Origin: Acidobacteriota bacterium
GTDB lineage: Bacteria; Acidobacteriota; UBA6911; RPQK01; JADFOI01
NCBI GenBank assembly: GCA_963663035.1
Contig: OY760074.1
Location: forward strand, 3,392,001-3,456,000
Direction: 5' to 3'
Length of the DNA stretch: 64,000 nucleotides
Part shown: piece after piece, positions 1 to 64,000 of the stretch
Layout: each line of letters begins with the position of its first letter
Numbering within the stretch: position 1 is the first letter of the stretch
Made by a program: the position numbers and the translations under genes
The notes under the pieces: generated by a model
The model's input: the letters and a program-made list of their open reading frames with translations, nothing else
The model's database searches: none
Told to the model about the DNA's origin: nothing

Positions 1-1
1 T

Positions 2-331
2 CCCGAGCATGCCAGTACCTTGAGTGAAGGTGGATTCGACAAGACAAAAATCAGGGAGTGGTTGTTTGACAACGCCCGTGTGCCCTTGAAGGAGTTCTCG
101 CAGGACAATGTCAGGAACGTTTTGAGGAAACGGCGACCTCACCTTTTTGAACAAGGTGATCCCCAGACGGTTTCACTCGTCGATCGAATGGAAGACCTGG
201 TCATCGTCGTCGTGGGCGGACCCGGGAAACATTCGGTTTTTGTGCCGACCTTTGGAGCAAGCCACAGTGTGACCACCCCCATCGAGGAGGCTGCTCCAGA
301 ATCAAAGGAGGCAGACAAAGGCAAGGAATAG
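2..331 (+). CDS. Conserved hypothetical protein, C-terminal part (5' end outside window)
   Basis: Frame is open from the window edge (PEHASTL...) to TAG at 331. The PEHA and VVVGGPGKHS..PTFG motifs resemble the uncharacterised partner protein of UGSC-type thioredoxin-like proteins (recalled, not searched). Confidence 0.6.
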   Translation, partial: PEHASTLSEGGFDKTKIREWLFDNARVPLKEFSQDNVRNVLRKRRPHLFEQGDPQTVSLVDRMEDLVIVVVGGPGKHSVFVPTFGASHSVTTPIEEAAPESKEADKGKE

Positions 332-342
332 GTGTTGCTCGC

Positions 343-852
343 ATGCCCTTGGAGATAACTTTCAAACTCAACGGCAAACCGGTTTCGACAACGGTGACCC
401 CCAGTCAGAGCGCGGCCGACGTTCTCCGCGAGCAGTTTCAACTCAGCAGCGTCCGTCAGTGCTGCAAACAGGGGATCTGCGGAGTGTGCACAATCTGGCT
501 TGGCAAAAAAGCGGTAAGCTCCTGCTTGTTGCTCTCACCTCTTCTGGACGGTCAGGAGGTATTCACCGTGGAGGGTATTTCCCAAGATGTTGCCGGACTC
601 GATCCCTTGCAGCAGGCCTTTGTGGCCGAGGACGCACTGCAGTGCGGTTTCTGTACTCCAGGAATGGTCATGATGGCGGGGGCACTGCTGAGAGACCATC
701 CGGAAGCGGACGAAAGTCTGATTCGGGAATACATGGTGGGGAATATTTGCCGCTGCGGCTGCTACCCTGAGATTATTCGCGCCATACAGCGCGCCTTGGG
801 GGATGATCTGAAAGGGAAGAAACAGCACGAATTTTCGGAGGGGGTGACATGA
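343..852 (+). CDS. (2Fe-2S)-binding subunit, CoxS/CutS-type (xanthine dehydrogenase family small subunit)
   Basis: CxxGxCGxC...C and QCGFCTPG...GNICRCGCY motifs. Confidence 0.93.
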   Translation: MPLEITFKLNGKPVSTTVTPSQSAADVLREQFQLSSVRQCCKQGICGVCTIWLGKKAVSSCLLLSPLLDGQEVFTVEGISQDVAGLDPLQQAFVAEDALQCGFCTPGMVMMAGALLRDHPEADESLIREYMVGNICRCGCYPEIIRAIQRALGDDLKGKKQHEFSEGVT

Positions 853-1340
853 AGACAGTTCCGGAGCTTGTGGAAGTGACCAGAAAAGTGATCGCCCAGC
901 GGGCCGGTGCCCAGGGGCAGGGCCAGGGAACACTGCGCGCAGATGTTCAACATCGCCAACAGAAGACTCTTGAGGCAACCGTCAAGGCCGGGGGTGGAGA
1001 ATTCACGTTCCTCATTGATGAACCCCGGGCCCGGGGGGGTCTGGGGGAGGGGGCTAACCCTCTTGGGTATTTTCTGGCAGGTGCCGGTGGCTGTCTTCTG
1101 ATGCAGTATGTGAGCCTGGCCATTGCCCAGGATCTGCCCATCCAGACCTTGTCGATGATCGTGCGGGCGCACATCCTCCGGCAAGTTCCCTGTCACTTTC
1201 AGGACATCGTGTATGACATATTCATAGTCGGTTCCGTCTCCCAGGAGCAGGTCGAGCAGCTGGCCGAGGAGGCCATCCCGGTCGAAACCATCATCCACCT
1301 CAACGGCAAAATCGTCCTGAATCGAAAGAAAGCTCCCTAG
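849..1340 (+). CDS. OsmC/Ohr family protein, apparently lacking the second Cys
   Basis: IDEP..GG.G.GANP..YFLAGAGGC motif; start overlaps the upstream stop (ATGA). Confidence 0.8.
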   Translation: MKTVPELVEVTRKVIAQRAGAQGQGQGTLRADVQHRQQKTLEATVKAGGGEFTFLIDEPRARGGLGEGANPLGYFLAGAGGCLLMQYVSLAIAQDLPIQTLSMIVRAHILRQVPCHFQDIVYDIFIVGSVSQEQVEQLAEEAIPVETIIHLNGKIVLNRKKAP

Positions 1341-1387
1341 AGCTGACCCCGGAAATGTTCGTGCTAAGATATTCTTGACAAAACCAA

Positions 1388-2272
1388 GTGGTGCATCCGA
1401 GAAAAGTCTTCAAACAATTGCTCCAGAGTGAAAGACTCCTGGTCGTGCCGGGGTGTTTCGATGGTCTTTCCGCACGCCTTGTGGAGGAAGCCGGATTCGA
1501 AGCCGCTTACTTGAGCGGTGGTGCAGTGGCCCGCAGCCTGGCGCTGCCCGACATCGGTCTGGTGACCCTGTCCGAGAATGTCCAGAGAGCCGCCCAGGTC
1601 GCAGCGGCTGTCAAAATACCCATTGTTGGAGATGCGGATACCGGCTATGGCAACGCTGTCAATTTGGTGAGGGCGGTACAGGAGTTTGAACGGACCGGTG
1701 TGGCCGCAATTCACATCGAAGACCAGATCACACCCAAGCGCTGTGGGCATCTGGAGGGAAAAGAGGTGATTTCGCTTGCCGAGATGGAGAAGAAGCTGGA
1801 GGCGGCTCTGGTGAGCCGGACGGACCCCGACTTCGCGATCATCGCACGCACGGATGCGCGCGCCGTACATGGGTTGGAAGAGGCCATTCGAAGGGGACGA
1901 GCCTTCGCGCGGATGGGAGTTGACGCGGTCTTTGTCGAGGCGCCTCAGTCCGAGGCCGAGCTGGTGACGATCGCTACTTCCCTGTCTGATGTGCCGCTCA
2001 TGGTCAACATGTTCAAGGGAGGAAAGACTCCCCTCCTACCGGTTTCGAAATTGGAGCAGATGGGATATCGACTTGCCATCTTTCCCTCCGAGACCCAAAG
2101 AGCGGCCATTCATGCCATGCGCAAGGCCCTGCAGCATCTCAGGGAGCAGGGAGCTACCGAGGCCATGGATCATGAGCTCACGACCTTCCAGGAGAGAGAC
2201 AGGATCGTTGGCCTGGATGACTGGCAGGAACTGGAGCAGCGGTTTCTGGTGCCGAAGCCAAAAAAGGCCTGA
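1388..2272 (+). CDS. Isocitrate lyase/PEP mutase family enzyme (methylisocitrate lyase/oxaloacetate decarboxylase-like)
   Basis: DADTGYG, IEDQ..PKRCGH and ARTDA motifs. Confidence 0.93.
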   Translation: MVHPRKVFKQLLQSERLLVVPGCFDGLSARLVEEAGFEAAYLSGGAVARSLALPDIGLVTLSENVQRAAQVAAAVKIPIVGDADTGYGNAVNLVRAVQEFERTGVAAIHIEDQITPKRCGHLEGKEVISLAEMEKKLEAALVSRTDPDFAIIARTDARAVHGLEEAIRRGRAFARMGVDAVFVEAPQSEAELVTIATSLSDVPLMVNMFKGGKTPLLPVSKLEQMGYRLAIFPSETQRAAIHAMRKALQHLREQGATEAMDHELTTFQERDRIVGLDDWQELEQRFLVPKPKKA

Positions 2273-2305
2273 GCCGGGCTAGCCGAGGCTATGTATAGGT
2301 TTTCG

Positions 2306-2345
2306 TTAAAAGAGCTTCGACCAATTTTCCTTGAGTTTCTCTCTC
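2306..2345 (-). pseudogene. Remnant of the 3' end of a UbiD paralog
   Basis: Reads REKLKENWSKLF* against RKKLKEKWSKLF* at 3766-3805; the DNA is near-identical. Confidence 0.75.
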
Positions 2346-2542
2346 TTAATCGGCTACTTTGCGAAATCGCTGACTTGCTGACCTAAGGATATTTTTTTTG
2401 CCTTTGACCCCCTCAGCGCGTAGCATTGACCTCAGCTACATTGCACAGTGAGGGGCAGGTCCGTGCTCGGTACGACCATTGAGCCGCATCCAATTTTTTG
2501 TATGCGATTTGAAACCAGGCTGCAGTGAAGAAAGGGGGGTCC

Positions 2543-3748
2543 ATGACGACCACGCGAAGAGAACTTCTCCTGACCTCGGGAGCCCTGGCAGGAGCGTCGA
2601 TGCTTCCAGTGGGGGCAGCACCCGCGGCGCAGTCAACCACTAATCTCCAGAGTGCCCAGCAATTGGCCGATGACGTAGGCAATGCCCTGAATGTCTGGGA
2701 TTTCAAGGGCATTGCGGAAAAACGCCTACCCTACTCATCCTGGTCTCAAATCAGAGGGGCTGCAGCCGATGAGCTCACCTTCAGATGGAACCGGGAGTCC
2801 TTTGACCGGATTCGCCTGCGGCCCGATGTCCTGGTGGATCACACAGGTTTGGACACCCGTACGCGCCTGTTTGGACAGGAAATGCCGTTTCCTATCTTGA
2901 TATGCCCAACCGGCGCAAGCCGGAACTGTCATCCTGACGCGGAAGTCGCCACGGCCCGCGGTGCCGGTATGGCTGGAGCTACCATGGCGATCAGCAGCAA
3001 TGCCAGCAAGACGGTGGAGGAGATCGCCGCGGCAGCCACCAGCCCCCTCTGGTTTCAGGTCTACATGCTGAGGGATCGTTCCTTTCTCCGCGATCAGGTC
3101 CAGCGGGTGGAGGACGCAGGCTGCAAGGCCCTCTGTTTGGTCCTGGACAGCCCTATCCAGGGTCCTCGCAACCGGGCCCGGCGGGCCTCTCAGACCGGGA
3201 CTCCCTCCAGCGGCGGCTCCGGTCGTCCCAACCTCCAGGGCCAGAGGTTAGCCGAGCAGTTGGAACACCCGAGATTGCACCGGTACAAGGATCCCTCCGC
3301 CACTTGGAAGGACCTCAATTGGCTCTGCTCCATCGCCCGTGTTCCCGTTCTGATGAAGGGTGTGCTCGATCACCAAAACGCGGAACAGGGAATACAAGAA
3401 GGAGTGGGCGGCATTATTGTCTCCAATCATGGGGGTCGCAACCTGGACACCGCTCCGGCCACCGTCGATGCGTTGCCTGAAATCGTTGACCGGGTGGACG
3501 GTCGAGTACCGGTTCTGATCGATGGTGGCATCCGCCGCGGCACTGACGTCTTGAAGGCCCTGGCTCTGGGTGCCAACGCTGTCATGATTGGACGAGCCTA
3601 CCTTTACGGGTTAGCTGCCAACGGTCCTGAAGGGGTGAGCCGCGTACTTGAGATTCTGCAGACGGAGTTGGAGATGGCCATGGTTCTTACCGGCCGTCCC
3701 ACCATTGCCAGTATCGACCGAAGTGTGCTCTGGTCTCCCCCGGCATAA
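2543..3748 (+). CDS. FMN-dependent alpha-hydroxy acid oxidase/dehydrogenase with Tat signal
   Basis: TRRELL signal; WFQVY, VSNHGGRNLD and DGGIRRGTD motifs; ATG 2543 follows a G-rich RBS. Confidence 0.92.
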   Translation: MTTTRRELLLTSGALAGASMLPVGAAPAAQSTTNLQSAQQLADDVGNALNVWDFKGIAEKRLPYSSWSQIRGAAADELTFRWNRESFDRIRLRPDVLVDHTGLDTRTRLFGQEMPFPILICPTGASRNCHPDAEVATARGAGMAGATMAISSNASKTVEEIAAAATSPLWFQVYMLRDRSFLRDQVQRVEDAGCKALCLVLDSPIQGPRNRARRASQTGTPSSGGSGRPNLQGQRLAEQLEHPRLHRYKDPSATWKDLNWLCSIARVPVLMKGVLDHQNAEQGIQEGVGGIIVSNHGGRNLDTAPATVDALPEIVDRVDGRVPVLIDGGIRRGTDVLKALALGANAVMIGRAYLYGLAANGPEGVSRVLEILQTELEMAMVLTGRPTIASIDRSVLWSPPA

Positions 3749-3765
3749 GCCGGGCTAGGATGTCG

Positions 3766-5206
3766 CTAAAACAGCTTCGACCACTTTTCCTTGAGTTTCT
3801 TTCTCAGCTCAGGGGTAACCTTTGATGGTACTGAAAACTCTTTGATCCAGTAGAAAGGCTTGCAGGCATCGATAATGGCCAGCGAGTGCTCGAATTGCCC
3901 ACGCTTTCTTTGCTCAGGAGGCAGCAGGACGTCGGGACCTGGGCCAGCCCACCAGCCTCTAATAATATCGATGGACTCCACTGGATCGCACCTAGTTCCC
4001 AAAGCCCAAAGAACGTCTGAGATATTGGTTGGGTCTACGTCTTCGTCTACCACGATGACATATCTCAGCATGTAAGCAACGGCATTGCAGCTGGCGGCCG
4101 CCAGTGCCGTCTGCTTGGCATGCCCTCCATACATCTGCTTGATAGAGACCACTGCCATGTGGCGAAGTCCGGCCTCACCAATAAGCCAGGTGCCCTGAAC
4201 ACCGGGTACCTGCTTATCCAGTTCATCCCATAGGACTGCTGACATATGGATGTCTCGGCCCAGTGTCCACAGAGACGGGTGAACTGCGGGCGGATTTCCC
4301 AAGATTATGGGATCGTTACGGTATAACATGGACTTGACCTTGAAGACAGGCATATCTTCCCCTGGGTCAATATAATAACCAGCCCAGTCACCAAACAAAG
4401 GTACCGGCCTTGGCGGTTCTACCTCTGGTCTTAGAATTTCCCCTTCCAGTACGATCTCAGCGGCGGCTGGCAGGGGTAGATCGGTGGTTTCACCTCTGGT
4501 CACCTCCACGGGGGCGCCCCTATACCATCCCGCATAGTCGTATTCAGATGTCCCCCAGGGGACGTTCAGGCCAGCTGCCATTTGAAGTCCTGGTTCCTGG
4601 CCGCAGGAGACGGCCACTGGACAGTTCTGCCCCCTGGAAAAATTTGTTCATGATGATCCGGTTGTGCCTGCCAGGCGACATAAAGACCGCGGATGTTGTC
4701 TTGTCAAAGATTGGAACCATCTGAGCGGCAATGTTCACCCAACCCTCGTCCGGGTCTCTCGTTAGCACGAGGTCACCGGTACCAATATATCGGCCTGTGT
4801 CACCTTCGCGCCATCTCGGTGCCGGCAACTTGAACAGGTCTACTTCATCACCAACCAGTATATTTTCCTTGAGCGGGCCGCTCTCAACCTCCACAGGAGG
4901 CACCAGCTTGACTCCCTGCTTGAGCTTACTTCGCATCGTCTTGACCTGGTCTGCCTTGCTCGCCTCCAAGGGCAAGTCCAAACCGAGAGCAGTACGTCTG
5001 GACGAGGCGAAAGGGTTGCTGGCCACACGATATCCCGGTGGGTAATCCTTGATGTTGTCAAACATCAGCAATGGAGAGTCAGGAGTTTCCGCCTTCAAAT
5101 CCGAAAGGGCTCCCAGTTCCACATCCCAGTGGGCTCCGTCAATCACTTCCACCTCTCCCAATTCCTCAGCTTTTTCTATGAATTCCCTGAGATCATTAAA
5201 GGGCAT
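3766..5206 (-). pseudogene. UbiD-family (prFMN-dependent) decarboxylase, frameshifted
   Basis: MPFNDLREFI N-terminus and AEIVLEGEI...FGDWAGYY...ALGTRCDP C-terminus lie in different frames; the break is at a homopolymer near 4630-4634. Confidence 0.88.
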
Positions 5207-5400
5207 CTTGTCCTCCTCTGGGTAGTTGCACGTTACTCTGTTTTGAGTGCCACGGTGGACCACAAGACTGAGTTAATCAGAGCAGAGGGTAGATGGCTAC
5301 GCAACTTTTTTTCTCTCTTTTTCGGTTTGAGACAGGATTTCACACACCTTTGCCGTGGGCAGCGCAGCCCCGGGGTGGGGGAATTCGCTTCTTGGATCTA

Positions 5401-5601
5401 ATCCAAATTTTTGGATTGCCTTGGTGTTATGGACTAAGTGATTTAAAAACAACCAGTTAACGAATCTCTTACCCGCTAGGATCAGCCAGCCAATCCAAAT
5501 TTTTGAATTTTGAGGTACCGCTCGGTTGGCTGTCGGTTAAAAGTTCTCCTTTAAAATCAATAGGTTGAACGAAATATGCCGTTGGTGGAACGTGTTTTGC
5601 T
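5401..5601 (+). promoter_or_regulatory. Putative sigma54 promoter with upstream activator and IHF-like sites
   Basis: TGGAAC-N5-TTGCT at 5586-5601; IHF consensus AATCAA-N4-TTG at 5555-5567; palindromic ATCCAAATTTTTGGAT at 5401-5416 with a second copy near 5492-5509. Confidence 0.65.
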
Positions 5602-5742
5602 TGCATTAACCTAAATTTCACGATATATCCACGTGAAATTGGGAGAGAGCAAATTTCTTGAAATTGCGGGAGTGGAGAGGGTCCAGCGCAGATGCCGATC
5701 GTCAGCCTGAGTCCACTTCTGACTGCGGCTTGAAAACTTTGC

Positions 5743-5770
5743 TTGACAAGTTGCGAAACCTCGATGTAAT
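5743..5770 (+). promoter_or_regulatory. Putative sigma70 promoter of the TonB receptor gene
   Basis: TTGACA-16-TGTAAT. Confidence 0.45.
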
Positions 5771-5876
5771 CTCAAGAAAAACCAGAACACTTAAGATTTT
5801 ATTCGGGATCCGAACATACCTGTAAAAGTCTATACATCAATCGTGTGAGAGAAATCTCAAGAAGGGGGACAAAACG

Positions 5877-8800
5877 ATGAGACTCTATTATCTAGCCTTG
5901 GTTGGTATTCTTTCTCTAAACAGTGCCCAACTGCTCTTTGCCCAGACCACTGGGACGATTTCTGGGGCAGTCACAGATGAAACTGCTGCCGCGTTGCCGG
6001 GAGTGGAAATGACCGCAACCCATGTGGACACGGGTATCACCCGTACCGTGGTCTCCGATGACGTGGGCCGATACCGGATAACCAATCTCAACGTGGGCAG
6101 CTACGAAATAGTGGCCAGCCTTCCCGGTTTTCAGAGCGGGGTTCGAAGTGGACTCTCCCTGACCATGGGCCGCGAGGCAGTAGTCGATTTTACCCTCAGA
6201 GTTGGAGAAATCACGGAGCGGGTCCAGGTCATCGGAGAAGCTTCGTTGGTGGAGACTACCTCCAGCAGCCTGGGCAGCCTGGTGGATCGGAAGACGATCC
6301 TGGATCTGCCTCTCAATGGCCGCGATCTGACCACCCTGATTTCGCTGCAGCCCGGGGCGACGCGGTCCACCACCGGCAGCACCGGCGGCAGTGCAGGATT
6401 CAGCCGGGACGTCTCCATCTCGGGAGCCCGGCCCTCCCACAGCGCCTTTTTGCTGGATGGGACCGAGGTCAAGTCAATAGACGGAGGACTTCCGGCGGGA
6501 GTCTCTGGCAATTTTCTGGGTGGAGAAGCCGTTCAGGAATTTAAGGTGGAGAGAAATGCCTACAGTGCTGAGTATGGGGGCAGTGGCGGAGGAGCGATCA
6601 ACGTTCTGAGCAAGGCGGGGAGCAATATTTACCACGGCTCGCTCTACTACTTTCACCGCAACGACAACCTGGATGCCGCGGAATTTCGGGCTGGCACTGT
6701 TGTGGATTCGTCTGGCGCTTTCGCCGGCAAGATTAAGCCGGAATTCAAGCGCCACCAGTACGGTTTTAGCGCCGGTGGGCCGATTATCACGAATCGGACC
6801 TTCTTCTTTGGCAACTATGAAGGACTGCGGGAGGGCCGGGGATTTACCTCCACGCTGCGCACCCTCACCGCGGCTGCGCGAAACGGCGACTTGCCGAGCG
6901 GACAGGTGCAGGTTCTCCCTGGAATGGTCCCTTACCTGGCTTTGTGGCCCTTGCCCGGACCTGGCGCCATAGACCAGGGAAACGGAACAACCCGGGAAGC
7001 AGTGGGCCGCGTTCAACCGACGCAGGAAGACTTCTACCAGGTGCGGGTGGATCACAACTTCTCGGATGCGGATTCTGTCTTTGCGCGGGTGACTCGCCAA
7101 GATTCCGAGCGAATCCCCCCCGGGACCCTGAGATGGGACAAGCGCCAGTGGACCTACAACACCTTCATTACCCTCGAGGAGAAGAAAATTATCTCGCCCA
7201 CTCTGCTCAATACCCTTCGTTTCAGCTTCAACCGCCGTGGACTGGCAGAAGAGGACATTGAAACCGACCCGGTTGATCCCAGCCTGCTGTTTGTACCGGC
7301 GGACAAGTGGCCACTTCGGGTCCCTCAGACTCTGGGAATTGTGAGTGTCGATGACCTTTCAACCTTAGGATCGGATCGCGGCCTTTTCGATCGCTTGGTA
7401 AACTACTTTCAGTTGGGCGAGGATCTTGTCTACCTCCGCGGAGCGCATTCTCTGAAGGCCGGATTTAGCTTTCGGCGCATTCAACTGAATGGGGACAGCA
7501 ACTCCCGTAAGGCTGGAGACTTCAGTTTTGGCCCCATTGAGAACTTGCTGCGCGGCGAGCCGGAGACCTGGCGAGGCGAGTTCCTGCCCGAGGGCATCGG
7601 TATCCGCGGATTTCGTTGGTCCCTCTGGGGCTGGTACCTTCAGGACGACTGGAAGGTCCATCCACAGCTGACTTTGAACCTGGGCTTCCGGCATGAGTTT
7701 TACACCGTGCCCACGGAGGTCAACGGGAGAATTGCCAACCTGAAAAATCCCTTTACGGACACTGTTCAGGCCATCGCCGAAAACACAGACTCTTCTATCG
7801 TCGGCACAACCCTAACGCAATGGTTTGAGAATCCTTCTTTGAAAAGTTTCATGCCCCGCATCGGTCTGGCCTGGGATCCTACCGGCGACGGCAAGATGGC
7901 CATCCGGGCAGGTGGTGGAATCTTCTATAATCACATCCAGCCGCAGTTGTTTCGGCAGACGGCCTTCCGCGGAGCGCCCTTTACCCTGCAAACGCGACTG
8001 ACCGGTGATGCGCCGGGGGACATTCCCTTTATAGGCATTTACGACTTTATCGTAAACCAGGGAGAAGGGGAGTCGGAGATATACGCTTTTCCCTTCGACT
8101 GGGGAAGAAATCCACACATGCTCCAGTGGAATCTGAACATCCAGCGGGAGATTCTGCCCCAAACTGCGCTCACGGTGGGCTATGCCGGTTCCCGGGGTTT
8201 AAACCTGATGGATATACAGAACCTGAATGTGGCCGAGGCTGAGAACGTCAATGGCAGGTATGTATTCGCAGCGGACGCTGAGCGACGCAATACCTTCTAT
8301 GATCTGCAGCTGAGAAGCCTGGAATCGTCGATCAGTTCCTGGTATCACAGCTTTCAGGCGGGACTGCAGCGTCGCTTCCAGGCGGGATGGCAGCTGCAGC
8401 TTTCCTACACGCACTCCAGAACCCAGGATCAGAGCTCCCAGGTCAGTAGCGCCTTCCGCAATGACTCTGGCGGAGTTAACTATTATCCGGATCCGATGAT
8501 GCGCTGGAGCCTGGCTGCTTTTCACCTCGCCGATAACTTTTCAGGCAGCTGGGTGTGGCTGCTGCCTGTCGGTCCCGGCCAGCAATTTGGCGCCGATTGG
8601 ACCGGCGTGGCAGGCAAGATCCTGGGCGGCTGGCAGCTGTCTGGAATTCTGACTCTGGCTTCGGGACCTCCGGCTACCGTTGGCACTTCAACGCCGAGGG
8701 CTCTGACCAGACTCAAGTTCGGGAGCCAGGGACCCGATCTGGCACCCGGGGGGGACCTGAGTCCGGTGACCGGGGATCCAGACCAATATTTCGACGTCTC

Positions 8801-9092
8801 GAACTTTGTTTTTGCGCCGTCTCGAACCATCGGCAACGTGGGGCGAAACACGCTGAAAGCGCCGGGCGTGGCTAATCTGGATTTCTCTCTGACCAAGAAC
8901 ACGGAGGTTTCCGAGCAGGCCACGTTGCAGTTTCGGGCCGAGTTCTTTAACCTGCTCAACCGGCCGAACTTTAGCTTGCCTGCCACAAGGGTTTTTGGTA
9001 GCACTGGAAAACCCTCTAGTAGCGCCGGATTCATCAGCGGCACGACCACCACGTCGCGCCAGATTCAGTTTGGTCTGCGCTTGGAGTTTTAG
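5877..9092 (+). CDS. TonB-dependent receptor, Oar-like, with carboxypeptidase-regulatory-like N-domain
   Basis: Signal peptide; LPLNGRD, AVQEFKV..NAYSAEYG, YLQDDWK, PRIGLAWD and FRAEFFN motifs; RQIQFGLRLEF beta-signal. Confidence 0.95.
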   Translation: MRLYYLALVGILSLNSAQLLFAQTTGTISGAVTDETAAALPGVEMTATHVDTGITRTVVSDDVGRYRITNLNVGSYEIVASLPGFQSGVRSGLSLTMGREAVVDFTLRVGEITERVQVIGEASLVETTSSSLGSLVDRKTILDLPLNGRDLTTLISLQPGATRSTTGSTGGSAGFSRDVSISGARPSHSAFLLDGTEVKSIDGGLPAGVSGNFLGGEAVQEFKVERNAYSAEYGGSGGGAINVLSKAGSNIYHGSLYYFHRNDNLDAAEFRAGTVVDSSGAFAGKIKPEFKRHQYGFSAGGPIITNRTFFFGNYEGLREGRGFTSTLRTLTAAARNGDLPSGQVQVLPGMVPYLALWPLPGPGAIDQGNGTTREAVGRVQPTQEDFYQVRVDHNFSDADSVFARVTRQDSERIPPGTLRWDKRQWTYNTFITLEEKKIISPTLLNTLRFSFNRRGLAEEDIETDPVDPSLLFVPADKWPLRVPQTLGIVSVDDLSTLGSDRGLFDRLVNYFQLGEDLVYLRGAHSLKAGFSFRRIQLNGDSNSRKAGDFSFGPIENLLRGEPETWRGEFLPEGIGIRGFRWSLWGWYLQDDWKVHPQLTLNLGFRHEFYTVPTEVNGRIANLKNPFTDTVQAIAENTDSSIVGTTLTQWFENPSLKSFMPRIGLAWDPTGDGKMAIRAGGGIFYNHIQPQLFRQTAFRGAPFTLQTRLTGDAPGDIPFIGIYDFIVNQGEGESEIYAFPFDWGRNPHMLQWNLNIQREILPQTALTVGYAGSRGLNLMDIQNLNVAEAENVNGRYVFAADAERRNTFYDLQLRSLESSISSWYHSFQAGLQRRFQAGWQLQLSYTHSRTQDQSSQVSSAFRNDSGGVNYYPDPMMRWSLAAFHLADNFSGSWVWLLPVGPGQQFGADWTGVAGKILGGWQLSGILTLASGPPATVGTSTPRALTRLKFGSQGPDLAPGGDLSPVTGDPDQYFDVSNFVFAPSRTIGNVGRNTLKAPGVANLDFSLTKNTEVSEQATLQFRAEFFNLLNRPNFSLPATRVFGSTGKPSSSAGFISGTTTTSRQIQFGLRLEF

Positions 9093-9110
9093 CCGAGAAG
9101 GGTTGCAGTC

Positions 9111-9187
9111 GAGCTTTTCCGCTGGCTAAGCGGAAAAGCTCAAGATAGAAAAAAGGAGTTCTTCCTAACCAGGGGGACTCCTTTTTT
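9111..9187. terminator. Two hairpins, the second a bidirectional rho-independent terminator
   Basis: GAGCTTTTCCGCT...AGCGGAAAAGCTC (9111-9141), then AAAAAAGGAGT...ACTCCTTTTTT. Confidence 0.75.
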
Positions 9188-9265
9188 CATTTTAAGAGAG
9201 ACGAAGGGGTTAACAAGAAAATCGGTCACCATGGGCGAATTTTTACTTTTTCTTTCTCCTTACTA

Positions 9266-9412
9266 TTGCCAGTGTTCTGTACCGTTTTGCTGATGACGGC
9301 CGGGGCCATAAGTCAATCCATCCCCTCCAAGCTGATCGTCTATCCCGAACTGATCGTCAACAACGGCAAGATTTTGACTGCGGACGAGCAGTTTTCCATC
9401 GTTGAGGCGGTG
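9266..9412 (+). pseudogene. N-terminal stub of a YtcJ-like amidohydrolase
   Basis: SQSIPSKLIVYPELIVNNGKILTADEQFSIVEAV matches the paralogs in this window, then similarity stops. Confidence 0.8.
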
Positions 9413-9534
9413 GGCCCGCTGGATGATGACCTTGCGGATTGGCCCAAAGACCGGGACACTCGGTTGGTCGAAGAACAGAGACAGCGTCTTCGATCTTTGA
9501 ACTCAGGCGGAGACGAAATAGAGGTCTCCTGTGA

Positions 9535-9625
9535 CCCATCCACGGGTCGAGTTCGGTCGAGGGATCTGCAGTCAGACGCTCGGCCGTCCCTCCGGTAGCG
9601 GGGATGATCCAGATTTCTTCCATCA
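9535..9625 (-). pseudogene. TolB/PD40 repeat fragment
   Basis: EEIWIIPATGGTAERLTADPSTELDPW. Confidence 0.55.
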
Positions 9626-9726
9626 GGTCGACGGCCTGTCAACTGATGACTTTATAGTCGATGCGTTTCTCTGACCAGTGCAGGATGCCGACGCAGGGGG
9701 CCTCAAGCTCTGGCGAGGTGCGCATC

Positions 9727-9891
9727 ACCGTTGAAAAACGCCATTTGCCCGCTTCCTCACAGCTTGCCCTGCCTGCCCTGAGCGAAGTCGAAGGGTCGCG
9801 GCTCGGAATGGGCGGGCTGAAAAGGCTGCACTTGCCAAGCCTCGCGCGTTAGCAAGCGGACCCAGACACCAGTTATTCAACAACCTCCTAG
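9727..9891. mobile_element. Degenerate MITE-like element
   Basis: Ends GTTGAAAAA / TTATTCAAC(AACCT) followed by CTAG; contains a CCCTGAGCGAAGTCGAAGGG repeat. Confidence 0.5.
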
Positions 9892-9939
9892 AGGACTTCA
9901 AGCGCGGCCTCAACGAAAGAAAAATCAACCTCGCCCGAA

Positions 9940-11241
9940 TTACTGCGATGTCTCGCCGGTCCACCGTGCCCTCAAGGCGGCGCGATCGACTTCCGTTCCG
10001 CGGAGATAGACTGCGGCGATTCGCCGCGTATTCGTGATGTCGTCGAGCGGATTTGCGTCCAGTACGATGAAGTCCGCGCTCTTGCCCGCCTCCACCGTGC
10101 CGACGTCAGTGAGTTGCAGCAGATCGGCCGAGTTGCGGGTCGCAGCCGTGATGACCTGAGCCGGCGTCATCCCTGCCGCCACCATTTCCACCATCTCGAT
10201 GGGCGGCCTCCAAGCGTCGCTTCCGTCCGTGCCAAAGCCGATCCGAACGCCCGCCGCATGGAGCTTTGCCAGATTGCGGGCCTGGATTCCGAACGCCTCC
10301 TGGACGGCTGGCCGGTCCGTGCTCGCCTCTTGAAGTTGCTGCAACTCTTCGGCGGGGACAGTCTCGCCGAGCCAACTCATGTCCATCGCAACTCCTTGAT
10401 CGGAAAGGGTCGGCACGAGGAACACGTTCGGGCGCTCCCTGAACAGCTCAACGATCTCCTCGTCAATGTCCTTGTCCCGGATTCCATGAGCGAACGCGTC
10501 GATGCCCGCCCGGAGGAGCCCCTTCGCATCCTCGAGCGTAAAGATATGGGCCGTGACGCGGAGGTTGTGCTTGTGGGCCTCGTCGATGATTGCGCCATAC
10601 AGGGCTGGGCTCAACTTCTCGTACTGGCCATTTCGGTCGTCGACCCAGATCTTGACTAGGTCGACCCTCCTCTCGGCCAGCTCCTGGACGGCCGTCCGGG
10701 CCTCGTCTTCGCTTGTGATCCAGTACGGCAGCTCAGAGCGCCCCGGCTCCGGCGTCGTAATCCCAAGTCCTGCGGTGCGCGATCGCGCGGCGTTGGGGAT
10801 CGTTTCTTCCCGTATCTGGAACGCTAGATCGCCGACATCACGGCCGAGGCTCATCACCACGCCGACCCCGTAGTACGCCAGATGCTGCAACTGATCAACG
10901 AATTCCTCTCGAGTCCCCGCCAGGTGCTTGTGGGTGTCGATTATCGCCGGCATGACGGTCTTGCCGGTCAGATCCACACGCGTCGCGCTCGCCGGAACGT
11001 CGAGCTGCCCTCTTCGGCCGACCGCGGTGAACCGATCGTTCTCAACGATGAATGCGGCATCCTCGATGGGCTCGCTGCCGTTCCCAACAATGAGCCGCGC
11101 CCCCTCGAACACCGTCACGGTTGTCGCCTGCGGCGCCTCGACCGTCTCCGGCGTTGAACAACCCGTTACCAAGAAGAGAGCGATCGAAAACAGACTCGCA
11201 AGGAACCTCACCTGGCGTGATTCCGCATTGACACGGCGCAT
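9940..11241 (-). CDS. Amidohydrolase family lipoprotein (imidazolonepropionase-like, distinct from the YtcJ-like set)
   Basis: VTGC lipobox; DTHKH, VKIWVD, TAHIF, FAHG, FGTDG and GKSADF motifs. Confidence 0.9.
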   Translation of the reverse strand: MRRVNAESRQVRFLASLFSIALFLVTGCSTPETVEAPQATTVTVFEGARLIVGNGSEPIEDAAFIVENDRFTAVGRRGQLDVPASATRVDLTGKTVMPAIIDTHKHLAGTREEFVDQLQHLAYYGVGVVMSLGRDVGDLAFQIREETIPNAARSRTAGLGITTPEPGRSELPYWITSEDEARTAVQELAERRVDLVKIWVDDRNGQYEKLSPALYGAIIDEAHKHNLRVTAHIFTLEDAKGLLRAGIDAFAHGIRDKDIDEEIVELFRERPNVFLVPTLSDQGVAMDMSWLGETVPAEELQQLQEASTDRPAVQEAFGIQARNLAKLHAAGVRIGFGTDGSDAWRPPIEMVEMVAAGMTPAQVITAATRNSADLLQLTDVGTVEAGKSADFIVLDANPLDDITNTRRIAAVYLRGTEVDRAALRARWTGETSQ

Positions 11242-11290
11242 AGAAACCTCCTGCCTGTTACTGAAATTGCGATGGTCAGCGAACCCTCAC

Positions 11291-11353
11291 AGTAAATAAG
11301 AAGTTACTTTCTGGAGGCAAGTCTATCAGGGAGGGGAAAGTAGGGCAACAGAG
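11291..11353 (-). promoter_or_regulatory. 63-bp promoter cassette, copy 1
   Basis: TTGCCC-17-TAGACT on the minus strand; homologous to 15332-15394. Confidence 0.7.
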
Positions 11354-11635
11354 TACTTTTTGAGCGCTCTGGGCCGAGAAAGAGGGTAGAGAATGGTTGT
11401 GAAGCGCCTGCCAGGCCGCCCAGCGCGGTACCACCCTTCAGGAATCGCCTCCTATCAGATTGCGTAGAAAACACTGGCTTTGCTGAGCCCCTTCAGGACT
11501 CGTAATGCGTGCTCGTCTCCGCCACATTGATGGTGAGTGTTTCTGACTTAACTGGGGAACCAGATTCATTTTTAAGGCGCCCGGAGCCACGTTGCCGAAC
11601 CATTTTGACCCGTTCGGTGGTAAAGCGTTCTTGCC

Positions 11636-11664
11636 TTGCACTTATTACATGAGCGGTTTAGGAT
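11636..11664 (+). promoter_or_regulatory. Putative sigma70 promoter
   Basis: TTGCAC-17-TAGGAT upstream of the SoxC-like gene. Confidence 0.45.
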
Positions 11665-11736
11665 ATCTTCATGAACCCAGCGAAGTACCACAACACAAAT
11701 TGAGAACGGGCTCATCATCGGAGGGGGACAACACCT

Positions 11737-12993
11737 ATGGAGGCCAAGAAAGGTGGCCGCAGACGATTCCTGAGTGGCGCGTTAGCCGGTTTGATGGTAG
11801 GAGGGACTCGGTCCGAGAGCGGCCAGGCACTCGGGGCCCAAACACCCGAAGTACCCTCCGGAGACCTCCTCGCCTATGGCGAGCGCTCACGTTTCGAGAC
11901 CTCCAAACGCACGAGCCAGGGCTCTTTTTCCTGGCTCTTCAACCGTAGGCCCGATTTGTTGACGCCGCTTCAGGACTCGTTGGGAATCATCACGCCGCCC
12001 TCCCTTCATTACGAGGTCTCTCACGGCAGCCAGCCCCCGGACATCGACCCCAGCCGGTATCGTCTCACGATCCAGGGCCTTGTGGACAGACCTCGGAGTT
12101 TCACGCTGGATGAGTTGAAGCGTCAGCCGTTCGTATCGCGGATTCGTTTCCTCGAGTGCGCCGGAAATACAACTTCCCACCTTCGGCAGGCGCAGAATGC
12201 CGAGACAGTGCAGCTTTCGCACGGATTCACCAGCTGCAGCGAATGGACCGGCGTGCCGCTCTCCCTGTTGCTCCAGAAGACTGGCGTGCAAGAAGGAGCA
12301 GGCTGGTTGGTTGCAGAAGGTGCAGAGGCGGGAAAGCATATCAGGAGTATTCCGTTGGAGAAGGCCAGAAAAGACGTGATCGTAGCCTACGGCCAAAATG
12401 GTGAACCGCTGCGACCCGAGAATGGGTACCCCTTGCGGCTGGTGGTCCCCGGCCTTGCAGGATTTTACAGCGTTAAGTGGTTGAGACGAATCAAGCTGTC
12501 GGATCAGCCCCACCTGGTCCATCAGGGACGCTTCAGGCACTCGCCGTCGCAGGACGATTCGGGTGGGTTCCGTTTCGAGATAGGACCGAAATCGGTCATC
12601 ACTTTCCCTTCCGGCGGGCAACGGTTGCCCAGCCGCGGATTTTTTATGATCGGCGGCCTGGCATGGTCCGGTGGGGGCGCCATCCGCACGGTCGAAGTAT
12701 CTTCCGACGGCGGCCGAAGCTGGAAGGAAGCGCAGCTTCAGGATCCGGTGCTTCCAATCGCCCATACCCGGTTTAGCTTTGCCTGGAATTGGCACGGAGA
12801 AGAGGCCATACTCCAGTCCCGCTGCACGGATGAACTGGGCCAGGTTCAACCGACGCTTGCTGAGTTTGCCCGATCCAAGGGCGTCACCCGGGAGCAATTG
12901 CTATCAGGCTCGATACGAGAGGTCGGTCACTTCAATGTCATTCAACCCTGGAAGGTGACCCGCGATGGGAGCGTTCACAATGCGCTGACGTGA
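11737..12993 (+). CDS. Sulfite oxidase-family molybdoenzyme (SoxC/SorA-like), Tat-exported
   Basis: GRRRFL signal; TPLQDSLGIITP, FLECAGN (Mo-Cys), EWTGVPL, QNGEPLRPENGYPLRL and VKWL motifs. Confidence 0.92.
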   Translation: MEAKKGGRRRFLSGALAGLMVGGTRSESGQALGAQTPEVPSGDLLAYGERSRFETSKRTSQGSFSWLFNRRPDLLTPLQDSLGIITPPSLHYEVSHGSQPPDIDPSRYRLTIQGLVDRPRSFTLDELKRQPFVSRIRFLECAGNTTSHLRQAQNAETVQLSHGFTSCSEWTGVPLSLLLQKTGVQEGAGWLVAEGAEAGKHIRSIPLEKARKDVIVAYGQNGEPLRPENGYPLRLVVPGLAGFYSVKWLRRIKLSDQPHLVHQGRFRHSPSQDDSGGFRFEIGPKSVITFPSGGQRLPSRGFFMIGGLAWSGGGAIRTVEVSSDGGRSWKEAQLQDPVLPIAHTRFSFAWNWHGEEAILQSRCTDELGQVQPTLAEFARSKGVTREQLLSGSIREVGHFNVIQPWKVTRDGSVHNALT

Positions 12994-13481
12994 AGGGCCC
13001 CGGCCTGCGACCTCGCCTATTACCCGGACAGTCTCCAAGCTTAGAATTACACAAGTTCTCCCTGCAGGCCTACTCCGATCTATTGGACCTGATCTCAACC
13101 ATTGCTGGGTACAATGGCCAAGAGAACGCCGCTCTGATGTTCAACGGACTCACGGTATCGATCCATACTCGAGCTAACGCACTCAAGCTAAACATCCAGC
13201 TTAAGCTTCTCCAGACCGGCGTTGACGTGCCAGAGACCTCCGCAGCAGCAGGTCCAAATAGCGAGGGTCATCGCGGAGGGGGTCCAAAAGTTGGACTGGC
13301 TTGAGTTGATTCCTGTGATCTCAGAACTGAGTTAGGTGTAGTTTAGCTGATCTGATCCTTCTTCATTCTCGTGTCCAGCAGCTGTCGGTGCTGGTCTTCC
13401 TTTTCCACCTGAAGGAACTCAAAACCAATTGAGTTGACGTATTTGCCCTTTTCTCACGGTGGCAGCTCAAATCAGGAGCCT

Positions 13482-15287
13482 TCACCGCTTTGATAGGTTT
13501 GAGACGGCGACGCGTTCACGCGCGGCACGCTTACGATTCGTACTGATGATGTAAACGGTAGCCGCGGCAATCAGAACGATGATCAGGCTCCCAACATTGA
13601 AAACGCCCTTCTGTGAATACCAAACAATCAGGTAGCCGACGCTACCGGGCAATAAGGCATAGTACAGGAAGGGGAACAAGGTCTTGCGAATAACCGATCC
13701 CTCTTTTCCAAGCAAACCAACCACAGCGGACGCGGCGACAACGTTATGGACGCAAATGATATTTCCCGCCGCTCCTCCCACAGCTTGAAGAGCCACGATC
13801 CAGGTAGGGTCTACCCCAATCCGCTGGCCCACCCCGAATTGAAACAGCGAAAACATCATGTTGCTGACCGTATTACTGCCTGCCACGGCAGCGCCAAATC
13901 CGCCAATGAAAGGCGCGAAGATGGGCCAGGCGGAGCCGACCAAGGCAGCGACCCCTTCAGCTAAAGCAATCGGCATATTGTCATAACCGGCTGCCCCTCC
14001 GCCCGAGTTGATGAACACCTGGACCATGGGAACTGTAAAGACAAGCGCTGCAGAAGCACCCACCATTGCCTTTGCCGAGTTCCAAGAGGCACGCTTGAAG
14101 GCTGAGAAATCCATCTGATGTAAGAAGATGGTAATAAAACAGACCGCCAGAAAAATTGTTCCCGGCAGATAGAGAGGCTGAGCGGTTGCCGTAATTTCAG
14201 TGCCGAGGATGTTGGGTATCATTATGGTCCAGGATCTGAGCAGGTCGCTGAATGGCAACACCCTCAGACGAGTAAAGACCAGAAAAAGGGCGACCAGAAC
14301 ATAGGGAGACCAAGCCTTCATCATACTCATACCACCGCTGCGATGAGTCACATCCTTGATTTCGATAGATCCCGTCCACTCCGGATCCCAATTTTCTCTG
14401 GAGTCAAAGTTCCAGTACTCTTTCTCTGATGGCATCAGAAGACCTTTTTTTGCCGCGGTTATGACAATGGCTAGGCCGATTAGTCCGCCAAGGATCGCTG
14501 GGAATTCAGGTCCGAGCAAGTAGGCAACGATGATATAGGGTATGGTCATTGAGAAGGCGGCGAACAGGGCAAACTTCCACACCTGGAGACCCTCGGCGAA
14601 GGACTTGTTCTTGCCAAAGAACCGTGTCATGAAGGCCACCACGAAGAGAGGAATCAGAGTTCCAGCGATAGCGTGCAAACTGGCTACTTTCAACCCAATC
14701 ATGGCCAGGAACTGCGGCCAGTCGTATCCCAATTGTTGGGCGAACGCCGCAATTGATTCATCCGCTGACAAGCCGGTATGGACTCCCACCAGGATTGGAG
14801 TTCCCATAGCGCCAAAAGAGACCGGGGTACTCTGAATGATCATCCCCGCCACAACAGCCGCCATGCCGGGAAATCCAAGACCCACCATTAGAGGAACGGC
14901 TACGGCGGCGGGCGTGCCAAAGCCGGATGAGCCTTCGATGAACGACCCAAAAAGCCAGGCGATAATAATCACCTGAATTCGCCGGTCCGGTGTAATGTCG
15001 GTAAAACCTTGCCGAATCGTCCTCATTGCCCCGCTTTCCTGGAGGGTGTTTAACAGTAGAATGGCTCCAAAAATGATATAAAGCAGTGTTGCCGCAACTA
15101 CCAGGCCCCTAATGGAGGCTGCAGCTGCCTGGGCCATTGAAATCTTCCATACAAAGAGAGCGAGGCCAACCGCCACAATGTAAGAAATCGGCATAGCCTT
15201 ACTGGCAGGCCATCGCAGAATCACGAGAAATAAGGCAACTGCCGCAATCGGCATCAAAGAAAGGATAGCCAGGATTCCTATACTCAT
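13482..15287 (-). CDS. L-lactate permease (LctP family)
   Basis: Polytopic membrane protein; FIEGSSGFGTPAAV, PVSFGAMGTP, AGSNTVSNMMF and GGAAGN motifs. Confidence 0.93.
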   Translation of the reverse strand: MSIGILAILSLMPIAAVALFLVILRWPASKAMPISYIVAVGLALFVWKISMAQAAAASIRGLVVAATLLYIIFGAILLLNTLQESGAMRTIRQGFTDITPDRRIQVIIIAWLFGSFIEGSSGFGTPAAVAVPLMVGLGFPGMAAVVAGMIIQSTPVSFGAMGTPILVGVHTGLSADESIAAFAQQLGYDWPQFLAMIGLKVASLHAIAGTLIPLFVVAFMTRFFGKNKSFAEGLQVWKFALFAAFSMTIPYIIVAYLLGPEFPAILGGLIGLAIVITAAKKGLLMPSEKEYWNFDSRENWDPEWTGSIEIKDVTHRSGGMSMMKAWSPYVLVALFLVFTRLRVLPFSDLLRSWTIMIPNILGTEITATAQPLYLPGTIFLAVCFITIFLHQMDFSAFKRASWNSAKAMVGASAALVFTVPMVQVFINSGGGAAGYDNMPIALAEGVAALVGSAWPIFAPFIGGFGAAVAGSNTVSNMMFSLFQFGVGQRIGVDPTWIVALQAVGGAAGNIICVHNVVAASAVVGLLGKEGSVIRKTLFPFLYYALLPGSVGYLIVWYSQKGVFNVGSLIIVLIAAATVYIISTNRKRAARERVAVSNLSKR

Positions 15288-15331
15288 GTATCAATCCCCC
15301 CCTTTGGGCAGAGTCCTAAAGCTGTGTAAAT

Positions 15332-15394
15332 AGTAAATAAGAAGTTGCTTTCTGGAGGCCAGTCTATCTGGGAGGGAAAAGCAGGTCAACAGAG
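15332..15394 (-). promoter_or_regulatory. 63-bp promoter cassette, copy 2
   Basis: TTGACC-17-TAGACT on the minus strand; homologous to 11291-11353. Confidence 0.7.
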
Positions 15395-16930
15395 CGAATT
15401 GCCTCATCAAGAATCTATCCGAAAGGGCCCCGTTGCCTCACGTAAAAATCTATTCGAAAGGGTATTGGTTGCCTCATTAAAAAATCTATCCGAAAGGGAT
15501 TGCAGGAAGGGGTGGAAAAAAGCACCAGCCAGAGGAGTGGCAAAGTCTTGTTCAACACCCGCAGCCTGTAGCCAGAGAAAGATTTTCACATCCAGCCCGC
15601 TTCGCATCGTTTCTTCTGTTCAGGAGTCAGTTTGAGTAAAAGGCAATTCTGAAGCCAGCCGATCTGCCGTGCCAGCTGGGCTGGATTGAGCTCCTCATAC
15701 TCTTGGGCCAGTTCCCGCTTGATCTTGTCCGCCACCTCAGGGGACTGGCAGATCCGCCGGTAGGGAGTTCTGGGCACATCATACGTTTTCCAGATCCGAG
15801 ACCCTCGACGTTGCTTGGCCACCATCTTCATGACCGGCTTGAAAAAGTTGATCTGCAGTCGCAGCCGATCGTACAACTCGTTGACCAGTTCCAGTTCTCG
15901 CTCTCCCTCGTAGCGAGCATAACCCACGGCCCGCCGAACCACCGAATAGTTTTTCTGTTCCACATAAGGGTTGTCATTCTTGCGCGAGGGGCGGGTGCGG
16001 GTGAAGGTGATCTTGTGCTGCTCACAAAAACGAATCAAGTGTGGGTTGATGAACTCGCCGCCGTTGTCCGAAGCGATCCCCAGCCAGGGAAAGGCGAGCG
16101 CGCTTCTGCAGGAGCTTCATCGCTTCCAGGACCCACACCTGGGCCTTATTGCGCACCGCTCGCACCTCCGTCCAGCCCGTGTACACATCCGTTACATCCA
16201 GGGTTTGACAGTAATCCCCCCGCCCTATGCCTCCCTCATGGCCCACCAGGTCCACTTCCAAAAACCCGGGGCGATCCTCTTGCCAGTCGGCGAAACGCTT
16301 GATCGGAATCTGGTGTTTGAGCAGCGTCCCCGGCTTGGTCCCGGATCGCCCCTTGAGCTGATGCTTGCGCCTCTCGGGCTCCAGCAGCCGATCGATGGTG
16401 GCGGCGCTGATCTGGATCAACCGCTCTCGTGTCCTGGCATCCACTTTCAGCTCCCCATGTCTTTCTAAAATCGGCACCACTTCCGGCAAAATGGCCACCA
16501 GACGTTTCCCACACAAATAGTCCAGTATTTTCCAGATGATCTTGAGCGCCTCCACAACTTTCTGGTCGTATTTGCGGGCCCGCTGCCCACCACCTTTCTT
16601 GCCCACATCCCCCAGAGCCACCACTTTGGGGCTCAACCAAATCCGCTTGCCCTGGTGGCGAAGCAGATAGGCCCCATAGCAGCGGTTGTAGCCCGTCATC
16701 TCGGTAAACTCCGTCAGCACTTCCCCCTTCACCTTCTTGCGCTTCTTCCGGTAGCGGGGGGCAAAGCTTTTGATCAAGACACGCTTTTCGCTCATCGTTA
16801 ACCTCATGGGTGCCCTCCATTCCTTCATGGAGGACACTTCTATTCCCCTGCCTACGCACAGGCAATTTCGAATAGATTTTTAAATGAGGCAACGAATCCC
16901 TTTCGAATAGATTTTTGATGAGGCAATTCG
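15395..16930 (-). mobile_element. IS element with rve/DDE transposase and iterated end repeats (ISNCY-like; family not certain)
   Basis: Terminal IR CGAATTGCCTCATCAA(G/A)AATCTAT(C/T)CGAAAGGG, with 3 iterations at the left end and 2 at the right. The ends may extend to 15384 and 16941. Confidence 0.85.
15586..16807 (-). pseudogene. Integrase-core DDE transposase, frameshifted
   Basis: PGFLEVDLVGH, SDNGGEFIN and KNDNPYVEQKN motifs; frame break near 16100. Confidence 0.88.
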
Positions 16931-16935
16931 TGTCC

Positions 16936-16968
16936 TTGACAAGCCCAGTCGTGATAACTAGACTGGGC
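16936..16968 (+). promoter_or_regulatory. Outward-facing sigma70 promoter at the IS end, with overlapping inverted repeat
   Basis: TTGACA-17-TAGACT; GCCCAGTC...GACTGGGC. Confidence 0.6.
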
Positions 16969-17002
16969 GCACCAGAAAAGAAGTCCAAACGACATGAGTA
17001 GA

Positions 17003-17106
17003 AATTGCCTCACTGCTTTGGCGAGATGTTTCCAACAAGAAACAGGAAAGAATTGGGAATTATGCTCTTCAATATGGTGCTCTTCAATAAGGAAGAGTGT
17101 GTCGAC
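17003..17106 (+). repeat. 104-bp repeat, copy A (inverted partner at 25018-25121)
   Basis: 2 mismatches to the reverse complement of 25018-25121; contains GCTCTTCAATA twice. Confidence 0.92.
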
Positions 17107-17341
17107 TCACCGTGACCGCTAAGCAAGGTATAGCCCTGGCCACGGTATCGTTGCCATTCTCGTCTTCAAGGTCGCCGAAGAGTCTCCGGAGCATCAAGCG
17201 TTCAAGCTCAGAAACGTGGCCCGTGCTTTAGGCACCGATGACCCACCCAGCCCCATCGAACCCGTAACAGGCAGCGACGGTGAAATTGAACTGTTCGGAT
17301 CGGCGCCCCCTGTTGCGGCGTGCTTTTCTTACATGCACTGA
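17105..17341 (+). pseudogene. 5'-truncated cohesin-like gene with ACFSYMH tail (not in the ORF track)
   Basis: HGIVAILVFKVAEE...VTGSDGEIELFGSAPPVAACFSYMH* with TGA at 17339-17341; aligns with the C-terminal halves of 19811-20377 and 41876-42445. Confidence 0.85.
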
Positions 17342-17569
17342 ACGACAACGGATCGGTTGGAAATGCGCTCAGCGGACCACTTGCCTTGGGCGAGACAGAG
17401 ACTGACTCTATCCACGCGAGTCAGCCGCCCGGGCAAGCTAGCCAGGAGTACAAATTTAAATTGGCCGTGTAGGCTATTCAGGGTGAGGAATATACATTCC
17501 CGGTGCGCTGAATAGAAGTAGAAAGTGGAGGTCAAGCGTTGTTGAGGTGTTCTATGAAGGAGGTGTTCT

Positions 17570-19285
17570 ATGAAGAAGGAGAGTTGGTTTTTTCGTAGGG
17601 TTTCGGTGTGGGTGTTTTCTTTCGTGAGCGTGGGTTTGGCTGGGGCTCAGAGCCTACCCCGGGAAGTGATCGCCTATGCCGACATGGTGTTGTACAACGG
17701 CAAGATTCTGACCGTCGATGAGCAGTTCTCGATCGCCGAAGCAGCAGCCATTCGAGATGGAAAGTTTCTGGCGGTAGGAGACAAGGAGAAAATCCTTGCC
17801 ATGGCGGGGCCCCAGACCCGGCGAGTGGACTTGCAGGGACGCAGCATGGTTCCGGGATTTATCGACACCCACCTGCACTCGGCCTTTCTCGGCAATATTG
17901 AAAAGGGTGGATTGCCGGTTAAGTTCAAGGATGTCGCCAGCGGTCTGGAGGAGATCCGACAGATCGTGGCGAAGTTTGCTCCGGGAGAGCCGGTTTACAT
18001 AAGAGGACCGAGCGTCAAACCCCTGGTGGCGGACGTCACTTTAGCCCAGCTGGATGCGGCTGCACCTGAGAACCCCATCTCCATTAGCTGCCAAAACAAC
18101 CAGGTGGTGGTCAACAGCTTGATGCTGGAAAAGGTTCCAGCCGATACGCCGGGTATCTTAAAAGACGCCCAAGGCAAGCCCACCGGTCAGTTGAGAGGAG
18201 GAGCGTCGGGAATTGTTCTCTATGAATTGAGACCCTGGCCGGATGTGGAAGGATTGGTGGTCAAACAGAAACAGGAGTTCAGGGCCTATCTGGCTCAGGG
18301 GCTAACCACCATCATGGGGATCGCCGAGGGTTTGTCGGTGTCCGTCTTCCGGGAGTTGTGGAAAGACGAAGAGCTGGAGCCGCGTGTGCGAGTGATCCAC
18401 GAGTTCTTGCGTCGAAATAGCAGCCCGGAAGCCTATCTGAAGCGAATTGGCAATCTGACCGACTTTGGTGACGACAAACTGAAGATCATGGGGGTCACGG
18501 TCCAAGTGGTGGATGGTTCCACCGGGCCCGGGTCGGCTCTGACCTCCAAGCCAAAGCTGAATTCGCCTTCCGGCGATCCGTACGGGCCGTACGGCCAGAA
18601 CAAGTGGGAGGAAACCGGTGACGTGGCCACCAGCGATCGCCGCAACATCATCCTGGGCAATCGCTATGGCTGGACCATTTCGGGCCTTCACAGCTCCGGA
18701 GACGTGAGCAACACCCTTTTGCTCGATGCTTTTGAAGAGGCGCATCAAGAGAAATCCCTGGTGGGCCGGCACTTTGGGATTGACCACGGCATGATGTGGA
18801 AAACGGAGCACTATGATCGGATCAAGGAGATGGACGTGGTTCCTAGTCTTTATTCCAAAGCGCTTTACAACAATGACAGTCTGGTTCAGATGTACGGGAT
18901 AGACCAGGTGTATACTTTCCAGCCAGTCAAATCCATGATCGCTGCCGGTATCAAACCGGCAGCGGAAGGGGACGCGCGCCCCCCTCACTCAGCTCCCCTG
19001 TTCAATATCACAAAGTGGATTACGCGAAGGGATGATCATGGTCGTCTCATCAATCCGGAGGAGAAGGTCAGCAGACAGGAAGCGCTTTACATGTACACGG
19101 TGTGGGCCGCTCGTTACAGCGGCGAACAGGACATTCTTGGCTCCATCGAACCGGGAAAGCTGGCTGATCTGGTCGTACTGGCGGGCGACTACATGACCTT
19201 CCCCGAAGATGAGCTGGACAAACTTCGGGTCTTGATGACGGTGGTTGGGGGTAAAGTCGTTTACGAGGTGTCCGGGGCTTTTTAG
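17570..19285 (+). CDS. Exported YtcJ-like amidohydrolase (Amidohydrolase_3), type A
   Basis: Signal peptide; PGFIDTHLH, GLHSSGD, IDHG, AEGD and GSIEPGKLADLVVL motifs. Confidence 0.93.
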   Translation: MKKESWFFRRVSVWVFSFVSVGLAGAQSLPREVIAYADMVLYNGKILTVDEQFSIAEAAAIRDGKFLAVGDKEKILAMAGPQTRRVDLQGRSMVPGFIDTHLHSAFLGNIEKGGLPVKFKDVASGLEEIRQIVAKFAPGEPVYIRGPSVKPLVADVTLAQLDAAAPENPISISCQNNQVVVNSLMLEKVPADTPGILKDAQGKPTGQLRGGASGIVLYELRPWPDVEGLVVKQKQEFRAYLAQGLTTIMGIAEGLSVSVFRELWKDEELEPRVRVIHEFLRRNSSPEAYLKRIGNLTDFGDDKLKIMGVTVQVVDGSTGPGSALTSKPKLNSPSGDPYGPYGQNKWEETGDVATSDRRNIILGNRYGWTISGLHSSGDVSNTLLLDAFEEAHQEKSLVGRHFGIDHGMMWKTEHYDRIKEMDVVPSLYSKALYNNDSLVQMYGIDQVYTFQPVKSMIAAGIKPAAEGDARPPHSAPLFNITKWITRRDDHGRLINPEEKVSRQEALYMYTVWAARYSGEQDILGSIEPGKLADLVVLAGDYMTFPEDELDKLRVLMTVVGGKVVYEVSGAF

Positions 19286-19489
19286 TAGGAATTTGCCACC
19301 CGGGCGGCTGCAGCAAGCAAGAAAGGGCTAGGGAATAAGACCGTCCCCCCTCTTAGCTGATTTGCCATTTTGGGATCAAACAATTCATCCAGAAATACAG
19401 GGGGAAAGGTCACAGTTTTCTGGGGTAGAGTGGAAAAGATTGGCCGGTCCATGGCTCGCCTATCCTCTAAGCAACTCTCCAGCAACCAC

Positions 19490-19600
19490 AAGAAGAACAC
19501 TACAGACACAGCTTGGCCACTCAAAGGTTTCTACAACCGACGACATCTACACCCACGTGGAGGACAAGGAACTGGAGAAGACAGCTTCAAGCAGTGAAAA
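19490..19600 (+). pseudogene. Tyrosine recombinase/integrase C-terminal remnant
   Basis: QTQLGHSKVSTTDDIYTHV (LGH...T..YTH box II). Confidence 0.75.
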
Positions 19601-19810
19601 AACTCCCCTTTGTTCCGGACAATAGCCACCTGGCAAGGATCTGTTTTCAGATGAGATCGTAGTCAAAACCCAGGGAGGTCGTTCTGAGTTTTACAGACAT
19701 TGGGGAGAACTGAGGGCCGAAGGATAACCCGTTTTGAGAGGCTGGTCATTCCAGAGGGAGAGTGACTTCGGTCCCACAGCGATCGGCGGCTGAAGTACCG
19801 TAAAGTGGGC

Positions 19811-20377
19811 TCAGTGCATGTAAAAAAAACAGGCTGGAATGGCTGGAATGTATCCCAAAAACAAAATGAAGCCGTCTTCGCCACCGACCTCCAGGAACTG
19901 CCCTTCCTTGGTCTCGGCCGTCTGCCTGAGATTTCGGACAGGAATACGGCTTCCAAGCTCGGTGCCCTCCGGAATCTCGAAGGTGAGTGTACACAACACC
20001 CCCTCCGGTAGGGCTTGCTCCGCACCGATGTCAATTGTAAGGATTTTATCTCCCTCTTCGGAGTCTCGTGTCCGAACGTTCAACTCGGCATGGGCGCCAT
20101 CACTGGCAGAGCCTTTTTGGAAGCTGATGAAGGAAATCTGTTCTGGCGAGTAGGCGATCTCGAGGGATATCTTGCTCACAGACGCCGCTTCCGGCGCGAT
20201 CATGGTGATCGGTATGTCCACCTGCTCACCCGGGCTGACGGTCGCGGTTACCTTCCCCACGTCCAGGTTCACCGGGCGTTCCAACTGGGGAAAGACGACG
20301 GCCCCGATGATAATCATCGGCCAGGGCATCAGGCCATATCTGTGCAAGTATCTCCTTCCGGAGAAGCTGGAAAACAA
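19811..20377 (-). CDS. Small exported cohesin-like protein with IPACFFYMH C-terminal tail
   Basis: Hydrophobic N-terminus; PGEQVDIPI...LEIAY...GVLCTLTFEI cohesin-like pattern; 12 bp downstream of an amidohydrolase. Confidence 0.8.
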   Translation of the reverse strand: MFSSFSGRRYLHRYGLMPWPMIIIGAVVFPQLERPVNLDVGKVTATVSPGEQVDIPITMIAPEAASVSKISLEIAYSPEQISFISFQKGSASDGAHAELNVRTRDSEEGDKILTIDIGAEQALPEGVLCTLTFEIPEGTELGSRIPVRNLRQTAETKEGQFLEVGGEDGFILFLGYIPAIPACFFYMH

Positions 20378-20389
20378 ATCCTAGTAGGC

Positions 20390-22294
20390 TTACAGGGCCC
20401 CTTCCGCCTGGTAGACAATCTCTCCACCCACGACGGTCAAGAGCGTCTTTATGGTGTGTACTTCATCCGCCGGAATCGTGAAGTAGTCCTTGTCGATAAC
20501 GATGAAATCCCCAAGCTTTCCGGTTTCCAGCGATCCGATCTGGTCCTCTCGGAGCAACTGTTCCGCACCCCATATCGTGGCGGCCTTCATCAGGGTGATC
20601 CGATCCAAGGCTTCGGCCTGATTGTACAGGATGTCCTGATCCGGCATCCTGCGGGTCAAAAAGAACTCCAGAAAAGCCCAATACGAACCATCCCATTCAT
20701 CCGGGTAGTCCATATCCTTGGATTGCAGAGGAACCTTGGTGAGGTGGGCGTCCGTGTTGAATACGACATGGACCCCGGCCTTGACCAGAGTTCTAACAGG
20801 AGCGATCCATTTCATGTATTCTTCACCAAAAACGCTCAGGAAAATACCGCCTTTGCTCCAGGACCGGACCTGATATCCGTTGAAACCGGGCATGATTCCA
20901 TAGTACGCCATCTTCTGAGCCTGATCCGGACGGATGATCGGATTGTGATCAAGACTGATCCGGACGGCTTTGACCTCATCCAAGGTCACGTTTCCACTAC
21001 CGATGGCCTCTTCAATCAATCGGAACAAACCATCGTAAGTCCCGTCGGTATAGCCATGCAGGAATCCGATTCGCAGGCCTGATTCCAGCGCCGATCTGAC
21101 GTTCCGGTAGCCTGAAGACTGCTCGAAATTGATCTGGTCCGGACACGGAGTGGTCGTCCGGGTGACCGGCGGCGTCACTCCGGGTGGAGCCTCGGCCGTG
21201 GTACAACTAAAACCGTTGGGGCTCCGGTCCTCCCAGGTTTCATTGCTGACTCCGGCGTTCCAGATGTAGTCATTCCCGATTCCCCGGAAGTCTCCAAGAT
21301 ACCGGTAAATAGGACTGAAATCATCCTGCTCGCCGGGAGCCCCTCCCCCATATTTGGTGTTCCAGATGGTGCCCCACCACCAGGCCCACCGGGTGGGCAG
21401 TTCGCCCCTTTCGTAAAGCAGTCGGGTCGCCTTCATGATCGAAGGGGTGCCGTAGTAGTGATTACCGAAGGTGGTGATGCCCTGGGGTGCCACACAGGTC
21501 AGTAACTCTCGCTTCAGAAAGTCCGCCACCACCTCTGGCTTCTTCCGAAAGAGAATGTCATAGAGGACTCCGGTTCTTGCTGGCAGCTGGAACATCTCCC
21601 GTCCCAGCAGTCTGGTCATCTCTTGGGCGGCCAGGGTGTTGTTGACACTGGGAGCGATGGCGGTGTTGCCATAGACCATGGTGGGATTGTCGGGGGCAAG
21701 CCTGTCCAAAAATTCCTTGGTGATCGAACCCCCGATCATGGGCCAGGTGATGTTCCTGGATTCCGCCACGTCGTCTTTGGCAAACAAAACCACCCAAATC
21801 CACTTACCGGGACCGAGTTCCTGTGCCCGCTGCCTAATCACGCGTTCCAGGGAAGTCAGTAATTCCTGCTCGTTATCACCCGTGGCATAGACCATTTTCA
21901 GTTGGAGATCATTGTACCTGCGGGCCGTCTCCTCACCCTCAGCGCCCAGCCAGTGCTCTACAGCCCAAAGGTGGGGGTGAGTGTGACCGTCGATCAAGCC
22001 CGGCAGCACCCTCTTGCCCTTCACATCCAGGATGCGGGTACTGGGTCCGGACAGAAACAGGACGTCATCATTGCTTCCCAGGGCCAGGATTCTTCCATCC
22101 CTGACCGCCATCGCCTCGACTTCGGACATCGCTCTGTCCATTGTCGTGATCTTACCGTTGGTGACGATCAGATCCGGGTACGCATTCAATCTGTTGAGCT
22201 TCTCTGCCAGTACCGAGTCCTCTTGTGCCAGAATCGGAGTAGCAGAGAATAAGAAGATAAAAAGATATGCCAGCCTGTAAGCGGGGTTTTTCAA
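20390..22294 (-). CDS. Exported YtcJ-like amidohydrolase, type C (divergent)
   Basis: Signal peptide; PGLIDGHTH, FLHG, LDHN, FNTDAH and GSLETGKLGDF motifs. Confidence 0.92.
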   Translation of the reverse strand: MKNPAYRLAYLFIFLFSATPILAQEDSVLAEKLNRLNAYPDLIVTNGKITTMDRAMSEVEAMAVRDGRILALGSNDDVLFLSGPSTRILDVKGKRVLPGLIDGHTHPHLWAVEHWLGAEGEETARRYNDLQLKMVYATGDNEQELLTSLERVIRQRAQELGPGKWIWVVLFAKDDVAESRNITWPMIGGSITKEFLDRLAPDNPTMVYGNTAIAPSVNNTLAAQEMTRLLGREMFQLPARTGVLYDILFRKKPEVVADFLKRELLTCVAPQGITTFGNHYYGTPSIMKATRLLYERGELPTRWAWWWGTIWNTKYGGGAPGEQDDFSPIYRYLGDFRGIGNDYIWNAGVSNETWEDRSPNGFSCTTAEAPPGVTPPVTRTTTPCPDQINFEQSSGYRNVRSALESGLRIGFLHGYTDGTYDGLFRLIEEAIGSGNVTLDEVKAVRISLDHNPIIRPDQAQKMAYYGIMPGFNGYQVRSWSKGGIFLSVFGEEYMKWIAPVRTLVKAGVHVVFNTDAHLTKVPLQSKDMDYPDEWDGSYWAFLEFFLTRRMPDQDILYNQAEALDRITLMKAATIWGAEQLLREDQIGSLETGKLGDFIVIDKDYFTIPADEVHTIKTLLTVVGGEIVYQAEGAL

Positions 22295-22465
22295 GAAGCA
22301 CCTCCAGAGTCTGTATCCTATTCGAGGGAAACCTGGGTGTCAATCTTGCTTTTGACGGCTCGCTACGAGGGAGAGGGGAGTTTTGCCGGATTAAGGGACC
22401 GCTTGCGTCGCCCGCACCGCAACCCAAATCGAACGCCCGAAGCGGTGGAGTGGCAGGTTGTGGAG

Positions 22466-22662
22466 CTAGCCTCGACGACCTAATGAGAGTGATGTATCTC
22501 AAGTACGACCGAGCAGACAACAGGTACAGAACCGCAGACATTGCAGACGAGCTGAAGGCACTGACCGGCAAGGATTACTCAGACTTCCGTAGACGGTACG
22601 CACAAGGTCGAGAGATTTTCCCAGTTGGTCAATCTTCAGCCTTGGTGACCTGTACCTACTAA
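22466..22662 (+). pseudogene. Probable M61 (glycyl aminopeptidase-like) C-terminal remnant
   Basis: SLDDLMRVMY...ELKALTGKDYSDF.RRYAQGRE pattern; no N-terminal part. Confidence 0.5.
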
Positions 22663-23009
22663 ATATCTCTTCGTCAGCTCAGGGCCCGGGAATGGCGCCG
22701 ATCTGGGAGGGCCGTGTCTTCTACGGCCTGCACGACAAACTCAGAGAGGACATCCTCCGCTGGGGTAAGCACCAACCGTTTGGATGGCTTTTTTCTCATT
22801 GAACCCCCAAAGAAGAAAACGTTGAAGGACAACACCGCCGATGATAACGGGAAGCTGGTCCCAGTAGAAATGCTCTGGATCCCAGCGATCTACTGGCTCG
22901 CTTTTAACCCGAATTCCGTTGATCAATTCACGTTGTCGATGGCCTCTCCTTGACGGCGATAGTCGAACGTCTTCAGCACTCAGCGGCTAGGTGAGTTCCT
23001 GACACCGAA

Positions 23010-24056
23010 TCAATACTCGTTAAAGATGCGTTGGATCTCCCTGTGATCATTTGTTTTGGTAAGGGCCAACTGCAGCAGTATTCGGGCCTTGTAGGCGGGC
23101 AGGTTATCTCCTTCGATGAACTTATCGTTAGCACTGGGCGAAATTTGTGTGTTTCCACCGCCTCGGGCCGTACGAACCACAGGCAAGCCCCTGTCTGCAA
23201 GGGCTTCCAGGATTTTGCTCTGTTCAGGTGTGGGTCTTCCGTGGCTCGTGAAGCCGCTAAGGACGATGCCTTTGACATCCAGGTTCGCCACCGCTTCTAT
23301 CACTTTCGGGTCCGCATCAAAGTAAACAGAGACGACCTCCACTTTGGGAAGGTTCCCGTTAATCTGGTCCAGGCTGAACTCTGAATTCACAGTATGTCGC
23401 CTAGTAGGAGAGCGGTAAAAGGTTATGTTATTTCCCCCCACCAATCCCAGAAACCCGAAGTCCCAGGAACGAAATGCTCCCGGACGTCCACTCGTCTTTA
23501 CAACCTCCCGAGCTGCATTGATCGTTCCGTTATGGACGAGCAATGCTCCTTTGCCCACGGCTTCAGGAGAAAGCACCACTTTGATGGAATCAATGAAGTT
23601 GTAATCACCATCATTTCCCAGAGTTCCATGCATGCGCTGGGAGTTGGTCAAAACGATTGAGTTCGTGCTTTTCACGAGAAGGTTCAAAAAGTAAACGGTC
23701 TCTTCAGAAGCGACCGTCCCATGTGTCACGATCACTCCTTTTACTCTGGGTTCTTGGATAACTGTGTTGACGGTGCGCACGATATCCAAAATGTCGTTTC
23801 CAGAAAGTGCACTGCTCGCTACAGACCGAACGTTAATGACTTCAATGTCGACACTGTCCAAAAGAGCATGGGTTTCTGGAAACGCTTTTCGAATGTCAGA
23901 GATTATGGTTTCAAACTGAGGCCGCCCATCGATAGTATGCGCGATCGTCCCGCCCATTGAGACCACCTTGATCAACGGCCTTTCTTGTGCCTCTGGCGAA
24001 CACGCCGAGAAGAATGCTACCAGAGCCAATGAAAATAAAGTCTCTAATTTCACCAT
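23010..24056 (-). CDS. Asparaginase/glutaminase-family lipoprotein
   Basis: FSAC lipobox; MGGTIA, THGTVASEET, SQR, AAREVVKT and KARILLQLAL motifs. Confidence 0.92.
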   Translation of the reverse strand: MVKLETLFSLALVAFFSACSPEAQERPLIKVVSMGGTIAHTIDGRPQFETIISDIRKAFPETHALLDSVDIEVINVRSVASSALSGNDILDIVRTVNTVIQEPRVKGVIVTHGTVASEETVYFLNLLVKSTNSIVLTNSQRMHGTLGNDGDYNFIDSIKVVLSPEAVGKGALLVHNGTINAAREVVKTSGRPGAFRSWDFGFLGLVGGNNITFYRSPTRRHTVNSEFSLDQINGNLPKVEVVSVYFDADPKVIEAVANLDVKGIVLSGFTSHGRPTPEQSKILEALADRGLPVVRTARGGGNTQISPSANDKFIEGDNLPAYKARILLQLALTKTNDHREIQRIFNEY

Positions 24057-24125
24057 TATTCCTTCCCCTTCTTCATCAAGTGGACTGCTTAATACACTGG
24101 CTTTTTCAAGAGAAAATCAAAAGAT

Positions 24126-24847
24126 CTAAACGTCAAAGTAACTCTTCAGCTGTGTACTAAGGCAGTAATTCTGATCACAGTTCACCGTCTGCTTCGTATA
24201 CGTTTTTCCACCGACGATCGTGCAATCAACCGGCGACTCACTAATCTTCTCCTCGGGCACGGTCATATAGTCTCCACCCAGCACTACCAGATCCGCAAGC
24301 TTACACTCCTCAATCGATCCCACGACCTTCTCATCGCCGGAGTAGGCAGCACTCCAGATCATCGCCATGCGTAGGCCGTCCTCCCGACTGATCGCCTCGC
24401 GCGCTCCCCGGGCTGAGCCTTGCTCACCCCAGCCCGAATTTCTTCGAGGCACTTCTCCACGGTCTCACATGTCAGGCTGCCGCCGTTGACCATGCCGGCG
24501 CCGCGGGCAACTAGAAAATGACCATGGCAATGCGGATCGATGAATCCAGGAACCACACTGCGACGTTCAACATCGATCACCTGCTTCGCAGGCCCCTTCA
24601 AAGCCAGGATCTCCTGATTCGTTCCTTCTTTCAGAAAACGGCCGTCGCGGATGGCTACGGCCTCAACCATAGAAAACTGATCGTCAACAGTCAGAATTTT
24701 GCCGTTCTGAAGAATCAACTCCGGATAGCTCACGAGCTCCGCCGAGATCGATTGACCCGCCGTGTCGGTTGCCGTCGAGAAAACAACCCATAACACTGTT
24801 AACGACAAGGAGAAAATCCGCTTAGCTGTGCCGAATAATACCTTCAT
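24126..24847 (-). pseudogene. YtcJ-like amidohydrolase with a large internal deletion
   Basis: N-part (NGKILTVD...PGFIDPHCH) is fused out of frame near 24400 to the C-part (ISREDGL...GSIEECKLADLVVLGGDY). Confidence 0.88.
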
Positions 24848-25017
24848 CCGAGAATCTCCTTTCTTGTTGGCTCATTACAAGCCTCACAATCTCCTTTTTT
24901 GCTATCTGTTACTCCCTAAGCCCTAACTCCGAAATTTCTTCTCCATTCGATGACCCCTTTCTCTTTCGCAATGTTCTTGTTTGCTATTCTTGCTTCCCTA
25001 ATTCAACGACGTCAAAG

Positions 25018-25121
25018 GTCGACACACTCTTCCTTATTGAAGAGCACCATATTGAAGAGCATATTTCCCAATTATTTCCTGTTTCTTGTTGGAAACATCT
25101 CGCCAAAGCAGTGAGGCAATT
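25018..25121 (-). repeat. 104-bp repeat, copy B
   Basis: Reverse complement of 17003-17106 with 2 mismatches. Confidence 0.92.
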
Positions 25122-25126
25122 CGGGC

Positions 25127-25155
25127 TTGCCTTCATCCCCCATAAGGCTTAAAAT
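25127..25155 (+). promoter_or_regulatory. Putative sigma70 promoter
   Basis: TTGCCT-17-TAAAAT. Confidence 0.55.
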
Positions 25156-25194
25156 CTAGGCCAAGTCACACCCGTTTTGAGAGGGAGTCAAGGA

Positions 25195-25326
25195 GTGATC
25201 GGCCAAACCGTCTCGCACTACAAAGTCGCTGAGAAGCTCGGCGGTGGAGGCATGGGTGTCGTCTTCAAGGCTGAGGACACCCTCTTGGGTAAAAATGTAG
25301 CCCTGAAATTCCGAGTCAGAAAATAA
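25195..25326 (+). pseudogene. Ser/Thr protein kinase N-terminal stub
   Basis: [39 protein letters not shown], then a stop. Confidence 0.88.
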
Positions 25327-25383
25327 CTCTGTCCCCATATTTCGTCCCCAGATTCGCCCATATCTGGCAGAAAGGAAAACATC

Positions 25384-27237
25384 ATGAGTCTCAAGAAAAA
25401 AGAGAAAGAAAGAGTCAGCCGCAGAGGCTTCATCCGAGGAGCGGGCGTTGGCGCTGGGGCCATAGCTGCCGCCAGTGCGCTGCCCACTTTAAAGGCGCAA
25501 GCTCAGCAGAGCGCGGCCTCTGGCATTCCCGAGCAATGGGACTTGGAGGCAGACGTTGTCATTATCGGCTCCGGGGCCACGGGAGTTCCCGCCGCCATTA
25601 GGGCGGCAGAGGAAGGGGCCTCGGTTATGGTCGTCGACGCCAATTACGACGCCGGCGGACACGCCCTACTGAGCGGAGGAAACGTCGCTCTCGGAGGTGG
25701 GACGAGCGCCCAGAAAAAGTACGACATCGAGGATTCGCCGGACCTCCTCTTCCAGGATCTAACTGACTGGTCCGTCGTGGAAGCCAACGGTATGCCTGAT
25801 TACAGGTACAACGACCGAGGCGTCCAGCGTGCTCTTGCCGATAACGAGGCTGCCACCTACGAATTCCTGGTCGCAAATGGCGTCCGGTTTGAAGATCAGG
25901 TCCCCGACGTGAGGGGCGGGCACGCCATAGGGGTCTCCGCACCCAGAGAGAATCACGCCATCAGGGATCATGTGCCGGGCCTCGAGAGTCCGACGGGCTC
26001 AGGGGGAACCAACCTCATGAGACCCTTGGAGGCCAGTGCCAGGAAAAAGGGCGTCAAGTTCCTGCTGAACTACCACATGGACGTCATTTTCCGCGAGACT
26101 CCCACTTCGGGACGGGTGCTTGGCATCCAGGCCAGCTACACGCCCACGATCCTGCCGGGAACCACCACTCCTCTCAAGAGCTTCCGTTCCCAAGGCAATA
26201 TCGAAATGGACGCGGACTCTGTCACCGTCAAAGCCAGGAAGGCTGTCATTCTCGGCACAGGCGGGCATACGGGCAACGTCAACTTCCGCAGAATGTTTGA
26301 CTCGAGACTGACCGAGGAGATCCAATATGGCGGCGCCCCCTTCTCTCCTCAGGACGCCAGCGGGGAGCTGGCCAGCATGGCCATTGGGGCATCACTGTGG
26401 GGCACGGCCAACCAGACTTTTGAGAGAAGCGGCTATGTCAGGAAACGGAGCCTGATTGGATCTCAGTATCTCTATGTTTCCTGGAAGCTGGATAGCCCCA
26501 TCTTCCCTCTGGCCCGCGCCACGGGTCTTCGGGTTGGCGATTGGCAGAACGTGATCTCTGTGAACCAGGCGGGAAAGAGATTCTACGATGAGACTTCAGG
26601 GAACTGGCCATACGGGAGCTCCTTCGAGTTCCTGGATCCCTATGTCCCGGGGGATTGGCGCAATGCCAGGAGAATTCCCTACGATCCACAGAACTACATC
26701 GACGCGGCCTTGGCCATGAACGAGGGATCAGCTCCCCCCGACTACGGACCCGGACCGACCTGGGCCATCTTCGACTCCGACGCCGTCGGGCGGGAAGAAT
26801 GGGATCTGGAGCCGCCTGCCACCGACCCCCTCTACTTCTTCGGTGCCGACACGCTGGCGCAACTGGCTGCCAAGCTGACGCAAAATCCCTACCAGAAAGT
26901 CGAGATGCCTGCCGGGAACCTGAAAGCGACAGTGGCCAGATACAACTCTATCGTGGAGTTCGGCCACGACGTGGACTTCGAAAAACCCTCACCCCTGTAC
27001 AAGATAGAGACCCCTCCCTTTTACGCTGCCTGGGCCGGGCCGGTAGTGCACGATAGCTATGCAGGCCTCAGGATCAACATGAAGTGCCAGGTGATGGACT
27101 TCAATGGCGAGGTCATTGCGGGGCTCTACTGCGGAGGCGAGTCGGCCGGTGGCTGCAGTCAGCATGGCACGGGCCGATGCACCACCCAGGGCTACATCTC
27201 CGGAAAGGCCGCCGCCGCTGAGCCGAGCTGGGACTAG
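25384..27237 (+). CDS. Tat-exported FAD-dependent oxidoreductase (FAD_binding_2; flavocytochrome c/ketosteroid dehydrogenase-like)
   Basis: SRRGFI signal; DVVIIGSGATG, LGTGG, NQAGKRFYDE and GLYCGGE motifs. Confidence 0.9.
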   Translation: MSLKKKEKERVSRRGFIRGAGVGAGAIAAASALPTLKAQAQQSAASGIPEQWDLEADVVIIGSGATGVPAAIRAAEEGASVMVVDANYDAGGHALLSGGNVALGGGTSAQKKYDIEDSPDLLFQDLTDWSVVEANGMPDYRYNDRGVQRALADNEAATYEFLVANGVRFEDQVPDVRGGHAIGVSAPRENHAIRDHVPGLESPTGSGGTNLMRPLEASARKKGVKFLLNYHMDVIFRETPTSGRVLGIQASYTPTILPGTTTPLKSFRSQGNIEMDADSVTVKARKAVILGTGGHTGNVNFRRMFDSRLTEEIQYGGAPFSPQDASGELASMAIGASLWGTANQTFERSGYVRKRSLIGSQYLYVSWKLDSPIFPLARATGLRVGDWQNVISVNQAGKRFYDETSGNWPYGSSFEFLDPYVPGDWRNARRIPYDPQNYIDAALAMNEGSAPPDYGPGPTWAIFDSDAVGREEWDLEPPATDPLYFFGADTLAQLAAKLTQNPYQKVEMPAGNLKATVARYNSIVEFGHDVDFEKPSPLYKIETPPFYAAWAGPVVHDSYAGLRINMKCQVMDFNGEVIAGLYCGGESAGGCSQHGTGRCTTQGYISGKAAAAEPSWD

Positions 27238-27529
27238 ACGCTCCCCGATGAACGGGTAGTCAGTCCCCACATTTTCCCCAATGGACTTGGCAACTGTGGT
27301 GTGCTATCTAGTGGCGGATGCTTCGCGCTGGCAGCTGGTAAGGGAGGACAGAGGGGGGTATGACTTGACGACTTTGGCGGGTGGTGAGTGCGCATCATTG
27401 AATAGTTGATGCCTGTCTGATGAACAGTCATCAAGAGAGTTAATAGAAAGGAGTGTGCCCGATGAAACTAGATCATCTCACTCGTCTTCCTCATCCCGGC
27501 GGTGGGGTGGCCATGCTACAGCGCAGGGA

Positions 27530-27711
27530 CACCACGGCAGCTTCATAAAGGAATATACACTTTAGATACGGGCGTTGGTCATCCACGATATGGCGTTTCA
27601 CAAGACGGCCAACACTTTTTGATGAGCAAAGCATCAGATGAAGAGCAAGGGCAACTCAGAGTTGTCCTCAACTGGTTTGAAGAACTCAAACGCCTTGTGC
27701 CTACCAACTGA
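27530..27711 (+). pseudogene. C-terminal remnant of a kinase-TolB/beta-propeller protein
   Basis: YGVSQDGQHFLM...VVLNWFEELKRLVP C-terminus. Confidence 0.75.
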
Positions 27712-27739
27712 CTGAAATGTGTTACACCGGGAGGTTAAT

Positions 27740-28540
27740 ATGAAGTTTTTCCATACATTAGTTCTAGTGCTTCTCGCATTTGCTTACCCGCTTTTCGCCC
27801 AGGTTCCTGACACCGTTTTTCTAGAAGAACTGACATGGACTGAAGTGCGAGATGCCATCCAAGCTGGCAAAACAACAGTCATCATTCCTACAGGTGGAAC
27901 GGAACAAACTGGCCCACACATTGTACTGGGAAAGCATAATTTCATTGTGAAACACACAGCTGAGCAGATTGCTCGCAGGCTAGGAGATGCTCTGGTAGCT
28001 CCGGTTGTTGCTTATGTACCTGAGGGTGAGCTTGATCCACCCACCAGCCACATGCGTTTCAGCGGCACAATCACACTGCCCAATGAATACTTCATGAAGG
28101 TGGTGGAATACGCGGCTCGAAGCTTTCGGGTGCATGGCTTCAAAGATATTGTGTTAATTGGAGACAGCGGAGGAAACCAGGACGGCTTGAAAACAGTCTC
28201 TGAAATGCTCAACAAGGAATGGGCTAATTCTGACATCCGAGTTCTCTTCGTATCCGATTACAACAGTGGCACCGCCTTCCGTGATTGGCTTCAGAGTCAG
28301 GGCGAAACGGCAGAGAGCATTGGAGGGCATGGGGGCATCCCAAACACCTCAGAAGTGATGGCTGTTGACTCAAATCAAGTCCGCTTGGATAAGCGGGCAA
28401 AGAGTACAGAGACTTTACCGAGTGGAGTTACGGGTGATTCGACACGCGCAAGCATCCGTTATGGAATGAAAGGTCTTGAGTTGAAGATTGAAGCAGCTGT
28501 TGCCCAAACCAAGGAACTGATGACCTCAAGCCGCAAGTGA
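27740..28540 (+). CDS. Creatininase-family amidohydrolase with signal peptide
   Basis: [20 protein letters not shown] and GDSGGNQ motifs; GGAGG RBS before ATG 27740. Confidence 0.9.
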
Positions 28541-28545
28541 CGGGT

Positions 28546-28686
28546 ATAATCGGCAATCAAGTTTCTCACTACAAAATCCAGGAAAAGCTGGTGGTGATGG
28601 AATGGGAATCGTCTACAAGGCTGAGGGCACCCGCCTGGGTCGCAATGTGGCCTTGAAGTTCCTGCCTGAGAAGTTTGCCCAGAATA
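28546..28686 (+). pseudogene. Second Ser/Thr kinase N-terminal stub, frameshifted
   Basis: [14 protein letters not shown] / [24 protein letters not shown]. Confidence 0.85.
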
Positions 28687-28759
28687 CGATCCTAGAAGCA
28701 TCGGTGGGGGCTTCTCAGCGTGGCAATCTGCTCTTGCTCATACAGATCCTGAGTCTCAT

Positions 28760-28885
28760 TCACCCGTTTCCAGACGGTCCTCGTCGAGCGGACGGGCCCA
28801 CAGGGCCGCGCGGCGGCGCTGGTAACCCTTGGCCACCACTCGGTAGCCTCTTCTCATCAGCAAGGGAAGCCGGTTGATAAGAGCT
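28760..28885 (-). pseudogene. Possible transposase fragment (IS1380-like)
   Basis: [23 protein letters not shown] resembles a recalled transposase segment. Confidence 0.3.
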
Positions 28886-28997
28886 CGGTGCTTACATAAA
28901 GGGACTAACCGCCGTCTTCAGCCCATTTCGACGTGAGAATTGAGATGTATCCCGTCAGCGAAAATGGGACAGATAGGGACCGAGAGTTAAGAGACAG

Positions 28998-29618
28998 TTA
29001 AAGGATTACGGTATTTTCTTGAGCTGCGGAATGGACAGATTCAACAAGGTCACGGCCTGGATCAACGACTATGGGCCACAAATTGAGCCCTTCATCCAGC
29101 CTCTGAAAACCTATGTTGACTCGGGAGTGCAGTTGACTGGCCAGCACTTTGGTGGCGGCGCCCGAAATCCTGGAAGCCCGAGCTTCCGTCCTCCCTTTTT
29201 CTTGCCCTGGCAAATCATCACACGCAAGTATGACGGGAAGGTTTGGCAGCCGGAAGAGCGGCTTGACCGGGTGCGTGCCATAAAGATCTATACATCCTGG
29301 GCAGCAAAATATGTCCAAAAGCCGGATCAGCTCGGCTCTCTGGAGAGGGGTAAGTTTGCCGACTTGCTGGTGATCGACCGAGATTACTTTACCGTTCCTA
29401 TTGACGACATTCTGAAAATTCGTCCTTTGATGACCATGGTGGGGGGCAAGATGATCGTGCTGCAGGAGTCACTGGCAAAGGACTTTGGAATGCAACCGGT
29501 GGGTCCTGCTTACAACTTTAGGGATGAGGATGTGCGGCATGTCGGTGAGTCGCTGTCTGGAATCGAGGAAGAGTTTTCGAGTGAAGAAGAGCGCATGGAT
29601 CAAGAGAGTAGGGATTAG
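28998..29618 (+). pseudogene. 5'-truncated type B amidohydrolase
   Basis: LKDYGIFLSCG...GQHFGG...PPFF..WQ.ITRKYDGKVWQPEER matches the C-terminus of 52305-54335. Confidence 0.88.
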
Positions 29619-29731
29619 ATGTAAGAAGTTCGTGAGTTGCAAACGGCTGAAGAGCATCAACTTGAGGTGAATTGCTGTTCTGAGAGGGAAGGCTTTTGGT
29701 GGCCTTCTCTGTGGATATCGAGAACTTCCCT

Positions 29732-31186
29732 GTGAGCAAAACGAGTCCCATCCTAAAGTTAGCGGCTGGTCCCGCTGCCTTCCTGCTGATCTATTTCTCC
29801 GCGCTTGAAGGAGTTTCCTATAATGGCCGTGTCATCCTCGCCACCTTAGCCTGGGCCGTCGTCTGGTGGATGACCAAGCCGGTCCCCTGGGCCATAACCT
29901 CGCTGCTTCCCCTGGTGATTTTTCCCGTCCTGGGCGTGATGCCAATACGGGAGACAACAGCTCTGTACGGACAGAGAATCTTCTTCTGGCTTCTCGGAAT
30001 TACCATGCTTGGATATGCCCTACAGAAGCACGGATTAGCCAACCGCATTGCCCTGAAGTTCCTGGGGCTCAAGGGCATGGCCAACACGACCCGCAGACTG
30101 CTTTTCATGTACATGCTGGCCACTGCAGTCCTCTCCATGTTCATTACGGACACTGCAGTTGTGGGCATGATGATTCCCCTGGGAATGTCCATTTGTGCCT
30201 TTGTCAGCAAGATAACCGGCAGCAATCATGAAGGCAGCCACCTGGCTTCCTTTTTTGCACTGGGAACACTCTATGCAGCGGTGGCAGGAGGGGTCGCGAC
30301 CATAGCAGGGAGTTCTCATAACGCAATCGGTGCGGCCCTGGCTGAAAGTCTGGTAGGAGAACAAATCGGGTTTTTCCGCTGGATGACCGTAGGACTACCG
30401 CTGTTCGTTGTCTTGTTCATCGCCTTTTATCTGTTGCTGGTTTATTTTTACCCACCTGAAATCTCTACCATTCCTGGCGGCCGGGAATTTCTAGATGCCG
30501 AACTCAAAAAGCTGGGGAAGATGACAAGGGGAGAAGTGAATGTTCTGGTGACCATTGGATGCATGGTGTTCTTGTTTACCTTTCCCGCCCTGTTTTCTCT
30601 GGTCTTGGGCGAAGCCCATCCCTGGGCCGAGCACCTGCGAACGGCCTTGCCGACATGGGTGGTGCCGGCCGTGATACTTTTCTTGCTTTTTCTGCTGCCC
30701 GTCGATTTCATGAAAGGCGAAGGAACCTTGGTCTGGCGCGATGTCGCCGAGCATGCTCCCTGGAACATTATTTTCTTGTGCACGGGCGCTGTAGCCATGA
30801 CCGATGCCCTCACCCAATTCGGCTTCAGAGAGCTCATGACCGGGAAATTGGAGACTCTCGAGATGGGGGCAAGTCTGCCCTTTCTGGTGACTCTGACGGT
30901 GGCAGTGAGCACGAACTTCGTGTCAGGAACAGCAGCTGTGTCTCTCTTCTGTAGTATCTTCATCCCTCTGGCGGCCAACCTGGGTTTTAACCCTGTGAGC
31001 ATGGCTATTCTCATACCCAACGCCGGTGTGGGTGTTATGACTCCCTGGGCAGGCGCGTCGGCCGGTACGGCTTTTGCCTCGGGTTATTTGAAAATGACAG
31101 AGATGGTAAAGGTCGGACTAGTCGCCACAGCCTTGATCATCTTGCTCACCACAGGTATTCACATGCTCTTTGCCCCAATCCTTTAG
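29732..31186 (+). CDS. SLC13/DASS-family transporter
   Basis: Polytopic membrane protein; PVPWAITSLLP, GGVATIAG..HN, FFRWM..GLP and PWNII motifs; start codon uncertain (29696 or 29732). Confidence 0.9.
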   Translation: MSKTSPILKLAAGPAAFLLIYFSALEGVSYNGRVILATLAWAVVWWMTKPVPWAITSLLPLVIFPVLGVMPIRETTALYGQRIFFWLLGITMLGYALQKHGLANRIALKFLGLKGMANTTRRLLFMYMLATAVLSMFITDTAVVGMMIPLGMSICAFVSKITGSNHEGSHLASFFALGTLYAAVAGGVATIAGSSHNAIGAALAESLVGEQIGFFRWMTVGLPLFVVLFIAFYLLLVYFYPPEISTIPGGREFLDAELKKLGKMTRGEVNVLVTIGCMVFLFTFPALFSLVLGEAHPWAEHLRTALPTWVVPAVILFLLFLLPVDFMKGEGTLVWRDVAEHAPWNIIFLCTGAVAMTDALTQFGFRELMTGKLETLEMGASLPFLVTLTVAVSTNFVSGTAAVSLFCSIFIPLAANLGFNPVSMAILIPNAGVGVMTPWAGASAGTAFASGYLKMTEMVKVGLVATALIILLTTGIHMLFAPIL

Positions 31187-31303
31187 CTTTCGCTCAGAAA
31201 TCAAACAGAGTTCTGAAGGAGATTAAGATAGGGGATTATATATTTAACTATCATCTTGCGGTAAGGGGTGCCGGAATGAGGATCAGACCTCATCTGTGAT
31301 CTG

Positions 31304-33016
31304 ATGAAGCTTCTTGACATCGAGTATGCAGCTTTATCCCCCGGCTCGACCTTTCGAGGCATTCAAGATTCCATTGTCAATTACAGTGAAAACTCCCATC
31401 CCAAGGTCATCTTTTGTTGCCACGAGGAGATCTCTGTGGCCCTGGCCCAAGGTTATGCCAAGGCTAGGGGGAAACCGATGGTGTCCATTGTGCACAACAT
31501 CGTGGGCCTGCAACACGCCAGCATGGCGATCTTTAATGCTTGGTGTGATCGTGTCCCGGTCATCGTTCTGGGTGGCACGGGACCGATGGACACTGAAAAA
31601 AGGCGCCCCCGTATTGACTGGATTCATACGGCTCTGGTTCAAGGATCCCAGGTGCGAGATTACGTGAAGTGGGACGATCAACCCGCTAGTCTTGCCGCCG
31701 TTCCGGAGAGTTTGATCCGAGGGTGCCGCATCGCCACGACTGAGCCCATGGCCCCAGTTTATATTTGCTACGATGTCGATATACAGGAGGAAGTGGTGAG
31801 CTCAGGAGTCGAGATCCCGGATGTCAGCCGGTATGCTCCTCCACCTCCAGTGCAGGCCAATCCCCAGGCCTTGCGCCGAACAGCTCAGCTTCTGGTGGAA
31901 GCGCAGTCTCCTTTAATCATTGCTGATTATGTGGGACGTCACCCGGAGACGGTGAGTTCTTTGGTCGAGTTGGCAGAGCTTTTGACGATCCCTGTTGTGG
32001 ACAAGTGCAACCGCTTCAATTTCCCAAACACTCATCCTCTGGATATTACAGAAGGGGAGCAGGAATTTCTGGAGAAGGCCGATGTCATTCTGGCACTCGA
32101 TGTCCAGGATCTTTACGGCTCGCTAACAACTTCAAGCAAGACCACCCGCAAGACCGCGTACCAGGCGAATCCGGAAGCGAAAATTGTCCACATCTCTCTC
32201 AACGATATGCTCGTTCACAGTTGGGCAGGAGATTATCAACGCTTGCCGGCCGTCGATGTTCCCATCAGCGCCGATACCTCGGTTGCTTTGCCTGAGCTGA
32301 TTCGCCTGTGCCGACAAGAGCTGGAATCCAACCGGAAAAGCAAGGTAGACCGAGAGGCGCGATTCAATGAGGTGAAAAAAGTACATGAGAGCCTGAGGAG
32401 AAAGTGGATTGAGCAGACCCAGGCGAGTACTCGCGGGGAGGAGATCTCCACGGCTTTTCTGGCCCATGAGCTCTGGGAAGTGATCAAGTCAGAAGACTGG
32501 GTGCTGGTTAACGGCACCGCCAGAGGCTGGGCGCGGAGGCTTTGGGACTGGACAAGGCCGTACCAGTACCTGGGAGCAAGTGGGGGGGAAGGGGTTGGGT
32601 ACGGCATCAGTGCCTCCCTGGGAGCCGCCTTAGCTCATCTCGGGACCGACAGGGTCTGTGTGGACATACAGGCGGATGGCGATCTGCTGATGTCGCCCAG
32701 TGCACTCTGGACTGCTGCCCACCACCAGATCCCACTTCTCATCGTCGTCCACAATAACCGGTCGTTCTACAATTCTGAGGAGCACGCCCTGAAGATCGCA
32801 AAGTTTCGCGGGCGACCGGTGGAGAATGCCGGGATTGGAACCCATCTGGATGACCCTCCTGTCAATTTTGCCGAGATGGCCAGATCTTTTGGTGTACATG
32901 GAGAGGGTCCGATAAACAGGCACGAAGAACTACGCCCGGCTCTTGAAAGGGCTCTGCAACTGGTCAAGGAAAAGAGAGTCCCAGCGTTGGTTGATGTGAT
33001 TTCTGAACCCAGGTGA
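31304..33016 (+). CDS. ThDP-dependent enzyme (acetolactate synthase/benzoylformate decarboxylase-like), 5' end disrupted
   Basis: PGSTFRG, HEE, VGLQHASMAIFNAWCD and DGD...HNN motifs; in-frame TGA at 31277 in PE*GSD. Confidence 0.9.
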   Translation: MKLLDIEYAALSPGSTFRGIQDSIVNYSENSHPKVIFCCHEEISVALAQGYAKARGKPMVSIVHNIVGLQHASMAIFNAWCDRVPVIVLGGTGPMDTEKRRPRIDWIHTALVQGSQVRDYVKWDDQPASLAAVPESLIRGCRIATTEPMAPVYICYDVDIQEEVVSSGVEIPDVSRYAPPPPVQANPQALRRTAQLLVEAQSPLIIADYVGRHPETVSSLVELAELLTIPVVDKCNRFNFPNTHPLDITEGEQEFLEKADVILALDVQDLYGSLTTSSKTTRKTAYQANPEAKIVHISLNDMLVHSWAGDYQRLPAVDVPISADTSVALPELIRLCRQELESNRKSKVDREARFNEVKKVHESLRRKWIEQTQASTRGEEISTAFLAHELWEVIKSEDWVLVNGTARGWARRLWDWTRPYQYLGASGGEGVGYGISASLGAALAHLGTDRVCVDIQADGDLLMSPSALWTAAHHQIPLLIVVHNNRSFYNSEEHALKIAKFRGRPVENAGIGTHLDDPPVNFAEMARSFGVHGEGPINRHEELRPALERALQLVKEKRVPALVDVISEPR

Positions 33017-33057
33017 GATTCAGGCTGTGTGCTTCACCCGAATTTCTCAGACCCGCG

Positions 33058-33087
33058 CTAGCCCGGATTATGCATAATCCGGGCTAG
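33058..33087. repeat. Perfect 30-bp palindrome between convergent genes
   Basis: CTAGCCCGGATTATGCATAATCCGGGCTAG. Confidence 0.9.
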
Positions 33088-33116
33088 TGCATTGGCGCCA
33101 TGATCCTCGCCTACTG

Positions 33117-33737
33117 CTAGCGGGGTCCGAAATGCCGGGCCAGATACTCTGTGACGACCCGTTCCTCGTCCGCGGCTATCGTCGCGCCGAGTGTTCGCAT
33201 CCTTCGAATCGTTTCCACCCACAGCTCTTTTGATTGCCGGGGCTTTGTGGTGACCTCCACTGCATGGCAGGTGAGACACCGCTCCATGAGCACGCTGCGG
33301 CCGCTGCCCTCGGGGAGCACTTCTGCCGACATCGGTGAAACCGGTGAGCGGTCCTCCGTCTGGCCGGCTGGCGAAGCCTGTGTCGGTGATTGAGGACCAT
33401 ACGTTGCTGCCAGATAACTGACCATGGGCTCGATTTCGTCAGGCATCACTTGAGCGCCCCGACCGATCATGCTCTGGACCGTGTCGCGCCACCAATCGGC
33501 AGTCTTTCTCTGAAGCAAGACGGGCCGGAGTCCGTGGCACTGGACACACGCTTTGCCCATGGCCTCCATCCCTTTCGTCTGCTGTGCATCCGGTTCCTGA
33601 TTGGAGCCAAACGTGCCGACCGCAGCAGCCCGAGGGTCCTGGAGGTTCCAGAGCACGGTCAAGAGCACCACCACAACGGCCGCTCGGCATGTGAACACCT
33701 GCCGGCCAGACCTCGCAGCAATTCTCTTCTTAGTCAA
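33117..33737 (-). CDS. Diheme c-type cytochrome
   Basis: CVQCH and CLTCH, each followed by W..T(V/I)..M...GA; N-terminal hydrophobic segment. Confidence 0.88.
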   Translation of the reverse strand: MTKKRIAARSGRQVFTCRAAVVVVLLTVLWNLQDPRAAAVGTFGSNQEPDAQQTKGMEAMGKACVQCHGLRPVLLQRKTADWWRDTVQSMIGRGAQVMPDEIEPMVSYLAATYGPQSPTQASPAGQTEDRSPVSPMSAEVLPEGSGRSVLMERCLTCHAVEVTTKPRQSKELWVETIRRMRTLGATIAADEERVVTEYLARHFGPR

Positions 33738-33750
33738 GATGCTACTCCTC

Positions 33751-35628
33751 CTAGCTTTTTCGTCTCATTTCGGCGATGGACACTTGGGGATGCCAAGTGT
33801 TCTCATGGAGTATTCCGTCTCGCGCCACTTCAACATCGAGCACAAACGGCTTACCTCCCCGCATTTGCCTGATGGCCCTTTGCAGAGCCGGAGCGAGGTC
33901 TCCCGGATTCGCCACTTTCTCGCCCTGGATCCCGTAACCCGCGGCAATCTTCGTGAAGTCGACATCCGGGCTGCCCAGATAGCTGGTCATGTCTTTCTGC
34001 TCCTGGTACTGGGACCCCCCGTAGCCCAGGTTGCGATTCCGCGTTTCGTTGTAACTGTGGTTGTTGAGAACCACCACCAGAAGGGGTGCGCTGTAGCGGG
34101 ATATGCTCCAGAAGGTCTCCGTCTGACCGAACAGGATGCCCCCGTCGCCCTGCAGGGCCACGACCTGTCGGTCCGGCAACCCAAGCTGCACACCAAAAGC
34201 CGCGCCCACGCCCCAACCCAGCTGACCACTTTCCGTGCGTCCAAGCCGCAACTTGTTGTCAGGGCCGAAGTTCATGAGCCCTAACAGTTTTTGCTCCTGG
34301 CTCCCCAGTTCCGGGACGACCACAGCATCTTGGTCCAACGCCGTTTCGAGCTCGTACCCAAGTCGTTCCCAGGAAATGGGCGACTGATCGAAGCGACCCT
34401 TGAGACTGGCCTGTCGCGCCTGTCGCATCAACTGTGTGAACGAGTTGACCTCCTGAAAACGACGGGAGCGGATTGTCTCCAAGCGGGCGGAAGTCAACAG
34501 GCCATCGACAGCTTCCGACAGATCTTCAATCGTGGCACCGACGTCCGCCAGTATGGGGAGGTGAGTGCGAGCCTCCATTTGGAGCTGGCCGGGATCGGAG
34601 GACACGTGAGCCACTCTCGTTTCCGGGGAGGGAGGCCGGTTGTTAGGACGGGCCCCGAAGTTTATGAACAGGTCGATGTTTTCTGGGAAGCGCATGGGTG
34701 AGAGGTAGTTGCTGAGGAAGAGTGGATGCTGGGTGGGGAAGTCACATAACAAGGCGTTATTCCGACGCGATTGGCAAACAGGTACCGCCAACTTCTCAGC
34801 CAGCGCCTGAATCGCCCTGTTGGCGCCGGCCCGGCTCACTTCGCGTCCCACCACGAACAGCGGGTTGCGGGCTTCCACCAGCGACCGGGCAAGGCTGTCG
34901 ACGGTAGCAGAGGGGGCGCGAAAGACGGCGCGGCCTTTGAGCGAAGGATCCATTCGGTGGATGGCGGCCTTGACCTTCTGCCTTGCCACCCTGCCGGGAA
35001 AGATCAAGGTGACAGGCGCACCCGGAGGCCCCGCCGCAGTTTTCATGGCCCGGCGCAGGATGGCGGGCACCGTTTCAGCGTCCTCGCATTCCCAATCCCA
35101 TGCTGAGAAATGCGACACTGGATCCAGCGATTTGCCATCCTCGAAACTGATGATCAGAGGTGTACCATCGTCCCAGGCGTTGTGCAGGTTGCTAACAGCA
35201 TTGTCTATTCCGTTAGAACTCCCGATGAAAAACGCCATCTCACCTGTGGCCAGGGCGTAGCCTTCTGCCGTGGAGACCGCCTGCCCCTCGTGGGTGACCA
35301 TGATGACCTGCATGTCGGACGAATCGGCGACCGTGTCCATGATCGCGTCCACTCCCGAGGTGTTGGAGTGGATAATGTACTTCACTCCCGCGGCCTTCAA
35401 TTGCTCCACCAATAAGGAGCCAGCAGTACCTTCAGCCATCCGAACTGTTTCATCCCTGGCGGGTGCCTGGCTGGCTGCACGTTCCTGCTGCACAGAAGCC
35501 AGTAGAGACTCTGCGGCCGCGCTGCTCACTCCCAGAGCAGTCACGGCTTGAATGAAGTCTCTCCTGGAAGTTTTCATGGAAAGGTACTGGTCCAATTTTT
35601 GGTTTATTGACTTATTTATCTTGTTCAT
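33751..35628 (-). CDS. Tat-exported ThDP-dependent enzyme
   Basis: SRRDFI signal; THEGQAV, LHNAW and GDGG...LNNHSY motifs. Confidence 0.9.
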   Translation of the reverse strand: MNKINKSINQKLDQYLSMKTSRRDFIQAVTALGVSSAAAESLLASVQQERAASQAPARDETVRMAEGTAGSLLVEQLKAAGVKYIIHSNTSGVDAIMDTVADSSDMQVIMVTHEGQAVSTAEGYALATGEMAFFIGSSNGIDNAVSNLHNAWDDGTPLIISFEDGKSLDPVSHFSAWDWECEDAETVPAILRRAMKTAAGPPGAPVTLIFPGRVARQKVKAAIHRMDPSLKGRAVFRAPSATVDSLARSLVEARNPLFVVGREVSRAGANRAIQALAEKLAVPVCQSRRNNALLCDFPTQHPLFLSNYLSPMRFPENIDLFINFGARPNNRPPSPETRVAHVSSDPGQLQMEARTHLPILADVGATIEDLSEAVDGLLTSARLETIRSRRFQEVNSFTQLMRQARQASLKGRFDQSPISWERLGYELETALDQDAVVVPELGSQEQKLLGLMNFGPDNKLRLGRTESGQLGWGVGAAFGVQLGLPDRQVVALQGDGGILFGQTETFWSISRYSAPLLVVVLNNHSYNETRNRNLGYGGSQYQEQKDMTSYLGSPDVDFTKIAAGYGIQGEKVANPGDLAPALQRAIRQMRGGKPFVLDVEVARDGILHENTWHPQVSIAEMRRKS

Positions 35629-35780
35629 CTTTCCTCCTCCTTTTCTTCCCTTCTGTGTCTTGATCCTATCCTAATATTGTGCAACCTATTAATATAGTGC
35701 AATCTCTAATTGAAAGGCTATTTGCCGACATTCGAATCGGGATAGCACATGGATCCATTCAATCACTTGCTTCAGTCAAG

Positions 35781-35807
35781 GGAAATGTGGTCTGTTCCCA
35801 CATTTCC
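35781..35807. repeat. Hairpin or REP-like element after the dehydrogenase gene
   Basis: GGAAATGTGG-TCTGTTC-CCACATTTCC. Confidence 0.6.
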
Positions 35808-35820
35808 ATCGTGCGTGTCA

Positions 35821-36798
35821 CTAACCTTCGTAGTCCTGGGCGACGGCCAGAGGAGGCTGACCTTCCAAAACCCGTTTCATGTTTTGATAGGCGAACTCTC
35901 CGCGGCGGCACCAGGTATTCCAGGTCGTGCCCGCGCTGTGAGGAGTGACGATGACGTTTTCCATCTCGAGGAGGAGGTTGTCCCGTTCCACTGGCTCCTT
36001 TTCGAAGACGTCCAGACCGGCCCCGGCGATCCGGCCGTCTTTTAAGGCTTCAATGAGGGCCGCCTCGTCAATGACTGCTCCCCGGCTGGTGTTGATGAGG
36101 ACAGCAGTGGATTTCATCAGTGCCAGGCATTCCCGGTTGACCAGGTGATGGGTCTCAGGAGTCAGAGGTGTGTGGCAGGAGATAATGTCTGAGGAGCCCA
36201 ACAGTTCCTCCAGGGATACCCTCTCGACGTTGAGCTCTCGCTCACGTTCCGGTGTGAGTGGGTATTTGTCGTGGTATTGGACTTTAACCTGGAAGGCCTG
36301 AACCCGACGGGCCACCTTCAAGCCGATGTTGCCGATTCCCACCAGGCCAACCAGCTTGCCAGCCATTTCGAAGGTGTTGAACCCGTCAATGGGGGCTTTC
36401 CAACGGCCCTCTCGTGTGGCCCGGTCGCTCAGGATGAGACGTCTGTAGAGAGCAAGCATCAGCAGCACGGTGTGGTCGGCCACGGCCCAGGAGTTGGCGC
36501 CCCCGTTGTTGGCGCAGGGAATCCCCAGTTCGCCCATCAGCTCGAGGTTCATACGGTCGTATCCTGCCGCCAGCAGCTGAACCAGACGGACCTTGGAAGC
36601 CGCTCGCAGCAGGCCCTCCGTCAGCCCCGCCCGGTACACCATCAGGAAGTCAGCGTCTTTTACGGCTTCCATCTGTTCTTCCTCAGATTGCCCTCCCTCA
36701 AGGGCGATGGTGCTGAAACCATCGGGCGCGCAGGAAGTGATCAGATCCACGAGTGGTTGATTCAACCCGTGAATGAACACCACTTTTGCTTTTGTCAT
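35821..36798 (-). CDS. D-isomer 2-hydroxyacid dehydrogenase
   Basis: GIGNIG, INTSRG, GLDVFEKEP and TPHSAG motifs. Confidence 0.94.
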   Translation of the reverse strand: MTKAKVVFIHGLNQPLVDLITSCAPDGFSTIALEGGQSEEEQMEAVKDADFLMVYRAGLTEGLLRAASKVRLVQLLAAGYDRMNLELMGELGIPCANNGGANSWAVADHTVLLMLALYRRLILSDRATREGRWKAPIDGFNTFEMAGKLVGLVGIGNIGLKVARRVQAFQVKVQYHDKYPLTPERERELNVERVSLEELLGSSDIISCHTPLTPETHHLVNRECLALMKSTAVLINTSRGAVIDEAALIEALKDGRIAGAGLDVFEKEPVERDNLLLEMENVIVTPHSAGTTWNTWCRRGEFAYQNMKRVLEGQPPLAVAQDYEG

Positions 36799-36870
36799 GT
36801 GCCCAGTTTTCCTGCCCACTGTACCGTTTGTTTCCCTTACTCTACCATGAGAGAATGCCGCTTGAATATC

Positions 36871-39045
36871 ATGCGGTTGACCATACTGTTGATTCTTTTC
36901 CAGACGGGCTTAATGGCTCAGCAAGAGCAGCCTGCCGGGGGGCAGCACGGGAACAGATCGCTTCGCATCCACCAGATCACTGAAGCTCCCACCCTGGATG
37001 GAGTCCTGAATGAGCAGATGTGGAGAGATGCGCCTGTGACCGGTGATTTCCTGCAAAGGGATCCCAGCGAAGGACTGCCGGCAAGCGAGAAGACCGAGGT
37101 TCTAGCCCTTTACGACGACCAAAACCTTTACTTTGGAATCAGATGCTTTGACAGCCAGGCAGAGGGAATTCTGGCCACAGAGCTGAGGCGGGATAACGGC
37201 TTTGTCAATGATGACAGTTTTGCCATCATCCTGGACACCTTCCACGACCACCGAAACGCTTTTTTGTTCCGAATTAACCCCAGAGGGACCCAATACGATG
37301 CGCTGATCACCGAGGAAGGCCGGGTCGTTAACCAAAGCTGGGACGAAACGTGGGAAGTCGAGGCCAACATGGATGAGGAAGGCTGGTCGGCCGAAATCAA
37401 GATTCCGCTGAAATCTATCCGTTTTACCGCCTCCGGAGAGAACCCTATCTTTGGAATTGACTTTGAGCGAGTCATCCGGCGCAAGAACGAGTTCAGCAAC
37501 TGGAATAACTACAGGCGGGGTTTTAGCTTTCAGCAGATCTCTCAGGGAGGACATTTAACGGGAGTTGAAGTGGATGCGGGAGTCCAGCTTCGAGTCAAGC
37601 CCTTTCTCAATACCCGGGTGCTCACGCGGGGACAGGAAGAGCGAAGCACCATTGTGTTGGGAGACATCGGGCTGGAGGATTTGAAATACCCGCTGACGTC
37701 AAGTCTTACGGTGGAGCTGACGGCCAATACGGATTTTGCCCAGACCGAGGTGGATAACCAGGTCATCAACTTTGACCGCGTGTCGCTTTTCTTTCCGGAA
37801 AAGAGAGACTTCTTCCTGGAAGGAGCCGGCATCTTTGATTTCGGCACGGTGCGAAGCGAGTCATCGACGGAAATAAAACTTTACCACAGCAGGAGAATCG
37901 GGCTTTCCAGTGGTCAGGCCATCCCCATACTGGTGGGGGGTAAGGTGAGCGGCAAGCTGGGAGACAAATACACTGTAGGATTTTTGGAAGTTCAAACGGT
38001 TGATTTCCAGGGCAAACCCGGCGACAATTTTGCTGTTTTCCGGCTGAAGCGAGATCTTTTCTCTCGCTCTTCCATTGGAATGTCGCTCACCAATCGGCAA
38101 GCCGAAGGGGGAGACTTCAACCGTGTATTTGGGGTCGATCAAAACCTGGTCTTTTTTGAACACCTGAAGCTTACCGGGATGGTGTCCAAGTCCTTCACCG
38201 ATGGCGTGCAGGACAAGGAGTGGATTGGAGCGGTGGCCGGCGCCTGGCAGGATGATTTATTCGACATCGGCATGGACTACTGGGTCAAAGAGGAAAATTT
38301 CGAGGCCGATTTGGGTTTCCTGGCCAAAAAGGGGGGGATGCGTAAGTATGTTCCGCACTTTCTTTTTACGCCCCGCCCCAACAGTGAAACGATTCGTCAG
38401 TTCCGGTGGGGAGTCCGCTATGATAATTTTCGACGTCTGGGGGAGGACCGGCCTGAATCGGAGATGGTTCACATCCTGAACATCACAAGCTTTGAAAGTG
38501 GAAGTACTTTTCGAGGCTCCCCTCATTACCAGATCGAAGATGTCAAAGCCGACTTTTCTTTGCCGGGTGGACTGGTCGTCCCTCCCGGACACTACAGCTG
38601 GTGGCGTCTACCCCTGACCTATGTCTTCAATCCCGCCCGAAAGTTCAGCGGCAGCTTTGGATACCGGTTTGAACCGGACTTTTACGGAGAAGGCGGCAAA
38701 CGCCACAGATTCCAGATCAATCCTGTCCTGAAGCTGGGCAGCAACTTTTCAACTTCGATCAGTTATACCTTTTTTGACGTTCAGCTCTCGGGAGGCGAGG
38801 CGGTCAAATTTCACCAGGTAAACAACCGCTTCAATCTTTCCCTGAGCCGGAAATGGCTGACCAGCACGCTGGTCCAATACAACAGCACCAGTGATTTGAT
38901 CGGGATCAATTTCCGGCTGAACTACATCTATCGCCCGGGCGATGATCTGTTTATTGTTTTCAATGATTTTCGCAATCGCAGCGAGCCAGTGACGGAGCTC
39001 GATCGCTCCTTGACCGTGAAACTCACCCACTCCTTCGAATTTTGA
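36871..39045 (+). CDS. DUF5916-type protein (CBM9-like N-domain plus outer-membrane barrel)
   Basis: LDGVLNE..W, LDTFHD, WSAEIKIP, NTDFAQTEVD and FFPEKRDFFLE motifs; terminal Phe. The true start is downstream of the ORF-track start. Confidence 0.9.
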   Translation: MRLTILLILFQTGLMAQQEQPAGGQHGNRSLRIHQITEAPTLDGVLNEQMWRDAPVTGDFLQRDPSEGLPASEKTEVLALYDDQNLYFGIRCFDSQAEGILATELRRDNGFVNDDSFAIILDTFHDHRNAFLFRINPRGTQYDALITEEGRVVNQSWDETWEVEANMDEEGWSAEIKIPLKSIRFTASGENPIFGIDFERVIRRKNEFSNWNNYRRGFSFQQISQGGHLTGVEVDAGVQLRVKPFLNTRVLTRGQEERSTIVLGDIGLEDLKYPLTSSLTVELTANTDFAQTEVDNQVINFDRVSLFFPEKRDFFLEGAGIFDFGTVRSESSTEIKLYHSRRIGLSSGQAIPILVGGKVSGKLGDKYTVGFLEVQTVDFQGKPGDNFAVFRLKRDLFSRSSIGMSLTNRQAEGGDFNRVFGVDQNLVFFEHLKLTGMVSKSFTDGVQDKEWIGAVAGAWQDDLFDIGMDYWVKEENFEADLGFLAKKGGMRKYVPHFLFTPRPNSETIRQFRWGVRYDNFRRLGEDRPESEMVHILNITSFESGSTFRGSPHYQIEDVKADFSLPGGLVVPPGHYSWWRLPLTYVFNPARKFSGSFGYRFEPDFYGEGGKRHRFQINPVLKLGSNFSTSISYTFFDVQLSGGEAVKFHQVNNRFNLSLSRKWLTSTLVQYNSTSDLIGINFRLNYIYRPGDDLFIVFNDFRNRSEPVTELDRSLTVKLTHSFEF

Positions 39046-39068
39046 AGGGTGGAAGCGAAATCTTGCTG

Positions 39069-39773
39069 TCACTCCAGTTTGGCGAGTTTTCCTGAATAGT
39101 ACCCAAAGAAGTGATCCAGGATGTGGTCGTCTGGATACTTCTCTCTATCAGTCATGCTCTCGGTGGGGATGGGGGTGGGTGTCCCCAGAATTGAGGCCAA
39201 TACCTGGGTCTTGGCAGCTTTCTCAAGAGTCAGGGTTGTAATCAGCGTCTCTTCGATGCTCTTGCCCACCACGAATGCTCCATGACCCTTATGCATAATG
39301 GCGCGCGCGTTTCCGAGTTGCTGGGCCATCCTCTCTCCCATCTCATTGGTTCCCACATAGAGGGGATACTCTTCGTAGATGGGAACTCCCTCAAAAAAAA
39401 GGCATCCATCACGGGCGATGGGTAATATGCTCTTTCCGGCAGCGGCCAGTACATTCGCGTAGGGAGGGTGACAGTGAGCCATACACTTGACATCTTTCCT
39501 GGAGCGGAACACGGCGGTATACACGTAGTACTCGCCCATTGGCTCTGGATGCTTGCCCTCCACAACGTTCCCGTCAAAATCCATGATGACGATGTCATCC
39601 TCTTGCACATCCGCAATGCCCTTCCCAGAATCGTGGATGTGTCCGGGTATGAGGACCTTGTCGCCGTCTGGATGCAGCCAGCACATGTGCCCAAGCCCTC
39701 TGTCAGTGGCCCCTTCCATGTCAATGATCCGGCAGCTTCTGGCCAGTTTTTCCTTCACTTCAGCCAAGTTCAT
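39069..39773 (-). CDS. Class II aldolase/adducin family protein
   Basis: GH..., GE...Y..V...R.DV, HCHP and GHG motifs. Confidence 0.88.
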   Translation of the reverse strand: MNLAEVKEKLARSCRIIDMEGATDRGLGHMCWLHPDGDKVLIPGHIHDSGKGIADVQEDDIVIMDFDGNVVEGKHPEPMGEYYVYTAVFRSRKDVKCMAHCHPPYANVLAAAGKSILPIARDGCLFFEGVPIYEEYPLYVGTNEMGERMAQQLGNARAIMHKGHGAFVVGKSIEETLITTLTLEKAAKTQVLASILGTPTPIPTESMTDREKYPDDHILDHFFGYYSGKLAKLE

Positions 39774-39901
39774 AAGCTCTCTCTTCCTTTCTTTTTCCCT
39801 CTATTTCCTGATCCGCGCTCACCATAAGGCTATCCGCTGGCCTTGTCAACTCAAGCCCCGCTGCCCAGTGGCTAAGCGGGAGGTGGTAGATCAAGGTTCC
39901 C

Positions 39902-39930
39902 TTGACAGAATTGCCTGTCATCCCTAAACT
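39902..39930 (+). promoter_or_regulatory. sigma70 promoter with an operator-like palindrome
   Basis: TTGACA-17-TAAACT; TGACAG-N6-CTGTCA overlaps the -35 box. Confidence 0.65.
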
Positions 39931-40047
39931 GGACCCATTGAAATCTAGGCGCAGCCGACCTTTGGCTCTCAAACTCGGATGTCGAAGACACAGACAGAAG
40001 GATCGTCTCAATTCTTTAATACTCACTTGCAGGAAAGGACGACTGAT

Positions 40048-41853
40048 ATGCCAGGAATAAAGGATCGGTGGTTTGTTTTACTCTTATCCATGAGTGCATT
40101 GCTGGTCTTGACGACAGGGCTGACCAGTTTGCAGGCAGCGACTCCTCTGGATGCGGATTGCAGTGACTATATTGGTCCCGAATTGATGGTTCATGGTAAG
40201 AGCGTCGGGCCCAAAACATGCAACATTGCTGAGGAGAAGAGTATTCAGAATGTCCAGGGTGTGCCATATCGTCGACTGGAAGTCGAGGTCAGTGGCAATA
40301 TCGCGGGTTACACGGCCAAAGCGGCTCCTCGCGTCGAGATGCTGACCGATGTCCCTGAGTTTACGGCTCAGAGGGGCAACCTGGGACCCTTTTTCCACGG
40401 CATCGGTGTCTATTACGCAGAGAAAGGGTCCGGAATGACGATCTTTATGCCGGAGTCCTCTGACGACTGGAATGGGAAGCTCTTTGTCCTGGTTCATGGC
40501 TCTGGTTCCTATGGTACCGTTGGCGATCTTGTTCCCAGAAAACCCGATCAATACAACCCCTTGATGGGAGACAACTCCTACGCCGGCCTGATGATTGACA
40601 AGGGTTATGCGGTCGCCTACACCAGCCGTCCTGCCGCGGGGGCGAGTTCTGCAGATGAGCAGGTGACTCTGGATGGTGGTGAGGTGACCCTGGATGGGAA
40701 AAGTTTTGGGTATCACTTGGGCATCATTCGAGACTGGACACAGATCGCTAAGAATCTCCTCGAATCCCAGCTCGGCCAAAAGCCTTCTCGAACCTACCTC
40801 TACGGTCATTCAGCTGGGGCAAGTATAGGACGTCTCTTTAATTATTCTCCTGGTAAGAATCTCGACGCCGATGGTGAGAAAGTCTTTGATGGAATGCTGT
40901 TGGACGATGCGGGTGGCGGATGGTATTGGCCAGTCCAGTACTTCGTGCGCACCGAAGACACCGGAGAGCAGTTTCTCCTGAAGCGAGACGATCGAGATCA
41001 CCTGCAATTTGATGAGGCCCACAAGAAGAACTTTGCTCTCCAGATTGACATTGCACACCAGGCCTATGCCGGCGCAGGATTTGTCATTGGGGAGTATCTT
41101 TCCGTCAAGCGAGAAAATGAGCGCCTTCTCCGCGAGAAGGGGTTGGGCGCACTGAGCAGAACTTACGAAATCGTCGGGGTTAGCCACGCTGATTCCGGAA
41201 GCATCTGGCCCCGCGAAACCTACACCCAAAATCTGGACTTGAGCGGACTCTATGACGCGGTGATTGATGTTCTGGATCAGTGGGTGGAAGAGGGTGTCGA
41301 GCCTGGCCCGAGCCGATCCGATGACTACCTTTTGGGTGACGTCGACGGAGACGGACAGCTCGAGAATGCAGCTGTGGCCCTGCCTGAGATCGCTTGTCCC
41401 ACGGGAGTGTATTATGAGTTTCCAGAGGGTGTCCGCAGTCCTGGTCGCACCGGCTTTGCAGCCTATCTGAGTACTCCCCAGCGTCCTCTCAATGCTGACA
41501 CCACAACGATTCCGGACGACTTTGACGAGAACTGGCTTGAGCCACTGGACAGCCGGGGATACCTTCTCGACATGAACAATAACCATGTCCGCGATACCCG
41601 GCCCAGTATCACCCAGGCTTGGCAAAGACGGGCCAGAGAGGGCAAAGAGTCTGGGACCCTGGGATTCGATGAAGCACTGACTCATCACCGCTACGTGAGC
41701 TGCGTCTCCAGGGTTGCCTCCCAGCTCTTTGAGCAAAAGCTGCTGGGCAGTAGCGCTGTACTGCATTACATCCAAACGGCCATGGATTCCGATATCGGAC
41801 GAGGGACTTCCGCTCAGGCAGGCGGTCTCGTTATTGGACATGACCCTCGTTGA
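40048..41853 (+). CDS. Exported alpha/beta-hydrolase-like protein (tannase-like N-region)
   Basis: Signal peptide; WNGKLFVLVHG, KGYAVAYT and TYLYGHSAG nucleophile elbow; FDG and VSH motifs. Confidence 0.75.
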   Translation: MPGIKDRWFVLLLSMSALLVLTTGLTSLQAATPLDADCSDYIGPELMVHGKSVGPKTCNIAEEKSIQNVQGVPYRRLEVEVSGNIAGYTAKAAPRVEMLTDVPEFTAQRGNLGPFFHGIGVYYAEKGSGMTIFMPESSDDWNGKLFVLVHGSGSYGTVGDLVPRKPDQYNPLMGDNSYAGLMIDKGYAVAYTSRPAAGASSADEQVTLDGGEVTLDGKSFGYHLGIIRDWTQIAKNLLESQLGQKPSRTYLYGHSAGASIGRLFNYSPGKNLDADGEKVFDGMLLDDAGGGWYWPVQYFVRTEDTGEQFLLKRDDRDHLQFDEAHKKNFALQIDIAHQAYAGAGFVIGEYLSVKRENERLLREKGLGALSRTYEIVGVSHADSGSIWPRETYTQNLDLSGLYDAVIDVLDQWVEEGVEPGPSRSDDYLLGDVDGDGQLENAAVALPEIACPTGVYYEFPEGVRSPGRTGFAAYLSTPQRPLNADTTTIPDDFDENWLEPLDSRGYLLDMNNNHVRDTRPSITQAWQRRAREGKESGTLGFDEALTHHRYVSCVSRVASQLFEQKLLGSSAVLHYIQTAMDSDIGRGTSAQAGGLVIGHDPR

Positions 41854-41875
41854 GACATGAAGGGAAAGTAACAGT

Positions 41876-42445
41876 ATGAAAAAGATCGTGATGGCCCTGT
41901 CACTACTAGGGCTGATGGTAGTTGTTCTCTTCTCACAGGGCCAGCCTGGCGTTAGTCTGGATCTGGGTGTGGTCATAGACTCCTTTTTCCCGGGTGATCA
42001 GGTGGGGCTACCCGTTACTCTGGTCAGCCGAAACGACGCTCAGGTTGGAGATGTCACCCTGGAGGTAGCCTTTCCGTCAAAGGTGATTTCTCTGGTTGAG
42101 GTGACCCTGGGTAGTGGGGCCACAGCGGCGGGAGCCGAGGTGAAAACAGAGGTCGTCGATGCTCCCGAAGAGGCCGCTGCCGAAGCGGAAGGGGAGGAGT
42201 CTGTGGATCTGGAACGAAAGATCCTGAGCGTGAATATCTCCGCATCCACTGCGCTGCCTGATGGTCTGTTGGCCACGCTTACCTTTGAGGTGACCGATGA
42301 GATATCAATTAACCACGAGATTCACATGGAAAATGTGAGTCAAACGGCTCTGTCCCTGGATGGACAGGAGGTACGAGCTCGCGGCATAGATGGCACCATA
42401 ACATCGATTGAGTTTATTCCTGCCTGTCTTTTCTATATGCATTGA
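41876..42445 (+). CDS. Small exported cohesin-like protein with IPACLFYMH C-terminal tail
   Basis: Signal peptide; PGDQVGLPV...LEVAF...GLLATLTFEV pattern; 11 bp upstream of an amidohydrolase ATG. Confidence 0.82.
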   Translation: MKKIVMALSLLGLMVVVLFSQGQPGVSLDLGVVIDSFFPGDQVGLPVTLVSRNDAQVGDVTLEVAFPSKVISLVEVTLGSGATAAGAEVKTEVVDAPEEAAAEAEGEESVDLERKILSVNISASTALPDGLLATLTFEVTDEISINHEIHMENVSQTALSLDGQEVRARGIDGTITSIEFIPACLFYMH

Positions 42446-42456
42446 GGAGATATCCA

Positions 42457-44184
42457 ATGAAGAGAAGTACTTGGTCTAATGGTTTGGCCCTGTTGGTCCT
42501 GGCACTTTTCTGCCTGGGCATGGGCTCCGCTTGGGCTCAGAGCCCGGCAAACTTACCCGCAGAGGTCGTTGCCTATGCGGATCTGGTTTTCCATAACGGC
42601 CAGATTCTGACCGGCGATGAGAGCTTTACGATTGTGGAAGCGGTGGCTATCCGGGACGGGAAGTTTCTGGCCCGTGGGAACAACGACAGAATCTTGTCCA
42701 TGGCCGGTCCCAGCACCCGCAGAATCGACCTGGAAGGGCAAAGTGTGGTCCCCGGCTTTATTGACACCCACTTGCATTCCGCTTTTGTCGGAAATATCGC
42801 AAAGCGTGGAACGGAGGGGAGGCTCGCATTCGAAGATGTGGCCAGTGGCTTGCAAGAGCTCCGAGAACTGGTGGCCAAGTATCCTGCCGGAAAAGACCTT
42901 TATCTGTCCGGTCCGAGCAACAGAGCCCTGCTGCTGGAAGTGACGCTGGCCCAACTGGATGCGGCGGCGCCCCGGAATGCTATCTCGATTAGCTGCCAGA
43001 ATAATCAGAACATAGTCAACAGCCTGATGTTGAAAAGGATTCCACCCGAGACCCCGGGTATCTTGAAAGACGAAAACGGTAACCCGACGGGTCAGATTCG
43101 GGGTGGGGCAGCCGGGATGGTGAAGTACGATTTCATGCCCTGGCCAGACGTGGAAGGGCTGGTCGAGCAGCAGAAGGTTGAGTTAGACCGGTATTTGGCC
43201 CAGGGACTGACCACGATCGAAGGGCGGGGTCAGGGTCTGACTATTACTATTTTCCGCGACCTGTGGAAACGTGGAGAACTGAAGCCGCGTATTCGGCTTG
43301 CTCATGAGTTCCTCCGGGAAAATGGGAGCCCGGAGGCCTACTTGAAGAGATTGGGCAACCTGACCGATTTTGGCGACGACATGCTCAGGTTCTTCGGGGC
43401 CACGGTCCAGGTGGTGGACGGCGCGGGTGGAGCAAACACAGCCGACTTTCCCAAGATCAACGTAGCTGAGAGCAGTCCTTACGACCGATACGGGCAAAAC
43501 AAGTGGGAAGAGACCGGAGATGTGGCCACCAGTGACCGCAGAAACATTATTCTGGCCAACCGCTACGGATGGACCATCACCTCCATGCACAGCGGGGGGG
43601 ACCACAGCAATGACCTGCTTCTGGAGGTCTATGAAGAAGCCCATCGGGAAAATCCCCTGACGGGCCGCCATTTTGGAATCGACCACGGAGCCATGATTCG
43701 GCCCCGACAATTGAGTCTGATGAAGGAGATGGATGTGATCCCCAGTGTCTACACGTTTCCCATCAGCCGATCCGAAGGGTACCTGGAGAGCTATGGAGCC
43801 GATGCGCTGCACCAGATGATGCCGGTCAAGAGCTTGATCGAAGCAGGTATTTACCCGGCGGCCGAGGCTGACACCCGGCCTCCCAATTCAGCACCCCTTT
43901 TCCAGATGAAAAACTTCATCACCCGCAAGGATGAAAGTGGGCGGGTGTGGAATCCGGATGAGAAGTTGAGTCGGAGGGAGGCCTTGTCTATGTATGGACT
44001 GTGGGCCGCCCGTTATACCGGGGAGGAAGACATTCTCGGTTCCATTGAAACCGGGAAGCTGGGTGACCTGGTGGTGTTGGGCGGAGATTTCATGACCTTT
44101 CCCGAAGATGAGCTGGACAAGCTTCGGGTGCTGATGACCGTCGTGGGCGGAAAAGTCGTTTACGAGGCGTCAGGAGCCTTCTAA
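42457..44184 (+). CDS. Exported YtcJ-like amidohydrolase, type A
   Basis: DTHLH, MHSGGD, IDHG and AEAD motifs; ends ASGAF. Confidence 0.93.
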   Translation: MKRSTWSNGLALLVLALFCLGMGSAWAQSPANLPAEVVAYADLVFHNGQILTGDESFTIVEAVAIRDGKFLARGNNDRILSMAGPSTRRIDLEGQSVVPGFIDTHLHSAFVGNIAKRGTEGRLAFEDVASGLQELRELVAKYPAGKDLYLSGPSNRALLLEVTLAQLDAAAPRNAISISCQNNQNIVNSLMLKRIPPETPGILKDENGNPTGQIRGGAAGMVKYDFMPWPDVEGLVEQQKVELDRYLAQGLTTIEGRGQGLTITIFRDLWKRGELKPRIRLAHEFLRENGSPEAYLKRLGNLTDFGDDMLRFFGATVQVVDGAGGANTADFPKINVAESSPYDRYGQNKWEETGDVATSDRRNIILANRYGWTITSMHSGGDHSNDLLLEVYEEAHRENPLTGRHFGIDHGAMIRPRQLSLMKEMDVIPSVYTFPISRSEGYLESYGADALHQMMPVKSLIEAGIYPAAEADTRPPNSAPLFQMKNFITRKDESGRVWNPDEKLSRREALSMYGLWAARYTGEEDILGSIETGKLGDLVVLGGDFMTFPEDELDKLRVLMTVVGGKVVYEASGAF

Positions 44185-44216
44185 TCCGGATTATGCCTAG
44201 AAAGGAAAGGATGACT

Positions 44217-45947
44217 ATGAATACCCCTAATTTCAGCTCCGTGAGTCGTGTCTTCTTCTTGTTGCTATTTTGCTTGGCGGGTTTCACTGCGGCTTGGGCT
44301 CAGAGCCCGGCAAACTTACCGGCAGAGGTCGTTGCCTATGCGGATCTGGTTTTCCATAACGGCCAGATTCTGACCGGCGATGAGAGCTTTACGATTGTGG
44401 AAGCGGTGGCTATCCGGGACGGGAAGTTTTTGGCCCGTGGGAACAACGACAGGATTTTGTCCATGGCCGGTCCCGACACCCGCAGAATCGACCTGGAAGG
44501 GCAAAGTGTGGTCCCCGGCTTTATTGATACCCACTTGCATTCCGCTTTTCTGGGAAATATCGCCAAACGTGGGACCGATGGCCGGGTTGAATTCGAAGAT
44601 GTGACCAGCGGCCTGGAAGAGCTGCGAGAACTGGTTTCGCAGTATCCAGCCGGGAAACAGCTTTATCTGGCCGGGCCGAGCAACAGAGCCCTGCTGCTGG
44701 AAGTGACGCTGGCCCAACTGGATGCGGCCGCGCCCAACAATCCCATCTCGATTAGCTGTCCCAACAATCAAAACGTGGTCAACAGCCTGCTGTTGGCAAG
44801 GATTCCAGCTGACACGCCAGGTATCTTGAAAGACGAAAACGGTAACCCGACCGGTCAACTTCGGGGTGGAGCAGCGGGTATCGTGAAGTATGAGATGATG
44901 CCCTGGCCGGATGTGGACGAGATGGTGGAGGCCCAGAAACTCGAGTTAGAGCGGTATGTGGTGCAGGGACTGACCACCATTGAAGGTCGAGGTCAGGGTC
45001 TGACCATCAGCGTTTTCCGAGACCTGAGGACGCGTGGTGAACTGGTGCCCCGGATTCGGCTTTCCTTTGAGTTTCTACGGGAAAATGGGAGCCCGGAGGC
45101 CTATTTGAAGAGACTGGGCAACCTGACGGATTTTGGCGACAACATGCTCAAATTCTTCGGGGCCACGGTTCAGGTGGTGGATGGATCAGGCGGTGCGAAC
45201 ACTGCTGACTTTCCCAAAATCAGAGTCGCGGAGAGCTCACCTTACGACCGATTTGGGCAAAACAAATGGGAAGAAACGGGTGACGTCGCCACCAGCGACC
45301 GCAGAAACATCCTGCTGGCCAACCGCTACGGCTGGACCATCACCTCCATGCACAGCCAGGGCGACCAAAGCAATGACGAGCTCCTGAAAGTGTACCAGGA
45401 AGCCCATCAGGAGAACCCCCTGAATGGTCGCCATTTTGCCATCGATCACGGGGACATGTGGCGTCCCCGCCACCTGGCCTTGCTCAAGGAAATGGAAGTG
45501 ATTCCCAGTGTTTTCACATTTCCCATCAGCCGCTCTGAAGGCTACCTGGAAACCTATGGGGCCGATGCCCTGCATCAGATGCTGCCGGTCAAAAGCCTGA
45601 TCGAAGCAGGTATCTACCCGGCTGCCGAGGCTGACACCCGGCCTCCCAATTCAGCACCCCTCTACCAGATGAAGAACTTTATTACCCGCAAGGATCCCAA
45701 TGGACGGGTGTGGAATCCGGACGAAAAGCTGTCTCGTCAGCAGGCCCTGCACATGTATGGACTGTGGGCTGCTCGCTACACCGGGGAAGAAGACATTCTC
45801 GGTTCCATTGAAAACGGGAAGCTGGCCGACCTGGTGGTACTGGGCGGAGACTTCCTGACGTTTCCCGAAGATGAGTTGGACAAGCTTCGAGTGCTGATGA
45901 CTGTCATTGACGGGAAAGTTGCCTACGAGGCGCCCGGCGCCTTCTAG
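44217..45947 (+). CDS. Exported YtcJ-like amidohydrolase, type A (close tandem paralog of the previous gene)
   Basis: DTHLH, MHSQGD, IDHG and AEAD motifs; ends APGAF. Confidence 0.93.
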   Translation: MNTPNFSSVSRVFFLLLFCLAGFTAAWAQSPANLPAEVVAYADLVFHNGQILTGDESFTIVEAVAIRDGKFLARGNNDRILSMAGPDTRRIDLEGQSVVPGFIDTHLHSAFLGNIAKRGTDGRVEFEDVTSGLEELRELVSQYPAGKQLYLAGPSNRALLLEVTLAQLDAAAPNNPISISCPNNQNVVNSLLLARIPADTPGILKDENGNPTGQLRGGAAGIVKYEMMPWPDVDEMVEAQKLELERYVVQGLTTIEGRGQGLTISVFRDLRTRGELVPRIRLSFEFLRENGSPEAYLKRLGNLTDFGDNMLKFFGATVQVVDGSGGANTADFPKIRVAESSPYDRFGQNKWEETGDVATSDRRNILLANRYGWTITSMHSQGDQSNDELLKVYQEAHQENPLNGRHFAIDHGDMWRPRHLALLKEMEVIPSVFTFPISRSEGYLETYGADALHQMLPVKSLIEAGIYPAAEADTRPPNSAPLYQMKNFITRKDPNGRVWNPDEKLSRQQALHMYGLWAARYTGEEDILGSIENGKLADLVVLGGDFLTFPEDELDKLRVLMTVIDGKVAYEAPGAF

Positions 45948-45972
45948 GGCTTAGACAAGCCACAGAGATATC

Positions 45973-46016
45973 AAGGACGGGCTGCTCTGGAGGAGAGGTC
46001 CGTCCTGTGTTTTTTG
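45973..46016 (+). terminator. Possible intragenic-spacer terminator/attenuator hairpin
   Basis: AGGACGG...CCGTCCT followed by a T-rich tract. Confidence 0.4.
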
Positions 46017-46044
46017 GGGCAAAAAGAGAGAGGAAAGGATGATC

Positions 46045-47796
46045 ATGCATAAGTCCCATTTCAGCTCTGCGAGTCGCGTTTTCTTCTTCTTGTTGCTGTT
46101 TGGCTGGTCGGCCCTGACTGCGGGTTGGGCACAGAGTCCGGCTAACTTACCGGCCGAGGTCATTGCCTATGCAGATATGGTGTTTTATAACGGCAAGGTT
46201 CTGACCGCCGATGAGAGCTTCACGGTTGTGGAAGCGGTAGCTGTGCGGGACGGGAAATTTCTGGCCCGTGGAAACAACGACAGGATTTTGGCCATGGCCG
46301 GTCCCGGCACCCGCAGAATCGACCTGGACGGGCGCAGCCTGGTCCCTGGCTTTATCGACACCCACCAGCACTCCTCTTTTGTGAACAGCCCGCCTTTCGG
46401 AGAGAGTAGTGAGCCTCCTGTCCAGATCAACTATGACACGCTGGAAAGCGCTTTGGAGGGACTGTTGGCAAGGGTTCAACAGGCCCAGCCCGGAGAATTC
46501 ATTGCGCTGGGTGCAACCAGTAACAGGGTTGTCACGGAAGAGTTAAACGCTGCTCTTCTGGATCAGGTTGCTCCCCAAAATCCTCTCTACATCAGAGGCC
46601 TCAATAACCAGGTCGTGGCCAACAGCCTGATCATGAAGGAAATTCCACCAGATACTCCGGGCGTTCTGAAAGACGACAAGGGGCTACCCACCGGTCAGCT
46701 CAGAGGCGGTGCAGGCGGGATTGTCGTCTACGAGCTAAGACCATGGCCCGCTGTGGAGGCTTTGTTGGAGCCTCAGAAGCTCAGATTTCTCCGACACAAT
46801 GAGCAGGGATTGACCACTATCATGGGACGTGCCAACGGCCTGTCGATCTCGGTCTTCCGTGACCTGGTGCTGCGGGACGAGTTGACGCTGAGAGTTCGTG
46901 TGGCCCATGAGTTTCTGCGTCAAAATTCATCCCCTGAAGCCTATTTGAAAAGACTGGGTAATCTGACCGATTTTGGAAACGACATGTTCAAAATCATCGC
47001 GGCCACCGTCCAGGTGGTGGATGGCGCCTCCTTGACCGGCTCAGCTCGGACCTCCAAGGCGAAGCTGACTCCTCCCTCAGGAGATCCCTATGGCCCCTTT
47101 GGTCAAAACAAATGGGAAGAAACAGGGGATTTGGCCACCAGCGACCGCAGGAACATCATCCTGGGCAATCGTTACGGCTGGTCCATATCGGGCTTACACA
47201 GCAGCGGCGACATGAGCAACACCATATTGCTGGAAGTCTTTGAAGAGGCCCACAGAGAAAGATCTCTGGTAGGCCGGCACTTTGGAATCGATCACGGCTT
47301 GATGTGGAAACCGGAGCATTTCGATCTGCTCAAGGAGATGGATATCGTTCCCAGTATTTTTTCCAAAGCGCTTTACGACAATGATGCGTTGGTATCCATC
47401 TACGGAATGGATGAGGTGTATACCATGCAGCCGGTCAAGTCCCTGATCGAAGCTGGGATCCGCCCAGCCGCAGAAGCTGACGCTTTTGATTCTCGCACCC
47501 AGGCGGCCCTGTTCAATATGCAGAAGTGGATCACCAGGCTGGACGACCAAGGTCGCCTGGTGAATCCGGACGAGAAGATCGATCGCCGCGAAGCCCTCTA
47601 CATGTATACCCTTTGGGCCGCTCGTTACAGCGGAGAGCAGGATCTTCTGGGTTCCATTGAGCCCGGCAAGTTGGCCGATCTCGTGGTGCTGGGAGGGGAC
47701 TTTATGACCTTCCCCGAAAACGATCTGGACAAACTTCGGGTGTTGATGACCGTGGTGGGAGGCCGGGTGGTCCACGAAGCCTCGGGAGCTTTTTGA
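46045..47796 (+). CDS. Exported YtcJ-like amidohydrolase, type A
   Basis: DTHQH, GLHSSGD, IDHG and AEAD motifs; ends ASGAF. Confidence 0.93.
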   Translation: MHKSHFSSASRVFFFLLLFGWSALTAGWAQSPANLPAEVIAYADMVFYNGKVLTADESFTVVEAVAVRDGKFLARGNNDRILAMAGPGTRRIDLDGRSLVPGFIDTHQHSSFVNSPPFGESSEPPVQINYDTLESALEGLLARVQQAQPGEFIALGATSNRVVTEELNAALLDQVAPQNPLYIRGLNNQVVANSLIMKEIPPDTPGVLKDDKGLPTGQLRGGAGGIVVYELRPWPAVEALLEPQKLRFLRHNEQGLTTIMGRANGLSISVFRDLVLRDELTLRVRVAHEFLRQNSSPEAYLKRLGNLTDFGNDMFKIIAATVQVVDGASLTGSARTSKAKLTPPSGDPYGPFGQNKWEETGDLATSDRRNIILGNRYGWSISGLHSSGDMSNTILLEVFEEAHRERSLVGRHFGIDHGLMWKPEHFDLLKEMDIVPSIFSKALYDNDALVSIYGMDEVYTMQPVKSLIEAGIRPAAEADAFDSRTQAALFNMQKWITRLDDQGRLVNPDEKIDRREALYMYTLWAARYSGEQDLLGSIEPGKLADLVVLGGDFMTFPENDLDKLRVLMTVVGGRVVHEASGAF

Positions 47797-47845
47797 GATT
47801 TGCCGAGAGGCCAACCCGCGCTATGTCTTGAAGACCGTGAGTTGG

Positions 47846-50008
47846 ATGAGAATATATCTCCTGTCGGGTTTGATTGTACTGGCTCTCTGTCCGGGATTGT
47901 GGCCTGGAGCGCTGGGAGCTGATCGCATTCTGCAAGCCCGCTGGACGGAGGAAACCATCGTTCTGGATGGAGTTCTCAACGAACCTCCCTGGCTTTTGGC
48001 CCAACCGGCCTCGGATTTCATCCAGGCTGGACCCAGACAAGGAGAACCCTCAAGTCAACGGACAGAGGTCCGCGTGCTTTTTGATTCGGGCAATCTCTAT
48101 TTCGGTGTCACCTGTTTTGACAGCGACCCGGAAGGGATCGTCGCCAACAGCCTCAGGCGCGATTTTGCTCCTGGAAATGAGGACACATTTGAGATCTTGC
48201 TGGATACTTTCGCCAGCTCCCGCGACGGCTTTCTGTTTGTGACCAACCCCAACGGCGCCAAGAGGGATGTCCAGGTGAACAATGAGGGGAGGGGATCCAA
48301 CGTCAGCTGGGACGCCATCTGGGAAGTCAAGACGCACATCGATGAGACCGGGTGGACCGCTGAGATTCTGATCCCCATCAAAACGCTTCGTTACGGGAGT
48401 TCCCCTCAGGGTTCCTGGAAGGTCAACTTTGGGAGGCAAATTCGCCGCAACAACGAAATCACCTACTGGTCTGAGATTCCCCGCCGCTACAACATCACTC
48501 GAGTCAGTCTGGCTGGAGAACTGGCCGGGGTGAACCAGAACGAAATCCATCCCGGCCGGAACTTCTTTGTCACTCCGTATCTCGCCACGAACCTCTCTGA
48601 GCGCGACTCCGAAACAAGTTCCGACCTTGATGTTGGCCTGGGCCTCAAGTATGGAGTGACATCCGGTCTCACCCTGGATGCGACCTACAACACCGATTTC
48701 TCACACGTGGAAGTCGATCAGCAACAGGTCAACCTGGAGCGGTTTCGCCTCTCTTTCCCGGAGAAAAGGGACTTCTTTTTGGAGAACGAGGGGATCTTTG
48801 CAATAGGAAGCATTCTGAGACGAGGCGGGACACCGAATGAGGAGGACCCCAGCATCTTTTACAGCCGCACCATCGGCCTGTCGGAGGCGAGGCAGCCGAT
48901 TCCGATTATGGGGGGAGCCCGGCTTACCGGCAGGGCAGGCGCCTATGAGCTTGGATTGATGAGCATCCAGACGGAGGAGGAGGCGGCGGCAGGCGTGGGA
49001 GAGGAAAATTCCTCGGTCCTGCGGATAAAACGGGATATCCTCGCTCGCTCCTGGCTGGGCGGTTTTTTTCTCAATCGCCAGGGCCCCGATCGCGTCACCA
49101 ATCGAACCTATGGTATTGACAGTCTCTATCGACCGCGCACCGATCTGACCTTTAACTCCCTTTTTGCTCAGACCGACACTCCCGGGGCCCAGGGGGATGA
49201 CTGGGTCCTGCGGGTGGAAGGTCAATATAGCCCACGTTGGCTCGCGCTGAGTCTAATCCACGCCGACATCCAGCCGGAATATCGAAATGATCTGGGCTTT
49301 CATACACGGGAGGGTGTCCGTGTTGAACGTATTACCATTCACCCGCGCATTCGTCCCTGGGAAGGCCGGGCGATCCGCGAGATCCAGCCCATACTCAACA
49401 CGCGCTACATTACCGACCCGGACAACCGGCTCCTGACGCGCAAACACAGCTTTGGAGTTGATTTCTTTTTCCAAAACGGTGCTTTTCTGCGTTTACGAAG
49501 GCGCACTTTTTTTGAGCGGTTGGATCAGGGCTTCGACATTCGAACCGGTATCCTCGTCCCCTCTGGTGACCACGAGTATGAGGAACAGGGGCTTGAGTTT
49601 AATACCGACCGCAGTCGGATCCTCTCGGGAAATGTCAACTTCTATGACGGGGAGTTTTGGGATGGAGAAAAGACGAGTCTTCGGGTAGGAGGCCAATTTC
49701 GGCCCAATGGTCATCTCAGCGCCTCATTCAACTTTTCTCGCGATGATGTCACTTTGCCGGGGGGGGCGTTCCTGTCCCATCTGCTGAGTTTCCGCCTCAG
49801 ATATGCTTTCAATACCCAGACATTTCTGGATACCTTTATTCAGTACAACAGTGAGAGAAACAAGATCACCTCCAATGTGCGTTTCAATTTGATCCACCAC
49901 TCTCTGAGTGATCTTTTCGTGGTCTATACCGAGGAGAATCCCACCATCGCCCAGGAGAGCACGGATCGGGTCATCTCCGTCAAGTACACTCATCTATTGG
50001 GTTTTTAA
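47846..50008 (+). CDS. DUF5916-type outer-membrane protein
   Basis: Signal peptide; NTDFSHVEVD and FPEKRDFFLE motifs; terminal Phe. Confidence 0.9.
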   Translation: MRIYLLSGLIVLALCPGLWPGALGADRILQARWTEETIVLDGVLNEPPWLLAQPASDFIQAGPRQGEPSSQRTEVRVLFDSGNLYFGVTCFDSDPEGIVANSLRRDFAPGNEDTFEILLDTFASSRDGFLFVTNPNGAKRDVQVNNEGRGSNVSWDAIWEVKTHIDETGWTAEILIPIKTLRYGSSPQGSWKVNFGRQIRRNNEITYWSEIPRRYNITRVSLAGELAGVNQNEIHPGRNFFVTPYLATNLSERDSETSSDLDVGLGLKYGVTSGLTLDATYNTDFSHVEVDQQQVNLERFRLSFPEKRDFFLENEGIFAIGSILRRGGTPNEEDPSIFYSRTIGLSEARQPIPIMGGARLTGRAGAYELGLMSIQTEEEAAAGVGEENSSVLRIKRDILARSWLGGFFLNRQGPDRVTNRTYGIDSLYRPRTDLTFNSLFAQTDTPGAQGDDWVLRVEGQYSPRWLALSLIHADIQPEYRNDLGFHTREGVRVERITIHPRIRPWEGRAIREIQPILNTRYITDPDNRLLTRKHSFGVDFFFQNGAFLRLRRRTFFERLDQGFDIRTGILVPSGDHEYEEQGLEFNTDRSRILSGNVNFYDGEFWDGEKTSLRVGGQFRPNGHLSASFNFSRDDVTLPGGAFLSHLLSFRLRYAFNTQTFLDTFIQYNSERNKITSNVRFNLIHHSLSDLFVVYTEENPTIAQESTDRVISVKYTHLLGF

Positions 50009-52164
50009 TGAGAGCCAATTTTCTGTCGGGGTTGATTATTCTGTTCCTCTGGCCGGGGCTATGGCCTGGCGCGCTGGGGGCTGATCGAACTCTACAGGCC
50101 CGCTGGACGGAGGAGACCATCGTCCTGGATGGAGTTCTAGACGAACCCCCCTGGCTTCTGGCCCAACCGGCTGCCGACTTCGTCCAGGCTGAACCCAGGC
50201 AAGGAGAACCCTCCACCCAACGGACAGAGGTCCGCCTGCTTTTTGACTCGGACAATCTCTATTTTGGTGTGATGTGCTTTGACAGCGACCCGGAAGGGAT
50301 CGTGGCCAACAGCCTCAGTCGCGACTTTAGCTCTGGAGACGAGGACTCATTTGAAATTTTGCTGGATACTTTTGCCAGCTCCCGCGACGGCTTTCTCTTC
50401 GTGACCAACCCCAACGGCGCCAAGAGGGACGTGCAGGTGAGCAATGAAGGGAGAGAGCTGAACGTCAGTTGGGACGCCATCTGGGAAGTCAAGACACACA
50501 TCGATGAGACCGGGTGGAGCGCTGAGATTCTGATCCCCATCAAAACGCTTCGTTACGGGAGCACACCTCAAGGTGCCTGGAAGGTCAATTTTGGCAGGCA
50601 AATCCGCCGCAACAACGAAATCACCTACTGGTCTGAAATTCCTCGCCGCTACAACATCACTCGAGTCTCTCTGGCCGGGGAGCTTGTGGGGGTGAACCGC
50701 GATGACATCCATCCGGGCCGGAATCTGTCTGTCATCCCCTATGTCACGACCAGCCTGGCTGACCGTGGGTCCGACACAAGCTCCACTTCTGACATCGGCG
50801 TGGACCTCAAGTATGGAGTGACATCCGGTCTCACTCTGGACTTGACCTACAACACCGATTTCTCGCACGTGGAAGTTGATCAGCAGCAGGTCAACCTGGA
50901 TCGATTCCGTCTCACTTTTCCGGAGAAACGGGATTTTTTCCTGGAGAACTCGGGGATCTTTGAGATTGGAAGCGTTCGCTTACAAAGGGGAACGCCGGAT
51001 GTCGAAGATCCCAGTGTCTTTTACAGTCGTAACATCGGACTTTCTTTGGATAGACGGCAGATTCCGATTCTTGGGGGGGGGCGGTTGACCGGAAGGGTGG
51101 GTCCCTATGAGCTTGCACTCCTGAGCATTCAGACAGAGGAGGCCCAAGGCCAGGGACCGGAAAATGCCTCGGTGCTGCGTGTCAAGAGGGACCTTCTTGC
51201 TCGGTCCTGGCTGGGAGGGTTCCTTGTCAGTCGCCAGGGTTCCGATCGTCCCACCAATCGAGTCTTCGGATTTGATGGGCTGTACCGGCCGCGCGATGAT
51301 CTGACCTTTAACACCCTTTTTTCTCAGAGCGACACCCCGGGCGTTGAGGGGGATGACTGGGCTCTGCGACTGGAGGGACAATATGACTCACGTTGGCTTC
51401 AGCTGGGGGTCATTCACTCCGATATCCAGGAGGATTATCGAGATGATCTCGGTTTTACGGTACGTACTGGTGTTCGTGTCCAACGTATTGAAATTCACCC
51501 GCGCATCCGTCCCTGGGAAGACGAGATGATTCGGGAGATCCAACCCATCGTCAACGTGCGCTACCTGACCGATCAGGACAACCGGCTTCTCACGCGTAAA
51601 CACAGCCTTGGAATTGACTTCTTTTTCCAGAACGGTGCCTTTCTGCGCCTGAGACGGCGCAATATGTTCGAACGGTTGGATGAGAACTTCGATATTCGAA
51701 CCGGTATCACGGTCCCTTTTGGGGACCACCACTATAACGAGTACGGTTTCGAGTTTAACACCGACCGCAGCCGTGTTCTCTCGGGAAACCTGAGGTTCTA
51801 TGACGGGGACTTTTGGGATGGCGAAAAGAGGAGCTTTCAGGTGGGGGCGCAATTTCGGCCCAGTGGTCATCTCAGCACCGAATTCAACTTTGGTCGTGAT
51901 GATGTCACTTTGCCCGGGGGAGCGTTCCAGGTCGATCTTTTTCGTTTCCGGCTCAGGTATGCTTTCAACACCCGGACTTTTCTGGATACCTTTATTCAAT
52001 ACAATAGTGAGCGACAGGAGATCACCTCCAATGTGCGTTTCAACTTGATCCACCACTCTCTGAGCGATCTCTTTATCGTTTACACCGAGGAAAACCCCAC
52101 CATCGACCAGGCGAGCACGGATCGGGTCATCTCCATCAAGTACACACATCTACTGCCCTTCTAA
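50008..52164 (+). CDS. DUF5916-type outer-membrane protein (tandem paralog)
   Basis: Same motifs as the previous gene; TAATG translational coupling. Confidence 0.9.
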   Translation: MRANFLSGLIILFLWPGLWPGALGADRTLQARWTEETIVLDGVLDEPPWLLAQPAADFVQAEPRQGEPSTQRTEVRLLFDSDNLYFGVMCFDSDPEGIVANSLSRDFSSGDEDSFEILLDTFASSRDGFLFVTNPNGAKRDVQVSNEGRELNVSWDAIWEVKTHIDETGWSAEILIPIKTLRYGSTPQGAWKVNFGRQIRRNNEITYWSEIPRRYNITRVSLAGELVGVNRDDIHPGRNLSVIPYVTTSLADRGSDTSSTSDIGVDLKYGVTSGLTLDLTYNTDFSHVEVDQQQVNLDRFRLTFPEKRDFFLENSGIFEIGSVRLQRGTPDVEDPSVFYSRNIGLSLDRRQIPILGGGRLTGRVGPYELALLSIQTEEAQGQGPENASVLRVKRDLLARSWLGGFLVSRQGSDRPTNRVFGFDGLYRPRDDLTFNTLFSQSDTPGVEGDDWALRLEGQYDSRWLQLGVIHSDIQEDYRDDLGFTVRTGVRVQRIEIHPRIRPWEDEMIREIQPIVNVRYLTDQDNRLLTRKHSLGIDFFFQNGAFLRLRRRNMFERLDENFDIRTGITVPFGDHHYNEYGFEFNTDRSRVLSGNLRFYDGDFWDGEKRSFQVGAQFRPSGHLSTEFNFGRDDVTLPGGAFQVDLFRFRLRYAFNTRTFLDTFIQYNSERQEITSNVRFNLIHHSLSDLFIVYTEENPTIDQASTDRVISIKYTHLLPF

Positions 52165-52187
52165 GCCGTCAACAAGTTACGGTTCTC

Positions 52188-52216
52188 TTGACAGTGTCAC
52201 TGCGCACTTCTACACT
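52188..52216 (+). promoter_or_regulatory. Putative sigma70 promoter
   Basis: TTGACA-17-TACACT; TGACA-G-TGTCA palindrome on the -35 box. Confidence 0.6.
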
Positions 52217-52304
52217 CAAGTCAGTCGTGGCTCAGCCGCACAACAAGGTTTCACAGAAAGGAGGAGGTGCACCCGAAGGTCGGTCTTTGAGTGTGTCCAC
52301 CATC

Positions 52305-54335
52305 ATGGAGTTCAAGCTTCAGGCAGGTTCTTTGAGTAGGTATGGGGGAAAGTTGTGGGCGGTGGCGTGGATCATTCTTTTTCTGGGTCCTCTCTCTTAC
52401 GCTCAGCAGCTTCCACTCGAGGTGGAAGACATGGGCTATGCGGATACCATCTTCATTAACGGGAAGATCGTGAGCATGGATGACGCATCCACCTCGACCG
52501 AGGTGGGGAACAGCTACCAGGCCCTGGCAGTCAAAAGGGACATCATCATGAAGCTGGGGACGACCCTGGAAGTTCGGGCCATGGCCGGGCGCAAGACCCG
52601 GATTCTGGATCTGAATGGACGAACCATGATCCCTGGTATTATCGAATCCCATCAACATATCTACGGTGCCTCCCTTCGTTGGCTGGACCGCTTCGGCTAC
52701 CAAAGTCCTGCCCGCGAGATTACTGTGCAGGCTGAGCTGGATCTGGAAAGGACGCAGGGAGTTATGCGGGATGCCATTCAAGAGGCGGTGTCCCAGATGG
52801 AACCGGGTCAATGGCTGATGGTCGACTTGACTGACCATCCTGCGGCACCCAGGCAGGGTTTCATCTGGGGAGCCACTCGACGCCTCACCGATCGCCAGGC
52901 CCTGGACCAATGGGCACCTGAAAATCCTGTACTGGTGCGGCCTGGCAATCGAGGAAGTGTCAACTCAAAGGCGCTGGAACTCATCAACGAATTCCTGCCC
53001 GGTTACTCTGCCTCCATCCAGGAGACCATGCACGGAGATGAGATCGGTGAGGACATCGCGGATATTGGATGGGTGGGAAGCGTGGAAATGGGCGTGATCA
53101 CCTGGGAGCTGTTTTTGGAGAATCTGGAGCCCAATACACTGGCTCAGATGCTCAAACTGGAATCCGAGGCCTGGGCCTCTCTGGGTGTGACCACCTTTAG
53201 CAGCCGGATTCAGTTTCCCAAGATCATGACCGGATACGCCAAGCTGGCCGAGTTGGGACAAATGCCCATTCGCTTCAATGCCCACTATGAGGTCCACCGG
53301 ATGCCTACCGATCCTCAGGAAACCCGCCAGTTGTACCGGCGCACGGGTGTGCTGCAAGGGATAGGCAACGATTACTTCTGGTTTGATGGAGTGGCTTCAG
53401 AGCGCTGGGACTCCCATTTTCCGGAGTCGTGCTTGGGACCCGATAGCAATGCCCCCGCTCATCTGAAGGCGCGTGAAACCTGCCCCAAACCGGGAGATCT
53501 GCACTGGGACACCTTGAAAAATGCCATCAAGGCGGGCTGGAGAATCAAGGGAGTGCACAGCTGCGGCAGCGAAGGTTTTCGACGCTTCATCCAGATGGTG
53601 GATGAGGCCCGGGTGGAGGCCGGGTTGACGGTCGAACAGATCCACGATCAGCACTTCGCTCTGGAACACTGTGATTTGATCGGGAAACAACCCGATGTGA
53701 TCGATAAGCTTCTGAGGTATGGGATTATTATCAGCTGCGGACCCGACTATGTGAGTGTGATGCGTTCCTGGATCAACGAATATGGACCCTACATGGATAA
53801 CATCGAGGATTTTTTTATCCCCTTCAGGACCTGGATAGAATCAGGAGTCAACGTGGTGGGACAACACTATGGTGGAGGTGCCTTTCGAGGCGCCGGTGGA
53901 GAAGGCAGTGTGAGAAGAGGACAGCGGCAACCGCCCTTTTTCATGCTGTGGCAGGCCATCACCCGGAAGTATGACGGGAAGGTCTGGCAGCCCGAGGAGC
54001 GCATTGACCGGGTGCATGCACTGAAGCTTTGGACTCGTTGGGCCTCCCGTTACGTCATGAAAGAAGACAAGCTGGGCTCGCTGGAAGAGGGGAAATGGGC
54101 CGATCTTCTGGTGATTGATCGGGATTACTTTACCATTCCCATAGACGACCTCCTCAAGATCCGACCTCTGATGACCATGGTGGGAGGTGACATCAAGGCA
54201 CTCAACGCCTCCTTGGCCAGAGAATGGAGAACGGTGCCCGTGGGACAGCAATACAACTTCGAGGACAGCGAGATGGAGTGGATTGGTCAAGCTTTCACTG
54301 AAGAGGGGAGAAGGGAAGCGGGCCTGATCCAGTAA
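52305..54335 (+). CDS. Exported YtcJ-like amidohydrolase, type B (Cys-rich)
   Basis: ESHQH, HSCG, EHC, GQHYG and GSLEEGKWADL motifs; start uncertain. Confidence 0.9.
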   Translation: MEFKLQAGSLSRYGGKLWAVAWIILFLGPLSYAQQLPLEVEDMGYADTIFINGKIVSMDDASTSTEVGNSYQALAVKRDIIMKLGTTLEVRAMAGRKTRILDLNGRTMIPGIIESHQHIYGASLRWLDRFGYQSPAREITVQAELDLERTQGVMRDAIQEAVSQMEPGQWLMVDLTDHPAAPRQGFIWGATRRLTDRQALDQWAPENPVLVRPGNRGSVNSKALELINEFLPGYSASIQETMHGDEIGEDIADIGWVGSVEMGVITWELFLENLEPNTLAQMLKLESEAWASLGVTTFSSRIQFPKIMTGYAKLAELGQMPIRFNAHYEVHRMPTDPQETRQLYRRTGVLQGIGNDYFWFDGVASERWDSHFPESCLGPDSNAPAHLKARETCPKPGDLHWDTLKNAIKAGWRIKGVHSCGSEGFRRFIQMVDEARVEAGLTVEQIHDQHFALEHCDLIGKQPDVIDKLLRYGIIISCGPDYVSVMRSWINEYGPYMDNIEDFFIPFRTWIESGVNVVGQHYGGGAFRGAGGEGSVRRGQRQPPFFMLWQAITRKYDGKVWQPEERIDRVHALKLWTRWASRYVMKEDKLGSLEEGKWADLLVIDRDYFTIPIDDLLKIRPLMTMVGGDIKALNASLAREWRTVPVGQQYNFEDSEMEWIGQAFTEEGRREAGLIQ

Positions 54336-54623
54336 GTGCCGGGCGGCTGTCCAGGTAGGTCAAGATCGAGGCCGCACAAGCCCTTCGACCGCAGGCGTAG
54401 CTTGGTACTCACTTTCATAAATACGATAACGTTTGCGGATGGGGCTTGCGAGGCGAGGTCGCGAAGGGAGGAGGAGGCGATGTCAGGGACATCGACGACG
54501 ACGAGTGACAAAGAGATCGCCCGCAACCCCCATCCGCCCGAAGGGTTGGGGCGGGACTGACCTTGCCCCCTAAAACGAGTCCAGTTTGAATGTTAGGATT
54601 TCCGGTTTAGGAAGGAGGCAAGG

Positions 54624-54902
54624 ATGGCAGGGAAGCGGTTTAGGGCAGAACAGATCATCATGAAGCTGCGTGAGGCAGAGGTGGGTCTGGCCCAAGGACA
54701 GAGGGTGGGACAGGTGTCGAAGCAGATGGGGGTGAGCGAGCAGACCTACTACCGGTGGCGCAAAGAGTACGGAGGGCTCCGGTTGGACCAGGCCAAGAGG
54801 TTGAAGGTGTTGGAGAAGGAGAATACCCGGTTGAAGAAGCTGGTGGCGGATCTGTCTTTGGACAAGCAGATCCTGAAGGAAGTGTCCTCGGGAAACTTCT
54901 AG
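54624..54902 (+). CDS. IS3 transposase OrfA
   Basis: HTH ([16 protein letters not shown]) plus leucine zipper. Confidence 0.93.
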
Positions 54903-55795
54903 GCCCGGCGAACAGGAGACGAGCGGTGATGTGGGTACGAGAGCGATTAGGAGCAGAGCGAGTCTCCGAACGTCGGGCCTGCCAAGTGCTGGGACAGGTT
55001 CGATCGACCCAGCGAAGGGAAAGGCAAATTCCCGATGATGAGGCCCGATTGGTGGCCCGGATGGTGGAGTTGGCTACGCAATACGGGCGTTATGGCTACC
55101 GGCGGGTCACGGCGATACTTCATGGGGAAGGGTGGAAGGTGAATCCTAAGCGGGTGGAGAGGCTGTGGAGACAAGAAGGGCTGAAAGTCCCGTCCAGACA
55201 GCCGAAACGAAGGAGGCTGTGGCTTAATGACGGTTCCTGTGTTCGGTTACGAGCGGCTCGCAAGAACCACGTCTGGAGCTATGATTTCGTGCATGAACGG
55301 ACCCATGATGGGCGAGCCTTTCGGCTATTGACGATCCTGGATGAGTACACCAGAGAGTGCCTCGCCATTGATGTGAAACGGCAGATGAATCACCAAGACG
55401 TGTTGGACCGGCTGGCGGAGTTATTCGTTGATCGGGGAGTGCCTGAGTTTATCCGGTCCGATAACGGATCGGAGTTTACGGCACAGGCGGTCCGGGACTG
55501 GCTGCAGGCTGTTGGGGTAAGGACCTTGTACATCGAGCCGGGCAGCCCCTGGGAGAATGGGTACATTGAGAGTTTCAACGGGAAACTACGGGATGAGCTG
55601 CTGAACATGGAGATCTTCGACACGCTGGGGGAAGCCAAGGTGTTGGTAGAACGCTGGCGGAGGGATTACAATCAGATCCGGCCTCACAGCGCCTTGGCCT
55701 ATCGGCCGCCGGCGCCAGAGGCCAAACTACCTAGGTCGCAGGCACTGGATCCAATCCCTTGGAGTGGACTTCAAATGGTCCCGGGTCTAGCATAG
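54890..55795 (+). CDS. IS3 transposase OrfB (via -1 frameshift at GGGAAAC)
   Basis: [13 protein letters not shown] and [13 protein letters not shown] motifs; slippery heptamer at 54890-54896. Confidence 0.92.
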
Positions 55796-56010
55796 AGGGT
55801 GGACTCGTTCGTGGGGGCAGGTCAGGACGGGCCCATTTCTTTGTTGCTTCTCCTCGCCGATGTCCCTGACATCGACTCGTCGTCGCGCCTCGATCTGGGC
55901 TCCGTCGCGCTCCCAACAAACGCTATCGTATTTATCTAAGTGAGTACTAGGCTACGTCGAGGATCGAAGGGCGCGGAGAACGAAGATATTGAGCTCCCTG
56001 GACAGCCGCC

Positions 56011-57483
56011 CTAGAGGATTGGGGCGAAGAGTATGTGCACGACTGTAACAAGCACCATGATCAGTATCGTGGCCACCGATCCCACCTTGATCATCTCTTT
56101 CATGTCAAGATAGCCGGAGGCGAAGGCCGTACCCGCAGATGCTCCTGCCCAGGGGAATAATACCCCCACGGCTGCATTGGGGATAAGGATGGCCATACTG
56201 GCAGGATTGAAGCCAATCTCTGCGGCCGTGGGGATAAAGATACTGCAAAAGAGAGTCGAGGCAGCTGTTCCTGAAAAGAGATTGGTCCCCACCACCGTAA
56301 CCCCGGCAGCCAGGAAGGGCAATCCCGTTATCCCGATGCCCAACCCCCCGATCACGCCATCTGTAAACTCCAGGAATCCAAATTGGCTGAGAGCGTCGGT
56401 CATGGCCACCGCACCCGTACACAGAAAGATGATGTTCCAGGGTGCGTGCTCGACAACGTCACGCCAGATCAAAGTTCCTTCCCCCTTTTGAACATTCACG
56501 GGAAGAAGGAAAAGCAGGAACAGAACTGCCGGCGGTACCAACCAGGTGGGCACAGCGCTGCGCACGTAAGTGGCCGTAGGATGATCCGCCCCCAGAGCCA
56601 GAGAGAGCAGTGAGGGTCCTGTGAACAACAGTACCATGGTCACGAAACTCACAAGCACATTGATTTCTCCGACCGTCATCTTTCCCAGTTTCTTGACTTC
56701 ACCCTCAACAAAGTCCCGCCCTCCTGGAATCGTGGAAATTTCCGGAGGGAAAAAATAGCGGAGCAGAAAATAAAAGCTGACCAGCAAGACCACGAAGAGC
56801 GGTACTCCCACCTTCATCCACCGGAACCACCCGATATAGGTGTCAGCCAGACTCTCAGCCAGAGAGACACCGATAGCGTTATGAGGGAGACCGGCTATGG
56901 TCGCCACCCCCCCGGCCACGGCTCCATAAAGCGTCCCTAAGGCCAGAAACGAAGCCAGTCGACTTTTCTGGCCAGCCTCCGGAGCAATACCAGTGACTCC
57001 GCTGATGTAGGCAAAGAGTGACATTCCGATTGGCATCATCATCCCCACCACCCCAACATCGGCAATGAACATGGAGAGGAGAGCGACCACCAACATATAC
57101 ATAAACGTCAGCATAGCTGTGCTGTTGGCTACGCCTTTCAGTGTCAGGAATCTGAGGGCCACTCGCTTGGCTAGCCCGTGCTTTTCAAGGGCATAGCCGA
57201 GCATGGTGATTCCCAGGATCCAAAAGAAGATCCTTTGGCCATAAAGAGCAGTCGTCGCACGGATAGACATCACACCCAGAACCGGGAACACCACAAGAGG
57301 GAGCAGGGAAGAGATACCCCAGGGGATGGGTCGTGCCATCCACCAGGCAACACACCAAACGAAGGTGGCGAAGGCGACCCGGCCATTGTAGGGCAGTCCC
57401 TCTAAAGGTGCAGCGTAAATCAGAAGAAACGCTGCTGGCCCAACTGCCAGTTTGGCGAAGAAATTCATGTGCCTGGGTGTCAT
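56011..57483 (-). CDS. SLC13/DASS-family transporter
   Basis: Paralog of 29732-31186 and 59565-61037. Confidence 0.9.
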   Translation of the reverse strand: MTPRHMNFFAKLAVGPAAFLLIYAAPLEGLPYNGRVAFATFVWCVAWWMARPIPWGISSLLPLVVFPVLGVMSIRATTALYGQRIFFWILGITMLGYALEKHGLAKRVALRFLTLKGVANSTAMLTFMYMLVVALLSMFIADVGVVGMMMPIGMSLFAYISGVTGIAPEAGQKSRLASFLALGTLYGAVAGGVATIAGLPHNAIGVSLAESLADTYIGWFRWMKVGVPLFVVLLVSFYFLLRYFFPPEISTIPGGRDFVEGEVKKLGKMTVGEINVLVSFVTMVLLFTGPSLLSLALGADHPTATYVRSAVPTWLVPPAVLFLLFLLPVNVQKGEGTLIWRDVVEHAPWNIIFLCTGAVAMTDALSQFGFLEFTDGVIGGLGIGITGLPFLAAGVTVVGTNLFSGTAASTLFCSIFIPTAAEIGFNPASMAILIPNAAVGVLFPWAGASAGTAFASGYLDMKEMIKVGSVATILIMVLVTVVHILFAPIL

Positions 57484-57531
57484 CGGGATCGGTCCCGAGC
57501 CCGGATGTTACGTAACCCGGGCTTGGCGGGA

Positions 57532-57620
57532 ATGGTATTGGAGTCTGCCCAAGGTGTCAAGCAGACGAAAGGCCTCATCCATGACTTTCCCTTGACAGAG
57601 ACTGACCCACAGGATAGGTT
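57532..57620. promoter_or_regulatory. Divergent sigma70 promoters
   Basis: Minus strand TTGACA-17-TACCAT (57560-57532); plus strand TTGACA-17-TAGGTT (57592-57620). Confidence 0.65.
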
Positions 57621-57707
57621 AGCGGCATTCTATCAACTATTCTCGAAGACGCCTCAGGAGCGTAAGGACAGGGAAAGTCCGATACTTTGGCACCAAAAAA
57701 GGGAGGA

Positions 57708-59468
57708 ATGATGAAACAGCAAACTTGGAATGACCTTCACCGCTTGTTTTTATTGTTGTGTCTTGGCGCAACGGTGGGCAGTGGCTGGGCTCAAAGCGCC
57801 CAGAGCCTGCCGCCTGAAGTCGTTGCCTATGCGGATATAGTCTTTTACAACGGCAAGATCCTCACCGCAGATGAGCAGTTCACAATTGTAGAGGCGGTGG
57901 CCATTCGAGGCGACAAATTCCTGGCGGTGGGAGATAACCAGAGAATTCTGGCCATGGCCGGGCCCCAAACCCGACGAGTGGACCTGGAGCAGCGAAGCGT
58001 GGTCCCGGGCTTTATGGATACCCACCTGCATTCCGCCTGGGTGACCCGTGTGCGCCGGGCGACGGGAGACGCGGCCACACCCTTTACTGGACCGGAGTTG
58101 AATTTCGACACCCTGGAGAGCGCCCTGGAGAGCCTACGGGCCCGGGTTGAAGCGACCCCTCCGGGAGAGGTTATTTCGCTGAGCGGACCCAGCAACCCAG
58201 TGGTGAATCACCAGCTCAACGTCACTCTTCTGGATGAGATTGCTCCCGACAATATGCTCTGGATCGAGGCCATGAATGACCAGATTGTGGCCAATAGCCT
58301 GGTCCTGGAGAAGGTTCCTACCGATATTCCGGGCATCGTCAGAGACGAGCAGGGTCGGATGACAGGCCACCTCAGAGGAGCAGCTGCCGGCGTTCCCACC
58401 TATGAGCTGCAGCCGTGGGCGAAGGTCGAGGACTTACTGGAACCTCAAAAAGAGGAATTTCTCCGCCACAATGCGATGGGACTCACGACCTTGATGGGGC
58501 GTGCCGGCGGTCTGTCGGTTACGGTCTTCCGGGATCTGATGGTGAAAGATGAACTGACCATGAGAGTTCGTATCCACCACCACTTCCTGCGCCAGAATGG
58601 GTATGCGGAGGCTTACCTGAAGAGGTTGGGTAATCTGACCGACCTGGGAAACGACATGTTCAAGATCATCGGGACGTCGGTCCAGGTGGTGGATGGCACC
58701 TCCAACAACGGGTCGGCTAACACCAGTCAAGCCAAAATAAAGATCCTCGACATAGATCCGTACGGACCTTTCGGCATGAACAAGTGGGAAGAGAGCGGTG
58801 ATCTGGCTACCAGTGACCGGCAAAGCATCATCCTGGCCAATCGTTACGGCTGGTCGATCGGTTCTCTGCACAGCAGCGGCGACATGAGCAACACCATACT
58901 GCTGGAAGTTTTTGAAGAGGCCCATCGTGAGAGGTCTCTGGTGGGCCGTCACTTTGGGATAGACCACGGCATGATGTGGAGGCCGGAGCATTATGCCCTG
59001 GTCAAGGAGATGGACGTGATCCCCAGTGTCTATGCCAAGGCCATGTACGGCAATGATAACTTGGTTGAAATGTACGGAATGGACGCCGTTTACAATATGC
59101 AGCCGGTCAAATCCATGATCGAGGCAGGAATCAGGCCGGCGGCGGAAGCCGACGCTTTTGATGCTCGCACCAGGCCACCTCTCTTTAACATCATGAAATG
59201 GGTGACCCGGATAGACGACAGGGGCCGGCAGCTGAATCCGGCTGAGAAAGTGAGTCGGGAGGAGGCCCTTTACATGTACACTCTGTGGGCTGCCGCCTAC
59301 AGTGGGGAAGAGGACATCCTGGGTTCCATCGAGCCCGGAAAGCTGGCCGATCTGGTAGTGCTGGCTGGAGACTACCTGACCTTTCCCGAGACTGAGTTGG
59401 ACAAACTTCGGGTCTTGATGACCGTTATGGGAGGCCAGGTCGTCCACGAGGCCTCCGGCGCCTTCTAG
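57708..59468 (+). CDS. Exported YtcJ-like amidohydrolase, type A
   Basis: DTHLH, SLHSSGD, IDHG and AEAD motifs; ends ASGAF. Confidence 0.93.
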   Translation: MMKQQTWNDLHRLFLLLCLGATVGSGWAQSAQSLPPEVVAYADIVFYNGKILTADEQFTIVEAVAIRGDKFLAVGDNQRILAMAGPQTRRVDLEQRSVVPGFMDTHLHSAWVTRVRRATGDAATPFTGPELNFDTLESALESLRARVEATPPGEVISLSGPSNPVVNHQLNVTLLDEIAPDNMLWIEAMNDQIVANSLVLEKVPTDIPGIVRDEQGRMTGHLRGAAAGVPTYELQPWAKVEDLLEPQKEEFLRHNAMGLTTLMGRAGGLSVTVFRDLMVKDELTMRVRIHHHFLRQNGYAEAYLKRLGNLTDLGNDMFKIIGTSVQVVDGTSNNGSANTSQAKIKILDIDPYGPFGMNKWEESGDLATSDRQSIILANRYGWSIGSLHSSGDMSNTILLEVFEEAHRERSLVGRHFGIDHGMMWRPEHYALVKEMDVIPSVYAKAMYGNDNLVEMYGMDAVYNMQPVKSMIEAGIRPAAEADAFDARTRPPLFNIMKWVTRIDDRGRQLNPAEKVSREEALYMYTLWAAAYSGEEDILGSIEPGKLADLVVLAGDYLTFPETELDKLRVLMTVMGGQVVHEASGAF

Positions 59469-59477
59469 ATCAGGCAA

Positions 59478-59553
59478 GTAGGGGCGCACAGCCGTGCGCC
59501 CTTTAACCCGTTGACAAACCGAGATTTGTGGGCGCACGTCTGTGCGCCCCTAC
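59478..59553. repeat. GTAG-family REP doublet (REPIN-like)
   Basis: GTAGGGGCGCACAGCCGTGCGCCC and inverted GGGCGCACGTCTGTGCGCCCCTAC between convergent genes. Confidence 0.8.
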
Positions 59554-59564
59554 GCAAGGACCCC

Positions 59565-61037
59565 CTAGAGAATGGGAGCCATCAGCAGGTGGACCCCGAG
59601 AATGATCACAAGGATGAGTAGCGTGGCGACCGCTCCGACCTTCATCATTACCTTCAGGTCCAGATAGCCGGAAGCAAAGGCCGTACCTGCGGATGCCCCG
59701 GCCCAGGGAAACATTATTCCCACGGCACCGTTGGGAATGAGTATGGCTATGCTGGCGGGGTTGTAACCAAACTCCACGGCGGCGGGAATGAAGATACTGC
59801 AAAAGAGAGTCGTGGCAGCCGTACCCGAGAAGAGGTTGGTACCCACGATGATCGCTGGAGCGGCAATGAAGGGCAGCCCTGTCGCACTGATGCCTATACT
59901 CTGAATGATGCCCGAGGTGTAGTCCAGGAACCCGAACTGGGTGAGAGCATCGGTCATGCCCACCGCCCCCGTACACAGGAAGATGATGTTCCAGGGTGCG
60001 TGATGGGAAACGTCACGCCAGATCAAGGTGCCTTCGCCCTTCTTCACATCTACGGGCAGGAGGAAAAGCAGGATAAGGACTGCTGGAGGGACTACCCAGG
60101 TCGGTAGAGCATTGCGCAGGTACTCGGCCACAGGATGTCCTTCCCCCAGAATCAGAGACATGATGGAGGGACCCGTGAACATCAGCACCATGCAGACGAA
60201 GGTCACCAGCACATTGATCTCTCCGGTCGTCATCTTGCCCAGTTTCTGGAGTTCCTTCCCGATAAACTCCCGGCCCCCCGGGATACGAGAAACTTCGGGA
60301 GGAAAGAAAAATCGGAGTAAAAGATAAAAGCTGATGAGCAAGATAACAAAGAGCGGCATCCCCACTTTCATCCAGCGGAACCAGCTGATATAGGTTCCAG
60401 CCAGACTATCGGCCAGGGCCACTCCGATGGCGTTGTGGGGCAGACCCGCAATGGTCCCCACTCCCCCTGCCACCGCTCCGTAAAGTGTCCCCATGGCCAG
60501 AAAAGAAGCCAGTCGGCTGTTCTTGCCCTCCTCCCCACCGAGATCGGTGACACTGCTGATGTAGGCCACCAGAGACATCCCGATCGGCATCATCATGGCC
60601 ACCACCCCGGCATCGGTGACGAACATGGATATGATTGCGGCCACCAACATATACATGAAGATCAGGCGAGACGTGCTGTCGGCCACTCCTTTGATTTTCA
60701 GGAATCTCAGGGCAACCCGCTTGGCCAGTCCATGCTTCTCAATGGCATAGCCGAGCATGGTAATTCCCAGAAGCCAAAAGAAAATTCTTTGGCCATAAAG
60801 AGCAGTGGTGGCACGGATCGACATCACGCCCAGGACGGGAAACACCACAAGCGGCAGCATCGAAGACATGGCCCAGGGGATGGGCCGGGTCATCCACCAG
60901 ACAACAGCCCAAACAAGGGTGGCCAGGGCTACTCGACAGTTATAGGAAACCCCTTCCAGGGGTAAGAGATAGGTGATCAGGAAGGCTGCGGGCCCGGACG
61001 CCAGTTTTGCCAGCGCGTTTAAGCGAGTTGTCGGCAT
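59565..61037 (-). CDS. SLC13/DASS-family transporter
   Basis: Paralog of the other two; directly downstream of a type B amidohydrolase. Confidence 0.9.
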   Translation of the reverse strand: MPTTRLNALAKLASGPAAFLITYLLPLEGVSYNCRVALATLVWAVVWWMTRPIPWAMSSMLPLVVFPVLGVMSIRATTALYGQRIFFWLLGITMLGYAIEKHGLAKRVALRFLKIKGVADSTSRLIFMYMLVAAIISMFVTDAGVVAMMMPIGMSLVAYISSVTDLGGEEGKNSRLASFLAMGTLYGAVAGGVGTIAGLPHNAIGVALADSLAGTYISWFRWMKVGMPLFVILLISFYLLLRFFFPPEVSRIPGGREFIGKELQKLGKMTTGEINVLVTFVCMVLMFTGPSIMSLILGEGHPVAEYLRNALPTWVVPPAVLILLFLLPVDVKKGEGTLIWRDVSHHAPWNIIFLCTGAVGMTDALTQFGFLDYTSGIIQSIGISATGLPFIAAPAIIVGTNLFSGTAATTLFCSIFIPAAVEFGYNPASIAILIPNGAVGIMFPWAGASAGTAFASGYLDLKVMMKVGAVATLLILVIILGVHLLMAPIL

Positions 61038-61078
61038 TAGTTTGATTTATAACTTAAGCTGCCAGGTGGCAGAGAAAT

Positions 61079-63025
61079 TTAATTGCCGCTTTCTCCCAGG
61101 TATTGAGCTGCCACTTCCTCATCTGAAAAATCGTAGGCAGGTCCCACCGCTTCCATGCCAAACTCGTTTGCCAGGGATTCCTGCAGCTGGATAATCTTGC
61201 CGCCTACCATGGTCATGGGAGTGCGGACCTTCAAGATGTCATTCACGGGAACGGTAAAGTAGTCACGATCCAGGATGACCAGATCTGCGAACTTGCCCTC
61301 TTCCAGCGTGCCGAGCTCGTCTTCCTTCAGGACGTATTCAGCTGGCCAGGATGTCCACATTTTCATGGCATGCACCCGGTCAATACGTTCTTCGGGCTGC
61401 CAGACGACCCCATCATGTAGGCGAGTTACTGCCTGCCACAGTGTCCTCATGGGTGGTGTTCGCCCATAATGCTGGCCCACCAGCTTCACACCGGAGTCAA
61501 GCCAGGTCTTGAAGGGCAGGATAAAGGACTGGATTTGATCGCCGTAGTCGCGAACCCAGGCAGGTGATTCTGAGACGATGTCGGGTCCGCAGCTCAAGAT
61601 GATTCCATAATCCTTCAATCCCTGTATGATATCCGGGAGTTTTCCGATCAGACCGCAGTGCTCGCCTGTCAGCCTCATGTCACGCACCTGCTGCATCGTC
61701 CAGCCGTTGACTTCGCGGGCCTCATCGATCATCCGCATGAAGGCTCGCGCGCTTTCGCTGCCGCACATGTGCACTCCCGCCAGCCGCCAGCCGGCGGCGG
61801 CTGCGTTTTCAAGTGTGTCCCAAGGCAGTTCCCCGGGTACCGGGCAGACTTCTCGAGACTTGATATTGGCTGGAGCGATGGTATCCGGTCCGGTGCACGA
61901 TTCCGGGTAAAACGAGTCCCAACGCTCTGAGGCCACGCCGTCAATCCACAGGTAATCGTCTCCAATTCCCTGCAGCACACCGGTACGGCGATAGATCTGA
62001 CGGGTTTGCTGGGGATCGGTGGGCATACGGTGGATCTCGTAGTGGGCAGATAACCGAATGGGCATTTGACCCAGACCGGCCAGGGTGGCATACCCGCTCA
62101 TGATCTTGGGGAACTGAATACGGCTGGAAAAGGTGGTGATTCCCTTGGTGGCGGCATCTTCCGACACCAGTTTGATGGCCTGGGCCAGAGTGGGCAGAGG
62201 GACTTTTTCCAGAAAAAGCTGCCAGGTGATCACGGACATTTCCTGGCTTCCCACCCATCCGATTTCGGCAATGTCCTCACCGATGACGTCCCCGTGCATG
62301 GTTTCGTGGATGGAGGCGGAATATCCAGGGAAAAAGTCATCCAGGATCTCCAAGGCCTTGGAATTGACGTTGCCTCTCAACCCGGGCCTCATCAGGACCG
62401 GGTTGTCGGGGGCCCACTGATCGAGAGTTCTGCGGTTTGTCAGGCGTCGAGTCATGCTCCAGAGGGCGAGTTGGCGGGGATTTTCATCAGGATGACTCTG
62501 CATACTGAGGACTATCCAGTCACCCGGGTTGACCTCCTTGACCGCATCCTGGAGGGCATCGCGCAGAAGGCCCTGGGTTTGTTCCAGGTCGGTGGGGTGC
62601 GCCTGAGCTGACGTAAAGTAAACTCCCTCGGGCGGGTACTTGAAGCCCAATCGATCCAGATGCTGTACGGCACTGCCGTACATGTGGCTGTGGCTCTCAA
62701 TAATGCCGGGAATCAGGGTTTTTCCTCTCAAGTCGAAAATCACGGTGTCGGGACCTGCCACGGCCCTCACCTGAGCGGTGGTGCCCAGCTTCATGATCTT
62801 GTGGCCCTTGACCGCAATGGCCTGATAGATGGTCCCCACGCTGGTTGAGCGGGAGATATCGTCCATGCTCACCACCTTCCCGTTGACAAAGATGCTGTCA
62901 GCGTAACCCTGTTGGGCCACCTCGGGAGCCAGCTGAGCCAACGAGTTGGTAGCCTGGAAGAGAAAAAGTATGCTCAGGCTCAGGGAAAGAGCAAAGAACC
63001 TGAGAGCCCATTGATCGATTCTCAT
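61079..63025 (-). CDS. Exported YtcJ-like amidohydrolase, type B (Cys-rich)
   Basis: ESHSH, HMCG, EHC, GQHYG and GTLEEGKFADL motifs. Confidence 0.92.
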   Translation of the reverse strand: MRIDQWALRFFALSLSLSILFLFQATNSLAQLAPEVAQQGYADSIFVNGKVVSMDDISRSTSVGTIYQAIAVKGHKIMKLGTTAQVRAVAGPDTVIFDLRGKTLIPGIIESHSHMYGSAVQHLDRLGFKYPPEGVYFTSAQAHPTDLEQTQGLLRDALQDAVKEVNPGDWIVLSMQSHPDENPRQLALWSMTRRLTNRRTLDQWAPDNPVLMRPGLRGNVNSKALEILDDFFPGYSASIHETMHGDVIGEDIAEIGWVGSQEMSVITWQLFLEKVPLPTLAQAIKLVSEDAATKGITTFSSRIQFPKIMSGYATLAGLGQMPIRLSAHYEIHRMPTDPQQTRQIYRRTGVLQGIGDDYLWIDGVASERWDSFYPESCTGPDTIAPANIKSREVCPVPGELPWDTLENAAAAGWRLAGVHMCGSESARAFMRMIDEAREVNGWTMQQVRDMRLTGEHCGLIGKLPDIIQGLKDYGIILSCGPDIVSESPAWVRDYGDQIQSFILPFKTWLDSGVKLVGQHYGRTPPMRTLWQAVTRLHDGVVWQPEERIDRVHAMKMWTSWPAEYVLKEDELGTLEEGKFADLVILDRDYFTVPVNDILKVRTPMTMVGGKIIQLQESLANEFGMEAVGPAYDFSDEEVAAQYLGESGN

Positions 63026-63109
63026 AAAGACCTCCCTGTTACTTCAACGGTTGCTGAGAACGGTCACGAGAAAACCGGCAGATGTTACCTCCTTGTGCCG
63101 CAGTTCGGA

Positions 63110-63179
63110 ATTGTAAGATCCTTACCATCATGAAGTCAATTGAAAATTGCACCGAGTCAAGAAAGGCTTGACTCGGTGC
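63110..63179. promoter_or_regulatory. Divergent promoter region with a 13-bp inverted repeat
   Basis: Minus strand TTGACT-18-TACAAT (63139-63110); GCACCGAGTCAAG-N5-CTTGACTCGGTGC at 63149-63179. Confidence 0.55.
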
Positions 63180-63238
63180 CTCAGTTGCGATTGGATAGTG
63201 GCTGCAACATCTTTGCAACTAGGCAACAAGAGGAGGTG

Positions 63239-63682
63239 ATGGAAGAGATGATTACCGTAAAAAGGCTTTCCATAGATGATGCCAAGCTCCTGGTAGAGGG
63301 TGCTGAACAGAAATCCCGCGAGATCGGGGTGCCCATGTGTATTGCTGTAGCCGACGAATCAGGAAATCTACTTGCCTTTCTCCGTATGGAGGGAGCGAAA
63401 GTGTCAAGCATCGATATTGCAATCAACAAGGCATTTACTTGCGCTGCTGCCAGGAAGGGAACCCACGAGTACAACAAGCTTGCTGTGCCGGGCAAACCGA
63501 CTTTCGGAATCCACGCCACAAATCAAGGGCGCTTTTCGATAATCGGCGGAGGTCTTCCCTTGGTCATCGATGAGGACGTGGTAGGGGGTATCGGGATCAG
63601 TGCTGGTACCGCAGAGGAAGACCAAGTCGTGGCCCAGGGGGCCATAGATTACTCCCTGGACAAGATTACAGCTGGCAGCTAG
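63239..63682 (+). CDS. GlcG/HbpS-family heme-binding protein
   Basis: IAVADESG.L..F.RM.GA...SIDIAINKAFT and GGLP...VGGIGISAG motifs. Confidence 0.9.
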   Translation: MEEMITVKRLSIDDAKLLVEGAEQKSREIGVPMCIAVADESGNLLAFLRMEGAKVSSIDIAINKAFTCAAARKGTHEYNKLAVPGKPTFGIHATNQGRFSIIGGGLPLVIDEDVVGGIGISAGTAEEDQVVAQGAIDYSLDKITAGS

Positions 63683-63719
63683 TTGGCACCCAGGGTGAGA
63701 GTAATGAACGGGTGGAACA

Positions 63720-64000
63720 ATGTATCCTCAAGCTTTTGAGTATTTTTCTCCAGAAACCTTGGAGAGCGCCATTGAGCTCTTGTCCAAGTATGGCGAGGAT
63801 GCCAAGGTGTTGGCTGGTGGGCAGAGCCTCATTCCGCTCATGAAGTTGAGGTTGGCGAGTCCGAAATACCTGGTCAATCTGGACGGAATTGAGGGGATGT
63901 CCGGAATCGAAGAGCAGGAGGGGATCATCTCGTTTGGAGCCTTGACGCGTCACGCCGAGATCGAAGAATCGACGGTAGTCAAATCGAAGCTCCCCATGAT
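63720..64000 (+). CDS. CoxM/CutM-type FAD-binding subunit (xanthine dehydrogenase family), runs off the window
   Basis: MYPQAFEYFSP...KVLAGGQSLIPLMKLRLASP. Confidence 0.9.
   Translation, partial: MYPQAFEYFSPETLESAIELLSKYGEDAKVLAGGQSLIPLMKLRLASPKYLVNLDGIEGMSGIEEQEGIISFGALTRHAEIEESTVVKSKLPM

Follow-up and report, generated by a model that had tools for sequence, protein, structure and literature searches.

A Cys- and His-containing C-terminal hexapeptide conserved on exported cohesin-fold proteins encoded near amidohydrolases in Acidobacteriota

Certain Acidobacteriota from marine and groundwater settings encode 5 to 16 exported proteins of predicted cohesin fold per genome, which diverge in their bodies and end in one common tail peptide (a small residue followed by Cys, [Phe/Leu], Phe, [Tyr/Phe], [Met/Leu/Ile] and a terminal His-COOH). 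We tentatively propose, at somewhat less than even confidence, that these proteins are modular periplasmic adaptors, in which a variable cohesin body is combined with a constant tail that would dock on a common receptor, with a TPR protein as the candidate for that receptor. The tail family is restricted, as far as found, to certain Acidobacteriota and corresponds to no described system, as a preceding sequence-only reading had also held: NCBIfam models gave no match to tail-family proteins, and a literature search returned neither the motif strings nor a paper joining Acidobacteriota, amidohydrolase and cohesin.

The DNA analyzed here, referred to as the window, is the 64,000-nt stretch covering forward-strand positions 3,392,001 to 3,456,000 of contig OY760074.1 (assembly GCA_963663035.1, Acidobacteriota bacterium), and it belongs to a host genome of 3.59 Mb that is 96.6% complete. 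The features on which the analysis draws are the following (window coordinates unless marked as genome coordinates).

15429-16930, reverse strand: 1.5 kb insertion sequence with an rve-type integrase, disrupted, just upstream of the remnant
17107-17341, forward strand: remnant of a tail-family gene, its 3' third (frame 17123-17341), ending in VAACFSYMH
17570-19285, forward strand: exported Amidohydro_3 (YtcJ-like) gene with an N-terminal hydrophobic segment (PF07969, E 9e-56)
19811-20377, reverse strand: tail-family gene P0001, 188 aa, ending in IPACFFYMH (hexapeptide codons 19814-19831; body profile E 3.7e-42)
20390-22294, reverse strand: exported Amidohydro_3 gene P0032, 634 aa, with a signal-like N-terminus (PF07969, E 1.3e-31)
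36271-39045, forward strand: DUF5916/CBM9-like large envelope protein (PF19313, E 1e-11; PF06452, E 1.9e-5)
39979-41853, forward strand: exported alpha/beta hydrolase, Abhydrolase_10-like (PF20091, E 2e-8), co-oriented with P0002 and ending 22 bp before it
41876-42445, forward strand: tail-family gene P0002, 189 aa, with signal peptide, putative cohesin-fold body and acidic loop, ending in IPACLFYMH (hexapeptide codons 42425-42442; stop 42443-42445)
42457-44184, forward strand: exported Amidohydro_3 gene, first of three in tandem (PF07969, E 1.8e-53; frame start 42442 or 42457)
44193-45947, forward strand: second tandem Amidohydro_3 gene (PF07969, E 1.5e-55)
46039-47796, forward strand: third tandem Amidohydro_3 gene (PF07969 match at genome 3438318-3439775, E 8.1e-45)
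genome 744846-746225, 1383500-1384609 and 2567470-2568543: host TPR proteins

Translation confirmed the three tails that the sequence-only reading had reported for the window, as well as the position of each tail gene beside a co-oriented exported amidohydrolase, all of the latter being matched by PF07969. P0032 lies upstream of P0001 across a gap of 12 bp (20378-20389), a layout seen more often than any other in the family, and the remnant is followed by its amidohydrolase after 228 bp (17342-17569). The TGA of P0002 is followed by 11 bases containing GGAG and then by the ATG at 42457, and one RNA-library contig spans positions 42393-42764, from P0002 into this amidohydrolase. RNA-library contigs over P0002 were present in 4/4 runs examined, all from one study.

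The tail is the most constrained part of these proteins. In an alignment of 49 sequences with a mean column identity of about 20%, the invariant columns are confined to the C, F, Y, M and H positions in the tail, an invariance that is partly by construction since the rows were gathered via the tail pattern. A body profile without the tail, however, recovered 11 members from the host genome, all of which end in C-x4-H-COOH. Both results bear out the earlier inference that the tail is the functional part, as it is the sole invariant part across paralogues, and P0001 and P0002, described as only loosely similar in their bodies, share 36% identity. Across the relatives, exactly five residues follow the Cys in 104/104 unique members, as they do in 11/11 host members, and the strict core consists of the Cys at position -6 and the terminal His. 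Tyr swaps with Phe and Met with Leu or Ile (the variants CFFFMH, CFFYLH, CFYYLH and CFFYIH are found), and neither Met nor Tyr is strictly required. The tail codons differ among copies at synonymous sites, and 27 of 29 P0002 homologues end in PAC[LF]FYMH, with the tail kept down to 43% identity. In every copy seen, Cys and His are separated by four hydrophobic or aromatic residues, a composition more in keeping with burial in a binding pocket than with a loop that only binds metal. The tail Cys is the only one of the mature part in 84/104 members; such an invariant lone Cys points to some chemistry in addition to docking.

Tail matches occur in these genomes beyond chance. The tail DNA pattern gives 2 to 15 matches (forward or reverse-complement) in each of 14 genomes, while the same pattern reversed gives none in 41 genomes, and all seven frames ending in YMH-stop in the whole 3.59 Mb host genome end in C[FL][FS]YMH and belong to the tail family. 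Among the motif carriers in genome-collection loci, 69/84 frames match the body profile, with chance frames or frames cut at locus ends making up the remainder, so the motif is confined to one protein family in these loci and was found on no diverse cargo. The family falls into 36 orthogroups at a threshold of at least 45% identity, and the presence of diverged paralogues with one common tail in each genome points to variable specificity combined with a constant connector.

A conserved C-terminus on a variable "leader," rich in modifiable Cys, Tyr, Met and His, could also be the core peptide of a RiPP-like product that is modified by the neighboring enzymes and then released, as the sequence-only reading had suggested. 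We consider this extremely improbable: the "leader" would be a folded domain of 150 residues, an N-terminal hydrophobic export segment is present in 90/97 members by a crude hydrophobicity test while a RiPP precursor is cytoplasmic, and no radical-SAM, YcaO, lanthipeptide or similar maturase is found among the recurrent neighbors.

With respect to the body, the AF2 model of P0002 (mean pLDDT 89.7, pTM 0.81) retrieves cohesins from the PDB as at least its top 30 Foldseek matches (E down to 2.4e-10; TM by target length 0.63 to 0.79), and on the basis of this model we are confident that the tail-family body adopts the cohesin fold, in agreement with the earlier label "cohesin-like." The Pfam Cohesin model (PF00963, cut-off 24.1 bits) scores P0001 above its cut-off (36.6 bits, E 6.3e-9) and P0002 below it (20.1 bits, E 7.7e-4), and does not match the remnant. 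Residues 178 to 189 of the P0002 model are coil, with residues 181 to 189 showing an average pLDDT of 66, which suggests a free tail. The family thus shares its fold with the cohesin modules of cellulosomal and non-cellulosomal scaffoldins, and its neighbors likewise encode secreted hydrolases, but it differs in being a single domain of about 190 aa in a Gram-negative periplasm, without dockerin and with the invariant Cys...His hexapeptide at the C-terminus. No solved cohesin is known to carry such a tail. The classical cohesin partner is missing, since dockerin PF00404 has no match across the 96.6% complete genome, and the hydrolases adjoining the window tail genes carry only Amidohydro_3/_1 or Abhydrolase_10 domains according to Pfam, with no dockerin.

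The tail genes had been described as always next to amidohydrolases, which holds for the three window copies but not generally. In the host genome, 7/11 members directly adjoin an Amidohydro_3 gene, compared with a background of 2.4% (binomial P ~ 1e-9), and 55/104 unique members do so in the relatives (38 of them co-oriented), with 67 lying within two genes. The motif search with neighbor tabulation that had been put forward as a check finds the tail conserved and linked to Amidohydro_3 genes in other genomes, although adjacency is not universal. The commonest layout, with the amidohydrolase directly upstream and co-oriented, accounts for 29/104 relatives' members, several pairs are separated by gaps of between -4 and about 20 bp, and the linkage is kept inside orthogroups across genera. 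In 49/104 cases no amidohydrolase adjoins the tail gene, and five tail genes lie behind cytoplasmic UbiD-like genes. Recurrent neighbors include hydrolases, UbiD, TonB-dependent-type barrels, DUF5916 and similar families; the DUF5916/CBM9-like family recurs near tail genes and adjoins TPR genes, and the Abhydrolase_10-like family is found directly upstream of tail genes in 2/52 relatives' loci and elsewhere in several neighborhoods.

The amidohydrolases themselves are numerous in tail-positive genomes. Among the matches listed, strong Amidohydro_3 matches number at least 19 to 29 in 13/14 tail-positive relatives versus 0 to 12 in 26 tail-negative genomes, and five additional tail-positive genomes hold 9 to 30. 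The host genome has about 56 copies for only 11 tail proteins. The window neighbors are assigned to Amidohydro_3 by the Pfam cut-off together with the conserved HxH and His residues, which are predicted metal ligands. They share PF07969 (E 1e-31 to 1e-56) and these ligands with YtcJ-like Amidohydro_3 enzymes, from which the host copies are set apart by export and by an expansion to about 56 members in a genome of 3.6 Mb. In addition, they score lower on the Pfam model than the copies in tail-negative relatives (about 100 to 300 versus 350 to 400 bits).

This association raises the question of whether the tail engages the amidohydrolase metal center, either as the arm of a periplasmic metallochaperone (for Zn, Fe or Ni after Sec export) or as a pseudo-substrate or "cysteine-switch" lid, whose thiolate and terminal His/carboxylate would fill the binuclear site until release. 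An invariant lone Cys and a C-terminal His are good metal ligands, the tail genes most often lie directly downstream of co-oriented amidohydrolase genes at short gaps, and the family co-occurs with the amidohydrolase expansion. Urease, a member of the amidohydrolase superfamily, requires metallochaperones, and one orthogroup as well as the fused forms described below sit in MoxR-DUF58-vWA-TPR operons, the kin of which serve cofactor insertion. Nevertheless, H104 and H106 (HxH), H413 and H450 are invariant in 48/48 aligned amidohydrolases, so no ligand is missing, and the earlier suggestion that the tail donates a Cys or His ligand into the barrel finds no support. The swaps of Met with Leu/Ile and of Tyr with Phe, as well as four conserved bulky hydrophobic residues that would be unexpected in a metal-delivery loop, further argue against engagement of the metal center, as do the tail genes without an adjoining amidohydrolase, some of which neighbor other enzymes or cytoplasmic UbiD. 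Adjacent amidohydrolases also show no excess of unpaired Cys (odd Cys counts in 5/27 adjacent versus 7/22 non-adjacent enzymes). We therefore regard a role at the metal center as rather unlikely.

The residues around the Cys suggest another reading, to which we assign a low probability. The residue before it is A, S or G in 96/104 members and the one at -3 to it is V, I or L in 85/104, a pattern like that of a lipobox or of a (-3,-1) cleavage site, and the tail could be a new short C-terminal processing or anchoring signal ([VIL]-x-[ASG]-Cys-Phe-Phe-Tyr-Met-His), at which an envelope enzyme would modify (lipidate) the Cys and/or cleave beside it, so that the cohesin would be fixed to the membrane or cell surface or a Cys-hexapeptide released. 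The Cys being invariant and lone, and the motif being lineage-restricted and multi-copy like known sorting signals, agree with this. The tripartite C-terminal sorting signals (PEP-CTERM, MYXO-CTERM and their kin) consist of a motif, a transmembrane helix and then an Arg cluster, and for other Cys-containing C-terminal signals the Haft preprint assigns the processing to Rce1-like proteases. The tail resembles these signals in its short C-terminal signature with an invariant Cys, its restriction to a lineage and its many copies per genome, but the chain stops five residues past the Cys and lacks both a transmembrane helix and a basic cluster, which places it outside the tripartite definition. 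Furthermore, such signals decorate diverse cargo, whereas the tail motif occurs on one protein family, and no clade-specific Rce1-like protease was found for it: the two CPBP-family (Rce1-like) proteins of the host, which served as controls, are present in 38/41 and 29/41 relatives across the whole order, tail-negative families included. The search for a cognate sorting enzyme covered Rce1-like proteins and found none with a tail-like distribution, and no candidate enzyme recurs adjoining the tail genes. Two known Cys signals were considered and set aside: the lipoprotein lipobox, [LVI][ASTVI][GAS]-Cys, lies in the signal peptide while the tail Cys is C-terminal after a folded domain, and the CaaX box is cytosolic with its Cys four from the C-terminus, while the tail Cys is six from the end of proteins with export signals.

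A covalent carrier similar to SoxY, in which the C-terminal Cys on a mobile arm would bear a substrate as thioester, disulfide or thioether to neighboring hydrolases, is very unlikely in our judgment. SoxY has a beta-sandwich fold and a mobile Gly-rich arm with a GGCGG motif, and its partner SoxZ is encoded with it in a sox cluster. SoxY resembles the tail family in being exported, in having one functional Cys close to its mobile C-terminal end and in serving neighboring enzymes, and the tail proteins are likewise exported beta-sandwiches with one conserved Cys on a flexible arm and partner enzymes encoded alongside. In place of a Gly-rich arm, though, the tail proteins have the bulky, hydrophobic CFFYMH, no sequence relationship is detectable by Pfam or NCBIfam, no Sox families occur among the tail-gene neighbors scanned, and no sulfur-oxidation or thiol-activating genes recur near tail genes. 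Carrier-bound substrates are not known for amidohydrolases.

The adaptor explanation that we tentatively prefer draws on a clade-restricted, exported TPR protein that co-occurs with the tail family and, in at least two lineages, is fused with a family member. TPR-cohesin-tail fusions are found in genus g2 (L042, 559 aa; L167, 592 aa; L168, 579 aa), and one 614 aa frame of G428 holds both TPR and tail-family matches, while G007 (L041) has a split form with a 4 bp gap between the TPR and cohesin-tail parts. TPR genes lie at most 10 kb from tail genes in G000, G003, G005 and G427. Homologues in frames of 360 to 550 aa are present in 14/14 tail-positive relatives and in 4/5 additional tail-positive genomes, with no TPR match in the tail-positive G429; in the 26 tail-negative genomes the TPR search gives generic matches only, in 5 genomes and on proteins of 737 to 1175 aa. 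Genomes of genus g3 lack the tail, the TPR protein and both control proteins and are 65 to 72% complete, so their absences carry little weight. The co-occurrence may also mirror only clade-specific gene content, as the tail-positive genomes are close kin, and in an AF2 model of a natural TPR-cohesin-tail fusion (shallow alignment, 7 sequences) the tail has a pLDDT below 50 and is not docked. The missing dockerin, the surplus of amidohydrolases over tail proteins, the tail genes lacking an amidohydrolase neighbor and the invariant lone Cys also weigh against the adaptor explanation. C-terminal peptides are established ligands of TPR clamps, examples being the EEVD of Hsp70/90 with Hop or CHIP and PTS1 with PEX5, although a terminal His is atypical for the ligands of known TPR or PDZ peptide clamps. 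In those systems, too, differing proteins share a constant C-terminal peptide that is paired with a TPR protein; in the present case the candidate partner is co-distributed, neighboring and sometimes fused, the peptide is hydrophobic with Cys and His, and the setting is the bacterial periplasm.

In the proposed mechanism, the single-domain adaptors would be exported via Sec, and the fast-diverging cohesin body would set the specificity of each paralogue, most likely for the exported hydrolase encoded adjacently and usually for a YtcJ-type amidohydrolase. The constant tail would serve as a docking peptide that plugs all paralogues into one common partner, for which the TPR protein is the best candidate, and the lone Cys and terminal His may make the docking partly metal-assisted or covalent. 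Taken further, the hexapeptide might mark a so far unseen periplasmic docking system, in which cohesin adaptors together with their own hydrolases assemble on a TPR hub beside outer-membrane DUF5916/TonB-dependent-type channels, possibly locked by metal or thiol; this extended form is speculative and we think it improbable. If true, it would be a cellulosome-like enzyme organizer in a Gram-negative envelope, for the breakdown of amide-rich organic matter.

Exported amidohydrolases make up about 3% of the small genome in these Acidobacteriota, so their hosts are probably important in turning over organic matter that contains amides, in sediments as well as in groundwater. An accessory family whose C-terminal peptide is absolutely conserved and chemically reactive offers a handle on the organization, maturation or control of this enzyme arsenal. 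If the tail turns out to act as a docking peptide for a TPR hub, as an arm for metal transfer or as a novel processing signal, bacterial envelope biology would gain a new principle, and the six residues could serve as a portable tag.

The window also holds one truncated family member. The remnant matches the body profile (E 9.8e-11) over profile positions 131 to 194 only, and its 5' part is lost, with the 74.6% DNA identity to a paralogue at genome 1534569-1534804 beginning exactly at 17107. A 104 bp repeat directly precedes this position, and no 5' fragment of the remnant gene was found near the second copy of the repeat. As a separate observation, the insertion sequence at 15429-16930, for which the Pfam rve assignment was made on a relatives' copy, has two more copies in the genome at 97 to 98% identity, and copies at 91% identity lie beside tail genes of G005.

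Translation of the window places three tails exactly where the sequence-only reading had put them, and each of the three copies is co-oriented with an adjacent Amidohydro_3 gene (gaps of 228, 12 and 11 bp; Pfam matches of the three neighbours with E values of 9e-56, 1.3e-31 and 1.8e-53):

17123-17341, forward strand: open frame of the remnant, the 3' third of a tail-family gene, terminating VAACFSYMH-stop
19811-20377, reverse strand: P0001, exported cohesin-fold protein, terminating IPACFFYMH-stop
41876-42445, forward strand: P0002, exported cohesin-fold protein, terminating IPACLFYMH-stop

The bodies are only loosely similar, as had been claimed, with P0001 and P0002 sharing 36% identity. In the whole genome (G000, a single contig of 3.59 Mb), all seven frames that end in YMH-stop carry C[FL][FS]YMH, the six codons of the tail vary at synonymous positions between copies, and the sequences after the stop are unrelated among copies, two paralogues excepted. 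The tails are thus not a product of chance and are selected as protein. A repeat or mobile element as the source of the tail, which would imply conservation at the DNA level, is ruled out by the synonymous codon differences and, apart from the two paralogues, by the differing downstream sequence. Stop-codon readthrough was also rejected, as all three stop codons are used after the tail and the frames downstream are unrelated. The two exceptional paralogues have about 25 bases in common right after their TAG stops (genome positions 2557413-2557440 and 3198391-3198418), reading CC(C)GGATTATGCATAGGT.TTCGT with an ATGCAT palindrome, a stretch found in none of the other five copies examined.

A profile of the body alone, made from the 49-sequence family alignment minus its last ten columns and run on all six-frame ORFs of G000, retrieves 11 members, every one of which ends in C-x4-H (CLFYMH in five, CFFFMH in three, and CFFYMH, CFFYLH and, in the remnant, CFSYMH in one each). 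These variants, together with CFYYLH and CFFYIH tails outside G000, reduce the strict core to a Cys at position -6 and a terminal His flanking four residues that are hydrophobic or aromatic. In a set of 104 unique members from relatives, Ala, Ser or Gly precedes the Cys in 96 and the mature part has no second Cys in 84; since this sample was collected by a DNA pattern demanding C[LF]FYMH, the invariance of its F, Y and M is partly by construction. Free of that bias are 29 homologues found by whole-protein similarity, 27 of which end in PAC[LF]FYMH, the other two being partial matches (57% and 51% query coverage) with unrelated C-termini. The ends of the profile members and of these homologues, along with the synonymous codon variation, support the sequence-only reading in taking the tail to be what matters functionally. 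That the tail might act as a covalent carrier arm by analogy with SoxY seems very improbable.

With respect to distribution, the back-translated tail pattern matches in 14 of 41 relatives at 2 to 15 copies per genome, namely in G000 and 12 of 14 others of its family (f1), in the single genome of family f2, and in none of 25 genomes from the order's other 14 families, while a reversed control pattern gives no match in the same relatives. An even sample of the phylum yields only 2 positive genomes out of 401. A scan of the genome collection returned 112 stretches, 80 of which are listed, and the record titles among the matches listed are Acidobacteriota or Acidobacteria, plus one Binatia MAG and one "uncultured bacterium". 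We observe that 69 of the 84 motif-bearing frames in these loci match the body profile, the remaining 15 being short chance ORFs in other phyla (12) or frames cut off at locus ends (3), and that strong body-profile matches are restricted to tail-positive genomes. This indicates that the motif belongs to one protein family and not to a diverse cargo. All that turns up in the order's remaining families is a distant cohesin-like domain, N-terminal in tail-less proteins of about 400 aa. G017 is counted here as tail-negative, and no conclusion hinges on it alone. Two genomes of genus g3 (G008 and G011) have neither the tail, the TPR protein described below nor the amidohydrolase expansion; they are 65 to 72% complete and both control proteins are missing there, so they are not used as evidence of co-loss.

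The body is predicted to have a cohesin fold. P0001 matches Pfam Cohesin at 36.6 bits and P0002 at 20.1 bits, narrowly below the cut-off of 24.1. An AlphaFold2 (AF2) model with the 49-sequence alignment is a confident beta-sandwich (mean pLDDT 89.7, pTM 0.81), with solved cohesins as the top Foldseek matches (E 2.4e-10) and only unnamed Acidobacteriota clusters matching in the ESM Atlas. In the model, residues 178-189 are coil, and the last block (residues 181-189) averages a pLDDT of 66. By a crude measure of hydrophobicity, 90 of 97 tail proteins have an N-terminal segment of export type, as do 76 of 79 neighbouring amidohydrolases, compared with 1 of 12 for a cytoplasmic UbiD-like control. 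No dockerin genes were found in G000, no NCBIfam model matches the tail protein, the motif strings have no match in the searchable literature, and the literature search returned no paper combining Acidobacteriota, amidohydrolase and cohesin. Within Pfam, NCBIfam and the literature searched, the earlier statement that no such system has been described therefore holds: the family is a kind of cohesin with an added C-terminal motif, and that motif fits no known signal class. The tail could also be read as a novel short signal for processing or anchoring, but this is distinctly unlikely, since the C-x4-H end does not fit the tripartite Cys-containing sorting signals described by Haft, and since both Rce1-like proteins of G000 are conserved across tail-negative families too.

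The association of the tail genes with amidohydrolases is strong, yet neither obligatory nor one-to-one. In G000, which has about 56 near-full-length Amidohydro_3 matches, 7 of 11 family members adjoin such a gene, against 70 of 2915 other genes (2.4%; binomial P of about 1e-9, based on crude gene calls). Among the 104 unique tail genes of the relatives, 55 are directly adjacent to an Amidohydro_3 gene, 38 are co-oriented with it and 67 lie within two genes of it, the commonest arrangement being a co-oriented amidohydrolase directly upstream (29/104). The linkage is kept across genera in most orthogroups and is absent in two. Adjacency was said to be invariable; this is true of the three window copies and overstated for the family at large, and a motif search with a table of neighbours confirms a conserved tail and a link far above background that is not universal. 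Strong Amidohydro_3 matches number from 19 to at least 29 per tail-positive relative (except for G007, with 3), 9 to 30 in five further tail-positive genomes, and 0 to 12 in tail-negative relatives. Other co-oriented upstream genes encode UbiD-like proteins (5 of 104) or exported proteins of one family that no Pfam model matches (5 of 104), and Abhydrolase_10-like genes also recur in the neighbourhoods.

Could the tail act directly on the metal centre of the amidohydrolase? The sequence-only reading proposed that it donates a Cys/His ligand into the barrel, but all 48 aligned amidohydrolases retain HxH and two further His, so that none is short of a ligand or needs one in trans, and we consider such action unlikely. 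An intermolecular disulfide with the adjacent enzyme was rejected, as odd Cys counts are not enriched. A complex prediction for P0001 (residues 31-188) and its neighbouring amidohydrolase P0032 (20393-22294, reverse strand; residues 25-634) scored 0.00 in both runs against a mark of 0.32; it gave no verdict and counts neither for nor against binding. A PDB sequence search with P0032 (634 aa) returned N-terminal amidohydrolase fragments only, and one with a 554 aa neighbour protein returned nothing. The further proposal of a core peptide modified by the enzymes is hardly credible for a RiPP, since the recurrent neighbours of the tail genes include no RiPP maturase. Both of these mechanisms are thereby weakened.

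A different partner is suggested by gene fusions. Fusion proteins in genus g2 (L042, 559 aa; L167, 592 aa; L168, 579 aa) consist of an exported TPR domain followed by the cohesin-tail module, and a split form also occurs there, with a free TPR gene 4 bp after a free tail gene (L041); another tail-positive genome, G428, has the fusion as a single 614 aa frame. A search for longer module-containing proteins with the family alignment found none and also missed the known 559 aa fusions, so it has no bearing on amidohydrolase-cohesin fusions. G000 has three TPR homologues, two of which adjoin DUF5916/CBM9 envelope-protein genes, while the third is the last gene of a MoxR-DUF58-vWA-GWxTD-TPR operon whose members include a tail gene 10 kb upstream. 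Every one of the 14 tail-positive relatives has TPR homologues in frames of 360 to 550 aa, as have 4 of the 5 further tail-positive genomes, whereas of 26 tail-negative genomes 5 have generic TPR matches (in proteins of 737 to 1175 aa) and 21 have none, a profile to be read knowing that the tail-positive genomes are close kin and that the control proteins, too, are missing from both g3 genomes. The AF2 model of a natural fusion has both domains folded, linker and tail at pLDDT below 50 and the tail undocked, and is uninformative on docking because its alignment is shallow (7 sequences). A short His-rich motif late in the TPR region contains a His that is invariant in 9 of 9 aligned homologues (including L169:2847-4226); it reads LHSHFxH in the fused forms, and one G000 copy terminates in DQHAH. 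This motif could be a metal site that faces the Cys/His tail. The reading that fits best, which we hold tentatively, is a modular adaptor, in which the variable cohesin body would serve the neighbouring enzyme and the constant tail would serve a common hub, the TPR protein. It draws on the flexible, reactive and strictly conserved end of a fast-diverging protein-binding fold, on the many paralogues beside different exported enzymes, and on the genetic tie to the TPR protein, whose domain type binds peptides.

The operon mentioned above, of "Bat-like" type (MoxR AAA+, DUF58, vWA, GWxTD and TPR; L171), lies outside the window at genome positions 2552346-2568543; its tail gene (2556876-2557412) is embedded with two inserted amidohydrolase genes, and the G005 orthologue directly precedes DUF58 (L014). 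Two exported families without a Pfam match, of about 519 and 456 aa (L031:7205-8761, reverse; L088:870-2237, reverse; genome 2557575-2558942), recur co-oriented directly up- or downstream of tail genes (5/104 and 4/104), and a PDB sequence search with the 519 aa family returned nothing. One orthogroup without an amidohydrolase neighbour, ending in PPAIF[AS]C[FL]FYMH (genome 3469020-3472583, L012, L025, L044, L064), precedes, in five genomes, a gene for an S41 C-terminal processing peptidase that carries a PDZ domain. In four of these genomes an SLT/LysM transglycosylase follows as well, and the remaining locus stops at a contig end; the protease may reflect meaningful recognition of the tail or conserved synteny alone. 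In another orthogroup (L046, L048, L072, L129) the tail genes adjoin a fusion of an AhpC/TSA peroxiredoxin with a DsbD N-terminal domain, which may be relevant to how the lone Cys stays reduced.

P0002 is matched at an identity of at least 99% by contigs from four metatranscriptome runs, all belonging to one study, with pieces at 41727-42119 and 42393-42764 crossing both gene boundaries. These contigs are no proof of transcription, as DNA carry-over may contribute, and only covered parts of the stretch are interpreted. The remaining features of the window concern the surroundings of P0002 and the origin of the remnant:

15429-16930: insertion sequence of 1.5 kb, rve-type integrase with split frame, just upstream of the remnant
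17003-17106 and 25018-25121: inverted pair of a 104 bp repeat, 98% identity
24201-24583, reverse strand: short Amidohydro_3 fragment, probable pseudogene
29205-29456, forward strand: short Amidohydro_3 fragment, probable pseudogene
36271-39045, 47828-50008 and 50008-52164: three DUF5916/CBM9-like genes (718-924 aa) flanking the P0002 amidohydrolase operon

The insertion sequence has two further copies in G000 (genome 2575571-2577070 and 2029347-2030846; 97-98% identity), and three G005 loci (L015, L017, L023) have copies of 91% identity immediately next to tail genes. The similarity of the remnant to a paralogue at genome positions 1534569-1534804 (74.6% DNA identity) begins at 17107, right after the first 104 bp copy, which ends exactly at the start of the truncated gene; the second copy adjoins a truncated amidohydrolase N-terminal fragment (24500-24871, reverse strand), and no sequence from the remnant's lost 5' portion was found beside it. 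This layout suggests rearrangements at the 104 bp repeat. Together with seven near-full-length Amidohydro_3 matches in the window, the Amidohydro_3 fragments mark the region as a dynamic island of amidohydrolases.

Follow-up and report, generated by a model that had tools for sequence, protein, structure and literature searches.

Polysaccharide utilization loci (PULs) of the SusC/SusD type in Bacteroidota bring together an outer-membrane protein, exported hydrolases, and an inner-membrane carrier in one locus, and many diversified paralogous loci of this kind are found per genome. Carriers of the DASS/SLC13 family, including the bacterial dicarboxylate:sodium symporters of TIGR00785, take di- or tricarboxylates or sulfate. 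Cellulosomal and non-cellulosomal cohesins (PDB 1g1k, 3ul4, and 2xdh) are protein-binding modules with a beta-sandwich fold. Proteins combining PF06452 (CBM9_1) with PF19313 (DUF5916) are annotated as "DUF5916 domain-containing" or "carbohydrate binding family 9 domain-containing," and a literature search by name found no paper naming DUF5916. The Sec-exported Amidohydro_3 enzymes BwBSH1/2 of Bilophila wadsworthia are reported to be metal-dependent and to cleave the N-acyl amides of bile salts (bioRxiv 10.64898/2026.04.05.716592).

The window analyzed here, a 64,000-nt stretch of Acidobacteriota DNA, had been read in a first-pass annotation as a PUL-like route of outer-membrane entry, periplasmic conversion, and inner-membrane uptake, and this interpretation was partly supported. 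Exported enzymes, a predicted barrel, and carriers are present as in PULs, but a Pfam scan of 14 proteins found neither TonB-dependent transporters nor SusD lipoproteins, and likewise no glycoside hydrolases or PUL-type regulators; transport direction and substrate class are inferred. Unlike in PULs, the barrel is a DUF5916 protein that is not a fixed member, and the substrates would be amides rather than glycans. The amidohydrolases of the window share with BwBSH1/2 the Amidohydro_3/YtcJ-like domain, the Sec signal peptide, the probable conversion of N-acyl amides to anionic carboxylates, and the occurrence of paralogous copies. However, BwBSH1/2 are 945 aa long with extra C-terminal regions and lie beside a type II secretion system, whereas the amidohydrolase ORFs here are 571–715 aa; this organism is not expected to act on bile salts, and the likeness is one of domain and export signal. 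The closest solved relatives were an uncharacterized hydrolase (3icj; E value, 8e-9) and molinate hydrolase (E value, 3e-6), and an NCBIfam search of the proteins returned no model reaching its cut-off.

Pfam searches and inspection of the translations confirmed the gene content previously assigned to an operon-scale module. The gene lists were the output of a crude ORF picker rather than a gene caller. Eight plus-strand genes, separated by −4 to ~140 nt, make up the block. Their products are one serine hydrolase, one cohesin-fold protein, four Amidohydro_3 enzymes, and, between the third and fourth of these, two CBM9+DUF5916 proteins. The first gene (40048..41853) encodes a secreted serine alpha/beta hydrolase resembling tannase/Abhydrolase_10 (E value, 2e-8) with a G-H-S-A-G elbow; its ORF is open from 39979, and the ATG at 40048 is the likely true start. 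Its four paralogues in the genome all lie within 10 kb of an amidohydrolase, whereas sequence search found no solved relative. It is followed by the small exported cohesin-fold protein ending in PACLFYMH (41876..42445), the type A amidohydrolases AH1 (42442..44184; YtcJ-like, Amidohydro_3; E value, 1.8e-53), AH2 (44193..45947), and AH3 (46039..47796), two CBM9_1+DUF5916 genes (copy 1, 47828..50008; copy 2, 50008..52164), and the type B amidohydrolase AH4 (52188..54335). As had been claimed, the block genes carry export signals with a basic n-region, a hydrophobic core, and an AxA-type site, judged by eye on the translations of all of them. A crude signal rule applied genome-wide flagged 45/59 amidohydrolases compared to 545/2194 of all genes of at least 200 aa. 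The site proposed as a promoter at 39902 does exist: the sequence TTGACA-17-TAAACT (39902..39930, plus strand; 10/12 matches) lies between the divergent aldolase and hydrolase genes, but such sites are as frequent as in shuffled sequence (9 found; shuffle mean, 8.6), and it is therefore compatible with a promoter and nothing stronger.

Downstream of the block lie a repeat with an IS3-type insertion and then amidohydrolase/DASS pairs. The minus-strand gene DASS1 (56011..57483; Na_sulph_symp E value, 1.1e-40) diverges from the type A amidohydrolase AH5 (57687..59468, plus), which converges with DASS2 (59565..61037, minus), itself 42 nt downstream of the type B amidohydrolase AH6 (61079..63025, minus). 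An HbpS/GlcG-like protein follows (63140..63682, plus), a conserved DASS neighbor in G012 and G014. On the other side, a class II aldolase/adducin-family gene (39069..39773, minus) diverges from the operon as a conserved neighbor, preceded by a third CBM9+DUF5916 gene (36871..39045, plus; 33–36% identical to the operon pair). The reported recurrence of the same families elsewhere in the window is real and comprises, besides the DUF5916 gene at 36871, the following: a type A amidohydrolase (17570..19285, plus); a minus-strand type C amidohydrolase (20390–22294) followed after 13 nt by a second cohesin-tail gene (19811–20377); an amidohydrolase remnant (24126..24847, minus); and, on the plus strand (29019..31186), a type B C-terminal remnant (29019–29618) followed by DASS 0 (29696–31186).

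The genome encodes 59 full-length paralogous amidohydrolases, 29 DUF5916 genes, and five DASS genes. Eight of the 59 amidohydrolases and three of the five DASS genes fall within these 64 kb of 3595 kb, a clustering that exceeds chance. The amidohydrolases form 12 clusters at 40% identity, with a median nearest-paralogue identity of 74%. It had been proposed that the paralogues diversified by gene birth and death, with three broken copies. Recent duplicates support this, such as the tandem pair AH1/AH2 (84% protein identity), whose position is occupied by a single gene in G002, and the two DUF5916 copies (79%); AH4 and AH6 are 60% identical. The remnants are also real, but the three pieces belong to just two genes, namely, one with an internal deletion (24359–24847 plus 24126–24452) and that at 29019–29618. 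On the other hand, orthologues of the paralogues at 76–93% identity are found in other genera or species, so most of the paralogues are old, and the diversification is therefore mostly ancient retention with a few recent events.

The segment between 54335 and 56011, absent from the earlier description, holds a repeat of ~400 bp (54343–54557 plus 55825–56013) split by an IS3-type element of 1268 bp (54557..55824; transposase, 54755–55795, plus). RNA-library contigs of runs X1 and X2 skip 54402–55950. Approximately 45 further full-length copies of the element occur in the genome at 99.2–100% identity (a single one below 99.8%), alongside another IS family and a number of repeat families. Such a genome, dense in paralogues and mobile elements, invites the explanation that only the amidohydrolase/DASS pairs form a functional unit and that duplication and rearrangement joined the genes without selection for co-function. 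The tandem duplicates and remnants would fit this explanation, as would the operon make-up, which varies among close relatives.

We consider it improbable. The same-strand gaps are very short, and G002 retains the cohesin-tail gene, a single AH, AH3, both DUF5916 copies, and AH4 at 88–93% protein identity (cohesin-tail, 75%). AH3 has orthologues at 93% in G002 and 82–91% in G004 and G003, and AH4 at 80–88% in G002, G005, and G012. Class II aldolase orthologues (69–75%) lie beside amidohydrolases in G004, G005, and G012. The G012 locus comprises aldolase / cohesin-tail, AH4-like, AH5-like / DASS / HbpS, plus a 2-hydroxyacid dehydrogenase and an orthologue of the serine hydrolase (60% identity); G003, G004, and G005 have reduced versions of this layout. 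The convergent AH5-like/DASS pair is kept in G003, G004, G012, and G014, and G009 and G013 have pairs of the same layout in which the amidohydrolase type is unassigned. The aldolase/amidohydrolase/DASS/cohesin-tail core recurs in two genera. RNA-library contigs at 99–100% identity cover the hydrolase, cohesin-tail, AH1, AH2, and AH5 genes and bridge the first three gene junctions, although these are assembled contigs of one study with possible DNA carry-over and without a silent control stretch. The products of adjacent genes are also predicted to form a complex, as described below.

The cohesin match at 41876–42445 was weak in Pfam (E value, 7.7e-4; 20.1 bits, below the 24.1 cut-off). The predicted fold was confirmed by an AF2 model (pLDDT 84) and a Foldseek search, in which nearly all of the best 50 matches were cohesin modules (E value, 3e-10; target TM up to 0.79). 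Unlike known cohesins, the protein consists of one exported module standing alone, its C-terminus is invariably C-x-x-[YF]-x-H (C[FL]F[YF][ML]H in 110/133 short representatives), no Dockerin match was found among the proteins scanned, including its neighbors, at E values up to 0.001, and the predicted partner is the body of an amidohydrolase. Cohesin-tail genes adjoin an amidohydrolase in 5/7 runs in this genome, a count matched by 0/2000 shuffles. In other MAGs, an amidohydrolase lies within 2 kb in 31 of 49 distinct cohesin-tail loci, compared to 0/27 chance-match loci; these 49 loci are from MAGs mostly labeled Acidobacteria/Acidobacteriota, with some unlabeled and one Binatia. A complex model of the protein with AH1, the product of the next gene, gave an ipSAE of 0.84 (best control, 0.00), a model confidence obtained with its own shallow alignments of 18 and 15 rows; this mark is reached by 116/157 solved complexes and 2/215 mismatched pairs. 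At least 83% of contacts agreed between runs, and partner pLDDT was at least 85. These results support a model in which the cohesin-tail protein binds AH1. The tightest partner of the amidohydrolases is this undescribed small cohesin-fold protein and not the DUF5916 barrels. Only ~10 cohesin-tail genes are present for 59 amidohydrolases, leaving most of these enzymes without such a partner.

UreE is a small cytoplasmic urease accessory protein with a metal-binding C-terminal tail, encoded beside an enzyme of the amidohydrolase superfamily. Its fold and location differ from those of the cohesin-tail protein, and by analogy it suggests one possible role for the tail.

All three CBM9_1+DUF5916 proteins of the window scored above the family cut-off and have the two-domain build of the annotated family; what differs is that here and in G002, two copies lie inside an amidohydrolase operon. 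The AF2 model of copy 2 (pLDDT 84; pTM 0.81) shows an N-terminal CBM9-like sandwich (Z 19–20) and a barrel of roughly two dozen strands ending in a terminal Phe, with Z scores of 15–17 to SlpA, MtrB, and TonB-dependent transporters. Model and fold matches agree with the claim that DUF5916 is a large outer-membrane barrel, as predicted, so the objection that it is not a membrane barrel fails. As an integral entry channel of a PUL-like route, DUF5916 is further favored by the close spacing of the operon pair (gaps of 31, −1, and 24 nt), an arrangement kept in G002, and by a second layout of three amidohydrolases followed by two DUF5916 genes (C1:180–191 kb). G001 has two places where a DUF5916 gene follows DASS on the same strand. 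Adjacency to amidohydrolases also exceeds shuffles, with 4/27 DUF5916 runs in this genome (null, 0.70; reached in 11/2000 shuffles) and 4/15 in G005 (~0.8 expected), but the excess in G012 is slight (3/15 vs. ~1.9), and a distance test at 5 kb, as the explanation without a functional unit would have it, was not significant (6/22 clusters; null, 3.0; shuffle fraction, 0.074). Genomes with an expanded DUF5916 family also have expanded amidohydrolases, although co-expansion in related genomes is non-independent evidence.

The assignment of DUF5916 as a fixed channel did not hold. Amidohydrolase, DASS, and class II aldolase recur in matching loci of four same-family relatives (G003, G004, G005, and G012), with the cohesin-fold protein in most and DUF5916 in none. 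In DUF5916 loci of other lineages, an amidohydrolase of this type was found within 10 kb in just 2/78 and a weak DASS match in 1/78. In this genome, 23/27 DUF5916 runs do not adjoin an amidohydrolase, and the other DUF5916 genes have mixed neighbors (amidase, tannase, M19 dipeptidases, nucleoside transporter, TRAP and Opp parts, kinases, and IS elements). DUF5916 is a facultative, lineage-specific addition to the operon rather than a conserved module member, and the full three-step route with DUF5916 as its dedicated channel is doubtful. The barrel could instead work outward, as a translocon or anchor that places exported amidohydrolases, and with them the cohesin module, on the cell surface in the manner of ushers, Slam, or type II systems. 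Its large size, its N-terminal soluble domain, its conserved internal loop (residues ~286–350, with an invariant FPEKRDFFLEN), and fold neighbors that include ushers, LptD, and MtrB would suit such a role; cohesins are typically display modules, and the Amidohydro_3 bile salt hydrolases of Bilophila are reported to be released to the medium (bioRxiv 10.64898/2026.04.05.716592). We regard this as very improbable, since most DUF5916 genes have no hydrolase neighbor, a cohesin-tail gene occurs within two genes of DUF5916 in 0/27 runs, and the Dockerin search described above was negative. Passage of solutes across the outer membrane would be the most likely role of the pair here.

The DASS proteins score well above the Pfam cut-offs for Na_sulph_symp and CitMHS, in line with DASS/SLC13 carriers, but the window proteins fall below the TIGR00785 cut-off (DASS1, 163.8 vs. 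198.6). Their clade is almost confined to family f1 among the relatives searched, with orthologues in 11/14 other genomes of that family and 1/16 genomes of other families. At the 17 DASS loci of other genomes, an amidohydrolase was found within 1.5 kb in seven, a cohesin-tail gene in five, and DUF5916 in two.

Overall, the window holds a genuine cluster, built by duplication, of enzymes that are exported and cleave amides, together with uptake carriers to match. We lean towards reading it as a catabolic island for anionic compounds with amide, perhaps ester, bonds, a substrate class that we infer. The Sec-exported serine hydrolase and several exported amidohydrolases would cleave substrates outside the cytoplasm, the export signal marking their location that far. 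Some amidohydrolases may act in complex with the small cohesin-fold protein, whose invariant Cys...His tail would sit at the enzyme as a maturation factor, cap, or regulator. The carboxylate products would be imported by the DASS sodium/anion symporters, and cytoplasmic neighbors (class II aldolase, 2-hydroxyacid dehydrogenase, TPP enzymes, and the HbpS-like protein) may process them. Amidohydrolase, DASS, aldolase, and cohesin-tail protein form the conserved core, and the host lineage has greatly expanded its exported YtcJ-like (Amidohydro_3) metallo-amidohydrolases.

In the single-contig, 3.59-Mb genome of this bacterium (G000), the window (G000:C1:3392001-3456000) contains a genuine island of envelope-directed hydrolases and uptake carriers, and the core of this island is conserved. 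An ORF listing combined with Pfam scans identified eight plus-strand genes in one block, with gaps of -4 to about 140 nt. These are an exported serine alpha/beta hydrolase (ORF 39979-41853; Abhydrolase_10, E 2e-8, with a weak Tannase match and a G-H-S-A-G elbow), whose likely start is the ATG at 40048, preceded by a GGAAAGGA stretch; a cohesin-like exported protein of 189 aa (41876-42445); three Amidohydro_3 amidohydrolases, AH1, AH2, and AH3 (starts 42442, 44193, and 46039); two CBM9_1 + DUF5916 proteins, DUF1 and DUF2 (starts 47828 and 50008); and a further amidohydrolase, AH4 (52188-54335). Farther downstream lie two anion:sodium symporters, DASS1 (56011-57483) and DASS2 (59565-61037), both on the minus strand, and two more amidohydrolases, AH5 (57687-59468, plus strand) and AH6 (61079-63025, minus strand). 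The same families recur upstream as an amidohydrolase at 17570, a minus-strand amidohydrolase at 20390 with a second cohesin-like gene (19811-20377) 13 nt behind it, a decayed amidohydrolase in two pieces (24126-24847), a C-terminal amidohydrolase remnant (29019-29618) that precedes a third symporter gene, DASS0 (29696-31186), and a third DUF5916 gene (about 36871-39045). The N-termini of all block proteins were judged by eye to be typical of Sec-type export; a rough rule for flagging signal peptides misses proteins whose ORFs were extended upstream, AH4 among them. The gene list of the first-pass annotation was thereby confirmed with small corrections, including the block and its paralogue recurrences, but an insertion between AH4 and DASS1 had been overlooked. 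Its wider proposal, a complete route of outer-membrane entry, periplasmic conversion, and inner-membrane uptake, is partly supported: the island and its core are real, whereas DUF5916 membership is limited to some lineages.

An asparaginase, a creatininase-family protein, an FAD_binding_2 flavoprotein, and two TPP enzymes, further genes of C-N hydrolase or acid metabolism, lie among the amidohydrolase groups (23010-24056 on the minus strand, 25384-27237, 27719-28540, and 31304-35628). The asparaginase has a paralogue two genes away from a DUF5916 gene (C1:1103613-1104653).

Eight window proteins matched Amidohydro_3 (PF07969) at 103-191 bits, against a gathering score of 29.7. Metal ligands expected in these YtcJ-like (COG1574) enzymes are an HxH after strand 1, two more His, a bridging Lys/Glu, and an Asp of strand 8. 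Residues H110, H112, H383, and H415 (AH1 numbering) were invariant across 18 paralogues; at the expected Asp, the type B proteins read differently. By identity, the window enzymes fell into type A (17570, AH1, AH2, AH3, and AH5; 57-84% mutual identity), type B (AH4, AH6, and the 29019 remnant; 55-60%), and type C (20390; about 25% to the other types). A type B gene adjoins each of the three DASS genes, whose products share 66-75% identity. A whole-genome Pfam search returned 90 Amidohydro_3 and 30 DUF5916 matches, and HMMs built from the window proteins found 59 full-length amidohydrolases, 29 full-length DUF5916 proteins, five DASS, four hydrolase, and nine cohesin-like genes. The 59 amidohydrolases formed 12 clusters at 40% identity, with a median nearest-paralogue identity of 74%. 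Among 30 relatives, amidohydrolases and DUF5916 proteins were numerous in the bacterium's own family and scarce in most of the order's remaining families, a pattern that is description and not a test because the relatives are not independent. One of the 30, G017, carries an unpublished flag and supports none of the claims made here. The six other genomes of the genus had 9-26 DUF5916 matches and at least 10-27 amidohydrolases that matched AH2 (E up to 1e-30, with no more than 43 candidates scored).

Acidobacteriota is the phylum indicated by the labels of the closest public homologues. The best solved relatives of the amidohydrolases were both remote, namely, the uncharacterised 3icj (E 8e-9) and molinate hydrolase (E 3e-6); the alpha/beta hydrolase had no match in a sequence search of solved structures, and no NCBIfam model scored above its cut-off for any block protein. 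Among the literature matches listed, nothing relevant to an amidohydrolase expansion in Acidobacteriota was found. A 2026 preprint shows that Sec-exported Amidohydro_3 enzymes of Bilophila cleave the N-acyl amide of conjugated bile salts extracellularly, which gives a working precedent for exported members of this family that release an anionic acid (bioRxiv 10.64898/2026.04.05.716592). Carboxylate products are suggested by the DASS partners and by the other conserved neighbours, namely, the aldolase, a 2-hydroxyacid dehydrogenase, TPP enzymes, and an HbpS-like protein.

The tightest partner of the amidohydrolases is the small cohesin-like protein, referred to here as the cohesin-tail protein. 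It scored 20.1 bits against Cohesin (PF00963), under the cut-off of 24.1, and its predicted model (pLDDT 84) was a jelly-roll; among the Foldseek matches listed, to rank 50, almost every one was a cohesin module (target TM 0.6-0.79, lowest E 3e-10). No Dockerin family match was detected in the neighbouring proteins at E up to 0.001. Every genomic copy carries C[FL]F[YF][ML]H as its last residues, the remainder having diverged, and this tail revealed a tenth cohesin-like gene beyond the nine found by HMM. The gene usually lies just downstream of an amidohydrolase gene. In G000, an amidohydrolase adjoins five of the seven runs of cohesin-tail genes, a count reached in none of 2000 shuffles.

The tail DNA pattern with its stop codon was scanned over one genome per species, which gave at least 80 loci. 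At least 49 distinct loci had an ORF that matched the cohesin-tail HMM and ended in the tail; most were from MAGs labelled Acidobacteria or Acidobacteriota, some were labelled "uncultured bacterium," and one bears the label Binatia. An amidohydrolase was present within 2 kb at 31 of these 49, among the matches listed. Another 27 of the listed loci were rejected as chance tail matches in unrelated phyla, having neither an HMM-matching ORF nor, at any of the 27, an amidohydrolase. A profile search of 1.84 billion representatives returned 850 proteins at E up to 0.001, at least 303 of them at E up to 1e-10. The best 150 of the 850 comprised 133 proteins of at most 300 aa, 110 of which carried the strict motif at the end while most of the remaining short ones ended in C-x-x-[YF]-x-H or were fragments, and 17 long multi-cohesin proteins without the tail. 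A PEP-CTERM or sortase-type signal was considered for the tail and rejected, as the six residues stand at the very end with neither a following hydrophobic helix nor a basic cluster. A topic search of the openly accessible literature gave no mention of this protein among the matches listed.

A complex model of AH1 (residues 34-580) with the cohesin-tail protein (22-189) gave a median ipSAE of 0.84 over three runs, compared with 0.00 for the best of three controls. Of 157 solved complexes 116 attained this mark, as did two of 215 mismatched pairs; the calibration applies roughly, since custom alignments were used for the AH1 model. Contact agreement between runs was at least 83%, and partner pLDDT was at least 85. 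The confident contacts formed two groups, which on the cohesin-tail side include the tail (181-185) and an invariant loop (128-131) and on AH1 include 98-100, 119, 127, 156, 158, 186, 246-254, 328, 478-481, 547-564, and 576-579; the predicted interface lies on the amidohydrolase body itself. In sequence, several of the AH1 contact residues come after the HxH motif and after the invariant His residues that succeed it, and we infer from this contact list that the partner probably sits at the catalytic face. The Cys...His tail could cap the site there, tune substrate access, or supply metal in the manner of urease accessory proteins. With about 10 cohesin-tail genes for 59 enzymes, the partner is not a general requirement.

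The window DASS proteins scored 140-161 bits against PF00939 (cut-off 27) and 163.8 and 177.3 against TIGR00785 (cut-off 198.6), and are therefore superfamily members outside that curated subfamily model. Orthologues (E up to 1e-60) were present in 11 of 14 other genomes of the family and in one of 16 genomes of other families. The 1.5-kb flanks of the 17 DASS loci outside G000 contained an amidohydrolase in seven cases, a cohesin-tail gene in five, and DUF5916 in two; six loci lacked all three, of which five were more distant DASS copies and one was limited by a short contig. Within the genus, genome G002 keeps the cohesin-tail gene (75% identity), one amidohydrolase (91% to AH2), AH3 (93%), DUF1 (92%), DUF2 (93%), and AH4 (88%). 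The matching loci of four relatives (G003, G004, G005, and G012) have amidohydrolases, DASS, and aldolase, with the cohesin-tail gene in most and DUF5916 in none. The fullest form was found in G012, which belongs to another genus: the hydrolase (60%), 2-hydroxyacid dehydrogenase, and aldolase share one strand, and divergent from them are the cohesin-tail gene and AH4-like (80%) and AH5-like (76%) genes, which converge with a DASS gene (69%) followed by an HbpS-like gene. The co-occurrence of these families beyond a single genome holds for amidohydrolase, DASS, aldolase, and cohesin-tail; DUF5916 is not a conserved member.

The three window DUF5916 proteins matched PF19313 at 73.4, 75.5, and 44.8 bits (cut-off 22.6). 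Their CBM9_1 domain was near or just below cut-off by sequence, with a fold Z of 19-20 to CBM9 structures. In an AlphaFold2 model of the 50008 protein, built from 34 sequences (pLDDT 84, pTM 0.81), residues of about 28-230 formed a beta-sandwich (VIA-align Z 19.4 to 1i82, rmsd 2.9 over 177 aligned; Z 20.0 to 4jpq), and residues of about 240-718 formed roughly two dozen long antiparallel strands, which run from residue 240 to 713. This part matched SlpA (Z 17.3, rmsd 12.7), MtrB (15.8), the P-pilus usher (15.3), and TonB-dependent transporters (about 15) by structure and Occ porins, LptD, and FimD by Foldseek (E 1e-7 to 1e-8). A low-confidence loop (286-350) holds the family-invariant FPEKRDFFLEN. 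The protein has an export-type N-terminus and ends in ...LLPF with a final Phe; with its closing strands and C-terminal aromatic residue, it is predicted from this model to be an outer-membrane beta-barrel. The earlier proposal of DUF5916 as a membrane barrel is accordingly supported, a barrel being what the model contains. No mention of DUF5916 was found in the openly accessible literature.

A role for DUF5916 as a fixed component of the route is not supported by the comparison of genomes. Synteny was decisive here: G002 keeps DUF5916 at this place, the matching loci of G003, G004, G005, and G012 are without it, and G001, of the same genus, pairs it with DASS. In G001, a DASS gene (70-71% to DASS2) is followed within a few nucleotides by a same-strand DUF5916 gene on two short contigs, C190 (L253) and C137 (L254), the only direct pairing of this kind found. 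Among 78 DUF5916 loci from other lineages (Acidobacteriota, Gemmatimonadota, Gammaproteobacteria, Bacteroidota, and Poribacteria), this type of amidohydrolase was within 10 kb at two (150 bits or more); six more had weak matches to generic amidohydrolases (27-43 bits), and one had a weak DASS match. Within G000, using a rough list of 3227 genes, an amidohydrolase adjoins four of 27 DUF5916 runs against 0.70 in block-shuffled order (11 of 2000 shuffles reached four), and a 5-kb distance test between the two families was not significant (six of 22 clusters against 3.0). An amidohydrolase was within 2 kb of four of 15 DUF5916 runs in G005 (rough expectation 0.8) and three of 15 in G012 (1.9 expected). 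The genes around the other DUF5916 copies of G000 are heterogeneous. Among them are enzymes (an amidase with an alpha/beta hydrolase, a tannase, and an asparaginase; two M19 dipeptidases; Ser/Thr kinases), transport proteins (a nucleoside transporter, parts of TRAP and Opp systems, a TonB-dependent receptor), and many IS copies. DUF5916 has been recruited repeatedly to such loci in some lineages only and is not a fixed component. At three places (L089, L093, and L094; G000:C1:376405-381455, 1378355-1380766, and 1654355-1657045), large Ser/Thr kinases with TPR or PD40 beta-propeller domains adjoin DUF5916 or amidohydrolase genes and are possible regulators of these envelope loci.

The likeness to a polysaccharide utilisation locus holds at the level of logic only. 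Such a locus requires a SusC-like transporter and a SusD-like lipoprotein, whereas none of the 14 proteins encoded at 39979-63682 matched Plug, TonB_dep_Rec, or SusD (E up to 0.001). It also requires glycan-degrading enzymes and a dedicated sensor or regulator, but the same scan found no glycan-degrading enzyme or regulator family; the enzymes and carriers that it found are amidohydrolases, the alpha/beta hydrolase, DASS, and a transposase.

The promoter proposed for the block is present as a promoter-like site at 39902, but such sites are no more frequent in the window than in shuffled sequence (9 vs. 8.6). A terminator scan found no terminator-like site in the gaps between the plus-strand genes. 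A second promoter-like site, TTGACA-17-TACACT, was observed at 52188-52216, directly before AH4. The probable AH4 start lies up to about 140 nt behind DUF2, and AH4 may have its own promoter. In four metatranscriptome runs of one study, contigs of 99-100% identity covered the hydrolase, cohesin-tail, AH1, AH2, AH5, and IS sequences. Some of them span the junction of the hydrolase with the cohesin-tail gene, of the latter with AH1, and of AH1 with AH2, as co-transcription of the leading genes would predict, although these are assembled contigs in which DNA carry-over is uncontrolled and levels are unreadable. No contigs covered most of DUF1 and DUF2, apart from a low depth in a single bin of one run, and AH4 was only sparsely covered, which says nothing on expression since rare transcripts are lost from assembled contigs.

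The insertion between AH4 and DASS1 is an IS3-type element of 1268 bp (54557-55824; rve, rve_3, and HTH_21). About 45 further full-length copies in G000:C1 share 99.2-100% identity with it, all but one at least 99.8%, and this near-identity indicates very recent activity. The element sits within a repeat of about 400 bp (54343-54557 and 55825-56013) that is uninterrupted elsewhere, for example, at G000:C1:480131-480528. In two of the RNA-library runs, contigs pass over 54402-55950; some related genomes therefore lack the IS together with part of the repeat, and the insertion is polymorphic among close relatives. The 400-bp repeat has roughly 15 copies (88-98% identity), and a shorter intergenic repeat of 120-185 bp (28545-28685 and 25127-25312) has about a dozen copies elsewhere (71-85%), several of them upstream of expanded-family genes.

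Mobile elements were also observed near DUF5916 genes. A second IS family, with a 464-aa DDE_Tnp_1_4 transposase and near-identical Pfam scores, lies one to three genes from DUF5916 at five places (G000:C1:99978-101372, 381508-382902, 1097181-1098575, 1895498-1896892, and 3209611-3211005; L084, L089, L091, L095, and L101), as does the 346-aa IS3 transposase at several more. At L098 (G000:C1:2600570-2606274), DUF5916 pieces (a 174-aa fragment ORF, 2602787-2603311, and a 577-aa ORF, 2604541-2606274) flank an IS3 copy at about 2603310-2604578, and an intact 723-aa copy and two M19 dipeptidase genes adjoin. The final 3.4 kb of the contig (L103, C1:3591127-3594565) inversely repeats, with identical Pfam scores, the EF-hand, 285-aa, and Vgb_lyase-like genes of L086 (C1:252668-261388), which adjoin DUF5916 at 256 kb; L103 itself stops within a fragment of DUF5916. 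Either a large inverted duplication or an artefact of assembly at the end of the contig would account for the arrangement.

Diversification by gene birth and death, as first proposed, describes the recent events but not most of the paralogues, which are old. AH1 and AH2 share 84% protein and 85% DNA identity, with a single gene at that place in G002; DUF1 and DUF2 share 79%; two amidohydrolase genes of the window have decayed; and one of the roughly 45 further IS copies splits a DUF5916 gene elsewhere in the genome. By comparison, AH3, AH4, and AH5 share 26-68% identity among themselves, whereas their orthologues in other species and genera match them at 76-93%.

Taken as one claim, the enzymes, the cohesin-tail protein, and DUF5916 might together constitute an undescribed "amide utilisation" system of this family of Acidobacteriota, a reading that we consider rather unlikely as a whole. 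Dozens of exported YtcJ-like amidohydrolases would mine amide-bound carbon and nitrogen from organic matter, and a new stand-alone cohesin-fold accessory would serve each enzyme subset, its Cys-x-x-[Tyr/Phe]-x-His tail reaching the catalytic face as a metal-delivering maturation factor or a cysteine-switch-like cap. The DUF5916 barrels would act as substrate-specific outer-membrane ports, diversified in step. DUF5916, which stands for thousands of unstudied outer-membrane proteins, gains from this work a testable context, itself shown not to be general. Of the new observations, the cohesin-fold tail protein stands out as a conserved and predicted physical partner of exported amidohydrolases that is apparently undescribed, and this partnership is open to simple biochemistry. 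By a rough gene count, paralogous amidohydrolases account for nearly one in 50 genes of this 3.6-Mb genome, and most of them start with an N-terminus of the export type. Amide-bound organic nitrogen is a large and poorly understood pool, and with so many paralogous amidohydrolases, none of which has a close characterised relative, this lineage is promising for enzymes that act on it.
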